Positions 1 through 64,000 of a stretch of DNA of 64,000 bases are shown piece after piece. Within the stretch, counting starts at the first letter, position 1, and the number at the start of each line of letters is the position of its first letter. This DNA comes from Rhodosorus marinus CCMP1338. Its lineage: Eukaryota > Plantae > Rhodophyta. A program made the translations under genes and the position numbers. Under the pieces are notes generated by a model. It searched no databases and had not been told where the DNA came from. It worked only from the letters and a program-made list of their open reading frames with translations. The DNA is taken from the NCBI GenBank assembly GCA_029953675.1, contig JAMWBK010000003.1, positions 3,286,001-3,350,000 on the forward strand. Reading direction: 5' to 3'.

Positions 1-1375
1 TATAACCACCACCAACGCCGCCCTCGGCCTGAGCATCGTTCTCCTCTTGTGGGTTGTAAGGACCAGGCTGACTAACCAGCGCTCGGTGTACATCGATGAG
101 TGAGACGGGCCCGTCATTGACACCATCCGCGGCGTCCTACAAGCAATCGCGATAAAGTTAGCTGGGTAAAACTACCGTTGGACCTTCAAGTCCGAAGACT
201 AATTTGACTCGAATCTTACGCTGAGAGTGCTCTCAATAGCTACATAACTCAATCCTCGTTGCAAAAATGAAAGCAGCGCTCCTGGTGGTATTTGTGATCC
301 ATCAATATTGCTCTTAACAATGTGGCTCTCATACCCAAACGCGAACGCAGAATGTACGTATCCTAGACAGGAGATAGAATTTCCCTCAATTGAAATGAAA
401 AAATAGGAAAAGCAACAACAAAAAAAACCACAAGCAAGCCAGTTTCCATCCTCGACCAGGTCCTTACTAACTCCACTTACCGCTCTCCTGCAGGTACCGA
501 AAGACGAGGTAGTTCACCTCCTCCGAAGTCACCGTATTGTTCATCGGACCCTTCATCTACCACATGACAGTATCTCTGCGTACATAAATAATGATCATCC
601 ATGTACTTATGTACAAGATATCTTTTCATTGAATCACCAACATCAACCACCGACATCCAACAAAGCCCCACCCCATCAATTACCTGTTCAAGTCCAAATA
701 ACCATGCAGGGCACTTCGACCCGCAGCGTGCCAAAGCACGCTGTAGAATGGCGGCGGGTGTACGAGACGTCTATGAGCCCTGCCTATGGGGTCCTGGTTT
801 TAGAAATTGGTGGTTATACAGCTCACCCTTAGTCGTCTGTTCGGCGGAAACACCTTACGTTGACCAGTTCAGGAGTTTCCATTGCGACAACTCATAGGAC
901 AGGGCGCAAAAACCTCTGCGTCCAACTGGAGAGTGCGTTTGAGTTATCTAAAACAGGGTATCGCTATGGGGTATGCGGAGGATCTGAAACCATCGCAAGT
1001 CCTTCTGTCCCAACAGGCTTGGTGCATTAGGATTTTCCCAACCATTTTGCTGAAAACTGCAATACGGGAACTGGTGCCGCTGGGCTTGACTTGGAATGTT
1101 GAAGTCGTAGTAAAAGAACGGATAGAAGCGTTTCGAGCAAAGTCAACCTCCTTTGCTTGCACAACCACGCACCTCTCGCGTTCATGATTTTCACCCGCTA
1201 GCCTTGGCTGGGACTTTCTCCGGGCCCTCAACGATAGTTCGATAAAGAAATGGGCAAGGTTGGAACGCGAAGATCTTCCGGATAGAAAATCTGCAGTACC
1301 GTTACTAAATCGAAATTTCCCCGCAGTTTCGAATGAGTCGTTCATTTTGGGAATTGAGACTTTCCACGATGCCAT
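1..1375 (-). CDS. Probable multi-exon hypothetical protein gene, continuing off the left edge; exon structure unresolved
   Basis: ORF 944..1375 plus shorter open minus-strand segments bounded by GT..AG (e.g. RALARCGSKCPAWLFGLEQ, RYCHVVDEGSDEQYGDFGG); no recognisable domain. Confidence 0.3.
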
Positions 1376-1527
1376 ATGGCGCAGCCATCTCCAACCGGTC
1401 TTGCTGTGCTGGTTACCAAGTTGGTGCTTCCGCCTGCAGTCTGTGAGTAATATTAACAGAGGACGCTGATCGGCTAAATACTCTCGAGATCACCACGGCA
1501 AATACAAACTGGGGAGCAGCTTTGAAG

Positions 1528-2921
1528 ATGGCGGAGCCGGAGACCGAGCTAAGGACCGGTGCAGCTGGGAACTCTGAAGACAAGGGCGACGATGATTATA
1601 GGACACCAGGGTCAGCAGTAGTTGATGACGAGGGGAATGGTGGCCCGTGTGCTGAACAGGACAAACCGGTGTCCTCCAAAGCAGATCCTCGGAACGGTAT
1701 GCAGAAACGCTCGCGTTCGTTTAAATGTTTTTACAAAATATGATTCTAACGTATCCTTTCCCGAACATCTGCAGAAAGTCGGAGACGTTCTGATGACGTC
1801 GGCTGGCAAAAAGTAGAGGATGTCTGTGAGAAGCTGAAAAACAATCAATTCAAATCTGTCGTAGTTGTGACTGGAGCTGGTATCTCTACTGCTGCAGGTG
1901 AGATCAAGGGCAAAGCTCTCGTCAGTACGTGAGAACATGTTAAAGCGTGATATGGTGAAAACTTCTCATGCTTTTCCTTCAGGAGTTCCCGATTTTCGAT
2001 CAGACGATGGGATATATAAGCGCCTGGAGAAGTTGAACTTGCCTGAGCCGGAATCTGTTTTTGATATTAGCTATTTCCGGAACGATCCAGTGCCATTCTA
2101 TTCGCTTGCACAAGAGCTTAGCGCTTTCAACTACAAGCCTACCTTTGCTCATCGCCTTATCAAGCTCCTTGACGACAAGGGATTGCTTCGACGATTATAC
2201 ACGCAGAACATTGATGGTCTCGACGCTGCAACGGGTCTCAGCTCAGACAGAATCATCGAAGCCCACGGCTCATTCTCTACCGCTAGGTAAAATGAGCACA
2301 TCCCACGCACTCCTGGACAAACTCAACCGCTTACAGGCGAGCTAATTCGAGGACTGCGCTTGTCTTCCTGTTTTTCAGTTGCATCGATTGTGGCGGGTCA
2401 GCAACTGAGCAGGCAAAGGAGGCTATCAGGCAGGCATCTGTTCCGTATTGTACGGAATGTGAAGGTCTTGTGAAACCCGACATCGTTTTCTTCGGAGAGT
2501 CGTTACCCGACAAGTTCTACGGAAACCTTACACGAGATATGGAAAGCGCCGACCTGTGTCTCGTTATCGGTACAAGTTTGAAGGTCATGCCAGTGGCATC
2601 TCTTCCGGATACTATGGCTCATTCTAAGCATCGCGTACTGATCAATAGAGAGGTGATTGGAAACATTCAAGCTCTGCACTGACTGTCACTCTCGTTCCTG
2701 GTTGAAGCAGGTGCGCGGTGACGATGTTCTGATGGATGCTATGCCTTGCATCGTTTTCTTTGGAAAATGCCATTCCTTGTTCGTCCTAGGTCGCAGGGTC
2801 AATAGGTAGTCGTAGCAGGGATGTTCTTGCGCTTGGTGAGATTGAGGACGTCGTACTTGAAATGGCGCAGTTATGCGGTTGGCTTGAGGAACTTGAAACT
2901 ATGGAAATAGCGCGAGATTAG
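1528..2921 (+). CDS. SIR2: NAD-dependent deacetylase, Sir2/sirtuin class I (SIRT2/Hst2-like), multi-exon
   Basis: Spliced motifs VVVVTGAGISTAAG-VPDFRS, YTQNIDGL, IEAHGSF, CIDC..CTEC zinc site, KPDIVFFGE, GTSLKV, LINRE; GT-AG introns at about 1898-1981 and 2287-2378; stop TAG 2919-2921. Confidence 0.92.
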
Positions 2922-3963
2922 GAACAGGAGATGGAGATGACTCCGTACATGAATACATGTGATGTCTCAGCCACCTTTATGCCGGGCTGCGGAAGAAAAT
3001 TGTCCGGGGCAGATCGTCCCCGCTCACGCGGTCAAATCCCCAGAGTATTTTCCTTTGGCTTATAGTAGACGTCTAAAGAGCCGCGTGCAGCTATCCTGAA
3101 TTGAGCTTAAGCCATATGAAAGGGAGATTTATTGTGAATTCCTTATAAACAGCTCCGTCGTTGGGGCAACGGATAGAAAATGAGGAATCAATTTACTCTT
3201 TATGAACCTCCTAAGGAATAGTTGGGGCGAGCTGCGCGGAAAACTTCGCACAGTCTCCCTCGTACCCAGACGAGCGTACCCAGCACCACAGTATTGAATC
3301 CCTTTCCTCTCTCTCAATACAAGCTTGTAACAAAACCTGATTCCATATTTGTATGTTGCTCGTTACCTGCCGTATAACCCTTTTTTGTGAGCCATATTGT
3401 TTATCGTCAAATTAGTACGACAGATTTGCCACGAAAATCGGCAATCCAAGGTGGTGAAATTAAATGGAACTGGAAGGAGGAAAATCTGGCAAAAGCCAAG
3501 CATGTGAGAAATCTTATTTAAGCCAGACTAACGTACTGCTGGGCGGCTTTGTAGGACTTACGTGGGGTTTATCCTTCTGCTCGGATAGAAATTGAAAAAT
3601 TTAGAAAGGGTTCATACGGATTGGAGCGACCGCGTCTTATGTGCAAAGCTTTTCGCCCTTCGTTTCTTTTCGAGTGTTGTATAGAGCGCGAAAATTGCTG
3701 TGGGTCTTGGCGATTGTAGACTTGATTGTGAAGGTGAGTTGTATGTAGAAGCAGACGGCTATTTGACTTAGAGGAAAGCATCTACAGTATTGAACCCGAG
3801 CTGTGGCCTTTCCTCGTCTCTCGATTCCTGTTCATTTTGATAGGTCTTGACGTCTTGCTGCGGCTAATTTCCCGGGTTCTCACCCATCACTTCTTGGCAA
3901 CCGAATAGAGGGCGAGCATTGGACAACGGTCAGGTGCCTTCTTTTACTAGCGGATATTGATCC

Positions 3964-4644
3964 ATGCTGCTGTCTCGGGCAATACTGCTTCGAGAGCGAG
4001 CAGTCTTAGTCAGACTTGAGTACCCGCGATCGACCGCAGATACTTCGCTGCTATCTGAGATACTGAACCTGCGTGATCATGTGGATCCCTCGCTAAGTAT
4101 GAGGTACTCGTGCCGTGAAGGAGTATGCGGGTCCTGTGCGCTCACAGTTAGCGGTCAGACAACTCTGGCATGTACCTACTTTTCAAGGAGCACCCCCGCG
4201 ATGGTCAGCTACGGACGCGTGCAAGCTATATCCGTCGGAGCCTTAGTTCGCGACCTGGTGTGGAGCCTGTCGATGCCGAATGCTGAGTATTCTGTTGCAG
4301 GAGCCAATGAAAGAGGGCAAATGAGCCCGGTGATGGGCAGACAGGCTGTTGGACCCAGCAGCAGGGCTCTCTTGGAAGGACATATTGAATGTGTGCTGTG
4401 CTATAGCTGTTCAATGAGCTGCCCATCCAAGTGGTGGCACAGAAGCAGCTATCTCGGGCCGGCGATTCTACTGAACCAGTTGAAATGGCGGCTGAGCAGA
4501 AACCATCGAGAGTCTAGCGATAGCGAAGCAATGCTTCTGAGCTCTACGGAAAACTGCCACACTATCTTGAACTGCGTGCGGACTTGTCCCAAAAAATTGA
4601 ACCCTGCAGCGGCCATTGAAGTACTTCGTACGATCGAGAGCTAG
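3964..4644 (+). CDS. SDH2: Succinate dehydrogenase iron-sulfur subunit (SdhB/SDH2), divergent, intronless
   Basis: All 11 cluster cysteines present: SCREGVCGSC..LAC (2Fe-2S), CVLCYSCSMSCPSKWW (4Fe-4S), CHTILNCVRTCPKKLNP (3Fe-4S); YLGPAIL motif. Confidence 0.88.
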   Translation: MLLSRAILLRERAVLVRLEYPRSTADTSLLSEILNLRDHVDPSLSMRYSCREGVCGSCALTVSGQTTLACTYFSRSTPAMVSYGRVQAISVGALVRDLVWSLSMPNAEYSVAGANERGQMSPVMGRQAVGPSSRALLEGHIECVLCYSCSMSCPSKWWHRSSYLGPAILLNQLKWRLSRNHRESSDSEAMLLSSTENCHTILNCVRTCPKKLNPAAAIEVLRTIES

Positions 4645-5332
4645 GGCGCGCTAAAAATAAACGAGCCATCCTTTAGTGAAATCACTGCTGCAAATCAGCC
4701 TCAAACCGCAGCACATATCTTCTCCATTTTTGCTCCTGCTCACTCATTAGAACTCCCCATGGTGTCCGCTGTGATAAATCAAGAGTGAAAGCCGCGTAGT
4801 CTGGTCGCCACTTTGTCCGGCAATGTTAACTCTTCTGTTTCAGGTACAATCGGATGACGCAGTGGCGCAGGAATGCGCAGCTCACCGAGAGCTGTACGTC
4901 AATCTTCAGTGGTCCTACGACCTGGAGCAGACTGACAGTATGAATACGCTTAGATCCGCTAGATACTAAAGAAAGAGGAATCCCCACAGCCTAAGATTAT
5001 GTCACATGTCTTCCAAAGTCTGTCTGAACTGGATCCGAGATTCGAAGTATCACAGAGCTCCACCCTAGTTTCGGTGTGTTGTCCAGGATGCCTTTTTCCT
5101 TCGCAGAGTTGGGTTTTTCGTGTACGAAGGTATGGTTGTGTCGCAGGTGAGACATCTGAGAACAGTTCGTCCTCCTCGTTTATAGCAAGGTTTACAATCG
5201 TGTTCGGAGCAGCCTTGAGTTTTGCTTGCCTTTCTTAGGCAAGAAGTTGAGGACGAGCGTGGGAAAGTCCGAAGGTTGTATGCGTTTTCGTATAGGGTGA
5301 GGTATTGTGATAATTGAACGGTTGGATGGGGT

Positions 5333-6198
5333 ATGGGTAGTGAAGAACGGATTATTGCGCACCTGAAGAGGGTAAGTGACAGACTGAAGAAGTACGCGGC
5401 TGAACATGGAAGGTCGGTTGGCTTGAAGGTGGAAGAAATGGAGTTGATCGAAGAGCGACGCAAGCTTGTCAGGGACCTGAACGGGTTCTGGGTCAAGGCG
5501 ATGATAAGGGATGAGACGCTCTCTGGACAGTTCAGCACCAAGGACATAGAAGTTTTGAAGCATCTGGTGGATATCAGAACGGAGGAAAAGCAGGCGGATC
5601 AAGAGTTCACGATTGTTTTTGTAAGGGCGTTTGCACGTGCCAGGGCGTCGTACTTGAATATAAGTTGTTGTCTTCAACTCTCCTGGCTCAGGCGTTTTCA
5701 TGCTATGCTCTTCGCAGGTGTTTAACGAGAATCCTTTTTTCAGCAACCCGCAAATCTGCAAGAAGGTCACTGCGCACAGGTCAGATGGATTCGTCCGTGT
5801 TGAACCTGCCGCAATCAGTTGGTACGAGAACAAGGTGAGAAACTCATCCTAGCCGTTTCCCATATTACGATTCACTGTCCAACGGTCAACCAATGTCATC
5901 CTGGTTCAACTGCTGAAAAGATCGGTCGACAAAACTTTTCTCCGTGGTTCAAAAGCATTCTACCTTAGCTGAGGATCAAATGAACGATGCGTTCCGCGAG
6001 TGTTTCAGTTTCTTTGAATGGTTGGAGTCGAAGGAAGATCTAATGGGGATTGCGTTGCATATAAGAGGGGAGTTTCTGAGCTCTGCAGTGGACCTCTTTC
6101 TAAGCGAGGTTAGCGGTGACGACCTTTTCGAGACTGAAACGCAAACCGAAGACCAAGATGAAGAGAGCACGCTACTTAGTAGTGACGACGAATATTAA
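5333..6198 (+). CDS. Nucleosome assembly protein (NAP/SET family) histone chaperone, multi-exon
   Basis: ERRKLVRDLNGFWVKAM, DIEVLKHLVDI, FxFNENPFFSN, ISWY, SFFEW and an acidic C-terminal tail; exons joined across GT-AG introns. Confidence 0.72.
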
Positions 6199-6623
6199 CT
6201 TGAAAAAATCAACTCAACTGAAGGGAATATGTAATCAACTAAAATCTTGTGATCGAGGATGCCATGTCCGTTATGTTTATATCCGGTCACGAAGCCCGGG
6301 TTTCGCTGTGGTTGGAAGCTGGCTCGCCAACGACAGATTAGAGAACGCGAAACAATGTCACAGGACCCGCGTCAAGTGCGTATCAAAGAGCGGGGGAGCA
6401 TCGCTCAGAAAGGGAAGGAAGCTTGTCGTGTCTATGTTTGGTATTCGGCTGGAGTTGGCTTTATATTGAAACATAAAGAAAGTTCGCGTTCGAGGACATG
6501 CACGCATGCACAGGGCTCGAGCGCTGGGCGGCCTCCCAATCGAAAAGTAAGCAACAAAAGCTCCGTGAGGTTAGTTGTGTTAGGTTGAGGGATAACTTGG
6601 AGCTATGCTTCTCAGTGCAGGAC

Positions 6624-8323
6624 CTATTTGGACACCTTGAGAAGCTTTGTTACTCTTTTCGTGACACTTTGCAACCCTTCTCCACTTTTGGGTTCCTTTC
6701 CGCTTGGATTTTGTAAATTTCGAATTGGACTTGATTCGTGCAATTGTGACTCTTCTCTACTCCGGGCTTTTGGGATTTGCTTCAATATTTCCTCTTTCAG
6801 AAAATACGCATCCCCTCCCAGGTTGTCGAAGTACTGTGGCTTCCACTCAGTTTTGTTTTCCTCTCGTTCCTTTCGGTGGGCCCTGTCCACACCACGAGAA
6901 TAGATCCAAGCCAAGTCAATCGTCGTAATTCGAAAAGAACGGGTTCATCGCTGTGGCCAGAGACGAAGGAGTCGATTAGCCCTTTGCAGCGAACTTACCT
7001 CTGGGCGTCCTCAACTGCTTTCTTTTCTTCATTGGCTAGCTTTGAATCCTTCTTCCAAATGGCATCGGAGCACTTCTTCCAGACTGCGAGAGAATTGGTC
7101 TCCTCGAGATCGGACTCTGGCGGGAGCCACACATGCATTGCATCCTCTGCGGACTCTTCCTTGCTGTAGAGAGTTGTACGTTCTCCCGTTTTCACATTGG
7201 TTGTCTTTACAACGCCGTCCCATACTCCTTCAACCTCATAGATGACTTCGTCGCTATCTAGCTTCCGGATTGACCCACTGACGCTGTGCTGAACCCCGGT
7301 CATCCCGAAGAAAGATTTCCCCTTGAAGTCAATTATAGCCACGAGGTTGCTCTTCTCACAAACGACGTAGCTTAAGCCCATCAGTTCAACTCTCTGGAAA
7401 TGCAGAAAACGGATGACACTTGATAAGCAGGACACTTCGAATTGACCCCAGCAAAGATAGTCAGCAATGCAAAACCAAAGCAGTGTAGCAGTTCCTCTCT
7501 TCTAGAAAATTCTAGAAACGAAAGCCTATGCTATGAAAGTACCTTCGTCCCAATTCCGAGAAGGCCCGACTGGAAAACCGTTGGCCTCGTGAGGTGGTAC
7601 TCCTCATCCAAGTCATGGAGATACAAACGCGAAATACCGTTCAACTTGATTTCAACGTAGTTGCCGTAAAATCTTGGCTCTGGCTTGCTGACAGAATTGA
7701 CTTCCCAGCCAACTGACGGATTGTTCAAATGGGTTGCTGTGATCGGCGGATGATGTGATACCTGTTCACAAACGAGGTAGGTTACACCATTTTCGGGATC
7801 TTTGTGCTTGAAACAGCAGCGGAACGTTTCTCCGAGAATCGGATTGTACGGCTTTCGAGATGAAGCAAAGTTATGCGTCGAAAGTAAAGAACAGTCTTGG
7901 ATCAGTTACACCATTCGCAAGCACTTTAAAATAGTGTGTGGAACATGGACACCAACATCGGCAAGACAGAAAGAGTCGCAAGGCCCACTCCATTACCTTC
8001 TTTCCAAATTTCTCCTTTGGCAACCCCGACAGGATCCATCGAATGACTCCCAAAAATCTTTCTTCCGCAGTCTCCATCTTGGGGATTCTCGGCAACAGTT
8101 CCCCCCTCTGCATGGATTTCTTTGACTTCTCCAAGGAAGACACAGGGTCTAGCACCGAAGCTGGAAGCGGAATATTGCTGACGTCAGTTCCACTCTTCAC
8201 ATTACCCAAAACTTCCGTCACAACTTTGATCACAGAAACCTCTGAATCGGGCGCATCTTCGCCACGCAAAAGCTCCTCTTCCTCAGTAAAACACCCAAAC
8301 ATGTTTTTTTCTTTCTCACCCAT
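6624..8323 (-). CDS. Oxysterol-binding protein-related protein (ORD domain only), multi-exon
   Basis: Signature EQVSHHPP (7742-7765 region), KKPYNPILGETF, LPASVLDP, VEGVWDG, EEKKAVEDAQR, WKPQYF. Confidence 0.92.
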
Positions 8324-8581
8324 GTTTAACCAAACAGCAGCTTAAAAACTAAGGACTTCCAAAACCGTACCTCCTCCACAAACAGCGCCCAGTACAAAAA
8401 CAAACCAAATTATACAGGCTCGTACCGTCACCACACCTTCACTCTGTCACCTGATTCCCGTTTGACAAGCAAATGAGTATGCCTCCTTGTTCGACTGTCC
8501 CTCTTTTACCCAAAATCACTTTCAATTCTCTAGAATCCTTGGCTGCTGCAGCTTTGGCAGCAACTCCATCATCGCAGCTCA

Positions 8582-8657
8582 CAGAATCAACAATAAGACA
8601 AAAAACAACTGCTGCGTAACAAGAGCGCAGTTGTTTTTTGTCTTATTGTTGATTCTG
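8582..8657. repeat. Perfect 31-bp inverted repeat with 14-nt loop
   Basis: CAGAATCAACAATAAGACAAAAAACAACTGC (8582-8612) and its exact reverse complement (8627-8657). Confidence 0.95.
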
Positions 8658-9926
8658 GTAAAAATATGGAAAACCGTAGATCAGCACTGCCCCAAAAACC
8701 TAAGCTGCTCTTCACAGTTTCTCAATAAATTATTAATAATACCGGTAATAACGTGAAGGCGGAATAAATAAGGACATTATGTGGATAGTTTAAGGACTCC
8801 TTTAAGTTTCGTTGCGATCTCAAATGCTCAAATTAATATTCAGAATATTTATTCTCCAACTGAACAGCTTCCCGCTCACGAAAGTGGTCTTGGGGTTACA
8901 AGAAACCGTTGGGGGGTCCGGGTGACTGTTCTATCACAGGGTCCCTGAACGCGATAAGCTCAGTTGTGAGCAAGTTTAGCAGTTTCCTCATTGCTAATTG
9001 TTTTAGGCAAATAAGGGTGTTTCCTTTTTGAGAATCCTTTTGAGCAATTTGAGAACCGATCTATAGACTAGCTTAATAGTAATAGACGTATTTTATGGAT
9101 TGGGTTTTTTGTTCCGGTCTAGCTTGCCTAGCTCGTTCTCGATTTACACGGCTGTTGTGTTTTTCCGGAGTTCTTGCTTTTTCGAGTACCGCTCACCTTG
9201 CTGCGGGTAGACTGGTCTGCCGAAGGAGCCTGTGACTCCTGACACTTGCGAAATCTGTATGAATCCGAACTCTTCGTTAGAGGGACCCGCTGAGGCGCCT
9301 CTGACTGACAGGCCGGTTATTGTTGCAACCATCAGTCGGTGGCCGCAGTGATGCCCAGTGAGAACGTCCTCGCGCGCCTAGTAGGTTTGAGTAGGAGGCT
9401 TCGAGTTGGAAAACGTGGTAGCGCAGTGGGTTGAGCCCTCCGCATTTGAACTTCAATGGTGAAAGATATCACACCTACATGGACTTAGCTAATCGTTGCA
9501 GATCAAACCAAAGGAAGCCAGTTCAGCACTAGAGCACGCTCCCCAGCGATGAGTGTAAATGAAGCCATCCGGAGCTTTTCGCGTTTCCAAAGCAGAGTCT
9601 AAGCTTGATACTGCCTGTTACCGTGACATGGTCTGTCAGCATGTGAACATGAGTGTTCTGTTGTGGACAGTAGTTCTGTGTTTTTCCAAGTCACTGTATG
9701 CAGGTTCGGTGCTTGGTTTGCGCATTCAAATACCCTCATTAAGGAATCCCAAACAATGCGTCTTCTCAAATGTTTATTAAACTATTATCGCACAAACTTA
9801 TCTCTGATCCCCAGCACTGCTCTGGTTGGCTAAAACCCTTTGCTTGCAAATGGTATCTTGAGGTCAGAAATGTCTTCGGATTGCATCGCTTGAACCGCTT
9901 TCGCAGATAGGTTAAAAGAGTTTAGG

Positions 9927-10951
9927 ATGCTGGGGTCCAATTTGGACATCGAAACTGTTGCTCATCGGAAAGGGTCTGCAGGGCTCCCGGGTTGTGGATT
10001 GGTAAACGGGTCTGGTGACACGCGAGGAATCAGGTTCTTCCCTTGGCAAAGCAAGAAGTATGTTCGTTTCCTTCTCGGCAGCGAATTGCTTGCTGGGTTT
10101 GGAATTCAAGAGTGTGCTCAAAGTGTGCAAGACAAGCAGTAAGTTTCTTTAACTCCTGATCTTCTGCTCGCACGATTTGATATGCTCAATATCTGGTTCA
10201 CGTATTCTAAAGGGAGGAAATGGGTGATTAGATCCCCGACCGAGTTGCGAGGGAGCTCCGTTCGTGCGATGTTAGAGCGGGAGGCCGGGGCGACTTCCGA
10301 CGCAGGGCGTAGTCCGCTGGATGGAATAATAATGTTAACTGGAGTATACATATTCTTAGCAGGGTCATTACTTTTGGCATTTCCTAGCGTTTTCGGACTT
10401 GCTGTCCCGAATGTGACCAACCCGGCGGACGGTCACGCCATCGCTTCAAGCTTGGGCGTATCAAACTTCTGGATTCGAGTGGGCGGGATTCTAAGCCAGA
10501 CGTTCGGTGTATACTATATCTCGGAATCCTTACTTCCCTACCGACGAGGTAAAGCTGAACTGAGTGAAAACTCACACCGGAACATAGTCAGAGCGGTCAC
10601 CGCTGACCGATTGATCATTTGAATCCTATGTGAACGGCAGGCTTTGTGCTTGGAACTATCATTGGAAGGGTTTACTTGTGCTGTGCGTTCTTCACCATGT
10701 GGCTGCGAACTTTGAGCTGCCCGCTAATCATACCAATCTTAGGGACTCTGAACCTGATATCTGCTTCTATCACGGCCTTCAATCTGGCTAGAGAAGCTTC
10801 GTGCTTCATGCCGAATTTCGTTACCTCCCCGACGGGTAAGAAAGAGCTCCCATCGCTAAATACAATGCGTCCGGTGCGAAACAGTAATACACAGAAGCAT
10901 GCAGAGCCGAACAGAGTGGCTGTTGACTCTACATATGACAGTGGGCGGTAA
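9927..10951 (+). CDS. Hypothetical multi-pass membrane protein, multi-exon; start uncertain
   Basis: ORFs 9927..10142, 10182..10622 and 10646..10951 with about four hydrophobic segments (GIIMLTGVYIFLAGSLLLAFP, FWIRVGGIL, TIIGRVYLCCAFF, IIPILGTLNLISA) separated by GT..AG. Confidence 0.45.
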
Positions 10952-11085
10952 GAGACCTTACTTCCAGGAGCTCTTTTTGCGAAGGTGAAGTCCACTCAGA
11001 GTTTCAGTCGTTTTGCCATATCCTGGGCAGGTGTATTGTCGCCATACCCGACAACAGCCTCTCAATATCATCGATTGAATTAGAT

Positions 11086-12332
11086 AGGCACGCTAGCCGA
11101 CTTGCTTTGTCTCTATCGGACGAGCGTGTCTGGGTGGTTGACGCTGAGAGCGGAAGCATTTTGGCGGATATCTGTCACGAAGGGTTGAAGGTAGAAGCAT
11201 GAAGCTGCCGCATAGGAAAACGTCGCTTATATGTTGCCCAAACTGACGGCGGCCTTTCTCATGCTATTGCAGGTGTTAGCAGCTGGATTCTCCGACAACG
11301 GTGAGCTGTGGTCCAGTTGTGTTGACAACTCTGCGAACCTCTGCATCTGCTATATATACGATGGCGGAGACTTTAGCTTGAAGAGAAAGGTTGTTCATTC
11401 TATCCATCCTGGATGAGGACAATGATTGCATGGCTGATGATTTGGGATGATATCTTCTGCCAGATTCTATTGCCTAGGACAGAAGCTTTGTCTATCGAAG
11501 TGGCTCCAAGAGGTGATAGTGTACTCCTGAAAAAGTTCCACGATGGAGCAATGCATCTGGAGTTGCGATCCCTAGAGGAACTGCCCAAGCTTCGGACCGA
11601 ATGGAGTCGAAAGCTAGGTTTTGACGGTGTACTATCCACCAGAGTCCTCTGGTCCCGAGACAGAACTTATCTGACGGCGGGGGTTGGTGCTAGTAAGAAG
11701 AATGCTGCCGTGAGCTATGCAGTCGGGCCTAAGTCCAAAAAGGAAGTTTGAGTTCTGACTCGTTAGGTTGACGTGATCCCCTCGGAATATGGAGCTAGGT
11801 TACTGTACTCAGTGCACAGACTGGGGAAGTTGTTTTCCTTGCTAAGACGGATTCCATACCTGTCAGCGTTGACCTGGACGAGAGCAACGGACGAGTTGTT
11901 TCAGGGTGCTTGGACAGGAAGATTAGGGTATTCGACTTGAATACCGAGGAAAAGGTGAACATCCTTGTGCTAGATTGGTTGACTATTTCATCAACATTGG
12001 ATTAGCCGCTAATAGTGGATTTCTGAGGGATTTGCGCTTCCCAGTTTTGCGAGTTAGATTCTGGCCTTCTAACGGGGTTGACTGCTGCGGTCCGGTTTTC
12101 TGGCGACGGTGGGGTGGTCCTTTCGGGCTGCGGGACAACGATGAGATTGTGGGTTATTTCAAAGAATGGAAATACACCATCTCAGAAGGATTCGAACAGA
12201 TTCGTAGACCTCAGTTCGGGTGGCGTAACGCCCAGGGGTAGCATGAGAAGCATAGATCTAGATAAGCGGACAGGGACAATAGCTGCGTTGTTCCCTGGAG
12301 GAGTTACCATATGGAAGTCGCGGTCAAAATGA
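11086..12332 (+). CDS. WD40/beta-propeller repeat protein, multi-exon; start not defined
   Basis: WD-like blades: VSVDLDESNGRVVSGCLDRKIRVFD, AVRFSGDGGVVLSGCGTTMRLWV, SIDLDKRTGTIAALFPGGVTIWK, ERVWVVDAESG. Confidence 0.55.
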
Positions 12333-12816
12333 GATCAGAGGAGGGGAGGGTTAGATCCTGCTGAATGTAGAACGCCTTTTCAGGACGCCAAGAATAGGGA
12401 TCGACCAGTCAACAGTGACGCGTTCGGTCCTCTGACTGGAAATCGCTCTAGCCTGGGAACCTCTCATGGCTTAGAAGGGTCTAGAGGATAAAGCACGAGT
12501 AGTGCGCGCCGAACGATACATGTAAACTTGTCAAAGAATTCATCGATCGACGCGAGCGAAGCAGCAGCACTACATGCGTGCAATTTCGAAAGTAAATTAG
12601 AACTATATGAGTTCGATATGACCGTGACCATGACCATGATTTGCAATTAACCACGTGCAGAAGCACGTGGTTATATCCCTAAAACATCTTCTTAGGCCCG
12701 GGCCAATTCGGTTGCCAAGACCCTCGACTTTTTGGAGGTTAAGTTGATCCGTACCCGGGAGGTGGATGCCAGCATGCCCTCGTCGTTGGAAAGCCTATGC
12801 TGAGGGCTACGCAATC

Positions 12817-14047
12817 ACTAACCGTAAGCTTTACTGGGCAGCTGCCTACTGCAGCGTATCACTATTTCTACTACTATCTAGGGAAAAGCTTATGCTAACC
12901 CCGCTACCGGGGTCTCATGCTACGTTCAAAAGAAAAAACAGGGACCAGTGGATTCGCCAACTGGTCCACTCGCAGAGCGCCTATCGCTATCTCCGCGTTC
13001 CCCTGCCATAATTTCCGGTTGATCTGAGCCCGAACATCGCTCAGTTCAAGGCTCAGGCAACAAATGCTTTTGCAGCTATCTCGTAGAAATTCTTGGGCCG
13101 TTTGTCCTGTACGCCCAAAGCTCTCGATCGCCAATGGGAATGAACTTGTCTTCTGGCTTCTCCACTGACATAGACTCTTTGTAATGTGCAATTTTCCACC
13201 TCCACGCTCTTTTCGCTGCATATCTGTTCTCTGACCCACTCCGATTCACGTATTTCTCCTGCACTGGCGATGTGACCGTCACATTCAGTGCATACCTTTG
13301 GAACGTCCTGGGATGAGTGGCAATGATATCCGGTCTTAGTCGGTAGTTCTCTAAGTACCCCTCCGGTTCTTGCTTAATGTCGATGAAATTCCAGCGATTC
13401 AGCCATCGCGCCGGCTCCATACAGATTTCGTCGTGCCTTCGCTGCCATAGTCCCGTCGATGTTGGGCAGTGGTGAAACCTTTGTACGCCTTTAGTACCAT
13501 GACTACTACCACAACTAGTACACTTCGCGAACGTCCGTATTCCGGGTATCGGCAAACCCAACAGCTGTCGTACATTCACTTGCGCTGTACTCAGTATTTT
13601 CGGCGCGAGCGTCGGCATTTCCCGTAACCACACTCCTGATCCAGCTCCGGCTGCTGACCGAATTCTGGCCCGATCTTCAGCCGAGATTTAGTTCCGTGGG
13701 ATACCAGTCTCTGGAAAGCTGCATGGTGTGCCTCTCTGGAGAAGGTTTGTTGAATGGAACCATGTTTCCATGCTGGGGGATCGGCTTCTTCTGCTCCTGG
13801 GGCGGCTTCGATTCTCTGCCTCAGGGTGGCCAAGTTCTTGATTCGCTCTGGGACCTTTGGGCGCAGTTTGCGTTGTGTTGCTGCTGCAGACACGCGGATT
13901 TGGTCAGCAAGCTGTGCTGTCGACCTTTGGATTCTCCTCAGTGTGTGTGTGTCTGCAGGTACCTCTGAAGATGATTGCTCTTGGACCTCGGTGAGATATG
14001 GCCATTCCCCGTTATTACCTTTGAAAGTTTCGCACCAGGCCGAGTAG
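12817..14047 (-). mobile_element. Non-LTR retrotransposon family A, 5'-truncated 3' part (post-RT region, CCHC finger, RLE endonuclease, 3' UTR), frameshifted
   Basis: CTSCGSSHGTKGVQRFHHC, RRHD, RPDII..YALNVTVTSP, KFIP, QLANPLVPVFSFERSMRPR; 3' UTR ends CAGTAAAGCTTACG then GTTAGT. Confidence 0.85.
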
Positions 14048-14379
14048 GAGGCCGCAGGAGGATCGCTAGGCCGCAGGAGGATCGCCTTCTACTCGGCCTG
14101 GTGCGAAACTTTCAAAGGTAATAACGGGGAATGGCCATATCTCACGGAGGTCCAATAGCAATCATCTTCAGAGGTACCTGCAGACACACACACACTGAGA
14201 AGAATGCAAAGGTCGACAGCACAGCTTCCTGACCAATTTCGCGCGTCTGCAGCAGCAACACACGCAAACTGCGCCCAAAGGTCCCAGAGCGAATCAAGAA
14301 CTTGGCCACCCTGAGGCAGAGAATCGAAGCCGCCCCAGGAGCAGAAGAAGCCGATCCCCCAGCGAAACATGGTTCCATT
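13753..14379. repeat. About 290-bp imperfect inverted repeat: two head-to-head family A fragments with a 41-bp spacer
   Basis: 13753-14047 is the reverse complement of 14089-14379 with scattered mismatches; spacer holds GGCCGCAGGAGGATCGC twice. Confidence 0.9.
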
Positions 14380-14996
14380 CCTAGAACTGAGCGATATAAG
14401 ATCGCAGATGAACCGGCAACTTTGGCGAGGTAATGCGGAGATAGCGCTAGGCGCTTTGCGCGTAGACCAGTTGGAGAATCCACTGGTGCTCGTTTTTTCT
14501 TTAGAACGTAGCATGAGACCCCAGTAGCGGGGTACGAGTAAGTATTCCCCTAGATAGCGATAGAAGTAGTGTTACTCTGCAGTAGGCAGCTGCCCAGTAA
14601 AGCTCACGATTACGTTAGTCTGGGGTAAATTGCTCACTACAAGGAAGCGATGGTGATCGAGAAACCGGATGACAAGTTCATCCCGATAGCGATAGAGACG
14701 TTTGGGCGTACGGGGCAAATGGCACAAGAGTTTCTCCGCGACAGCTGCAAACACTTACTGCACAGGAGTGAGGAGCTGAGATATGCAGGATCGCAGATGA
14801 ACCGGCAACTATGGCGAGGTAATGCAGAGATAGCACTAGGCGCTTTGCGCGTGGACCAGTTGGAGAATCCGCTCGTGCCTGTTTTTTCTTTTGAACGTAG
14901 CATGAGACCCCGGTAGCGGGGTTCCAGTAAGTGTCTCCCTAGATAGGATTAGACGTAGTGTTGCGCTGCAGTAGGCAGCGGCCCAGTAAAGCTTAC
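14089..14996 (+). mobile_element. Two tandem 5'-truncated family A 3' fragments (14089-14609 internally deleted; 14626-14996), each ending in the G-rich repeat
   Basis: KFIPIAIETFGR..QLENPLVPVFSFERSMRPR; repeated 3' UTR ending CCAGTAAAGCT(C/T)ACG. Confidence 0.88.
14610..14625 (+). repeat. Telomere-like repeat unit TTACGTTAGTCTGGGG at an element junction (second partial unit at 14997-15011)
   Basis: Exact match to the 16-mer found in tandem at 58064-58102 and 63480-63555. Confidence 0.85.
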
Positions 14997-15071
14997 GGTT
15001 ACGTTAGTCTGAGATTTTGGACGGCCATATTTGTGGAAAACAACGGTAAAAGTTTATAAGCAGTTACACGT

Positions 15072-16157
15072 ATGATTGTGAAGGAGGTACGCGGGGCGTA
15101 CCCCGAACCTCTTGTGATCCCGGGCCCACACCCCTCAAGTACACGGGAAATGGAGAACGGGCAGCAGCAGCATATAGGAGCAGAACAGGACGCAGAGATG
15201 AAAGCAGAAAACAGAGCAGAGGGGCAGGGGGCAGTCGACCCAGCTGCCGCCTTTCCCCACCAGCTGCACAGCTACGACCGGTGCTACCAAGCCCTGGGAA
15301 TTGGCGAGACTGACATCGTCGACTTTTACCAGGCAGTCTTCAACCTTTACTCGCGGATAAATTGTGCTAAAGAACTGCAAGAAGTAGCAGCCCGTCTGAA
15401 CGAGCTAGCCAAAAAACAGCACATGTGGCAAGGTGGACCAGCCACAACGACCTCGCCTCAACCCGCGGAGCAGCACCTGTGGACGGCGGCAGTCAATCAA
15501 TATGCGCCAGAACCGATCAGCAATCAACTTCCGGAGGGGACAGGTGTCCTAGCCTCAGTGGACTATGCCACGGCCGTCCCTGTCATGGGGACCAGCAGCA
15601 CACGGCCAACGTACGCTCAGCGCACCGTCGAAAATACTCCAGCTCGAGCATCAAAGGCTCAACTGCGACCAGCAGGACGCACAGGCCCACAGACCCAGCA
15701 GGCAGCACTGCGACAGCTGCACGCCACAGAGGGAGGGTCCTCCTGGGGACCTGAGACCAAACCGGTGCTGGCGACCCTGAGGAATGTAAAACCGCCACGG
15801 CTGGACGAGGTAGTCCCGTCGGACTTCACCATGGTTCTTTGCAGAGCCTTGGGGATTCCGAGCTCTTATGTGGCGCACGTGGACTTCATCGCTTCACACG
15901 CGTGCTTACTATGCCATCCGGACGCGATTCCGATTCTACAAAGCGCCATCTCTCGGGGCGTTTTCAGGACGGGGATTTTCGGATCGTTCACCCAGAGATA
16001 TCCCGATCGGCAAGTGAGTCTCTACACGAGACAGGCGCTGGATACAGACAACCTGCTGGGCTATAATGAACGTCAGCAGATTGCCCCAGCGAACAGAGAT
16101 GCACCGACTACTCGAAACCGCCCTGGAGCACCCTCCCCGCCAATGGAACCCAGCTGA
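15072..16157 (+). CDS. Family A ORF1 (putative RNA-binding, RRM-like core), 3' end deleted
   Basis: Homologous to 29870..31417 (+) and 52183..52959 (-); core LRNVKPPRLDEVVPSDFTMVLCRALGIPSSYVAHVDFIASHACLLCHPDA. Confidence 0.75.
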   Translation: MIVKEVRGAYPEPLVIPGPHPSSTREMENGQQQHIGAEQDAEMKAENRAEGQGAVDPAAAFPHQLHSYDRCYQALGIGETDIVDFYQAVFNLYSRINCAKELQEVAARLNELAKKQHMWQGGPATTTSPQPAEQHLWTAAVNQYAPEPISNQLPEGTGVLASVDYATAVPVMGTSSTRPTYAQRTVENTPARASKAQLRPAGRTGPQTQQAALRQLHATEGGSSWGPETKPVLATLRNVKPPRLDEVVPSDFTMVLCRALGIPSSYVAHVDFIASHACLLCHPDAIPILQSAISRGVFRTGIFGSFTQRYPDRQVSLYTRQALDTDNLLGYNERQQIAPANRDAPTTRNRPGAPSPPMEPS

Positions 16158-16208
16158 TGCGAGCGATGAATCTCTCCTGGGACTGATCTAAATCGGAATT
16201 TCGCAGCA

Positions 16209-17050
16209 GTTACAAAGTGTACTCCAACTCTATCGAAAAAAACCAGAGGCCAACTTTTTCCAAAATACCCCCCCTACCCCAAAATCCGCTTTCACGTTTT
16301 TCTGCGTTTTCAGCAAATCTCTCTCACCCCTCTTTCATTCTTCATTCAGCCCAGGAATATACAACTAAATAAATTTATTTTGATTGTCCACGCGCCTTAA
16401 CCAGAAAATGAACATCCTACTGGACGTCAATCCCATTGCGAGAACCAATCACTTCTTTACCCCTCTCAAAAGTTTTTGTTGACATCCCCGAAGCCCTCGA
16501 GAGCTCTCAGAGTGCAACGTGTACGCCAAATGGGAATAACGATTGACGACGGCCAGGGAGTTCGTGGAACATCCCCGAAGCCGGCGAGACCTAACAGAAT
16601 GCAAAGTGTACTCCAAATGGAAATTTCAAAACAACTACAAAGTGAACTCCAAATCGGAATTTCACAACAGTTACAAAGCCAACTCCAAATAGTAATTTCA
16701 CAACAGTTACAAAGCGAACTCCAAATCGTAATTTCACAACAGTTACAAAGCCAACTCCAAATCGGAACTTCACAAGGGAGCTACAAAGTGTGTTCCAAAT
16801 CCATCGAAAAAAACGAGAAGCCAACTTTTTCTAAAATACCCCCCCTACACCAAAATCCCATTCGCGTTTTTTCAGCGTTTTCAGCAAATCTCTCTTACCC
16901 CTCTTTCTTTCTTCGTTCAGGCTGGAAATATTGAATTAAATAAATTTATTTTTATTATTCATGCTAAATATCCAGAAAACGAACACCCTACTAGACGTCC
17001 ATCCTACTACGAGAACCAATCACTTTTTTACCCCTCCCTAGAAAGTTTTT
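16209..17050. repeat. Two diverged direct repeats of about 270 bp (16209-16478, 16780-17050) flanking a 36-bp tandem array (16601-16795, about 5 copies)
   Basis: Unit AAAGYNAACTCCAAATCGKAATTTCACAACAGTTAC read directly; duplicated AT-rich blocks align by eye. Confidence 0.85.
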
Positions 17051-17409
17051 TATTGAGCTACCCATCACACGAAATACATTCTTGTTTGGTACCTGAAATT
17101 CAATTTTATCAGTCACTATAGAATATACATCAATCAATCAGAAGATTTGTTTTTTTTACTGAGTTTTACTAAAATGGCCACGGGATAGTATGGCTTCGGA
17201 GAAGAGCAACTAAAAGCTTGGAAAGAAGTAGTCCAGCCCAAAGGGCAGTGGCGAGCGGCATACTACAAGAGGATCGCTAGAGGGTACGGCCTTTAAACAA
17301 GAAACGGCGCGAGATATTGAACCGAATAATCACGGTGGTATTTCCGTAGCCGCTGCAAACGGAGGAGGTCGATGACGATGAACGTTTTAAGTGGGGGTGG
17401 GCTGGACGC

Positions 17410-17416
17410 TATATAA
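17410..17416 (+). promoter_or_regulatory. Putative TATA box of the RTX-repeat gene
   Basis: CTATATAAG about 170 bp upstream of ATG 17584. Confidence 0.35.
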
Positions 17417-17583
17417 GCCCTGAGCGTTGGCAACACAGGGAGAGAAGCGCGGGGGAGGGCTTTCTAGGGAGCAGAATGTTGGTTCTACTAGCATAGCCTG
17501 ATGCGCATAAGACTGATGCTCTAAATAATTTGAGAAGCTTCTAGTAAAACCACGCGGGGATAGATTAACGTTGGGTCTGAGAC

Positions 17584-19356
17584 ATGTACAGCGTTTCATG
17601 GGTTTTTCTTATTTTTGGCGGAGTGTTGTGGGCTGAGCGCGTGGGAGGTGTCTCTACGGGAATAGGAGATCTGACTTCAATTAGGCAGAAAGTGTCAAAC
17701 TGTGAGAGCGAGCTTCTTAAGACTCAGTATGTGCGATCCTTCGATAAGAAATGCAGTGATCTCCTTGACAACAAGAGCAAGGTACTCGGTCGGGTGTGCT
17801 TTACAACGAACAAGGGCAACGACATAAAGCCGCTCAAGGTCAAATTTGAGGCAGCTTCTGGAAGTCGTCTGAAGGAGGTGAGTGTTGGTGCATATTCCAA
17901 CTGTGGGCTCGTGCCAGACGGCAACAAGAAGTTCACAAAGACGGAGAAGCTGTCGTCGGTCAAAAAGCACTCGATTCTGCTCCGTACAGAGAGCATAGTT
18001 GCGAACCGAAACTGTTGCGAGAGAGAGCTCTGTCTTGTCGTCGCCGCTAGGGTGATCAAGTCGAACGGAACCTCCAAGGACGTTGAGCCCGATGCAGTCT
18101 GTCCTGTCAAAGGCCCCGGAAAAGGTGACGGGCATACTTGTCGAGTCATGATGAACTGCGTTAACGTTATTAAAGGCACTAAAGGAGACGACAAGCTCGA
18201 CGGAACAGAGTTTGTCGACTACATCTATGGCTACGGCGGGAATGACCGGCTTCGAGGTTTTGGAGCGAACGATAAGCTGTTCGGAGGAGACGGAGATGAT
18301 CGGATATTTGCTGGAGAAGGTGACGATCGCGTCTACCTTGGCGATGGTGACGATGCGGCGATTGGAGACCCAGGGGACGACGTCATCTTCGGTGGCGACG
18401 GTAACGACAGGATTGATGGTCAGGAAGGGGATGACTTTCTCTACGGTGAGGGCGGGTACGACACTCTGTACGGCGGAGAAGGAAAGGATAATCTGTACGG
18501 CGGTGATGAAGACGATAGGCTTTACGGAGGCGACGACGATGATATTCTACGAGGAGGCGACTACCGCGACATTTTGAACGGTGGAGACGGCGACGATGAT
18601 TTGAACGGAGACGCGGACGAGGATGTTCTACGCGGGGACGACGGGAACGATGTTCTCCGAGACAGTGATAAGGATTCGGTGGCTGGCTACGCTAGCAACG
18701 CACTCTACGGAGGCGATGGGAACGATGATTTGAGGGACACCGCGGATAACAGCAAACTCGACGGTGGGAATGGAAACGACAACCTTGTAGGTGGCGGATC
18801 TCAGTTCGGAGGAAAAGGAAAGGACAAGCTTAGCGCGGGTGGGTATGGCGGCTTGTATCAGTCGGGAGGTAAGTGTGCGACCCCGGAGATCAGCGAACGA
18901 GATCTGCAGAAAGATTTGAACTCAGCTCGACCTTTTTTTGTTCGCGGCAGGTCCTGGAGATGATTTCATATCCAATGATGGGGGAAACTTTTACAGAGAT
19001 GTGACTCTGGAAATCCGCGGTGATGACGGTGATGATACAATCGATATTACTGCTTTTGTTAATCCGAAGAATGTCTATGGAGGTAACGGGATTATTGAGT
19101 CTTTGAGCGGGTTCATGAATCGCCCTCTTACCGTGGTTTTGGAATGATTGGATTAGGTGAGGGAGATGATGAAATCAACTTTCGGGGTTTTTCTGACAGC
19201 ATTCTGGGGGAGAAGAGTAAGGTGTTCGGCGAGGCTGGCAATGACGACATAACCGCGAGCTGGGTCATTTACAACAACGACTATTACCTCGAACATATCG
19301 CATTTTTTGGCGGACCTGGAGAGGATACGCTAAACGGGAAGCCGCTCACTACTTAG
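17584..19356 (+). CDS. Secreted protein with Cys-rich N-terminal domain and more than 20 RTX/hemolysin-type Ca2+-binding nonapeptides; exons 17584-18868, 18951-19082, 19157-19356
   Basis: Hydrophobic N-terminus; GGxGxDx(L/I)x repeats ([36 protein letters not shown]); two phase-1 GT-AG introns restore one continuous repeat frame. Confidence 0.88.
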
Positions 19357-19528
19357 CATCCAAGCATCGCCGCACGGTTGGCATCCCCGCGGTCCGTGTC
19401 ATATAGCAAACGACACTGAACTAGTTTGGCCTAGTTTGACAATATGCAAGACTGTTCACGTGGACAACCCTTAACTTGAATACGTTTCATCCGCGACTGA
19501 TAGTACGTTGTTGAGTTTCGGAACGCCT

Positions 19529-20140
19529 TCAACACAGCGTCTCGCGGACGCACGTATTGGAAGCAAGATCAACGGATGTGGCTCGGCGGCTGTCGTCACT
19601 GGTGATCACCAGGACGGCTACTCCGCGTTCATCGTTTTGGAAGTCCCCGCCGGGTGAAGGCCTTTCACGTCCGATTTCCAGACAACTAGCAGGGGCTGTC
19701 AAACCTGTGGCGGAAGCTAGCAGGGAGGTTCTGTTCAACTTCATCAGCTGAAAACAAAGCTGAATATGCACTCCTTTTAGTTTTTGCGAATGAATGAATG
19801 GCCCTTTTATTCTATTATGAAAAGGTGACCGACGTTGGTTGGTCGCTTCTTCCCAATTGAAAACTCCCTCCTCAACCCCCCCGGGATCCGCCTCCTTTCA
19901 AGCACAACGAAGGGAAAGAGCTTCTCACGTCATATCGGTTTCACTAGCAAAATACCACCTACGTTGATCTTGCGGTTCCTACCCCTCAATCTAGTGGTTA
20001 TCTCGCGGCTGCGGGGGAGCACCGTGGATCTGCCGCCACCAGTATGGAAACAGATCAAATGTGCGATGGCTTTGTCTTCCCCAGGTGTCGTGCTTCGGCA
20101 CTAGCACATCGCTTGGGACCCCTGATCATTGAGTGCTATG
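19529..20140. mobile_element. Degenerate family D remnants in both orientations
   Basis: DFQNDERGVAVLVITSDDSRR (-) and YVDLAVP..LVVISRLRG (+) match family D RLE region. Confidence 0.65.
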
Positions 20141-20379
20141 CGTTTGCGTGGAAGGACTCTGTTGGCTCTCACTAGAACGAGAATCGACGGAAGGATACGC
20201 GTAGAAATGATTGGCGCAGACGGCGAAAACTACGAACTTGCGAGAGCCGGGAATCCCACGTGAACATACAACTACTTTTGAAAGGGGAGAAAGGGGGGGG
20301 GAAGGCGCGCGCGGGTGTTAATAACCAATCATGAGGGTTAGCAGAACATTATGGCAACGTAACGCAGCGCTTGCGCTTG

Positions 20380-20535
20380 GGGCCTTCCCCGTCGACCATC
20401 TGGACAATCCACTAGTCCGTCTGTTTCCTTTTGAACGGAGCATGAGACCGTTGGTAGTGGGGTTCCCCTGAACTTTTCCATGCCGACGTTGATAGATTTT
20501 GCGCTGAGCTGCGCTAGGCAGCGGCCTGGTAAAAG
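20380..20535 (+). mobile_element. Degenerate family A 3' end remnant
   Basis: CATCTGGACAATCCACTAGTCCG..TTTGAACGGAGCATGAGACC resembles the QLENPLVP..FERSMRP coding end and its UTR. Confidence 0.6.
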
Positions 20536-21149
20536 ATGCCGGAAGACTATCGATTGAAGTCTAGTTCCTGGAGGGAGATCTTATCTGGACTTACCGTCGG
20601 GCTGCAACGCAATCCGGCTGCGCAAGCTCCTGTAACTCCGCAGAGAGCTTATGCTGCGCGACTTTCCCGCATCCAGTCGAGCCTCGTTGCTCGCTTCATC
20701 CCGCCCCCCCCCCTACGGCGTTAGAGGTCTTCCTCTCCGCCGAGGCCGCTCTACTTGAAACACATCCGGCATTTCAACTCTGTCAAGCGAATTCTGACCG
20801 CGCATCCTCCCCTCCTAAGACCAGTGCTGCTCCTGATGCTGACATGTCGGCGCCTCACCTAGTCTCCTCCAATCCGCTAACTTTGGACGTACTGAGCCAA
20901 GAGTCCGTTCCAGACAACCCTGTGTCTGCCTTCTCTTGGTGATTTAGTTTCTTCGCTCGCCCGCCCCGTAAGCGTAGGGCGGCTCCTGAGCCCACCGCCG
21001 AGTTGCCTCGACTGGATCCCCACAACGCCTCCCCGACTAGGGGAGGCCTGATATCTGAGTCCTCCTCTGCCGTCGATGCGTCGCCTCGGTCCGTCCTCCC
21101 CATCCACCGGTCTTGGACTTTCTTTTGCAGGAAGTTTCAGAGCACCCTC

Positions 21150-22330
21150 AATGCTCTCTTCGCTGGCTTTGCTGGCTTTACTGGATTTTCTAAACTGAAG
21201 CGCTGCGCAAGGCGTGAAAATGAATTGAGAACTAAGGAGGGAAGCGTGCGAACCCAGGCGCCGATGGCCCGCCTGGGCAAGCATGCGTCTAGAATATCGC
21301 TAAGGCCATGTTAGTAAAGTCCAGCAAAGCCATAATATAGCCGCAGGGCATGTAATCGCGAGGTCAACATATGCTGAGCGTCTGGCGGCAGCGTCTGAGA
21401 CGAGGAGATCTGGGATACAGCGGGGCGGCTCCGTGTCCGAGACCGATCTCGGTAGTTCCGATTCCACCTCAACCGTATGTCCTACTGGAGTCAAATATTC
21501 GCTTAGGATTTACCTGAGGCGAGTGTGACGCCTCGTACGGAGACCTCTCAACAGTCCGCAACCCAAGAAGTGGTAGCTACAAGCGTCAATCCGACTCTAA
21601 CATCCCTGACAGAAAGACGGCCGAGTAGAGTGCTATGCTAGTAAAGTCCAGTAGAGTGCCACGGAGCCTATGGCAAACATAGGGAGATCCCTGCGGCAGA
21701 GCGGAACTGGAAGGCATCGAGACGGTGACCCTGGGACGAAGGCAGAGTGGTTAACTATAAGTGCGAGAGATTGCCTCCCACGACGCGGAGACGAGGGGCG
21801 GTGGTAGGCAGTGTGAGGGGAGAGTTGAGCAAGATTGCGTGAGCGGCACTGTGTTGGTCCCAGGTGAGGCTATGTTGAATCACATCAGTGCGAGAGCTCC
21901 ACAATCGGCTCAGACCCGGGTAAACTGCAACGGGTGACCTGGGGCTATCTTCTCCCTCATCGGCAAGAACTCTGTCAATGGGAGAGTCCTTAGTCACCTC
22001 TGTTCGTACCAATAACAGCTCCCTCTAGGAGCGAAAATGGGATCGATTCTCCTCCGTCACAGAGTTGCACTTCCTGAACGCCCGTTGTAGACCATCATAG
22101 ATCATCAGAAGCTGGGGCGGGAGGGTCACGGGGTCCTCGCCAGTCAGTGCTAGAGCCAAAACGCAGGCAAATCAGCACGGTACGAAGCGCGGTAGCCCAG
22201 GCGGCAACCGCCGAAGGCGAGCATACAAGCCCACGGTCTGCGACGCCAAATCCTCCCAATCGCAACGGTAGAGCGAGCTGGGCGCTACACTCGGTTGCTG
22301 AAGTAAAGTAATAAGCAGCTCTGATTTCCT
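21150..22330 (-). mobile_element. Degenerate family C 3' half with deletions and a nested micro-insertion
   Basis: Aligns to 33471-34800 (SRLWSSRTDVIQHSLTW, VESELPRS, YVDLAITCP); tail repeats TAAAGCCAG/CAAAGCCAG. Confidence 0.8.
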
Positions 22331-22559
22331 CCTACCGCTCGAACCTGCCATTATAGTGCAAACTTCCCTTCACCGGTCTGATGCCGGCGGATGCTTCACG
22401 TACAACTAAATCATTCAGATGTTACGACTGCGAACACAGAGTATTTCCAGTTTTACCGATCGCACAACACGGACGAAACGAAACTGAATCCGATTTGTTT
22501 GCAGAAAAAAAACCCGTATAGATTTGCTATCAAGTTCTTACCTTTTTCGTAAATGCGAC

Positions 22560-25385
22560 GAACGAATGGTTTAATCGGAGGCTGAAACAAAACCCCGAGG
22601 GGAAAAAAAGACTAAGCGCGGCGAAGTACTCGCGCCTCCAACATCAAAGCGGCATTCATGCGCCACAGCAGGAAACTTAAGCGGGTAAACAACGATTGAA
22701 GACGGTCAGGGCGTTCGCGGAACAACTCCCGAAGCCAGCGAGAACCAACAGAGTCCATGAACCCAAAGCACTCAATGATCAGGGGTACCAAGCGATGTGC
22801 TAGTGCCGAAGCACGAACACCAGGGGAAGACAAAGCCCCCGCGTATTTGATCTCTTTGCGGCGTCTCATGCTGGCGGCGGCAGATCCACGGCGCTCCCCC
22901 GCAGCCGGGAGATAACGACTAGCTTGAGGGTTAGGAATAGCAAGATCAACGTATGTGGTACGGCGGCTGTCGTCACAGGTGATCACCAGGTCGGCTACAC
23001 GGCGTTCATCATTTTGAAAGTCCGCGACGGGTAAAGGTTTCTCACGTTCGATTTCCAGACCGGCTTGCCGGACTATAGGCCGAAGTTCCCGGTATAACAG
23101 GTTCAAGATCCGTGTATGGCGGCGGGTTCGAGCACCTTTCACCGCCGGGCAACTAGCGAGCAGGTGGGCGCCAAAATCTGCGTTGTCTTCAGTCTGAGAG
23201 CAGAGAGGGCACGACGAACCCATCTCGTACGGCCAAGGGGGCTGATGTAAGCCGAGGTATAAGCGCAGTGAAGTACGCACTTCGAAATCCGACAGTGTGA
23301 GTGGCGGAAAAGCTGGTACGGTCATGAGCCACTGAGAGCTAATAACCCCTCCAAGACTACGTAGGCGGGCGCGAGCGCGAGAAGATGAGACCATCTGCGC
23401 GAGGAGTCGGCCATATGCAGCACGGTGCAAGTCCCAAGAAAGGATATTTTGCAGCGCATCCGTGCGTGCTTGAGCTCGGCTCCCAGCGCGCTGGGAATCA
23501 TCAGGAGGATCAACTGGAACTTCTTCTTCTGCGGCAGCCACTGGGTCAATCTCCCCTAGAACAGGTTCAGGCGCAGGACGAATCCCCGGGGCGGAGCCTC
23601 GAGAGCGGTCAAATACAGCTCGCCAGTCAGGAAGACGGGGTTGAACGGTTTCGGGGAGACTAGTACAAGAATTTTCCTTCTTCCCTCCCTAGTTATTAGT
23701 AAAGTCCAGTCCAGTTATTAGTTCATCTTCACGCCTTGCGCAGCGCTTCAGGCTATGCTAGTAAACTCCAGTACAGGAATTCAGGGCGGTTTGGAGCTCC
23801 AGAAACAAGTCTTGGGCGCTTTCCGGTACGCTGGGAAGCAAGACACCCCGCGAGAGGCTCGCCATCAAATTACGGAACTTCGAGATACCCAAGCTGCTCA
23901 AAGTGGGAAGTGCGGTTCCCCAGGCCCCTACTGCGGCTGCAGGTTGGACCACAACACGGTTGCAGAGGCCCAGTCCCCCCAATCGCAATGGGAGGCCTAC
24001 TTGGGCGCGCACAACATCACAGGTGGGTCGCGGCAGAGCGCTCAGCTCTTCATCGAGAAAATACCCGAGGTCACGGAAACTTTCAGCATCCGCACGAGTG
24101 GCCAACCACCGGCCCCAATGAGTTGGAAGTGAGCGGAGCCAATAGGTTAACCGCTGACTGCAACAATACCGAAACAGCAACAACGAGCACTGGAGAAAGC
24201 CCGGAGGTAGCCGTCGAAGCTCTGCAACCAGCTGTCTGTGCTTACCGAGGAGCTGCAGCAACTCGCCTTCAACGAAGGACGGCGACCCGTAGGGGATGCC
24301 TAAGTGGACAAAACCATCCGGTCTCCAAATATCCTGGAACGACGCAGGTACCTGCTGCTCTTGTGCAGCTACACCTCCCCAGTAGAACGATTTGTGATGA
24401 TTAACCTCCAAGTCAACCCGCGAAGCCAAGGAGCGGAGACGATCATAAGCGAGCGCTAGAGTATCAGGGGGCCCCAGCAGGCACACGTCGTCGTGGTATG
24501 CAACCGTACGAACCTGCGGGAATTCGGAGCGAAGACAAAGCAAGACGAGTTGTAGTCCACAGGCATGTAGGAAAGGGGACAAGGGATCACCCTGTTGTAC
24601 CCCTGTGCGCGCCGCAAACGTGTGTGAGGAAGCGCCAAGGGTGTCATAGGTAGCCCCACGACCAAGCGGAGAATAAAGTCTACGAACAAAGGGACAGCCT
24701 ACAGGGAAGACTTCGCGCACCACGTGCATGAGAGCCGGACGAGAGACGCGGTTGAACGCATTGGTAAAATCTACAGAGAGGAGCCCAGAATCTGGGGAGT
24801 ACGCCATTTCCGAACGGAGTAAAACAGACAACAACTCACAGCCACCACGATCACAACTCACAGCCACCACGATAGCCCACGCCTAACTGCACGTGCCCAA
24901 AGAAACGGCGGGATTCGGGAACCAGGATTTTCACTAACCATCGCGCCGCCAATTTGCGGACCACCTCAACCAGGCCAATAGGGCGAATAGCAGGGCTCGA
25001 GGCCGTGTGACCGGGCTTCGAAAGCAGACACAACTGCGAACGCCCGACCAAGAACCACGCACACTCACACAGGGGATCACCATTCACAAGCGCTTCGACC
25101 ACCCACGCCAACGCCTTCAAACCTTCATCACTTAAGAAACGGAGATATTCCACTCGCAGCCCCGAGGGCCCTGGGGAACGGCCCTTCGGAGCATCATGAA
25201 CCAACTCACGCACCGCCTCCAGATTGACCACTAACCGCGCACTGGGATGTGGCGCGGCGCGGTACTCTTCCAACACTGATTCAATATTGGCTTTCGTAAA
25301 TGAAAGCCAATATTGTAAGCTAAGTTTCAGCTTGGCAAATATTGACTGGAACATTGTTGGGAGTCCCCCCATAGTTCTAGTTGAG
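22560..25385 (-). mobile_element. Non-LTR retrotransposon family D, 5'-truncated (RT, CCHC, RLE), frameshifted, interrupted at 23674-23769
   Basis: GRSPGPSGLRVE, IRPIGLVEVVRK, VDFTNAFN, GVQQGDPLSP, AYHDD, LPLRLGGLG, CPLCSQ..HLLASC, RHTRI, ADL..YVDLAI, PLIIECFG. Confidence 0.92.
23674..23769 (+). mobile_element. 96-bp family C 3'-end insertion antisense inside family D, with a 12-bp target-site duplication
   Basis: Insert matches family C 3' UTR (38915-38980); flanked by AGTACAAGAATT (23662-23673) and AGTACAGGAATT (23770-23781); removal restores D reading TALNSCTSLP. Confidence 0.85.
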
Positions 25386-27000
25386 ACGATGAATGAATGG
25401 TTTAATCGGAGGCTAGAAAAAAAACCTCGAGGGAAAAAAACGACTAAGCACCGCGAAGGTCGCGGGCCTCCAATAACAACGCAGCGTCATACGCCACAGC
25501 AAGAAACTCAATCGAATAAACAAAGATTGTAGACGGTCCGGGCGTTCGCGGAATATCTCCCGAAGCCACAGCGATCCAATGGAGTCTACAAACCCAAAGG
25601 ATTCGATGATGAGAGGCACCAGGCGGTGTGCGAGAGCCGACGCACGGACCTCGGGGGTCGACAGTGCCCTCGCATACGTCACCTCCGTATGTCGACGCAT
25701 ACTGGCGGCGGCAAAACCACGGCGCTCCCCTGCGGTCGGCAAATAACGACTAGCCTGGGGATTCGGGATAACCAGGTCCACATAAGTGGTTCGGCGGCTA
25801 TCGTCGCAGCTAACCACTAGGTCAGCCACTCGGCGCTCTTCAGTTTGGGAGGCTTTAACCGGCAGGGGGTTTTCACGTTCAATTTCGAGACCGGCTTGCC
25901 TAACGATGGGCCGAATTTCGCGGTATAACAAGCTTAAAAGGCGCGTGTGGCGACGGGTGCGAGCACCTTCCACCGCAGGGCAACTGGCGAGCAGGTGGGC
26001 GCCAAAATCGGCGGTATCTTCCGTCTGGGAGTATATCGGACACGGCGAACCTCTCTCGTACGGCCAGGGGGGTTGGCGTAGCCCGAGGTATAAACGAAGA
26101 GAGGCACGTACTTCGAAATCAGTAAGCATTAGGGGCGGGAAAGCTGGTACCGTCGTCAGCCACTGGGAACTAATGCAGCCGCCAAGACCCCGTAGGCGGG
26201 CGCGATCACGGGAAGAGGAGACCATCTGCGCGAGGAGGCGGCCATATGAAGCACGGTGCAAGTCCCAAGAGAGGGTGTTTTGCAACGCATCCGTGCGCGC
26301 GGCGACTCGGCTCACAGAGCCCAGTCGATCAGAGGGAGGGTCGCGAGGGACCTCAGGATCCTGCTCCACGTCAGGGTCAAGTGTTGCCGTACCAGGGACA
26401 GAATCAATGCGCGGCGCAGTGCTTCGGGAACGCGCGAAAACGGCTCGCCAGCACGGTAAACGGGGCTGGATGTCAGCGGGGAGGCGGGTACAAGATGATA
26501 ACGTAACCCCCGCCGATTGGAGTTCCAAAAACAAACCTCGGACAGTGTCGGGGGCACTGGAGTGTAGTTCGTCACCGGACAGACTGACCTCGAGAGAGCG
26601 AAAACTTGAAACGCCTAACGCGCACAACGTCGGGAGCACGGTACCCCAGGACCGTACCACGGCTGCAGGTTGAATGACAGCGCGGTTAGAGAGACCGAGA
26701 CCGCCCAGGCGAAGAGGGAGGCCCACTTGTGCGCGGACGACATCACGAGTGGGGCGTTGGAGGTGAACCAGCTCCTCATCCAAAAAAAAGCTTAGTTCCG
26801 AAAAGCTCTCATCATCCGCACGTTTAGCGAGCCACCGAACCCAGTGATTCGGAAGCGAGCGGAGCCAATATGTGAGCCTTTGACTGCAGCAATAGCGATC
26901 GAGCAACAAGGAGGTCCGGAGAAAACCACGCGGCAACCAACGGAGCTCCGAGACGAGCTGCCGGTGCTTACTCAGAAGCTGCGACAACTCACTTTGAGAC
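25386..27000 (-). mobile_element. Family D, diverged subfamily copy, 5'-truncated (RT thumb to RLE)
   Basis: ORF 25413..26987: YCCSQRLTYWLR, LPLRLGGLG, HLLASC, RHTRL, YVDLVI, PLIIESFG; 3' UTR CAGCCTCCGATTAAACCATTCATT. Confidence 0.9.
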
Positions 27001-27064
27001 GATTGCGTTTCTCACGTCCCCACATGATTTGATAAATCATTCAAGATGGAGTATGGCTTGTACA

Positions 27065-27356
27065 TCAGTGAACGAATGGTTTAATCGGAGGCTGAAAGAA
27101 AAAACCCCGAGGGGAAACAAAGACTAAGTGCGGCGAAGAACTCGCGCCTCCAACATCAAAGCGGCATTCATGCGCCACAGCAGGAAACTTAAGCGGGTAA
27201 ACAACGATTGAAGACGGTCAGGGCGTTCGCGGAACAACTCCCGAAGCCAGCGAGAACCAACAGAGTCCATGAACCCAAAGCACTCAATGATCAGGGGTAC
27301 CAAGCGATGTGCTAGTGCCGAAGCACGAACACCAGGGGAAGACAAAGCCCCCGCGT
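27065..27356 (-). mobile_element. Family D short 3' fragment
   Basis: RYAGALSSPG..LEARVLRR plus family D 3' UTR. Confidence 0.85.
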
Positions 27357-27537
27357 ATCGGAATCGAGGTAGTGACCAGAATAAACACCTCGGTTTTGCC
27401 ACCTCAAGAGGGGTTCTTAACCCCTCACCAATAAGGTGATTTTTCCTCAAATGCGGATCCGATAAACATTTATCAGCAGACAGCTCGATACTTATTTACT
27501 CGACGCAATCGGACGTTCATTTACCGGACGGACATGA

Positions 27538-28647
27538 CAACCTTATGCAAGTGTGCAAAAAAAACTACCCCAATCATTGATCCGGAACTACTACTGAGAA
27601 TGGTTTTACGAACTACTGAGAGTCGGTTTGGAAAAGGAGCGGACTAAATTTCTGTCCGTCCAAAGTGGACGTTCTTTTATGGGACGGAGATGATATCCTT
27701 AATTGGGTGTACGAAACCCAAATAAGGACATCATCCAAGTATGAGTCTGCACAAAAATGTTGAAACGGTCACGCGATGAACGGTGACGATACGCTCTCAG
27801 CATCTAGGAGGGTGATTCACACACGGTCACACATACGGTAGGACCGATGTGCGAACAGTATACGGTAGACAAACCATGTAGAGGTTCAAACATTTGAAGT
27901 AGTTTGAACAGTACAAGGTATCGATCTTCCCCACAGTATAGTAGGATACTTAAGTGGTAGATATCGAACGCAAGGGTCAGGGAAAACAATAAAGAAACTA
28001 TCGAAGTTTGGCTGACGGGACTTTGGTCAAGGTTGGGAATCCTTGAAAATTCCAACATACTGAGAGTCGGTTTGGAAAAGGAGCGGACTAAATTTCTGTC
28101 CGTCCAAAGTGGACGTAACCTTATGCAAGTGTGCAAAAAAAACTACCCCAATCATTGATCCGGAACTACTACTGAGAATGGTTTTACGAACTACTGAGAG
28201 TCGGTTTGGAAAAGGAGCGGACTAAATTTCTGTCCGTCCAAAGTGGACGTTCTTTTATGGGACGGAGATGATATCCTTAATTGGGTGTACGAAACCCAAA
28301 TAAGGACATCATCCAAGTATGAGTCTGCACAAAAAAAAAGGAATCGCGCTAGAAAGTTAGGGAGCATATATAAATAGCAGAGAGCATATATAAATAGCAG
28401 AGAGAGAGATTCCGAATGCGGACTATGCAATCAAAACTCTCTAATGAGCACTGACGGCTAAAGCCAGGGGGGGGGGGCAGGCAACGTGGAGGTCGGTTTG
28501 GAAAAGGAGCGGACTAAATTTCTGTTCGTCCAAAGTGGTCGTTCTTTTATGGGAACGCAGATGATATCCTTATTAAGGATATCCTTAATAAGGATATCCT
28601 CTCCGTACGATAGAAGAACGTCCACATTGGAGGGACAGAAATTTAGT
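27538..28647. repeat. Cluster of 220-bp direct repeats (27538-27757, 28117-28338, partial 28060-28116) and a 135-bp imperfect palindrome (28513-28647) built from the same unit
   Basis: Unit GAGAGTCGGTTTGGAAAAGGAGCGGACTAAATTTCTGTCCGTCCAAAGTGGACG repeated; ACTAAATTTCTG..GATATCCTTATTA pairs with TAATAAGGATATC..CAGAAATTTAGT. Confidence 0.85.
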
Positions 28648-28993
28648 ACCTACGAGGGATTACCGGGATTTCCACGGCTGACATACGCTTAATTTTTTGT
28701 TTAAGTTGGGACACTACAGAGCCTTGCAAGGGGTCCCTATAGTCGCGACTTCGCCAGAATGCCCGTTCACAATGTCCACAGTCTTTGCGCGTGGTTTTAT
28801 TACAGGGTTATAAGTAGAGCGACGAAGGCTAGATGTTGGGATGGGTTGAACAAGAGATATGTCACAAGTCATACATTGCTAGAAGCGGAGATTGTCATAT
28901 ACGCTGAGAACTGAATTTGGAGTGGAGTGAAAGAGTTTGTAGAGCGAAGGCGAAAATTGTCCTTTTTCTTTTTTGTGTAGGAGCGGATTGAAC

Positions 28994-29374
28994 ATGATGA
29001 AACTGAGTGCTTTCGGTCTGGTCACCTTACTAGGGTTCACAATGGCGGTTCCATTGATGCAGAAAGTTCATCTTGATAAGAAAGTACACGCAGAGGTCGA
29101 GGAGGCCGTAGCCCGCGTTGACGAGACCGTATTTCCCTTTTCAGCTGAAGGGGACGGAGCCAGCGCGTCCAAGGAAGCCGTAAACCGCAAGACCCTTTTG
29201 GTCTTGGATGGTGCGGACACAAACGCCGTTAAGGTAGAGAGGGCCGTCGCCCGCCTTGGCACGTCCGGATATGACGCAGTTGCCGCTGAGAGGTTTCAAA
29301 CCGGAGACGCCCCCCGAACTCTAGCCAGCATGGCCAAGGGAGCCGTAAACCGCGTGACCCTTTGGCTCTGGGGT
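28994..29374 (+). pseudogene. Secreted protein gene with internal repeats, apparently 3'-truncated by retroelement sequence
   Basis: MMKLSAFGLVTLLGFTMAVP signal-like N-terminus; repeated (E/R)AVAR..(E/G)AVNR; sequence switches to family C-like ORF1 near 29374. Confidence 0.5.
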
Positions 29375-29657
29375 GGTGCCCTCCCATTCTTCGTTCAGAT
29401 CCCTACTAAACCAACTCCGCTTTCGCCTCTCTGAGCACGAGACCAGTGTGAAAGCCGCCATCCATCGCATTGAGCGGATACTTATGGAGCGTTTCGCGTC
29501 GGGTCCACGCCATCTGCGGGCAGCCGCCTCTACCTTTTTCGACCTGGAGGTCGGCCGGTTGACCAGTTTGGTGAGGTTAGGAGGCAAACGCGCGAGGACC
29601 GACTCCCCCGGGTCTAAGGGGGAGAAGCAGGATTAGCTCCCCGGGCACGGCTGCGTT
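29375..29657 (+). mobile_element. Diverged family C ORF1 C-terminal fragment
   Basis: LSEHETSVKAAIHRIERILMERFASGPRHLR..RLGGKRARTDSPG aligns with 36569..37243 product. Confidence 0.8.
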
Positions 29658-29739
29658 GGTTACGTTAGTCTGGGGGTAGGATTAGACGTATTGTTGCGCT
29701 GCAGTAGGCAGCTGCCCAGTAAAGCTTACGGTTACGTTA
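29658..29739 (+). repeat. Telomere-like unit, then a 53-bp family A 3' UTR stub, then a partial unit
   Basis: GGTTACGTTAGTCTGGGGG | TAGGATTAGACG..CAGTAAAGCTTACG | GTTACGTTA. Confidence 0.85.
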
Positions 29740-32700
29740 AGGGAGGCGTTGGGGAAGACAAAAGGAAAAGTTCGTAAGAGAGTCCGAAGATGATTGTGAG
29801 GGAGGTACGCGGGCCGAACCCGAACCTCTTGTCATTCAGGGCCCGGACCCCTCGGGCACCCGGGAAGTTTTGCAAAGGCACCAGCACCAGTCTGATGGCG
29901 ACATGCAGGAGGCACCGACGGAACCACAAGCAGGCGATGTTCAAGCACGAGCGCGGACCGAGTCTGCAGCCGCAACCGACCCGGCAGCCACATTCTTGCA
30001 TCAACTGCGTAGCTTCGACAGATGCTACCAGGACCTGGGCATCGCTGCGTCCGAAATTACAGACTTCTACAAAGCAGTTTTTCAACTGTACTCGCGGGTC
30101 AACAGCTCGCAAGAGCTGCAAGGCGTCACCGGACGCCTTACGGAGTTGTCCCGGAAACCGGATATGTGGGAAGGTAGAGCCGCTACTACGAATTCTGCAC
30201 CATCTCCGCATGATCTCCCACGACAGGCCGTAGGCAACCACCTCGCCCCCGAAACCGGTTACCGTAACGGTTGACTGCCAGGAAGTTATGACGTCCATGA
30301 TTTAGGAACCCGGCTCCCTGCGCCCCAGGGAGGGACAGGTGTCCGGGATCTAGGACACTATGCGGAGGCGTTCCCAGCAATCGGGGAGGGCCCTACAAGG
30401 CCAACCTTCGCCGAGTTTGCAGCTCAGAAAGAACCAGGGAGAGAAGGAGATGCTCGTTCCAGAACTTTTGGACGCCCCGGACCCCAAACCCAGCAGGCTG
30501 CCCTGCGGCAACTGCACGCTACGGTCGGGGGGTCTAGTTGGGGACCCGATGTTGCTCCAGTCCTCGCGACGCTACGGAATGTCCGACCCCCAAGGCTGGA
30601 TGAGGTGGCCCCTGCGGATTTTGCAACGGTTCTTTGCAGAGCACTGGGTATGCCCAGCTCTTATTTGGTGCATGTGGACTTTATTGCCTCCCATGCCTGC
30701 CTGCTGTGCCATCCAGACGCAATTCCGATTCTCCAAAGTGCCATCTCCCGAGGAGTTTTTCTGACTGGGATTTTCGGATCCTTCACACAACGACACGCCG
30801 ATCGACAAGTAAGCCTTTACACTGGCCAGGCGCTGGACCCAGACAACCTTCTGGGTTACCTCGAACGTCAGACCATCGCTCCCGGGGATATCGCTGCCCA
30901 CACGCTGAAGCGGGCCATCGAGCAGCTTGTCCGCATTCGTTCGAGGATCCGCAGGCGACAACTCTCCTTCCACACTCTCGCAGCGCTCTACGAGTTTCTG
31001 GAGGCACGACTAGAGCTCCTAAAAGGCGGACAACATCCGCCTGAGGTACCCGGGGAGTGCGCGGAACCCCCTGGGCCTGCAGCCGCTTCGAACGCAGACC
31101 CTGAAGCCTCGTCCCTTCCAGGGGATGCACAAGCAGACCGTGGGACAGTTGACGCCCAGTTTGAGACTAGCGCGACTTCCCAAGTACCTGAGAACGGAGC
31201 ACACGAGGACAATCCCCATGCGGAGCTCCTCTGCAACCTTCCGGAGCCACCTCAACAGAAGCGCTCGCGAGTATCCGCCGATGGAACCGGACCGGATACT
31301 GAGATGACCTCGGCAGCCGTGGAGACTCCACCGGATACCACTGTGACACAGGTTGCCCTTGACGGCAACCATCACGCGATGGACACGCAGGAGAGCCAGG
31401 AAAACCCAGCGCAATAATGCCGAGCACACGTAGGGGAATTAAACGACGCCGCGACGAGCCTCTGTTCTTCTCGGATCGTCAAGACTGGATCAGGCGGTGG
31501 AGCGTCTTCGTCGACGACGTCACGGAAGGAGGCAGGCAGTGGACGCGCCTTACACACTGCCCGGTTCCCACACGGCGATTTGTGCCACGCGCCCAGGTTC
31601 AAACATGGAGCTGCCTCTTCCGTGCTGCATTAGAGCTCTCTATGGACAGCACCGCACCAACAAAAGCCAGCCTGCTTCTTGTCGGACTTCCAGGCCTTGT
31701 CCTTGGACACTCTGCACTTGATGTTGGCATTCAGGTATCGCATGTGCTTGAAGGAGAATCCTCTACGGTCTGGAGCGCTCTAGAGGACAAGGCGTCTATG
31801 CTGTCGCATACTACCGCACCGCAAGGAGCTGAAGCGGTTCGACGCCAACATCTCGGGCGCCACAAGCGAGCGCTGAAACTAGCACACCTTGGCCGCCTTT
31901 CAGATGCAGCTCGAAGCCTACAGGCCACCGAAATGGCACCTTTTACCGCGGCTACGTGGAGACAACTACAAGCGCTCTTTCCCAACCCGGCGGAAGGTGA
32001 CATACCAGACGAGATTGCACACGCCCTGCAATCTTTGCTCGCTCTGAATACCGAAATACTAAAGCGGCGGTGGGATTCAAGAAAAGCTGCCGACGAGGGC
32101 CTGATGTCGATCGCGGCACGTCTTCCTCAGGGCAAGAGCCCAGGTCCTAGCGGTCTCCGAGCGGAACACCTCCAAGGTGCAACTCAACAGACGCAAGTGG
32201 CGTTGATTCGTGTATTGCGACAACTGGCGACCGCTCCTGAGAAATTTTCCCCGGCTCTGACCCGCGCCCTTCGCAGTAGTCGACTCCTACCGTTCGCGAA
32301 GCCTAACAAGGGTTCAGTGCCACAGGAGCATCCCGGAGTTCGCCCTATCGGAGTACCAGAAGTTTTGCGCAAGGTAGCAACGCAATGGACTCTTCACGCG
32401 GTTATGGACAGGGTGCGTGAGCTCCTGGTGTCCTTACAACTGGGTATTGGAGTAAGTGGCGGGTGCGAACGCTCACTTCACGCGATCCAGGCCCATTTGT
32501 CATGCGAACCCGATTCGGTGGTCCCTCGGCTAGACCTAGAGAATGCCTTTAATCGCATCGACCGACGCCTTGCCAAGCAACTGGTGGACGAACACTTGCC
32601 GGAGCTTGCACCAGTGTATAGACTTGGATATGGAAGCGACAACGCGGACTCACCGACGCTCTGTGGCTGGCGATCTTCCCCTGGACAGAACGAAACCGAC

Positions 32701-33480
32701 ACCTCTCGCCTGACTCTCCAAGCAACTACAGGAGTCCAACAGGGAGATCCACTGGGGCCGGTGCTACATGCACTATCCCTGGCGCCCTTTCTAAGAGCGT
32801 TGCGAGCCAAGCTCCCCAGCGAAACGATTGTTGCTATCCACGACGATATCACGATTGTCGGGCCGCTACAAGCCTTGAAGGCATCCCGGGCATGGGGAAA
32901 AACTGTGCTCCCCTCTCTTGGAGCACGCCTGCAACTCGGCAAGTGCACTGTGTACGGGCGAACACTGACTACCACGCGAGTGGTCAATCATGAGATTCCT
33001 GGAGTGCAAGTGACCAGAGACGGAGTCACCATCCACTCGATACCGATAGGCAGCCGAGAATATATCGAACAGGAGTGCCGGGGGCTGCAAAATAAGCATG
33101 AGAAACTCTTTGAGCAAATTGCCAAGCTCCCACAACCGGAGCTTACGACGCAAATTGCCCTCTTCAGGTTCTGTGCGGAAATGCGGCTAGACTATGTTCT
33201 ACGATGCCTCGCACACGAGTTTGGAAGAACTCTGGCACGCGAGGCCGATGTGATGACCAGATATCATCTGGAAATTCTATTCGGAGGCCTCTCTACGACA
33301 GCTGTAGAGGACGACGAGTACGCAGAGCTGATCTCGGACCAAATCGCTCTGCCCTGCCGCTGGGGGGGGTTGAGTTTCGCTACTCGAAAGCGCGTCCAAC
33401 CCATTGCGTTTTACTCGTCATGGAGAAACACCTTCCGGAACAATGAAGATGAATGGCCATACCTGACTGAACTGGACTTT
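29740..33480 (+). mobile_element. Family A element from its 5' end through RT (ORF1 29870..31417 with frameshift; ORF2 31417..33495), 3' part replaced by an antisense family C copy
   Basis: GKSPGPSGLRAEHL, RPIGVPEVLRK, QLGIGVSGGCE, LDLENAFNRIDR, GVQQGDPLGP, AIHDD, LPCRWGGL. Confidence 0.93.
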
Positions 33481-36400
33481 AGTAGCATAGCCTGAAGCGC
33501 TACGCAAGGCGTGAAGATGAACTAATAACTAGGGAGGGAAGTATGCAACCCCAGGCGCCGATGGCGCGCCTCGGAAAGCATGTCGCTGGAATATCGCCAA
33601 AGGGAGACACTTAAACGCCTCAAGAGCGCCAAATATTCAGTAGGATGCTCAGCAAAACATTTCCGCAACCACTCTAAACCCGACTTATCGACGTGACCAA
33701 AGCTTTCCACAATGAATGGCTGGAACCGGTGAGAGCGACCCTCAGCGCAAGGCAGACTGGCCATGCTCTCAGCATACCGTCGTTCCTTAACTCTTCGAAG
33801 GGCTGAAGCCGCGGCGCCCCGGCGGCGGGCGGCTGCGGTGAGGTGGGCGCTGGCCACGGGGCAGGTAATCGCAAGGTCCACATATGTTGAGCGTCTGGCA
33901 GCAGCGTCGGAGACGAGGAGATCGGCTATACAACGGGGCGGTGCAGAGTCCGAGATTGATCTGGGCAGTTCCGACTCAACCTCAACCGTATGCCCTATCC
34001 GAGTCAAAAATTCGCTGAGGATGTACTTGAGGCGAGTGTGACGCCTCGTACGGAGACCTCTCAACAGTCCGCAGGAACCCAGGAAGTGGTAGCCACAAGC
34101 GTCAATCCGGCTCTCACATCCCTGACAGAAAGACGGCCGATTAGAGTGCCACGGAGCCTGTGGCAAACCGAGATAGATCCGTGCGGCAGAACGGAACTGG
34201 AAAGCATCGAGACGATGACTCAATGACGACGGTAGAGTGGTTAACCACAAGTGCGAGAGGTGGCCTCCCATGCCGCGGAGACGAGCGGCAGTGGTAGGCG
34301 GCGTGAGAGGAGAATTGAGCATGACTGTGTGAGCGGCACTGTGTTGGCCCCAGGTGAGGCTATGTTGAATCACATCAGTGCGGGAGCTCCACAATCGGCT
34401 CAAACCCGGGTAGTCTGCAACAGGTGACCCGGGGCTAGCCTCTCCGTCATCGGCAAGAACTCGGTCCAGGGGACAATCCTCAATCGCTTCAGCTCGTCCC
34501 CATAACAGCTCCCACCAGGAACGAAAGCGGGACCGATTTGCGTCCGGCACGGCGTTGCACTTCCTGAACGCGTGTTGAAGACCATCATAAATTGTCAAAA
34601 GCGGGGGCGGCAGGGTCACTGGATCCTCGTTGGTCAAAGCTCGAGCCAAGAGGCAGGCACTTCGCATCTGGAAGGTCACCAACGTTCGCAGCGCGGTAGC
34701 CCAGGAGGCAACCGCCGCTGGCGAGCATACCAGCCCACGGTCTGCGACGCCGAATCCCCCTAATCGCAACGGTAGAGCGATCTGTGCACGAATTAAGTCC
34801 CTGTCGGGAGCAGCTTCAAGATCGAGGGGCTCATCCAAGAGCGTTCCCCAGTGTTGCAGGGTCATTTCGTCGGCTTTAGCCGCGATCCACGAGCCCCAAG
34901 CTGGAGGCAGGCTGCGCAACCAGTAGTTGAGTCTGGGACCGGCACAAAAGCGGGAAAGCAAGCAGGCCGATTGCAGCATGCTGTCGGGTAGGTGCTCAAT
35001 GGCGTCGGTGAGTTGCTTGTGCCGTGCCAAAACTCGCTCGCAGGATGCTTGGACAAACTTGTCAGTCCCCAATCCGACGCCGTGGTGTTCGAACCCTTCA
35101 CGTTCGCTGATTAGTCGCAGAATGGGTGGCAGAGAGTTCAGCGACACGTCCCTCGGGGGGAGAAAGCGACATTTTTCTGTTTCCAAAGTCAAACCGACGC
35201 GACGTGCAATCGCTTCGATCGCGGTCAGTCCCCTAGCCAGGGTGTCAGGGGTGCCCAGCAATGTTACGTCATCGTGGTACGCGCAGATTCGAAGATCCGA
35301 GACCTCAGTCGAAAGACGTAAAAGTACGAGCTGTAGGGCACAGGCATGAAGAAGAGGTCCGCAAGGGTCGCCTTGTTGGACGCCAGTATGTGCTTGAAAA
35401 ACAGTGCCCTCCGTTGTCAAGTAGGGGAGGCTCTCCCCTCCGTAAATACCCGATAGAAACGGCCACGCCTCCGGAAACACACGTCGGAGCACCTCTAGCG
35501 CATGCGTCCGCGACACGCTGTTGAATGCGTTCCGGAAATCAACCACCAAGACTCCCCAATCCGGCCTACTGGCGCGTTCTAGCTCGATCCCATGGGTGAT
35601 CAGTTCGCAACCCCCAGAAAATCCCACCCCTACTTGCAAGGGCGCCATAAAAGCTGTGACGCGCTGGCGAAGGCGCTGGCATAGCCACCTCCCGGCTAAC
35701 TTCCGTAGGCTCTCCACCATCCCGATCGGCCGGAGACGCGGGTGGGCCGGCTGGTGGTCAGGTTTCGTGAGCAAGCAAAGCTGTGCCTGCCGGAGATGTT
35801 CCCATGGCGCAGACGCACCCGATACGCCCTGGAACAACTTGTTAAGGATCCTCAGAAGCGCGCTCTGGCCAGGCTGGCTCAGGGCCTGCAATAACTCTGT
35901 TCTTAGTCCGGAGGGTCCGGGACAGCGTCCCCGACGCGAGGTACGAAGCAAATCCTCCAGGTCAGACTCACTGAGCGTCAGATCGATGCGAAACCTGGCC
36001 AACTCCGGACGGTCCAAGAATACCTCGAATTCAGGGGACAAATCCACGTCGGACTCAGGGAACAAAGACGACACCGTCTGGGCGAGACTATCATCGTAGG
36101 GGAGGACAGGCGCCTGGCCCTCCAAAACCCGCGCCGCTCGACTTAAATCGCCCACTGCTACCAATTTCTGTACTCGAGCTGGCACGGGCGACACTGTGCC
36201 ATGCCGAGTCCGACAGGCGGATGGTGCTGACGACGCCAAATAGCTGCGCTGTAGTACTTCGAAGTCTCCCTTCAAGAACAGGGCCAGTCGGTCTCGTACT
36301 CGCCATCTGCGCTCCGATGTGTGAATGGGGGCCAGAATCAGGCGCGGCATGACCCCCAGAAAAACCCAAATGACTGTGTCCCGAATGTTGCGAGCCAGGC

Positions 36401-37619
36401 TCGTGAAGATGAAATCGAGAATGGTTCCAGCTACTAGAAGGTCTCCACGAGGAAGGACGACTGGGGGAATGCCCCCACGGAGGGGAAGCGAGCCTCCTTC
36501 CAAAGAAATCCACCGCCGGAGCCAACTCCGAAAACGCGTACGCCAAATGCCCCAGTCTCCGCCCTCCTTCAGGACATAACACTGTAGATCCATAGGCTGC
36601 GACCTCGCAGCCGTGCCTGGAGCGCTAATCGTGCTTCTCCCCTTAGACCCGGGGAGTCGGTCCTCGCTCTCTTACCTCCTATCCGCACCAAAGTCGTGAG
36701 CCGCCCACTCCGCGAGGCTCGCGGAACGGATCCCGCGGGCTTCAGCAAAGTAACCTGGGCGTCCTCCACCGCCATGCCCTCAGTCTGCTCCCCTGCCTCA
36801 CCACTCTCGCTGGAAGTAGTGCTGGAAGCAGAGCCCTCCAAAATCCCCACCCGCTGCAGCTCTGTCTTGTAGCGCGAAGTCAGCACAAGTCGCCTCTCCA
36901 GATCGAAGAAATTGGAAACCGCCATGCGCAGGTGACGAGGGCCCGACCGGAACCGCTCCAACAAGATCCTCTCAAGGCGCTGAATCCGTAGCCAATGGAT
37001 CGCTGCCGCCTTCACGCTGCTCTCATGCTCAGAGAGCCCTGCCGTTTCTCCCGGAGACAGGAAATTGCCCGAGAAACGGTCAAAATCGAAGTGCAAAACC
37101 ACCTGCGGGTTGCAGCGCAGCCACCGGGCGCTCTCAGGCCACTGCTCGGTAGGCTTCGCCAGCAAGGCCTCCAGGTACTTGGCGGCGGTTGCGGAGACCA
37201 AAAAGCACATCGCGGCCCTCATAGTTTGCGAAGAAGAAATCACCCCGGCTGCACCCTAACGATTCCGCAAAAGTGTCCCGGAAGTCTCGCATAGACGGAA
37301 CCTGTCCTCGTGTAGTCTGGGGCCGGACATTTCGCACCCACAGAAATTGGAGAGTGGTCTCCACAGGTCCATCCTGAGGCTCGCGAGATGGTATGAAACG
37401 GAGCATAGCCGCCGTACGTGTGGCAGTGGTGCCCTTCCGCAAGACTGATGCGTACGAAGCGCCCCCCTTGCGGCCACCACGTGCCCCCGAAGTAGCCGGG
37501 AGCTGGTGACCACCTGAGGGCTGGTCCAAGAGAGGGAAGTCCACAGCTGCAGTCTCCTCCACACCGGTTGCCGCACAGTCACCACCACCATTGCCTCGAG
37601 TCCCCGAGCGCTGAAGCGC
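33471..37619 (-). mobile_element. Family C element, ORF2 intact (33522..36593, 1023 aa RT-CCHC-RLE) plus 3' half of ORF1
   Basis: RCPGPSGLRTE, RPIGMVESLRK, VDFRNAFN, GVQQGDPCGP, AYHDD, CQGCESRIDACGYHFLGSC, RHTRL, ADLL..YVDLAI, FQPFIVESFG; 3' end GCTATGCTACTAAAGTCC. Confidence 0.95.
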
Positions 37620-37665
37620 TTCAGGCTATTTCTGGACTTTACTAGCTTTTTTTTTTTTTTTTTTT

Positions 37666-37748
37666 TAGTTCATCTTCACGCCTTGCGTAGCGCTTCAGGC
37701 TATTTATAGCATAGCCTGAAGCGCTACGCAAGGCGTGAAGATGAACTA
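37666..37748. repeat. Perfect 38-bp inverted repeat of family C 3' UTR (tail to tail) next to a poly(T) run
   Basis: TAGTTCATCTTCACGCCTTGCGTAGCGCTTCAGGCTAT (37666-37703) and reverse complement (37711-37748), 7-nt loop. Confidence 0.93.
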
Positions 37749-38344
37749 ATAACTAGGGAGGGAAGTATGCAACCCCAGGCGCCGATGGCGCGCCTCGGAA
37801 AGCATATCCAAACTAGCTCGTCCTCCCTCCCCATCAATGACGCACACACAAGCATGCACCAAGATTTCTCTCGCAAGGACGTCATCTCATATGCCTCCGG
37901 ATAGTTATAAGATGACATGTAGAGATGGAATCATATCCGTGGGAAAAAGGGTCCTCTATAATAACATGCACGGTCAGTACTTCCGGGTACCTTTTTGGGA
38001 GACGCAGCTGGCTCCGGCTAATAGGTACGACCACATAGCCTCACTGTAGAGACTTTTCTATGCGTGGAAAACGTGTTCCAACAGGTAAGTGACCAGTAAT
38101 ACCCGAATACCTGTAATACTGAAAACGAAATCAGTTTCGGGGTTTTGCCTTTCGTGCTTTTCGAATTCGAGAAAACGACGCACTGTAAGGCCCGGCTAAA
38201 GATGGAGTAATCGCCCTATGATGTGCAGCGGCGCTATGGGTTTACCACTCGAAGACAGGTGCGACCGAAAAATAGTGCCCAGAAGTATTGAACCACACGT
38301 ATCGGTATAGGGAAAGCACTCGTATTTTCTGAACAATTGTAGAA

Positions 38345-39003
38345 TGACGCTTGTGGCTACCACTTCCTGGGTTCCTGCGGACTGTTGAGAGGTCTCCGTA
38401 CGAGGCGTCACACTCGCCTCAAGTACATCCTCAGCGAATTTTTGACTCGGATAGGGCATACGGTTGAGGTTGAGTCGGAACTGCCCAGATCAATCTCGGA
38501 CTCTGCACCGCCCCGTTGTATAGCCGATCTCCTCGTCTCCGACGCTGCTGCCAGACGCTCAACATATGTGGACCTTGCGATTACCTGCCCCGTGGCCAGC
38601 GCCCACCTCACCGCAGCCGCCCGCCGCCGGGGCGCCGCGGCTTCAGCCCTTCGAAGAGTTAAGGAACGACGGTATGCTGAGAGCATGGCCAGTCTGCCTT
38701 GCGCTGAGGGTCGCTCTCACCGGTTCCAGCCATTCATTGTGGAAAGCTTTGGTCACGTCGATAAGTCGGGTTTAGAGTGGTTGCGGAAATGTTTTGCTGA
38801 GCATCCTACTGAATATTTGGCGCTCTTGAGGCGTTTAAGTGTCTCCCTTTGGCGATATTCCAGCGACATGCTTTCCGAGGCGCGCCATCGGCGCCTGGGG
38901 TTGCATACTTCCCTCCCTAGTTATTAGTTCATCTTCACGCCTTGCGTAGCGCTTCAGGCTATGCTACTAAAGTCCAGTAAAGTCAAGTAAAGTCCAGTCC
39001 AGT
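38345..39003 (+). mobile_element. Family C 3' fragment (RLE) with slipped tail TAAAGTCCAG-TAAAGTCAAG-TAAAGTCCAG-TCCAG
   Basis: ORF 38385..38927 matches the C-terminal 180 aa of 33522..36593. Confidence 0.92.
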
Positions 39004-39267
39004 TCATGGTTTGGTCTAGATGGAAGACGAGTTGTGACCTAGTCTAAGGTTCTAAATTGGCTCGAATGTAGTTGTAGTTAGGGAGACCACGTAGATGAAA
39101 GCGAAGGGACCCTTGTGAGCATCCGAGCGAGACCTACCAGAGGTTGGCCCGAAAGTACGTTGTGGGGGAAATTTCTGAACAGTTTTTTCCGGGAATAGAC
39201 GGTAATGTCGGTAATAAGTTGCTGGTTGCGTTAAAAATCGGCTCTGCGCTAATATATCTATAGGAAC

Positions 39268-39363
39268 GTGCGCCAACATAGCTGTAGGGGAATCGTGCGC
39301 CAACATAGCTGTAGGGGAATCCTGCGCCAACATATCTGTAGGGGAATCCTGCGACAACATATC
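39268..39363. repeat. 27-bp tandem repeat, about 3.5 copies
   Basis: (G/C)TGCGCCAACATA(G/T)CTGTAGGGGAATC. Confidence 0.9.
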
Positions 39364-39699
39364 GACCCCAAAAGGGTAGCAAGACGCTGAAACCTGCTCC
39401 TAGAGCGGATTCTGGCTCAGTGCTTTGAGATCGAGTGAGGGCTCATCATTAGTTTATTCAGAGCCTGACTACCCTGAGAAGCGAGAGACAAGACGATGAT
39501 GGACGCATGCCTACAAAGCAGCATTTGAGCGTCACAGGGTCAAAGAAAGCTCCGTGAGCAGACTAACTAGGCGCCCTGGGTCGTTGCAAGAGAAAGCACG
39601 GGGTCTGTGGCTAGTCGGGTGAAAGCAGTTTGCTTTGGGTGTGCCTCTCTCGATAGGGTTGTTGAACGGAGCCTCGCTTCATTCCAGGCAAGTCAGCGG

Positions 39700-40870
39700 G
39701 AGGGATGGACTGCAGGTGCAATAGACAGGTACATGGGGCTGGTAAGTCGTCGAATGCGGGGGGTTGCTGAAGGTCAAGTCGCCGCTTCGATTGCCTCGCT
39801 CGCGGTCATGATTTGGAGAGGCACGTTTTCGGTAGAGCGGAGGAGACCTCTTGAATGGTTGAGAGATTGAGGCCTGCGGCTTGCACAGTCTTGTCTATTG
39901 GCGTCTTCAGGTGAGGGCAATAGCCCCTGTTGGCCGTCAAGGTTTGCATCCAAGCCGCGTAGAGGAGATGGATTGGATGCGCCTTCGCGTGCAGAAGACC
40001 AGCCACCGTCATCAACAGGGGAGCGCCATCTGTTTCCAGGCCGGGTGGTTGCCATCGGGATCTTCTGCGTTGGTGGTAAGGAAGGTGGGCAATCTCCTTC
40101 GCCAGGACTTCATGTTGGTTCTGAATGCTACGAAGTGTCTGCATCACATATTTTCTCGTCCCGACCGGGATCGAGTGAATGGTTACTCCTTCGCGTGATA
40201 CAAGGACCTGTTCCATATTGCTGGTGGCTAGACGAGGGGATGGAATGTGGTGCCCAAACAATGTGCCTTTTAGAGGTTGGAGCACTACTCCAATTGTAAG
40301 GAACGTCTTCTGACTCCATCGTAGGGCCGCTTTCAGGGATTCCATTGGGCCCACGGGAATAGCCGCAGTAGTGAGCTCCGGACGCCTGGTGTGTAGTGCT
40401 TCGATGAAAGGTGCCAGGGCTAGGGCGTGCAGAGCGGGTCCAAAGGGATCAGCTTGTTGTACTCCCATCGTCGCTTGTTAAAAGAGTCGGTCTGGGTGTA
40501 GGTTGCCATCCGTAGCCTAGGGGCGCCAGCCGAGAAGTGTAGTTGAGTCCTTACAGTCACGGCCATATCCCAGCTGTAGATGGCCGCCAGTTCAGGGTAG
40601 TGGTGGTTGACGAGTTGTTTAGCAATACGCCGATCAATTCGGTTGAACCCATTGGCGAGGACGAGTCGTACGACCACCGATTTTGGCTCAGAATACAGGT
40701 GGGCCTCTATAGCGTGCGGGCACCTTTCGCATCCTCCGCTGACGGCCTAGGACCCACTGTGTTGCGAGTTTCCGGAGGACCTCTGGAACGCCAATAGGTC
40801 GAAAGGCAGGGTTCGTATGTGACGACCCAGTGGTAGAGGCTAACAAACCCCTACCACCACCGCTCGCCTC
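39700..40870 (-). mobile_element. Degenerate family A-like RT remnant
   Basis: RPIGVPEVLRKLATQW, NGFNRIDRRIAKQLV, GVQQADPFGPALHAL, GVTIHSIPVG with stops and frameshifts. Confidence 0.8.
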
Positions 40871-40871
40871 C

Positions 40872-41660
40872 GCGGCATGGGAGGCCATCTATCACCTTTG
40901 TGGTTAACGACCCTGCCTTCGTCACTGGGTCACAGTCTCGATGCCTTTCAGTTCCGCTCGGCCGCACGAATCTATCTGGGCCTGCCACAAGCTCCGTGGC
41001 ACTCTAACCGGCCGTCTTTCTGTCAGGGATGTGAGAGTCGGATCGATGCTTGTGGTAACCACTTCTTAGGTTCATGCGGACTGTTGAGAGGTCTTCGTAC
41101 GAGGCGTCACACTCGCTTCAAGTACATCCTCAGCGAATGTTTGACTCGGGTAGGGCATACGGTTGAGGTGGAATCGGAACTACCCAGATCGGTCTCGGAC
41201 ACGGTACCGCCCCGCTGTATTGCAGATCTCCTCGTCTCCGATGTTGCCGCCAGACGCTCAGCATATGTTGACCTCGCGATTAAATGCCCTGTGCCAAGCG
41301 CCCATCTCACGGCTGCAGCCCGCCGCCGGGGAGCAGCTGCTTCGGCCCTCCGCAGAGTGAAGGAACGACGGTATGCTGAGAGTATGGCCAGCCAGCCTCG
41401 CGCTGAGGGTCGCTCCCACCTTTCATTGTGGAAAGCTTTGGTCACGTGGAGAAGTCGGGTTTGGTGTGGTTGCGGAAATGTTTCACTGAGCATCCTGTTG
41501 AATGCTTGGAACTTTTGCGGCGCTTAAGTGTCTCTCTGTGGCGATATTCGAGCAGCATGCTTGGCGAGGCGCGCAATCGGCGCCTGGGTTTGCACGCTTC
41601 CCTACCTAGTTCTTAGTTCCTTTTGGCGTTTTGCGTAGCGCTTTAGGCTAGGCTAATTAA
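40872..41660 (+). mobile_element. Family C subfamily 3' part (CCHC, RLE), frameshifted
   Basis: CQGCESRIDACGNHFLGSC, RHTRF, YVDLAIKCP. Confidence 0.88.
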
Positions 41661-41934
41661 AGCAACTAAACCAGTATTCTGCACAACGAGTGTGACCGCT
41701 CTTCCCATCTCTCTTCTCTACAAACACCCGCACCCGTTCCGTCCAATTCCTCCTTACCGACTAACAAAAACTCCTGTCAGCGCCACGCTCAGTAGAAGAC
41801 TTTACCGTAGCTGCCCCTCCACCGCGCCCATTCTCATCCACCTACAAGATCTCCAGCAAAGCGGCCTTAACCTCCACATGGAACAAGATGTCCTCCGAAT
41901 CCATATATAGACGATAGCAACCACCTATGAAATA

Positions 41935-43670
41935 TGAATGAATTGTTCAATCGGAGACTGAGAAAAAAACCCCGAGGGGCAAAAAGACTAAGCGCCGCGA
42001 AGGTCGCGCGCTTCCAATAGCAACGCAACGTTCATACGCCACAAATAGAAACTCAAGCGAGTAAACAAAGATTGTAAACGGTCCGGGCGTTCGCGGAATA
42101 TCTCCCGAATCCGACGAGATCCAATGGAGTCTACAAACCCAAAGGATTTGATGATTGGAGGCACCAAGCGGTGTGCAAGAGCCGAAGCACGAACCTCTGG
42201 GGTAGACAGAGCTCTCGCATATTTGGCCTCTTTATGGCTACGCATACTGGCTGCAGCATATCCATGGCGCTCTCCCGCTGCAGGCAGATAACAACTAGCC
42301 TAGGGAGTCGGAACAGCCAGGTCAACGTATGTGGTGCTGCGGCTATCGTCGCAGCTAACTACTAGGTCGGCCACTCTGCGCTCATCGTTTTGGGAGTCGG
42401 CGACAGGCAGGGGCTTCTCACGTTCAATTTCGAGTCCGGCTTGCCGTGCGATGGGCCGAATTTCACGGTATAATAAGCTTATGGAATAAGCGCTCACCAC
42501 CTCTAAGCGCAGCCCCTCGTCTCGAGCGGAAGCAGCATCACGCTTTTCCCCCCTACGCCGGGTAAAATTCGAACTAGTTCAAGCCCGATAATACCGACAC
42601 AAGAGTCCTCTCAACCAGCCCCCTTTCCCTACCGGTCTCTGACGTTCAGCCTCCGATTCAGCTGGCTTGGCTTTATGGCTTTATAAACCAAAAGCCATAA
42701 ATTAAAGCCTCCGATCGTAAGGTTTGCACGCTTCCCTACCTCGGATTGGCTGGATCATCCAACCTAACGGTTTTATTAATTCATCATCATCATTTATTGG
42801 TTCTATTCATTTGTTGGCATCCATTGGCTTTATTGGTTTTATTACCCATGCGCCGATGGCGCCTGGGTTCGCACGCAATTGGCTTTATTAGCATCCATTA
42901 GCATCCAACCTACTCAACCGACATTTCTTCTGAGTACCGTAGTCTCTCAAAAATGAGTATGTTTTACAGAGCGAGATATCCGCTGACAATTCGTTCGACG
43001 ATGTAAACTGCGAAAACTGATGTGACCGTCTAACGACGTTTTGGTAGTCTCGGATTGGCTGTATCCACTTTTCTTCTGGGATCGGATCGTGCAGCTGCAA
43101 CGTCAAAGCAGCGTTGGAGCGTTCATACGCCACAGCAAGAGACTGGGCTGGACTTTTGAATGAATTGTTTAATCGGAGGCTGGAAGAAAAAAAACCGGAG
43201 GGGAAAAAGATACTGAGCGCCACGAAGGTAGTGCGCCTCTAATATCAACGCAGCATTCATACGCCATAACAAGAAACTTCAGGGTGAAGACATTCCGGGC
43301 GTTCGCGGAATATCTCCGAAAGGTTTGCACGATTTCCCTCGTTCTTGTTTGTACCTTTTTTCACGCCTTGCGTAAGGTCAGGCTTTGATAGGAAACTTGA
43401 CAGCAAAGATTCACCCCCCCCAAGGGAGCAATGACCTAACCCCCTGTCGATCTCGCCCTTCGGGAGATATTCTAGCAACATTCATGCCATGGCGTGCCAT
43501 TTGGCCCCTGGGGGGTTTGCACGATTTCCCTCGTTCGTTGTTTGTATTTTTTTTCACGCCTTGCGTACCGTCAGGCTTTGATAGGAAACTTGACATCACA
43601 GATTCACCCCCTCCCCAAGGGAGCAATGACCTAACCCCCTGTCGATGTTCTCCCGACCGAGCGAAACCGG
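41935..43670. mobile_element. Jumble of family D (-) 3' fragments (41935-42480, 43160-43320) and diverged family C-like 3' ends, including a tandem duplication of about 190 bp (43320-43670)
   Basis: Family D 3' UTR TTTAATCGGAGRCTG; TTCACGCCTTGCGTA family C UTR motif; TTGGCTTTA tail-like repeats. Confidence 0.7.
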
Positions 43671-44339
43671 GGCTGGTCTATCGTAAGAAATCCATCTAAC
43701 ATCGCCATTTTCCTCCTCCCCCCCCTACTCCCTCGCGACGAAAATGCAGGAAAATCCAGAGCGCCAAAAGTCGAATTTTTGGGTCAAAAGGTTGCGTACA
43801 AAAAAAATGTACGCGAATACGGAATACCGTAAAAAAAAACGGAATGGTCGGGCCCCAAAAGTTGGTTGTTCGGAGAGAGGTGGTGTGAGGAGGGTTTTGG
43901 GGTTTTCGGGGATTGGGGAGGGTGGTGGTTTTTCTTTGGTTTGGTTGGTGTCCAAAAAAAGAGAATCTGTTTTGAGGGGAGATTTTTATTTTATTTTTTT
44001 TTTGGGGGGGAGCGGGAGGGGGTGGATCCAGCCGAGCGCTACCAGAAGGTCTTTCCTGTGTTGTAGCGAATTTTTCCACTCGAGTACAAAGGAGGAGAGA
44101 CGTTGGCGATTCTCGGGGGATGGTGCCGGAGGGGCAGGAGGGGGGAGACGGGGGAGTGTGGGGTAGTTTTCCTACTTGAACGAAGCGCGGGGGGCTTAGA
44201 GGGCGAGGAGAGAAGTGGGGGAGAGGGAAGCGACTACTAGTCGGGGTGGGTGTTTTTTATTTTTTTAATTCTGTGCGGTTGTGTGGTGGTCTAGTCTGGG
44301 TTTGGAGCTCGCCGTCTTTGGTTCTGTGGAATCGGCGAA

Positions 44340-47300
44340 ATGCTTGCTTTTCGGGGCCGTCGGGCGGCGCTGGTCTTGCTCCCGCTGCTTGTGGCGGCGA
44401 GTTACTCTTCTTCTCTGAAGATGGAGGTCTTCTCGAGGGAGAATTACAAGTACAGCTGTTTAGACAGTTTATCCAGTACGGACATTGCCATGCTTGGTGA
44501 GGATGGCGAGGTCTGTGTGGACCTCTCGACAAAATCGGGCGACCGCCGTCGGCATCCTGACCTTCCAGAAGTACTGGCACGTGCCTGTGCAAGCTTGAAC
44601 GAAGACAGGGACCGACTGCAGGTCCAGTTCAAAATTCTTGATGGGTTTGCGGGTGATTTTGCGCTCAAAAGGACTCAGGGAGGAGCGTATGGGTGGTTGG
44701 GACAGATTCCACGCGCCGCCTTCCAAGCGTATAGAACGACTACCTGGCATACGGGCGATACGACAGAAACCACCATGAGTTTGGACTTGACGATCGTCCA
44801 CCGCGAGTGCTGCTCCAAGGGAATCTTGCTAACCTTGAGAGCGATGGTTTATCCGACATCGTCTCCGGGATCCCGCCTTCTCCTCTACCCGGCTGAAGAT
44901 GACAGCCGGATTTGCCGGAGAAACTATCAGAGCCGTGTGATGACGTGCAAAGTGCCTGTCTCTTGCGAAGAAGATTCGTGCCCGGTTCGCGACACTGGTG
45001 CAACAACCTGCGATCGAACCGAGTGCCCGGATACGACTTCTACCGAAGGACCGGTTGATTGTGAGATCGTCGAAGAGGACGTAGGTTCAGAGTGTAGTTT
45101 CTATGGAGACGCAGGAGTAGGTTTCCCAAAATCGGTGCAATAGCTCGCTGAGCTTTCCGAATACTCACTCTGTATTGCACTCTATTTCTAGACATGGCAA
45201 TTGGGTACGATCGGAAACCAATGTGTCTGTGAGCTCAACGAAACCCCGGTGCCCTGTAATATCCCCACCGAGGAGGACGAGATCTTTCCAGGCGATCGCT
45301 GCTTCTCTAGGTCGGCCGTGAATGCTGTAGCCATTCGTACTTCCACTAACGGTGATTGCACGTGCTCCGACAACCCTGACGCGGTCATTTGTCCCGGCGA
45401 GCAGGTGTCTGGAACCGAGTGCCTGGGCCGATTCGGAGCACCCGGGGTAGGCGATTTGTTCATGAAGCTCTTGGGAAGATCTTCTAAACCTAGGAGTGCT
45501 CACCTGTTGCTTACTCACGTTTTGTCTAAAAACAACCAAGGTGCTGGTGAACCTCGGCGATGGTCCTCGGGGTAGGAAGGAGGTAAGTCACGGCACAAGG
45601 ACAAACTATCGAAGAGGAAAAGAACACAGCAGCTCATAGTCGGGTCGTGAACCTCCGCAACGGATTGCGAAACAGTGCGTCTGCGCGGTGCCCTGTGAAT
45701 ATGCTACAAACCCCGTATCGAACCCGAGTGCAATTGCCGTGGGTCACGATGGACAGGGGTGCATTCCAGAGCTAGCTGGTTCCGATGTGACACCTCCAGG
45801 GGTAGGCTAATAACTCGCGTCTAAAGAGGTGTTGGAAGCCAAATCGACGAACCTGTGTTTCTAAAACAGCTGCTTCTTGATGAACTCTTCTGCTTCTCAC
45901 CTAGGTACTCCGTCAATCGGAACTGGAACTGGGAACCTGCTCCTGCCAGCCATTGCGGAGCGCACTCTTCGACGAGTGCGATATTCCTAATGAAACAGAT
46001 TCTTCGGGGGAACCTCTTGGCATACCCGCCGTTCCCTATAGTGCCTGTATCCTCCTTGGTAACATCCGCGGGGTGAGTATCTAAGGGGCACAAGCCAAAC
46101 GGACAAAATGAAAGGCGATCAGGCACCGGGGGTTAACCATTGTCGTTTTACGCTTGTATTTCTAGGTCTCTATTCCGACGGACGCGGATCCGGATGTTTG
46201 TGACTGTGTACCGAAAGAGGCTTGTCAGTGTGTCCCTGGTGAGACGTGCGAGTATACCGGTATGTTTCCGGGGGATTCGTGTGAGACCGAGTTTGGCACT
46301 GGGGTAGGGCGCGAAAGCTATGTAAATTGGAGCCGACTTTCCCGTTTCAATTGGGAGTTCTTACCATTTCACATCTCTGCCATAGCTCGTAGCACAGAGA
46401 TCGGACAGTATTGGGTGCAATTGCAGAATTAATTGTACCCTTTCGCCTTGTGACGGCGACCCCGAAGACTGCGAAGACTACACCTTCGGCACATGTGATT
46501 TGGAGGATGGCGAGAGAGGGGTAGGCAGTGAACCCGCTCGGAGACCTTGCCCATAAACGTGCTTCTCACTGAATACTTTTTTTCTTATTACCCCTGGAGT
46601 TAGATCGTAGTACCAACTTCAGTGCCTGGCACATGTACGTGTGAGCGTTGTGATCCGGGCAAGTGTGCGCACCCTGACGCTGGATGCATTGTCGAAGGAA
46701 AGTCGTGCAGTAATCTTAACGGGCTAATGGACGTAAGTTCAATATCTAGAAGTAGAATCGCTTGGCTAGCCGGAGAAGCTCACGTACGCATGCGATCTTT
46801 TTCTGCGCCATTTCAAAACCTTTACAAAGGTCTTCTTCACCGACGACACGACGAAATGTAACTGTGGTTGTGATTTAAGTATCCCAGACCAAGCCGGTAG
46901 GTCCGCAAGTTTAGGAGGCGTTTGTCTTCAAGGTTTAGCCCGTGGCGTGGTATGTGGGAAATATCGAATTGAACGTGCCGTCGAGATGGATCCAGGTGTC
47001 GTGCTTACATATCTCGCGCTCTCTGTCCACACGCGCAACACAGGTCGTGACTGGAAACGAGGAGGGCGAGTGTGGTTGCCAAGTGCAAAACTGCACTTCT
47101 TCAAGCTGTGAAGGCCCCGATTGTGAAACGTTCGATGGCGTCCTAGGAGAGTCATGCGACTCGGACACTGGCGTGAGTCTAGAATCTTCAAGTCAAGATA
47201 TGCGATATCGGAACTCACCGTCCCCTTTGACTCTTGTCCTGTTCCTTCCCTCGAGTGCAGATCGTCGAGATTCTCCAAGACGGCAGTTGCAAATGCCAAC

Positions 47301-47912
47301 CGATTTGTCAGACTGTCAACTGCGGCGACGGACCGGAAATCTGCACTGATCCAGACGGGACACCAAAAGTTGGAGATGTGTGCGTCCTTGAATTCGGTAG
47401 TCTTGGGGTTAGTAAATTTCTGGATGAGCGGACAAAAATTCTTGAGGAATGTGACCCCCCAACTTTTCTCCACGGACTGTCCTTCCAGGTTCTAGAAGCC
47501 TCTTCAGATGTCGCTGGTGAATGTGACTGCGTTGCTCCAACCTGCGTTTACACGTATCAAATAAGGATTGGCCGTAACAGTATTGGGACAGGTTTTGGTA
47601 ATCCCGGCGACGCATGTACTACAAGTGAGGCCCCCGGGGTAGGGAGGAAATTCGCCAAGGTCAAAACTCGTCAGCCTTTCGAAATGTCCTCACCTGCATC
47701 GTACGATTCTTGCCGACCAGGTGGTCAGCGACGAATGCGAGTGCGAGCCGTTGTGCGATGTGGAATGCATTCCAGTAGGTTGTCAGACGAATACCGGTCG
47801 ATGCACAGAGGAAATACCCCCAGTAATTGTCAATGGACAATGTTTGACGAGCTCGGAAGTAGCTGGGGTAAGTGGATGTGTTGTATATGACGATGGGCGA
47901 GGCGGAGTATAA
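44340..47912 (+). CDS. Large secreted Cys-rich repeat protein, about 10 or more exons; N-terminal domain related to that of the RTX-repeat protein
   Basis: Signal-like MLAFRGRRAALVLLPLLVAA; repeated G-x-C-x-C-x3-C modules (GNQCVCEL, GDCTCSD, GTCSCQP, GECGCQV, GSCKCQP, GECDCVA, DECECEP); recurrent GGG|GTAGG donors; stop TAA 47910-47912. Confidence 0.75.
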
Positions 47913-48009
47913 TAGTTCTACCAAATTATTGCTTTCGACCACAGTGCTCTTTTGCTACACACATTGAGAAATTAGGTTTTCTCCGGCTCACGCTCTCGTA
48001 TGTCCGATT

Positions 48010-48990
48010 CATTTGTGCTTTAGACCTACCAGCTTGTATCAGGATCCGGCCAATTCTGCGAGTGCGTTGCATCGCGCTAGTATCCGGAAGACCCACTGCG
48101 AGGATGACGGCGGACGATGGCGCGAGAGTCCAGCACCTCAGAAGGTACAGAGGTAACGATAACGATAAATGTGGCCCCTGTGTTCTACGAAGAAACTGTA
48201 CTAGTTGTTTAGCAATGCGCCGATCGATGCGATCGAACACATTGCGAGGTCCACTCGATAAGCGTGGTCGATTATGGTTCGTCACAGTAACAGTAAAGAA
48301 AAACGGCGCTGGCGCGCTAGCTCTGGGGAAACATCGTTAGCTGTCCACTTTGACTCCGTCTGGAATGCTCTAGAAGCCCACGGGACATAGTAGGTGGCCG
48401 CCGAATACAGGTTACGGGACACAACCGAGGCCGGTTACACCGACTAACCGCACAGCGGTTTAGGGATACAAGCACTCAACAAAAAACCGCGGACGCCCGA
48501 AATAGGCCCTCAAAAGCTCACGCAAAAGGTCGCCTTTTAAGGCTCGTTTTCACCGGTTTCTATCAGAATGGCCTGAAGCGCTACGCAAGGCGTGAAAAAG
48601 GAACTACGACCTAGGGAGGGAAGCGGGCAAACCCAGTCGCCGATGGCGCGCCTCGGCAAGCATGCTGCTAGAATATCGCCACAGGCACAAGTCGACACCA
48701 ATACGTCGTAAGAGTTCGAAGTATTCGGTAGGATGCTCCGCAAAACGTTTCCGCACCCACTCCAAACTCGACTTCTCCACGTGACCAAAGCTCTCCACAA
48801 TGGAGGGCTGGAACCTGTGGGAGCAACCCTCAGCGCATGACAGACTGGTTTTTGAACGAATGAATTGTTTAATCGGAGACTGAAAGAAAAAACGCCGAGG
48901 GGAAAAAAGAAGACTAAGCGCCGCGAAGGTCGCGCGCCTCCAATAGTAACGTGGCGTTCGTGCGCCACATCAAGAAACTCAATCGCGTAA
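48010..48990 (-). mobile_element. Short degenerate fragments: family A-like RT (48010-48340), family C-like 3' end (48560-48830), family D 3' end (48850-48990)
   Basis: FDRIDRRIAKQLV; ESFGHVEKS..RHRRLGLPASLP; family D 3' UTR. Confidence 0.72.
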
Positions 48991-48994
48991 ACAA

Positions 48995-50357
48995 ACAGTA
49001 TCGAGGGCCCGACCGGAACCGCTCCAACAAGATCCTCTCAAGGCGCTGAATCCGTAGCCAATGGATCGCTGCCGCCTTCACGCTGCTCTCATGCTCAGAG
49101 AGCCCTGCCGTTTCTCCCGGAGACAGGAACGGTCAAAATCGAAGTGCAAAACCACCTGCGGGTTGCAGCGCAGCCACCGGGCGCTCTCAGGCCACTGCTC
49201 GGTAGGCTTCGCCAGCAAGGCCTCCAGGTACTTGGCGGCGGTTGCGGAGGCCAAAAACAGCACATCGTTACCCTCATAGTTTGCGAAGAAGAAATCACCC
49301 CGGCTGCACCCTAACGATTCCGCAAAAGTGTCCCGGAAGTCTCGCATAGACGGAACCTGTCCTCGTGTAGTCTGGGGCCGGACATTTCGCACCCACAGAA
49401 ATTGGAGAGTGGTCTCCACAGGTCCATCCTGAGGCTCGCGAGATGGTAGGAAACGAAGCATAGCCGCCGTACGTGTGGCAGTGGTGCCCTTCCGCAAGAC
49501 TGATGCGTACGAAGCGCCCCCCTTGCGGCCACCACGTGCCCCCGCAGTAGCCGAGAGCTGGTGACCACCTGAGGGCTGGTCCAAGAGAGGGAAGTCCACA
49601 GCTGCAGTCTCCTCCACATCGGTTGCCGCACAGTCACCACCACCATTGCCTCGAGTCCCCGAGCGCTGAAGCGCGTTTTGGCCCGGCCTGCCGCTCCCCA
49701 ACGTCGTACTGTCCCGTGCAGAAGCAACCGCACTCGCCTGTCCCGGGACAGGTTCATGTTGATTGACCTGATGTTGACTGCCTTCAGCCAACGTTGCCAC
49801 TCTGGGGCAATTCAAATTCTCGTCCGAATTTGAATTTGACCTGGCCAGCAATCCCGATTCCAGCCCACCTAGCTTCTGGGTGAGCTGAGGTAGCACTCCA
49901 CGATCACTCGCAGCCGTGATCAGGCTGGTGACAGCGGAGATAAGTGCACGCGCCTGGGTGCCAGAAGCGCCTTCCAAGTCAACCTCGGAAGAAAAGGTGC
50001 CGCAGCTGAGGCGAACACGGAGTCCCCCACCTGGCAGTGCCTCCTTGGGAGGAGGCTCCGTCGAGCGCGGAGATATCCCTACCATCCTGAGGGAATGCGC
50101 AAAGTAAACGTTGCACCACCAATATGAAACCGCACCGAGAGAATAATCGACCAAACCCAACCCAAATAGGAAAGGCCCCGCACAACACACCCACCCGGAA
50201 GACAGAAGTAGTTGCAAATGCAAACGACGCCCCGCGGCAAATCGAGGGGAAGGCGTACCAGAGGAAGCGCTTCCCGTAAACGAACACGCTCGCGACCGAA
50301 AAAGAAACAAAACCCCAATCCTCGACAACAACTCACAGCTGACTTGGACCGTTTCTG
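48995..50357 (-). mobile_element. Family C 5' end and most of ORF1 (first ATG 50085); small deletion near 49130
   Basis: 49000-49670 nearly identical to 36945-37619; extends it 5' by about 690 bp. Confidence 0.85.
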
Positions 50358-50870
50358 CTACGCAAGGCGTGAAGATGAACTAATAACTAGGGAGGGAAGC
50401 ATGCAACTCCAGGCGCCGATGGCGCGCCTCGGAAAGCATGTCGCTGGAATATCGCCAAAGGGAGACACTTAAACGACTCAAGAGCGCCAAATATTCAGTA
50501 GGATGCTCAGCAAAACATTTCCGCAACCACTCTAAACCCGACTTATCCACGTGACCAAAGCTTTCCACAATGAATGGCTGGAACCGGTGAGAGCGACCCT
50601 CAGCGCAAGGCAGACTGGCCATGCTCTCAGCATACCGTCGTTCCTTAGCTCTTCGAAGGGCTGAAGCCGCGGCCCCCCGGCGGCGGGCGGCTGCGGTGAA
50701 GTGGGCGCTGGCCACGGGGCAGGTAATCGCAAGGTCCACATATGTTGAGCGTCTGGCAGCAGCGTCGGAGACGAGGAGATCGGCTATACAACGGGGCGGT
50801 GCAGAGTCCGAGATTGATCTGGGCAGTTCCGACTCAACCTCAACCGTATGCCCTATCCGAGTCAAAAATG
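50358..50870 (-). mobile_element. Family C 3' fragment in head-to-tail tandem with the copy at 48995-50357
   Basis: ORF 50380..50865 near-identical to family C RLE region. Confidence 0.9.
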
Positions 50871-50879
50871 TCTCTAGCT

Positions 50880-52959
50880 ACGATAAAAAAGAAAAATAAG
50901 GGATCAGTGGCTGGTCCGACTGATTCACGCGCAAAGCCCTAACGCGAGCTCTGCGTTACCTGCCCAAAGTGTTCTGTTTAGTTGAGCCCGCACGTTGCTC
51001 AACTCGTACACGGAATCAGTTTGTCATCTGGATGCTCTGTCACCATCGCCTCCTTATAGTGTGCAAGTTTCCAACGCTCCGCCTGTTTTGCTGCATAACC
51101 ATTGTTGTCTTTGCTGTTGGGTAGGTGTCTCGCCTGTAGGGGTGACATCACCGTCACATCGATCGCAAATTGTTGCCATGTTCTAGGGTGTATAGCTACC
51201 AAATCAGGTTGTAGATTCGAGTTCGTGAAGTAGCCTGTAGGTTCTTGCTGAACATCTCTGAACTGCCATCTGTTAAGCCAACGCGCCAGCTCAGTGCAGA
51301 GCTCACACCAGACTAACGTAACCTCCGCCAACTCGTCTGGTAAGTCAGCTGCCGCAGGTTCTGGGAAGAGTCCTCAGAGTTGGCTCCAGGTAGCCTCGGC
51401 GAAGGGAGCCATTTCCGTTCCCTGTAGTCGACGAGCAGCATCCGAGAGGCGAACGAGATGTCCCAGTTTCAGGGCTTGTTTCTGGCGTCCTAAAGCTTGG
51501 CGGCGAGTCGCTTCGGTTCCCGGTGGAGCAGTACTCTGCTGCAGTGGGGACGTCCTGTCTTCAAGCGCGGTCCAGACCGTATGGAATTCTCGCTCGAGCA
51601 CATGTGTGACCTGAAGACCAATGTCACGAGTACAACGTCCTAGCACTAGGCCTGGAAGTCCGACAAGAAGCAGAGTGGCGTTGGCAGATGCAGCGGTGTC
51701 CATGGAGATCTCAAGAGCTGCACGAAGAAGGCGGCTCCAGGTATTGACGAGGGCACAAAGCGCCGTGTGGGTACCGGCAGTGTGTTAGGCACGTCCAATG
51801 CCTGCCTCCTGTCGTAACTTGGTCAACGAAGTCGGTCCACCGTTTGATCCAGGCTTGACGCTCCGAGAAGAACAGAGGCTCGTCGCGTCTTCGTTTGATT
51901 CCCCTTTGTCGGCTGGGCATTATTGCGTGGGTGGTGTCAGTGTGGTCGGCCTGTGGTCCAGTGTTGCCCTGTGGAGCCTCTACGGCTGCCGGAGTCATCT
52001 CGGTATCCTGGCCTGTGCCATCAGTGGATACTCGCGACCGCTTGTGTTGAGGAGGCTCGGGAAGGTTGCAGAGGAGCTTTGCGTGAGGGTTATCCTCGGG
52101 TGCAGCTTCTTCAGGTACTTGGGAAGTCGCTAAGGGATTACCCGGAGCGTCGACTGTCCCACGGGCTGCCTGTGCGTCTCACGTGAGGGACGAGGCTTCA
52201 GGGTCTGCGTTCGTGGCGGCTGCAGGTGCTGGGGGTTCCTCGCTCTCCCCGGGTACCGTTGGAGTACGTTGTGTGGCTTGTAGGGCTCCGAGTCTGCTCT
52301 CCAGGTACTCGTGTATCGCTGCGAGAGTGTTGAACGAGAGTTGCCTTCTGCGAAGCCTCGCGCGGATCCGGATAGTCTGTTCAATGTCCCTTTTCAGGGT
52401 CTGGGCCCCGACGTTCGCTGGGGCAATGAGCTGACGTTCATTATAGCCCAACAGGTTGTCTGTATCCAGTGCCTGGCCCGTGTAGAGAGTCACTTGCCGA
52501 TCGGGGTGTCTCTTGGTGAACGATCCGAAGATCCCCGTCCTGAAAACGCCCCGAGAGATGGCGCTTTGTAGAATCGGAATCGCGTCCGGATGGCAAAGTC
52601 CAGTCCAGAGTAAGCACGCATTGGAAACGATGAAGTCCACGTGCGCCACATAAGAGCTCGGAATCCCCAAGGCTTTGCAAAGAACCGTGGTGAAGTCCGA
52701 TGGGGCTACCTCGTCCAACCGTGGCGATCTTACGTTCCTCAGGGTCACCAGTACCGGCGTGGTCTCAGGTCCCCAGGAGGACCCTCCCTCTGTGGCGTGC
52801 AGCTGCCGCAGCGCTGCCTGCTGGCTCTGTGGGCCTGGGCGTCCTGCTGGTCGGATTTGAGCCTCTGATTCTCGAGCTGGAGTATTTTGGACAGTGCGCT
52901 TAGCGTACGTTGGCCGTGTGCTGCTGGTCCCGGCAACAGGGAAGGCCGTGGCATAGTCC
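50880..52959 (-). mobile_element. Family A fragments: ORF1 and start of ORF2 with deletions (51324-52959), telomere-like unit (51308-51323), then 5'-truncated RLE fragment (50880-51307)
   Basis: LRNVRSPRLDEVAPSDF, MPSRQRGIKRRRDEPLFF, LQPDLVAIHPRTWQQFAIDVTVMSP; CCAGACTAACGTAACC at the junction. Confidence 0.87.
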
Positions 52960-53178
52960 TGTTAGAACTTGCCCTGACAGCTGTGTAAACTATGTAAGAC
53001 ACTCCCTACTTTAGTGTAAGATCCCTACTTTAGTGTAAGACGCTAGTGTGCTAGTATTTCTACTTTACTGTCTGGCACGTCTTAGTTTACAGATACCAAG
53101 ACTATATAAGACCTAGCATTGCTAGATCTTGAGACCTAGAATGGAGTAAAGGACAAGTTGGTTAGAAGAGTTCTAACA
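52960..53178 (+). repeat. 5' LTR, 219 bp
   Basis: TG..CA ends with 10-bp terminal inverted repeat; TATATAA at 53103; internal 18-bp duplication CCCTACTTTAGTGTAAGA. Confidence 0.92.
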
Positions 53179-53267
53179 GTGGTCTCATCGCTCAAAGGTT
53201 TAAGAGGATACGAACGGAGGGAGGGGCGATCTAGCGGAAGCAGGAGGACTCGAGTAGCCAACTTCAA

Positions 53268-53960
53268 ATGACTACGTTTACCATACCCCCGCCCGAGGCT
53301 TACGACGGCAAGCGGGATTTCGTCAAAATTCAGACGTTCGTAGCCTCACTGCGTGGCTACCTGAACTTCCATCACGCAGCAGACTCCGGCCGCCAGTCAG
53401 TCCAGTACGCGGGGCTGTTTTTGAGAGCCCAGGCCCAGGTCTGGTACCAGGGTCTTCGACAAGCGGCGGATGGCATCCCGGAGGCACTGGACTCCCTCGA
53501 AGACTTCGAACAGGCCCTGCGAGGACAGTTCGAGCCTCACGACCATATCGAGCGAGTCCGGGCCAAACTGCGCAGCGCTCGACAACGCGGCCCTGATGTC
53601 ACCCGTTACGTCGACTATCTGGATGAACTTTTCATGCAATTGGGCGAGTTCATCAGCGACTCTGAAAAGCTGGAGCGCTTTAAGGCGGGCTTGACTGGTC
53701 GTGAGCGAGACTTCGTCTATTATGGTCGACCCAAGACCTATGAAGAAGCGAAAGCCATCGCATTGAGCCTGGCGGGTGCCCACGAGATGCCGAAGGAAGC
53801 GACGAAGGGATCCTCGGATCCACCAAGAAGCAAACCCCGCACAACGTCACCGCGCCGGCCCCACACGCGCAGCATGGGGTCACCGCCAACCTGCTACCAG
53901 TGTCAAGAGGTAGGACACTTTAAACAAGACTGCCCCCGGCGACTGGCGTATTTGCAGTGA
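53268..53960 (+). CDS. gag: Gag (retrotransposon capsid plus CCHC zinc knuckle)
   Basis: PEAYDG, AQVWY, LRSARQ..VTRY, RFKAGL, CYQCQEVGHFKQDC. Confidence 0.9.
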   Translation: MTTFTIPPPEAYDGKRDFVKIQTFVASLRGYLNFHHAADSGRQSVQYAGLFLRAQAQVWYQGLRQAADGIPEALDSLEDFEQALRGQFEPHDHIERVRAKLRSARQRGPDVTRYVDYLDELFMQLGEFISDSEKLERFKAGLTGRERDFVYYGRPKTYEEAKAIALSLAGAHEMPKEATKGSSDPPRSKPRTTSPRRPHTRSMGSPPTCYQCQEVGHFKQDCPRRLAYLQ

Positions 53961-54014
53961 GGTGACACGCTTATCGAGCCTACAGCAGGAAAACTAACGG
54001 ACTCCGGACGAGGG

Positions 54015-57000
54015 ATGCCGTCCGAGAGTCCAACGACCAGCATCCCAACCGTTGGGTTACAGCAACGGGGTAATGCAGGCCTAACTGCAATAGGCGTGGT
54101 AGCGGCGGAACCGGTGGAATGTCTCATCGACACCGGTGCGGTGACGGCAATTAGAGAGGACGTTGCGAAAGCCGCCAACCTACCGAGGTACGACGAGCCA
54201 CGGACATACGGGTTGGCTGTCGGTGAGGAGACCGTGATCAGCCCCGGAGTGACGGAGACAACGATCACACTCCAGGGACGACAATTCAAGACGAAGCTAC
54301 GAATATTCAAGCATCTAAGCCACGATGTATACTTAGGTCTCGATTTCTTGAGGCAACATCGAATAACTGTCGATTGTAGCGCGGAACCCCCACAGCTGGT
54401 ACTGGGAGCGGAAGACACCAGCATGCGGGGAATAACAAGTATGGAGACGGAGGAAGAAATAGGGGAGAGGTCTGGCGCGGTCATCCGGGAAGGGAAAGGC
54501 CTAGAGAAAGGCGGAAAGGACCAGGTTGCTGACCCAGGAGAGAAGTTTGGTGCCGTCATCCGGAAAGAGTTTCCCCAAGTTTTCCAAGATACACTGCCGT
54601 TGCCACCGAAGAACCGGCAATTATATGCACTCAAAATCGAATTGGAACCATGGGCGAGTACACCAGCTCAACGCGCATATTCGATGTCACGGGTCGACCG
54701 AGAGCGGCTACAAGGAGAGTTGCACGACTTGGAAGAGCAAGGATTTATCTCACGGAGCAGAAGTCCGTATGCTGCACCTGTGTTGTACGTGGACAAAAAG
54801 GACGGTGGGCGACGCCTCTGCATCGACTATCGCCGGTTGAACCAGATCACCGTGCGAGAAAGAACGACCCCGCCTAGAGTGGAGGAACTATTGGATACCC
54901 TGAGCACGCGCGGGTTTTCACAACGTTAGACCTCCGCTCGGGATATTGGCAGTTGCCAATTGAACAGGCATCACGCGAGAAGACGGCCTTTGTCACGTGC
55001 TTCGGACAATACCAGTGGAATGTCATGCCGTTTGGGTTGAAGAATGCGCCCTCGGCATTCATCCGCTACTTGACGGATGTATTATATGATCTTCTCAACC
55101 AGTGCGTGGTGTTATACGTTGACGACATTCTGGTATATTCCCCAGATGACACACAACACCAGGCCGATGTTCGAAAGGTGCTACGACGCCTCGAGCAGCA
55201 TCAGCTGATCGTCAAATATTCGAAGTGCGGTTTTGGATTACGCCAAGTTTGCTACCTAGGCCAAATCTTGGCGGGAGGCACTCGACGTCCCGATCCGGAA
55301 AAGGTCAAAGCAGTTCAGAATTGGAAGACGCCAACGACGGTTAAGGAGCTACGGGCCTTCATGGGTTTCGCGAACTTCTTGCGCCCCTTTGTACCACACT
55401 TTGCCCAGGTGGCGGCGCCCCTCCACAGGCTAACGAAGAAAGACCAAAAGTGGGGTTGGCAAGCGAACGAACAACAAGCCTTTGATGGGTTAAAGTCCGC
55501 CATATCAGCAACCACCATGCTGTACATGGTTGATCCGATCCTCCCCTTCATCGTGCAGACGGACGCAAGCGACACCGGGGTGGGTGCTGTCCTATTCCAG
55601 ACCCGCCAGGATCGGGAGGTGCCCGTGGCGTATATGTCCCGATCCTTCAATAGCACCGAGAAACGCTACAGTACGTACGAGAAAGAACTCTACGCTATCG
55701 TCCTGGCCATCCGCGGGTGGTCCGTGTATCTTGATGGGCAACAGTTCACTGTGCGTACGGACCATAACCCGCTACGCTTCTTGCAAACACAGACGACATT
55801 AACTCGTCGGCAGGCGCGGTACGTGAACATATTACTACCCTACTCCTTTGAGGTTCAATGCGTACGCGGCAAGATAAACGTCGCGGATGCACTGAGTCGC
55901 GACGCACTACGAGCCAACCGCGTCACGATGGAAGCCGATTGGACTCCAGAGTACCAAGCTGATCCAGAATTCTGCACGCAATTTCGCAGCCCGGACCAGT
56001 TTGAGGGTTTCCAACGAAAAAAGGGTCTATTATTCCTCCATGCACGACTTTGCGTACCCGAACGCCGTGTTAATGAGGTCATCGATGGGCACCACCAGTC
56101 CCTAACGTCAGGCCATTTTGGCGCACAAGCTACTTACCGTGTGGTGCGACGACGCTATTACTGGCCCAGCATGAGGAAGGACATCTTCACGCGCGTCCAG
56201 CAATGCTCGGTTTGTGCACGAGAACAACCGCTGCGTCGGCATCAAGGGGAACTACAACCCCTCCCGATACCGGAACAGCGGGCCTCTGATTGGTCGGTGG
56301 ATTTCATCACTGCATTTCCCAACGTCGAGGGCTATGATGCCATTCTGGTGGTCGTTGACCGGCTTACGAAGTATGCCGTGTTCATCCCCACAACGAAGAC
56401 GGTGACTGCAGAAGAGGTGGCAGCGCTAATCGTGAAGAATATTATCACGTGGTTCGGACTACCACGAAGCTTCGTCACTGATCGTGATAAGGTCTTTACC
56501 GCCACATTCTGGCGCCACCTAATGCGAATAATGGGGATTGACCACCTACTTTCGACGGCATATCACCCTGAAACGGATGGGCAAACAGAACGCGTCAATC
56601 AGACCCTCCAGATCATGCTGAGATGCTGTTGTACGAGCCACACTTGGGTACAGAGTTTACCCCTGCTTCAACTGGCGTATAATAATCATACTTCAGCGAG
56701 TACCGGGTATTCACCATATTTCTTGTTAACAGGAGGGCACCCGCGGCTCAATTTGGACACCTCAACCCCTACTACTACGATTCATAATCTGGCCGATGCT
56801 GTTACTGCCTTTTCGCAACGTCAAGAACGAATCCTCGCTGACGCACGGAAATCTATGGCCCTGGCGCAAAAGTTATACACGGAACAAGCAAATTCACGAC
56901 GTCATGCCAAAATCTTCAATATCGGAGACAACGTTTATTTGTCAACGCGGAATCTCTCACTGGAGGGCCCAACCCGCTTCCAACCTCGATGGTTGGGCCC

Positions 57001-57367
57001 GTTTCCCGTGATCGAGAAACACTCTGATGTGGCATACACTCTGCAATTACCGGATGAAATGCGGATACATCCGACATTTCACGTTTCCTTGCTAAAAGGT
57101 GCCCCTACGTGTCCTCCGAATTCTCCGATACGGAGTATCCCTCTCCAATCGGATCTCTATTCAACGTTACCGATCCTGTCGGTATTGGGAGTCCGCCATG
57201 CGGCTACCGGTGTCCGACAGTTCCTATGTTATCGCGAAAACGAATCCTACTCTGATGCGACTTGGATAACCGAGCCGGACTACCCCACCGATCTACAATC
57301 TCGACGACGCTTACGACACTACCTCAATTATCGCAAGGCGCTTGACGCGCTACCTTCAACTTCTTGA
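54015..57367 (+). CDS. pol: Pol: protease, RT, RNase H, integrase with GPY/F and degenerate chromodomain; 1-bp frameshift near 54905
   Basis: LIDTGA; SPYAAPVLYVDKKDG, RLCIDYRRLN, MPFGLKNAP, YVDDIL; TDASD, EKELYA, TDHNPL; HHCC, VDFIT, TDRD, TERVN; WLGPF, HPTFHVSLLK; QFLCYRENESYSDATW. Confidence 0.93.
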
Positions 57368-57411
57368 GTTTGTCCCCAAACTCGGCGGGAGGAATGTTAG
57401 AACTTGCCCTG

Positions 57412-58067
57412 ACATCAGCCCCCTTGGCCGTACGAGATGGGTTCGTCGTGCCCTCTCTGCTCTCAGACTGAAGACAACGCAGATTTTGGCGCCCACCTGC
57501 TCGCTAGTTGCCCGGCGGTGAAAGGTGCTCGAACCCGCCGCCACACACGGATCTTGAACCTGTTATACCGGGAACTTCGGCCTATAGTCCGGCAAGCCGG
57601 TCTGGAAATCGAACGTGAGAAACCTTTACCCGTCGCGGACTTTCAAAATGATGAACGCCGTGTAGCCGACCTGGTGATCACCTGTGACGACAGCCGCCGT
57701 ACCACATACGTTGATCTTGCTGTTCCTAACCCTCAAGCTAGTCGTTATCTCCCGGCTGCGGGGGAGCGCCGTGGATCTGCCGCCGCCAGCATGAGACGCC
57801 GCAAAGAGATCAAATACGCGGGGGCTTTGTCTTCCCCTGGTGTTCGTGCTTCGGCACTAGCACATCGCTTGGTACCCCTGATCATTGAGTGCTTTGGGTT
57901 CATGGACTCTGTTGGTTCTCGCTGGCTTCGGGAGTTGTTCCGCGAACGCCCTGACCGTCTTCAATTGTTGTTTACCCGCTTAAGTTTCCTGCTGTGGCGC
58001 ATGAATGCCGCTTTGATGTTGGAGGCGCGAGTACTTCGCCGCGCTTAGTCTTTTTTTCCCCTCGGGG
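57412..58067 (+). mobile_element. Family D 5'-truncated copy joined to the broken 3' LTR; its own 3' UTR is cut short
   Basis: ORF 57437..58048 nearly identical to the C-terminus of 22612..23541; UTR stops at CCCCTCGGGG whereas other D copies continue TTTTGTTTCAGCCTCCGATTAAACC. Confidence 0.92.
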
Positions 58068-58102
58068 TTTACGTTAGTCTGGGGTTACGTTAGTCTGGGG
58101 GT
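58064..58102 (+). repeat. Telomere-like tandem repeat (GGGGTTACGTTAGTCT)n, about 2.3 units
   Basis: GGGGTTTACGTTAGTCT GGGGTTACGTTAGTCT GGGGGT. Confidence 0.9.
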
Positions 58103-58597
58103 GACATTCTAGCCCGACACCCACGAACAGGCAAGCTCTACGTGATCGATGTGAAGGTGACCTCGCCTTTGCAAAGAACACACCTCCACAAAGCGTCTTG
58201 GGAGACCGGGTATGCGGCACGGAAAGCGGAAAAGTTTAAAGAGTCCAAATACCGTGACAGTATCGGAGAACATAACGACGACATCTTCGTCCCCTTCTGC
58301 CTGGAAACATTTGGGCAGATGGGACAACAAGCGAGTGAGTTCCTCAAGGAAGCGACTATACACCTGGATCAGCGGGCAACGCAAGTAAGTGAGGCTCGGG
58401 CGATCTTGAACCGCACTTTGTGGAAAGGAAACGCTATCCTTGCCACCCAGGCACGTCGTGTCGACGAAGCAGACTATGACATCGTCCCTATCTTAGAACG
58501 TAGCCACACAACCCATTAGGGGTTTCTTTGCTGACCAATAGGATCCTTATTGCTTCTTAATGGGCTCCAATAGGGAGTTCTTCAGTAAAGTGTACGC
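58102..58597 (+). mobile_element. Family B 5'-truncated 3' end (RLE plus UTR), identical to 62984-63479
   Basis: DILARHPRTGKLYVIDVKVTSP..FVPFCLETFG..ILERSHTTH; both copies 496 bp with no difference seen. Confidence 0.93.
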
Positions 58598-58659
58598 GGT
58601 TACGTTAGTCTGGGGTCATTGAGGGTTTGTTAGTCTGGGGTTGACGTTAGTCTGGGGTT
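58598..58659 (+). repeat. Telomere-like repeat tract with variant units
   Basis: GGTTACGTTAGTCTGGGGT-CATTGA-GGGTTTGTTAGTCT-GGGGTTGACGTTAGTCT-GGGGTT. Confidence 0.88.
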
Positions 58660-61600
58660 GGACTTTGGAGTTTATCGTGGTGATAAAGTTACACTTTCAT
58701 TCTTTCTACGAACGCTTATCGAGTGATATGACTACTCTCGAGCCCGTGCCTCCGGATGGGGGGGGCTTTTGCACAGACGCAACGATGGAAGACCTCCCGG
58801 CCGTTAGCCTGAGGGCAGACGGACCCGAGCCTCTGCCCGTACCTGTTTCTGAGCCTACAACTGCATCTGCACTTGACAACGACGTACCTACTCCCTTGGC
58901 TATTGACCTGAGCTGCGGAGCGCTGAAGCTGCATCTCGACGCGCCCAAGCATAAGACCCCGCTCTACAATGGGCTTATGCTGCGGTTTATGGGTCTCTTA
59001 GCCCAGGCACACGCCAATGGCACCGAGGCTCAACTCCTTCACAATCTGACTACGACGCCACACAAAGCTGCCCCGAGGGCACAACGCCCCCTCCCTGTCT
59101 ACGAACCAGCAAACTACGCCACTGCAGCAGCCCGCCCGCGATCTCCCGAGACACGTGATCTCGATTCCAATGCATTCCCAGATCTCGCAACGGCCAATGA
59201 GCAAGCACGGACAAGGACTCGAGCTCAACCTCAACCAATGAGCTGGACGACACGTGTCCGCGCCAACCAGACCCCAGCAGCTGCCAATCGCTCGTTTTTC
59301 GCGAGCATTCATGGGCTGCAGTACCAGAGCCAGAAGGACGTTGATGCATTTGTGCTACTCAATGCTCGACCTCGGGACTCCACCAGAAGCAAGGCCCATC
59401 ATGCTTGGGATATCGAGCGCCTAGCCGGCCTTCAGAAAAATTCGCTGCTCCAGCTGGACTACTTTGATCATCATGTACACGTCATCGCTCATCATACCGC
59501 CTTCCAACTACTCCGCGACGCTACCAACGCAGGGGCCTTCGAACCCACCAGAGGAGCACACCTGCCTCCTGATCAACGTATCCAAGCTGTCAAGCTCTCT
59601 CCAACGTCACACGAATACCTGAGCATGAGGGAAAAGCTCCGTCACCAACCGGCAGACTATCCCCGCGCTGCACTGATCCACAACCTGCTCCGCTACCGAC
59701 GGATCCAGCGGATTGTTACAAATCGCAGGAGTCTCCCACCCAACAACCGAGAGGCACTCCTGGGCCACGTCAGGGCCGAGCTCGATCGCACCCTGGCCAG
59801 CCTCCACGCTCACGCTCAACGAGCACCCGACAGTTGCCTGCGCGTGCCATTCTCCGACCCTGAGCTTCCAGAGCACTCGACAACAACCGAGCGCAGAGAG
59901 CCACGCTCTCTGGACCGAACCCGGGTAGCTGACCCTCAACCGGCGGCACTGGAGAGGGAGAGTGCGGAACCCCTCGCAGCGACTACGCATAGCGCTGATT
60001 CTGCCCAAGTCCCAGCCGCTCGGGAGGACAACACGCCTGAGACGCCTGCCGCGACAGCCCGTGATCCACTAGACTCGGAGCCTGACCCTCCACCACTAGC
60101 GATCAACCAGTGACCCCTGCAGAGCCGATGCAAGGACTTTCGACGGCCCAAGACAAGAGACAAGTGGCTCCACCCACTAAGCGCCCTAAGCCTGCCAACG
60201 CCGTCGACGACCTCACGCCCGACTCCCTCTCGTCGACTCAATCATGAGCAGCTCCTCAGACGAATATACTCCGAACCGCTCTCGCTCATCCCGCCGTGCT
60301 CGTGCTCGTCGCCAACGACCTCCCACTTCGACGCAGTCACTCTTCGAGACCGACTCGAACGCCTGGCTCTCGTCTCTGCACGACTTCACTCTCAACGTAA
60401 CCGATAATGGCAACCGCTGGTGGCAGCTGACTCAGGCTCCGACGCCTACTCGCCAATTCGTCCCCGATAACCTGAAAACACGCTGGAACCATCTCATGTC
60501 GAAAGCCCTGGAACTTGCCCTTGATACGTCAGCGCCGAACCTGTCACGCCTGTTCATCTTCGCTCTCCCCAGTCTCGCACTCGGCTACACAGGCGACCTG
60601 GCCCCTTCTGCGCAGATGCTCGCCGTTATGGACGGAAGGTTCTCCACGGTGTGGGAACACCTTACTGCTCACAGCAAAACCCTTGACACCAACTGTATCG
60701 TACCTCCGCCGCCTCAGACCCGCCACCGACAGAAACGAGCCCTACAACTCGCCAAAGCTCAACGTATGTCCCAGTCTAGCCAACTCCTACTGGCCACCGA
60801 TCTTGCCTCGAAGACTCCTGCCACCTGGCGCGTTCTGACTACGCTCTTCCCTGAGTACGAGGCCGCAACGCTCTCCTCGGAGCTTGAAGACGCCCTACAG
60901 GCAAAGCTCAACGGACTGCAACGCAATATATGGGACCCGACTTTGGCCTCTGACGAGAGCCTCCTGTCAACGCTGGAACACCTACCGTACGCCACAGCCC
61001 CCGGGCCGAGTGGACTCAAAGCCGAACATCTGCGAAGTCTCACCATGACAACGCAACCGGTACTTGTACGCTTCCTTCGCAAGCTTGCCACCACTCCGGA
61101 GAGCTTCCCTGACGTGTTTCTCGAAGCCATGCGCAGCAACCGACTCCTCGCGAAAGACAAGCGAACGTCTGCCGAAGCTAGACAAGGGTACCCTCTTCGC
61201 CTACGCCCGCTAGGGATTCCTGAGGTACTGCGGAAGGCCGTCACCCAATGGACACTTCGCGCTGTCGCCACGCCCCTTCGCGACTTTCTGCTCCCGGAAC
61301 AACTCGGCATCTCGGTCAGCGGCGGCTGCGAACACGCCATCCACCTCGCGGAAGCCCACCTCGCAGCGCGCCCGAATGACGTGCTCCTCAAACTTGATCT
61401 CGCAAACGCGTTCAACAGAATCGACCGACGCCTCGCAAACCGTATCATCGAGCTAGCTTTCCCCGAATTGAAGTCGCTTATGACAATGAGCTACGGACCA
61501 CGAGGCGAGAGCGCCCCACGCCAATTCGGATGGCGAGACAGCGATGTCGATGACTGGCTCCAGCTCCGAGCCTGGACTGGAGTCCAACAAGGCGATCCGT

Positions 61601-63479
61601 TGGGACCTGCTTTACACGCGCTCGCCCTTTCCCCACTCCTACGAGCACTACGAGACCGGTTTCCGAGGATCACCCTTAGCGCAATCCACGACGACCTCAC
61701 CTTACTTGGCCCTCTGAAGGACGTGAAAGAAGCGCTACACTGGAGCGAGCACCACCTCCCCGAAATAGGCGCACAACTTCAAAGGACGAAATGCGAGCTT
61801 TTTGGACTCCAACTGCCGACGACCAGACTCGTCAACAGGGAAATTCCCGACGTACATGTCACCCGGGACGGAATCCAACTTTATTCCATCCCTATTGGCA
61901 CACGGACCTACGTCCAAGACGCGAACAGGAAGCTACAACGAGAACATGAAAAACTCGTCCAAGAGGTCATCCGTCTACCGACCACTGAGCTACCAATTAA
62001 ACTGTGCCTATTCCGCTACTGCGCAGGACCGCGTCTAGACTTTGCTCTACGCACGCTCGCCCTACAATACGGAGCCAATCTCGCACGCGAAGCCGATCGC
62101 ATCTCGCTCCTGGAACTCGACAAACTGTGCGGCTCGCTCCTCGAAGGCCAGGGCCTCACAGGACCCGCAAAAGACGTGGTCGAAGCGCAGATCCAGCTCC
62201 CTTGCCGATGGGGTGGCGCAGGCCTAGCGATGAGAACACGAATACAACCCCTCGCCTTCTTCAGCAGTTGGCGACAGACTCTGAAGCTCAATTGGACTGG
62301 ATCTAGCCACCTAGGAGCGCTACTCGATGCCTGCACATCGACGAACCTGACCGAGCACCATCACATTCGACCCCTGCTCCACTCGACGGATCAACTTGGA
62401 GCACAACTAATCGAAGCGAGCCTCCACTCAAAACGCTGCCTGGCACGAGGAACACCGGCCCCCATACTCCGCCTAACAGAATGGCAATCGTTGGAGAGCC
62501 AAGAACAAGCAGAGAACCCGCACACACCACCCGACAGGCCCTTGATCGGTTCAACCCAAAAACTCCTCTCCAACTGGAGTCACCGACGGGCATTCGAGGA
62601 AATGGTGGAGAACGCGGAGATCAGCGAGACGGCACGTGCGCGAATACGCTCCTGCAAGGGATCAGGAGGGGGTACTTGGCTGCGAGACTTGCCAAGGAAA
62701 CACGGACGCGGCCTAAGTAGCGGAGAACTGAACCTGAGCCTTCGACAACTGTTGGGATTACCCCTGCCGGGTGTACGAATACTTGGTACGTGTACGATAT
62801 GTTCCCAACCACACGACGCTGCAGGCATTCAACGCCTTCACCACTGCACCAGCTCTACCGGCAGTTGGACAATTCGGCATAACATGGTCAGGGACGCCCT
62901 GGCGACAGTGCTGGGGACGTAACCCCATGACTAGAAGTGACAATAGAACCGACCGGACACTACCAAGGCAGTCGGCTTCGGCCTGACATTCTAGCCCGAC
63001 ACCCACGAACAGGCAAGCTCTACGTGATCGATGTGAAGGTGACCTCGCCTTTGCAAAGAACACACCTCCACAAAGCGTCTTGGGAGACCGGGTATGCGGC
63101 ACGGAAAGCGGAAAAGTTTAAAGAGTCCAAATACCGTGACAGTATCGGAGAACATAACGACGACATCTTCGTCCCCTTCTGCCTGGAAACATTTGGGCAG
63201 ATGGGACAACAAGCGAGTGAGTTCCTCAAGGAAGCGACTATACACCTGGATCAGCGGGCAACGCAAGTAAGTGAGGCTCGGGCGATCTTGAACCGCACTT
63301 TGTGGAAAGGAAACGCTATCCTTGCCACCCAGGCACGTCGTGTCGACGAAGCAGACTATGACATCGTCCCTATCTTAGAACGTAGCCACACAACCCATTA
63401 GGGGTTTCTTTGCTGACCAATAGGATCCTTATTGCTTCTTAATGGGCTCCAATAGGGAGTTCTTCAGTAAAGTGTACGC
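58660..63479 (+). mobile_element. Family B, apparently full-length (about 4.8 kb): ORF1 (ATG 58728, to about 60247), ORF2 RT-CCHC (60244..62922), RLE (62937..63401); lesions near 60090 and 62920
   Basis: APGPSGLKAEHL, RPLGIPEVLRK, QLGISVSGGCE, LDLANAFNRIDR, GVQQGDPLGP, AIHDD, CTICSQPHDAAGIQRLHHC, RHN, RPDI..IDVKVTSP; flanked on both sides by the G-rich repeat. Confidence 0.93.
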
Positions 63480-63555
63480 GGTTACGTTAGTCTGCCCAAT
63501 AAAGCTCACGGTTACGTTAGTCTGGGGTTAGTCTGGGGTTACGTTAGTCTGGGGT
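63480..63555 (+). repeat. Telomere-like repeats containing a 16-bp family A 3'-end micro-insertion and an 11-bp variant unit
   Basis: GGTTACGTTAGTCT | GCCCAATAAAGCTCAC | GGTTACGTTAGTCT GGGGTTAGTCT GGGGTTACGTTAGTCT GGGGT. Confidence 0.9.
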
Positions 63556-63911
63556 AAAGAGGCGATGAGTGTGGAAAAGCCCGAGGAGAAGTTCATCCCG
63601 ATCGCGATAGAGACCTTTGGGCGGAGCGGGAGGTTGACGCAAGACTTTTTGCGGGACAGTTGTAAACACTTGTTGCATCGAGATGAGGAGCTGAGGGATG
63701 CACGATCCCAGTTAAACAGGATCCTATGGCAGGGCAACGCGGCGATTGCGCTTGGCGCTCTACGTGCGGACCAGTTGGAGAACCCACTGGTTCCTGTTTT
63801 TTCTTTTGAACGTAGCATGAGACCCCGGTAGCGGGGTTGTTGTGAGTGATTCCCTAGATAGCAATCGGCTTAGTGTTACGTCGCATTAGGCGACTGCCCA
63901 ATAAAGCTCAC
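63556..63911 (+). mobile_element. Family A 5'-truncated 3' end, followed by GGTTACGTTAGTCT (63912-63925)
   Basis: MSVEKPEEKFIPIAIETFGR..QLENPLVPVFSFERSMRPR; UTR ends CCAATAAAGCTCAC. Confidence 0.92.
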
Positions 63912-63925
63912 GGTTACGTTAGTCT

Positions 63926-64000
63926 AGCCCCGCCAGTGTGGATTCACCGGTGGAGATTGTGGAAGCCCTCCAAGGCCTACTCACGACGGCCCACGACACA
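63926..64000 (+). mobile_element. Start of another 5'-truncated family A-like RT fragment, running off the window
   Basis: SPASVDSPVEIVEALQGLL resembles family A ORF2 NPAEGDIPDEIAHALQSLL. Confidence 0.55.

Follow-up and report, generated by a model that had tools for sequence, protein, structure and literature searches.

Telomerase-mediated chromosome healing is known in ciliates, Plasmodium and yeasts, where the G-rich repeat is added at short G/T-rich seeds and the distal DNA is lost. Chromosome ends are extended or capped by retroelements in the case of HeT-A/TART in Drosophila and of the Penelope-like Athena elements: truncated copies alternate with end addition, the 3' end sits on the terminal 3'-OH and the G-rich strand runs on into the antisense strand, Athena having no endonuclease and Drosophila no telomerase repeats. 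SART1 and TRAS1 of Bombyx mori are non-LTR elements specific for telomere repeats; they insert in opposite orientations, their AP-type endonuclease nicks inside the repeat array and they carry poly(A) tails. The Giardia lamblia elements Genie / GilM and GilT have a restriction-like endonuclease, form head-to-tail subtelomeric arrays and bear telomere repeats on truncated copies, and the MoTeR reverse transcriptase of Magnaporthe is a member of the restriction-like-endonuclease group. MoTeR arrays go through a cycle of breakage, de novo telomere formation and retrotransposition with seeds of 1-7 nt, and 19 of 24 healing events at the Magnaporthe rDNA end used seeds of 1-4 nt (PMC7367193). The cycle that we propose below is not new in kind: it is of the MoTeR type, except that the elements are oriented the other way round and that the host is a red alga.

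The window analysed is a 64-kb stretch from Rhodosorus marinus; an SDHB ORF in it, 95% identical to the R. marinus sequence, points to a Rhodosorus-like red alga. Some 12.8 kb with ordinary genes give way to an island of nested retroelements more than 51 kb long. Where the two meet, the 3' end of a minus-strand element adjoins unique DNA via GGTTAGT, which is only 7 nt of the repeat described next. The island contains two fold-back palindromes and one inverted block, and these indicate past instability of the end.
12813-14612, no strand assigned: boundary between unique DNA and the transposon island, with an A-like element on the minus strand
13752-14052 and 14084-14380: arms of a fold-back palindrome, 95-100% complementary, with a 31-nt spacer

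A 16-nt G-rich unit, GGGGTTACGTTAGTCT, is seen at all three junctions considered here. With up to 2 mismatches allowed, TTACGTTAGTCTGG has 13 matches in the 64-kb window (0.26 expected), a number reached by none of 100 shuffled sequences, and 11 of the 13 lie on the + strand. Units are 11, 16 or 17 nt long with 4-5 G each, a variation in length that resembles telomerase stutter, and some tandem units, including 11- and 17-nt variants, are free of element bodies, although within the window the unit occurs only beside the ends of the A and B elements. Its TTAG...GGGG make-up looks typical for telomere repeats, and the alga probably uses GGGGTTACGTTAGTCT as its telomeric repeat. The motif was found neither in the searchable literature nor in the supplements of the Rhodosorus genome paper, and a 22-nt array probe found no tandem array of the unit in metagenome and transcriptome contigs. 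The search for a telomerase RNA gave only one template-like match, 13 nt at 3523-3535, which was judged too short; it lies in host intergenic DNA and is not conserved in the sister strain.

Families A and B can be classed from their protein motifs as R2-like non-LTR retrotransposons that combine a reverse transcriptase with a putative C-terminal restriction-like endonuclease. Pfam RVT_1 matched ORF2 of A, B and C; the best matches among solved structures (PDB) are R2 and LINE-1 ORF2, and the database relatives, which include reverse transcriptases annotated as SLACS, are weak at 25-33% identity. Aligned C-termini of A-like, B, C and D elements conserve CxxC..C, RRH, (P/A)D, D[VL]x[VI] and K..Y, and the CxxC..HxxC, RH, PD..D..K block corresponds, at motif level and with no profile scored, to a zinc knuckle plus restriction-like endonuclease. 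All eight intact A/B 3' ends abut the repeat and read ...AC(G)G joined to TTACGTTAGTCT or part of TTACGTTAGTCT, the sense strand being in every case the G-rich strand; for D and C the corresponding counts are 0/6 and 0/7, with unrelated flanks. Genomic A/B copies carry no poly(A). They stand in head-to-tail arrays with frequent 5' truncation and short interstitial tracts (14384-16157, 29677-33463 and 58102-64000), spaced by 0.5 to 3 units. Directly after the tandem ends of the first array, a full-length A begins at 15012, and the full-length B of the third comprises ORF1 (58641-60113, a mechanical ORF call) and ORF2 (60244-62922, with a frame break before the endonuclease part).
14384-15011, + strand: two tandem 5'-truncated A 3' ends, with repeat closures at 14610-14625 and 14997-15010
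58614-58659, + strand: degenerate or variant units TCATTGAGGGTTTGTTAGTCTGGGG and TTGACGTTAGTCTGGGG, ahead of the full-length B
58660-63493, + strand: full-length family B, ending ...CAGTAAAGTGTACGCGG TTACGTTAGTCT
63494-63555, + strand: 16-nt A/B 3'-end mini-copy GCCCAATAAAGCTCAC, then GGTTACGTTAGTCT, GGGGTTAGTCT (11-nt variant) and GGGGTTACGTTAGTCTGGGG
63556-63925, + strand: 5'-truncated A-like 3' UTR, ending ...CCCAATAAAGCTCACGG TTACGTTAGTCT; the next element adjoins

Insertion of a non-LTR element in one orientation and only into telomere repeats (putative ones here), and head-to-tail arrays with short interstitial repeat tracts, are shared with MoTeR1/MoTeR2 of Magnaporthe oryzae and the FoTeRs of Fusarium oxysporum (PMC7367193, PMC12857005), and internalised relics at unstable ends with the MoTeRs (PMC7367193). 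However, MoTeRs have their 5' end toward the chromosome end and it is 5'-truncated elements that are capped, whereas here 3'-truncated elements are capped; moreover, the unit has 16 nt rather than being TTAGGG, and the host is a red alga. The A/B orientation is of the SART1 type, but unlike SART1 and TRAS1 the A/B elements have the C-terminal restriction-like endonuclease motifs and genomic copies without poly(A). Genie / GilM and GilT are similar in their restriction-like endonuclease, head-to-tail arrays and repeat-capped truncated copies, and differ in repeat (TAGGG in Giardia) and host. With HeT-A/TART and Athena the locus would share retroelements at ends and truncated copies alternating with end-addition events. 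Attachment to the end in the HeT-A/TART/Athena manner was nevertheless rejected for A/B, every copy of which has its sense strand on the G-rich strand, and so was an endonuclease-less Athena type, given the putative endonuclease motifs.

An earlier note had pointed to three junctions at which the repeat is appended to truncated sequence instead of a natural A/B 3' end, each followed by another 5'-truncated retroelement. All three read as described, and in each the follower is an A/B copy. The best documented of the three is the first (J1, at 58064), where a D element inserted after nucleotide 20 of a gypsy 3' LTR runs into the repeat.
52960-57414, + strand: Ty3/gypsy LTR element, 3' LTR reduced to its first 20 nt (57395-57414)
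57416-58070, + strand: family D non-LTR element, 5'-truncated and with ~35 nt missing from the end of its 3' UTR
58064-58101, + strand: J1 repeat tract, GGGGTT, an extra T, ACGTTAGTCT, one full unit GGGGTTACGTTAGTCT and GGGGG
58102-58613, + strand: 5'-truncated family B copy with the endonuclease part, 3' UTR and one repeat unit

This D copy is 99.4% identical to that at 22590-23251 and ends ...CCCCTCGGGGTTT (58064-58070). Since five intact D copies read on as GGGGTTTT(T)nCTTTCAGCCTCCGATTAAACCATTCRTTC, the J1 copy lacks their last ~35 nt. D and the unit have GGGGTT (58064-58069) in common, a 6-nt overlap to which one T is added; the overlap noted before is thus present, with GGGGTT plus an extra T as its correct reading. 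The missing D tail was not found downstream within the window, and beyond its first 20 nt the gypsy 3' LTR is nowhere in the 64 kb. The array to the right of J1 extends past the window edge, and D may be interrupted and not broken.

At the second junction (J2) a single unit separates two A-type fragments on the minus strand, and at the third (J3, at 29658) the repeat follows a C-like fragment.
51324-52959, - strand: family A element spanning ORF1 aa ~164 through ORF2 aa ~207, 3' part missing
51308-51323, - strand: J2, single unit GGTTACGTTAGTCTGG (51323->51308) between two A-type fragments
50880-51307, - strand: 5'-truncated A-like ORF2 endonuclease region and partial 3' UTR
29427-29657, + strand: C-like fragment, ORF1 end up to ORF2 start, truncated on both sides
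29658-29676, + strand: J3 repeat tract, GGTTACGTTAGTCTGGGGG
29677-29739, + strand: 62-nt 3' end of an A element, ...CCCAGTAAAGCTTACGG TTACGTTA
29740-33463, + strand: family A element, 5' end intact, with ORF1 and with ORF2 as far as aa ~690

At J2, the A ORF2 halts at ...ADLPDELAE right before the unit, and with the TGTGAGC... that follows, a second A-like ORF2 is entered at its endonuclease part (ARWLNRW...IDVTV). On its 5' side the truncated A element is severed by the gypsy 5' LTR, and a 5'-truncated C copy directly follows the A-like fragment. At J3, the 5' side of the C-like fragment adjoins unrelated, non-repeat sequence; downstream, a full-length C in opposite orientation cuts off the 3' part of the A element. 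Neither the remainder of the J2 A ORF2 nor that of the J3 C-like ORF2 was found downstream in the 64-kb window. The repeat starts after GG at both junctions, and the nearest intact copies are just 74% (J2) and 83% (J3) identical and differ at those bases. Of the short GG(TT) seeds proposed earlier, the one at J1 has behind it a 6-nt overlap checked on five intact copies, whereas the GG of J2 and J3 is a possible seed that such diverged relatives cannot prove.

Several features are common to the three junctions: (i), non-telomeric DNA passes straight into the repeat and has lost all that lay distal to it (the array beyond J1 running past the window edge), and with the missing parts not found downstream in the window the claim that the upstream sequences are truly truncated is upheld; (ii), read 5'->3', the G-rich strand always leads outward from the DNA that was kept, J2 lying within the inverted block; (iii), the tracts all begin inside the G-run of the unit, which covers 4 of the 16 possible phases, so that by our own arithmetic three such starts have a chance of ~1/64; and (iv), the followers are cut at internal sites that are repeat-free in intact copies, hence the repeat is not part of their 5' ends.

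We consider terminal truncation, de novo repeat addition and targeted retrotransposition to be the best reading of these data, while granting it no better than an even chance. Each junction would be the fossil of a former chromosome end. Breakage or erosion would strip the distal DNA, namely the last 35 nt of D with the remaining gypsy LTR at J1, most of an A ORF2 at J2 and nearly all of the C-like element at J3. De novo addition of the repeat, with telomerase as the most probable enzyme, would follow on a 3' end rich in G (GGGGTT at J1). New copies of A and B, families that close with a single unit, go into that unit alone and keep their sense strand on the G-rich strand, would then enter this short tract by target-primed reverse transcription, the C-rich strand being the one nicked, and would thereby internalise the tract. 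Unlike known healing, the events would be read here from fossils later buried by retrotransposons. The structural part of the cycle of break, telomerase addition and retrotransposon insertion claimed for this DNA survived all tests, and its enzymatic part, along with the telomeric identity of the unit and the place of the nick, is inference only. Several points count against healing. The seed can be verified at one junction only, and needs an extra T there; the array right of J1 leaves the window; the motif was not met in the literature, nor a tandem array in the metagenome and transcriptome contigs, and no telomerase RNA was found; one A-like 3' end meets unique DNA via 7 nt of repeat; and at many other truncated joints of the island the repeat is missing, so that further scrambling processes are at work there too.

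A broken end in the D, A or C-like element could also have been joined to a fragment of a repeat and A/B array by microhomology-mediated end joining, or have copied such an array by break-induced replication, with the sister chromatid or a different chromosome end as donor; the repeat and its trailing elements would then have been ligated or copied as a block, without telomerase. The 6-nt GGGGTT overlap of J1 is equally compatible with microhomology-mediated repair, the island has its palindromes and the inverted block bearing J2, and MoTeRs are known to show break-induced replication from array to array as well as telomeric relics internalised through NHEJ (PMC7367193). We nonetheless hold capture to be rather unlikely: joining in random register does not predict a start in the G-run at all three tracts, the extra T of J1 is left unexplained and the window has no high-identity second copy of the distal material, the B fragment of J1 being only 96% identical to the full-length B (62984-63495). 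Alternatively, the D, A and C-like elements were never broken, and a C-rich strand nicked by A/B, with its ...AACC 3' end, annealed to GG or GGGGUU in their RNAs, cDNA synthesis from inside the RNA yielding 3'-truncated copies. This would explain why the GG|TTACG register is common to truncated and natural ends and why each of the three truncated elements is sense on the G-rich strand; very short target-primed products such as the 16-nt mini-copy at 63494 do occur. Yet the 5' sides of D (nucleotide 20 of the gypsy LTR) and of the C-like fragment border non-repeat DNA, so a repeat tract would first be needed on a truncated non-telomeric end, and the J1 register with its extra T mismatches the nick position that the natural ends imply; we see only a slim chance for such internal priming.

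The 16-mer may, finally, not be telomeric at all but a private target and 3' tail of A/B, inserted at look-alikes (GGGGTT, GG) in transposons, so that the upstream elements would be interrupted, not truncated, and the island could be internal, for instance pericentromeric. This is in keeping with a unit found beside A/B ends only within the window, the A-like end that borders unique DNA via GGTTAGT, the 13-nt match in host intergenic DNA and the failure to find external proof of a terminal location in the literature or the metagenome and transcriptome contigs. It seems quite improbable to us, because free tandem units and 11- and 17-nt variants are unattached to element bodies, the two units between D and the 5'-truncated B are not producible by look-alike-site insertion, the remainders of the three elements were not found downstream in the window and the TTAG...GGGG composition is telomere-like. 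As for chimeric joining of reads at a short shared repeat, the region is highly repetitive, but a shared tract of 16-32 nt falls well below the length that could confuse assembly from long reads, the junctions differ from one another and are each internally coherent, and the J1 overlap falls at one specific D position; an assembly artefact is hardly credible.

Returning to the healing cycle, it is tempting to speculate that the chromosome ends are a cycling composite in which the unusually long 16-nt repeat alternates with G-strand-sense endonuclease retrotransposons, the RNA tail GGUUACGUUAGUCU representing one round of repeat synthesis; in the boldest version the repeat would be templated by the tail, or the telomerase RNA template would itself be tail-derived. 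We regard this as a long shot. If the boldest version were true, it would be a still-living form midway between end maintenance by retrotransposons and end maintenance by telomerase.

The observation made in the earlier note is confirmed: the 16-nt G-rich unit GGGGTTACGTTAGTCT (TRF), a putative telomere repeat, follows truncated sequence at three junctions in an island of retroelements, among them the non-LTR families A to D. These junctions, and the inverted block in which the second lies, are:

Junction 1, 58064, + strand: D copy, 57416-58070, 99.4% identical to the copy at 22590-23251
Junction 2, 51323 to 51308, - strand: A element, from ORF1 aa ~164 to ORF2 ...ADLPDELAE, ~aa 207
Junction 3, 29658, + strand: C-like fragment, from the end of ORF1 to the start of ORF2, 83% identical to C
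Inverted block, 48565-52959, order on the - strand: A 5' part, one unit, A-like 3' part, C 3' part, C ORF1, D 3' end, C 3' end

The phenomenon would be a new case of an already known kind, the telomere-targeted restriction-like-endonuclease retrotransposon array with healed truncations. The left 12.8 kb of the window holds ordinary intron-bearing genes, including a sirtuin-like ORF and an SDHB ORF (3964-4644), and from ~12.8 kb to the window end self-BLAST and a tblastn map show a mosaic of retroelement fragments. The SDHB ORF shares 95% identity with the MMETSP SDHB of Rhodosorus marinus (next matches ~40%) and the sister transcripts are 84-89% identical to the window at the DNA level, which argues that the window is nuclear DNA of a Rhodosorus-like red alga, distinct from the MMETSP strain.

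Four non-LTR families are present in the window. The ORF2 of A, B and C matches Pfam RVT_1, the best solved-structure matches for C are R2 proteins, and among the database relatives of the reverse transcriptases (RTs) are those of dinoflagellates and some annotated as SLACS; an exact database look-up of the C ORF of the window returned no record. A separate family 'E' was rejected, its sequence being the ORF1 region of C: 49002-50331 is 96.5% identical to 36936-37619, and a 417-aa ORF overlaps C ORF1. The C-termini of A-like, B, C and D have CxxC..C, RRH, (P/A)D, D[VL]x[VI] and K..Y in common, a block that we interpret as an R2-type zinc knuckle with a restriction-like endonuclease. All eight intact A/B 3' ends read ...(A/G)TAAAG(C/T)..AC(G)G and run into all or part of TTACGTTAGTCT, whereas the flanks of the intact D ends (n=6; ...GATTAAACCATTCRTTC) and of the C ends (n=7; ...GCTACTAAAGTCCAG...) are unrelated; of the four families, only A and B are thus repeat-specific. 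The A/B sense strand is always the G-rich strand, two inverted copies included, and new copies, ranging between full length and 16 nt (the mini-copy at 63494), begin directly where the preceding unit stops at GTCT, GTTA, GG or GGGG(G). This anatomy fits target-primed reverse transcription that depends on the endonuclease and starts at a nick in the C-rich strand, predicted to lie in its CCCC run; it is not what attachment to a terminal 3'-OH would give. Each A/B 3' end also carries AGTAAA or AATAAA, resembling a polyadenylation signal, ~9-11 nt before the joint between GG and TTACG:

14590-14625: A/B 3' end with the signal
29710-29739: A/B 3' end with the signal
58580-58613: A/B 3' end with the signal
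63465-63525: A/B 3' ends with the signal
63895-63925: A/B 3' end with the signal
L005 (sister-lineage transcript), 3190-3232: 3' end of the transcript

L005 ends in AAAA, 18 nt past CACGG, and together with the signal this suggests that A/B RNAs probably end inside the repeat-like tail; genomic A/B copies are without poly(A). The two A copies with intact 5' ends (14624-15071 and 29677-29790) each stand directly after a 5'-truncated A 3' end, of 388 nt and 62 nt, respectively. The arrangement recalls HeT-A, in which the 3' end of the upstream element gives the promoter.

The unit is far from a chance motif: the window has 13 matches to TTACGTTAGTCTGG when up to 2 mismatches are allowed (0.26 expected), 11 of them on the + strand, and the free tandem units vary in length (an 11-nt GGGGTTAGTCT, 17-nt units with one T or G more, and G-runs of 4-5). 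We infer that it is telomeric. Red-algal telomere motifs are mostly missing, unknown or fragmentary (PMC7046594); telomeres were assembled according to the Rhodosorus marinus genome paper, but neither the paper nor its supplements print a motif. The literature, searched with all rotations and both strands of the motif, yielded nothing relevant, a 22-nt probe across two units had 0 matches in metagenome and transcriptome contigs, and a locus search of the metagenome/transcriptome collection with the closest relative (P0001) confirmed nothing. Two sister-lineage transcripts, L001 and L005, carry the same 3' UTR motif (...CCCAATAAAGCTCAC and ...AGTAAAGCGTTCACGG) and then diverge (AGTCTCCCCC... 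and TTAGAAGTTTCACAAAA); they give no information on the unit. Partial matches also lie within elements. The sole full-length B has its ORF2 broken just before the endonuclease part, with stops in two frames, and an 11-nt antisense match (ACGTAACCCCA, 62917-62927) sits exactly at the break. The ORF of one D copy contains a 12-nt match (GGGGTTACGTTA, 26499-26510, - strand) that could be a seed or a look-alike target.

Junction 1 is the best documented. Five intact D copies continue CCCCTCGGGGTTTT(T)nCTTTCAGCC..., ~35 nt more than the D copy at the junction, which reads CCCCTCGGGGTTT-ACGTTAGTCT-GGGGTTACGTTAGTCT-GGGGG. D and the unit share GGGGTT here, a 6-nt overlap with p ~2x10^-4 at a random joint; the one extra T is an irregularity whichever model is taken. 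This D copy sits in a Ty3/gypsy 3' LTR, after LTR nt 20 (57395-57414 being the start of the 5' LTR at 52960), and neither the rest of this LTR nor the D tail (TGTTTCAGCCTCCGATTAAACC...) is present further right within the window. The element following the repeat is a B fragment that starts at the position equivalent to 62984 of full-length B, where the intact copy is without repeat upstream. In the simplest history, gypsy would have inserted, D would have entered its LTR, distal DNA would have been lost from within the D UTR, repeats would have been added to the cut UTR and B copies would have inserted last.

At junction 2, ADLPDELAE is followed by GGTTACGTTAGTCTGG and then by CELCTELARWLNRW...IDVTV, which belongs to the endonuclease part of an A-like ORF2. 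A tblastn extension that made A ORF2 read through is spurious, since this downstream part lies ~600 aa further along the protein than the upstream A fragment. At junction 3 the C-like fragment ends GCTGCG-TTGG, then TTACGTTAGTCTGGGGG, where C reads GCTGCG-AGGTCGC; beyond the tract lie the terminal 62 nt of an A element, followed by a full-length A. The continuations of the C-like ORF2 and of the A ORF2 were not found downstream in the window. Of the short seeds proposed in the earlier note, the one at junction 1 is seen as an overlap with the unit, checked on the five intact D copies. At junction 2 a GG seed is plausible but unproven, as the intact A copy used for comparison has just 74% identity and other bases at the very positions concerned; at junction 3 the comparison with C, at 83%, has the same limit. 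The inverted block 48565-52959 is turned as a whole relative to the other arrays, and the gypsy 5' LTR begins exactly at its edge (52960).

The scenario that the earlier note had set against its own reading, in which the repeat belongs to the 5' ends of the following elements, fails: these are 5'-truncated, each beginning inside its element (at B 62984, in the A-like endonuclease region and with the last 62 nt of A), and no repeat was seen in intact copies upstream of the corresponding positions. This whole pattern, including the start of all three tracts in the G-run (4 of 16 phases, ~1/64 by chance for three) and the G-rich strand pointing away from the retained DNA at 3/3 junctions, is explained by de novo addition of the repeat where an end was truncated. 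Such addition also matches the cycle documented for the MoTeRs, the telomere-targeted retrotransposons of Magnaporthe, where seeds of 1-7 nt were found in 17/23 truncated elements and 19/24 rDNA truncations (PMC7367193). If microhomology-mediated joining or break-induced replication had captured a repeat/element block, this would fit the 6-nt overlap at junction 1 and the evident instability of the island, but the common G-run register is not predicted by such a capture. Both register and orientation are accounted for if a nicked C-rich strand primes internally on RNA of D, A or the C-like element. On their 5' sides, however, the D copy and the C-like fragment border on non-repeat DNA, so that this explanation cannot do without a repeat tract at an end that was truncated and non-telomeric. 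That the unit is only a private A/B target, the upstream elements being simply interrupted, is less likely, though it may hold at junction 1, where the array runs beyond the window: free variant units are present, two units stand ahead of the truncated B, and the remainders of the upstream elements are missing in the window. The break-healing reading is partly supported: the junctions bear out its structure, and we infer the enzyme and the terminal position.

The island shows further signs of end instability. At the border with unique DNA (12813-14612), an inverted A-like element meets unique sequence at its 3' end via only GGTTAGT. The A-like sequence there forms a palindrome (arms 13752-14052 and 14084-14380, ~300 nt, 95-100% complementary, 31-nt spacer) whose spacer region overlaps a 19-nt tandem duplication (TRF 14049-14085) and whose outer arms are 83% complementary. 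A second palindrome, from the C 3' UTR (37662-37752), has 42-nt arms, 98% complementary, and a 7-nt spacer, beside a 20-A run. Fold-back palindromes are what broken or uncapped ends produce, and these support the view that the island is, or was, subterminal.

Compared with the MoTeRs, the unit is 16 nt long, the host is a red alga and the elements have the opposite orientation, so that 3'-truncated elements are capped. Erosion would thus consume element 3' ends, with an expected effect on the buffering of chromosome ends by such arrays. A telomeric role of the unit would make this, to judge from our searches, the first report of retrotransposons that target telomeres in red algae, and at 16 nt the unit would rank with the longest telomere repeats outside yeasts. 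The putatively healed junctions preserve the points at which repeat synthesis began, and from their register, GG followed by TTACGTTAGTCTGG, a specific template can be predicted that should help to find the telomerase RNA (complement core CCCCAGACUAACGUAACCCC). None was found in the window, where Rfam at gathering threshold detected no RNA family. A 13-nt antisense match, CCAGACTAACGTA (3523-3535; ~0.03 expected by chance), intergenic between the sirtuin-like gene and SDHB, was rejected as a candidate: it falls short of one unit, offers no template for the GGGGTTACG part and lacks conservation in R. marinus transcripts. An A-type 3' end (GCCGCCCAG...TACGTTAGTCTGG) may have left it as a relic. 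The island also contains an intact 459-aa ORF (17584-18963) with a signal-peptide-like start and six matches to RTX/hemolysin-type calcium-binding repeats (Pfam HemolysinCabind, E=1e-33), a protein type unusual in a red alga that might stem from gene transfer from bacteria.
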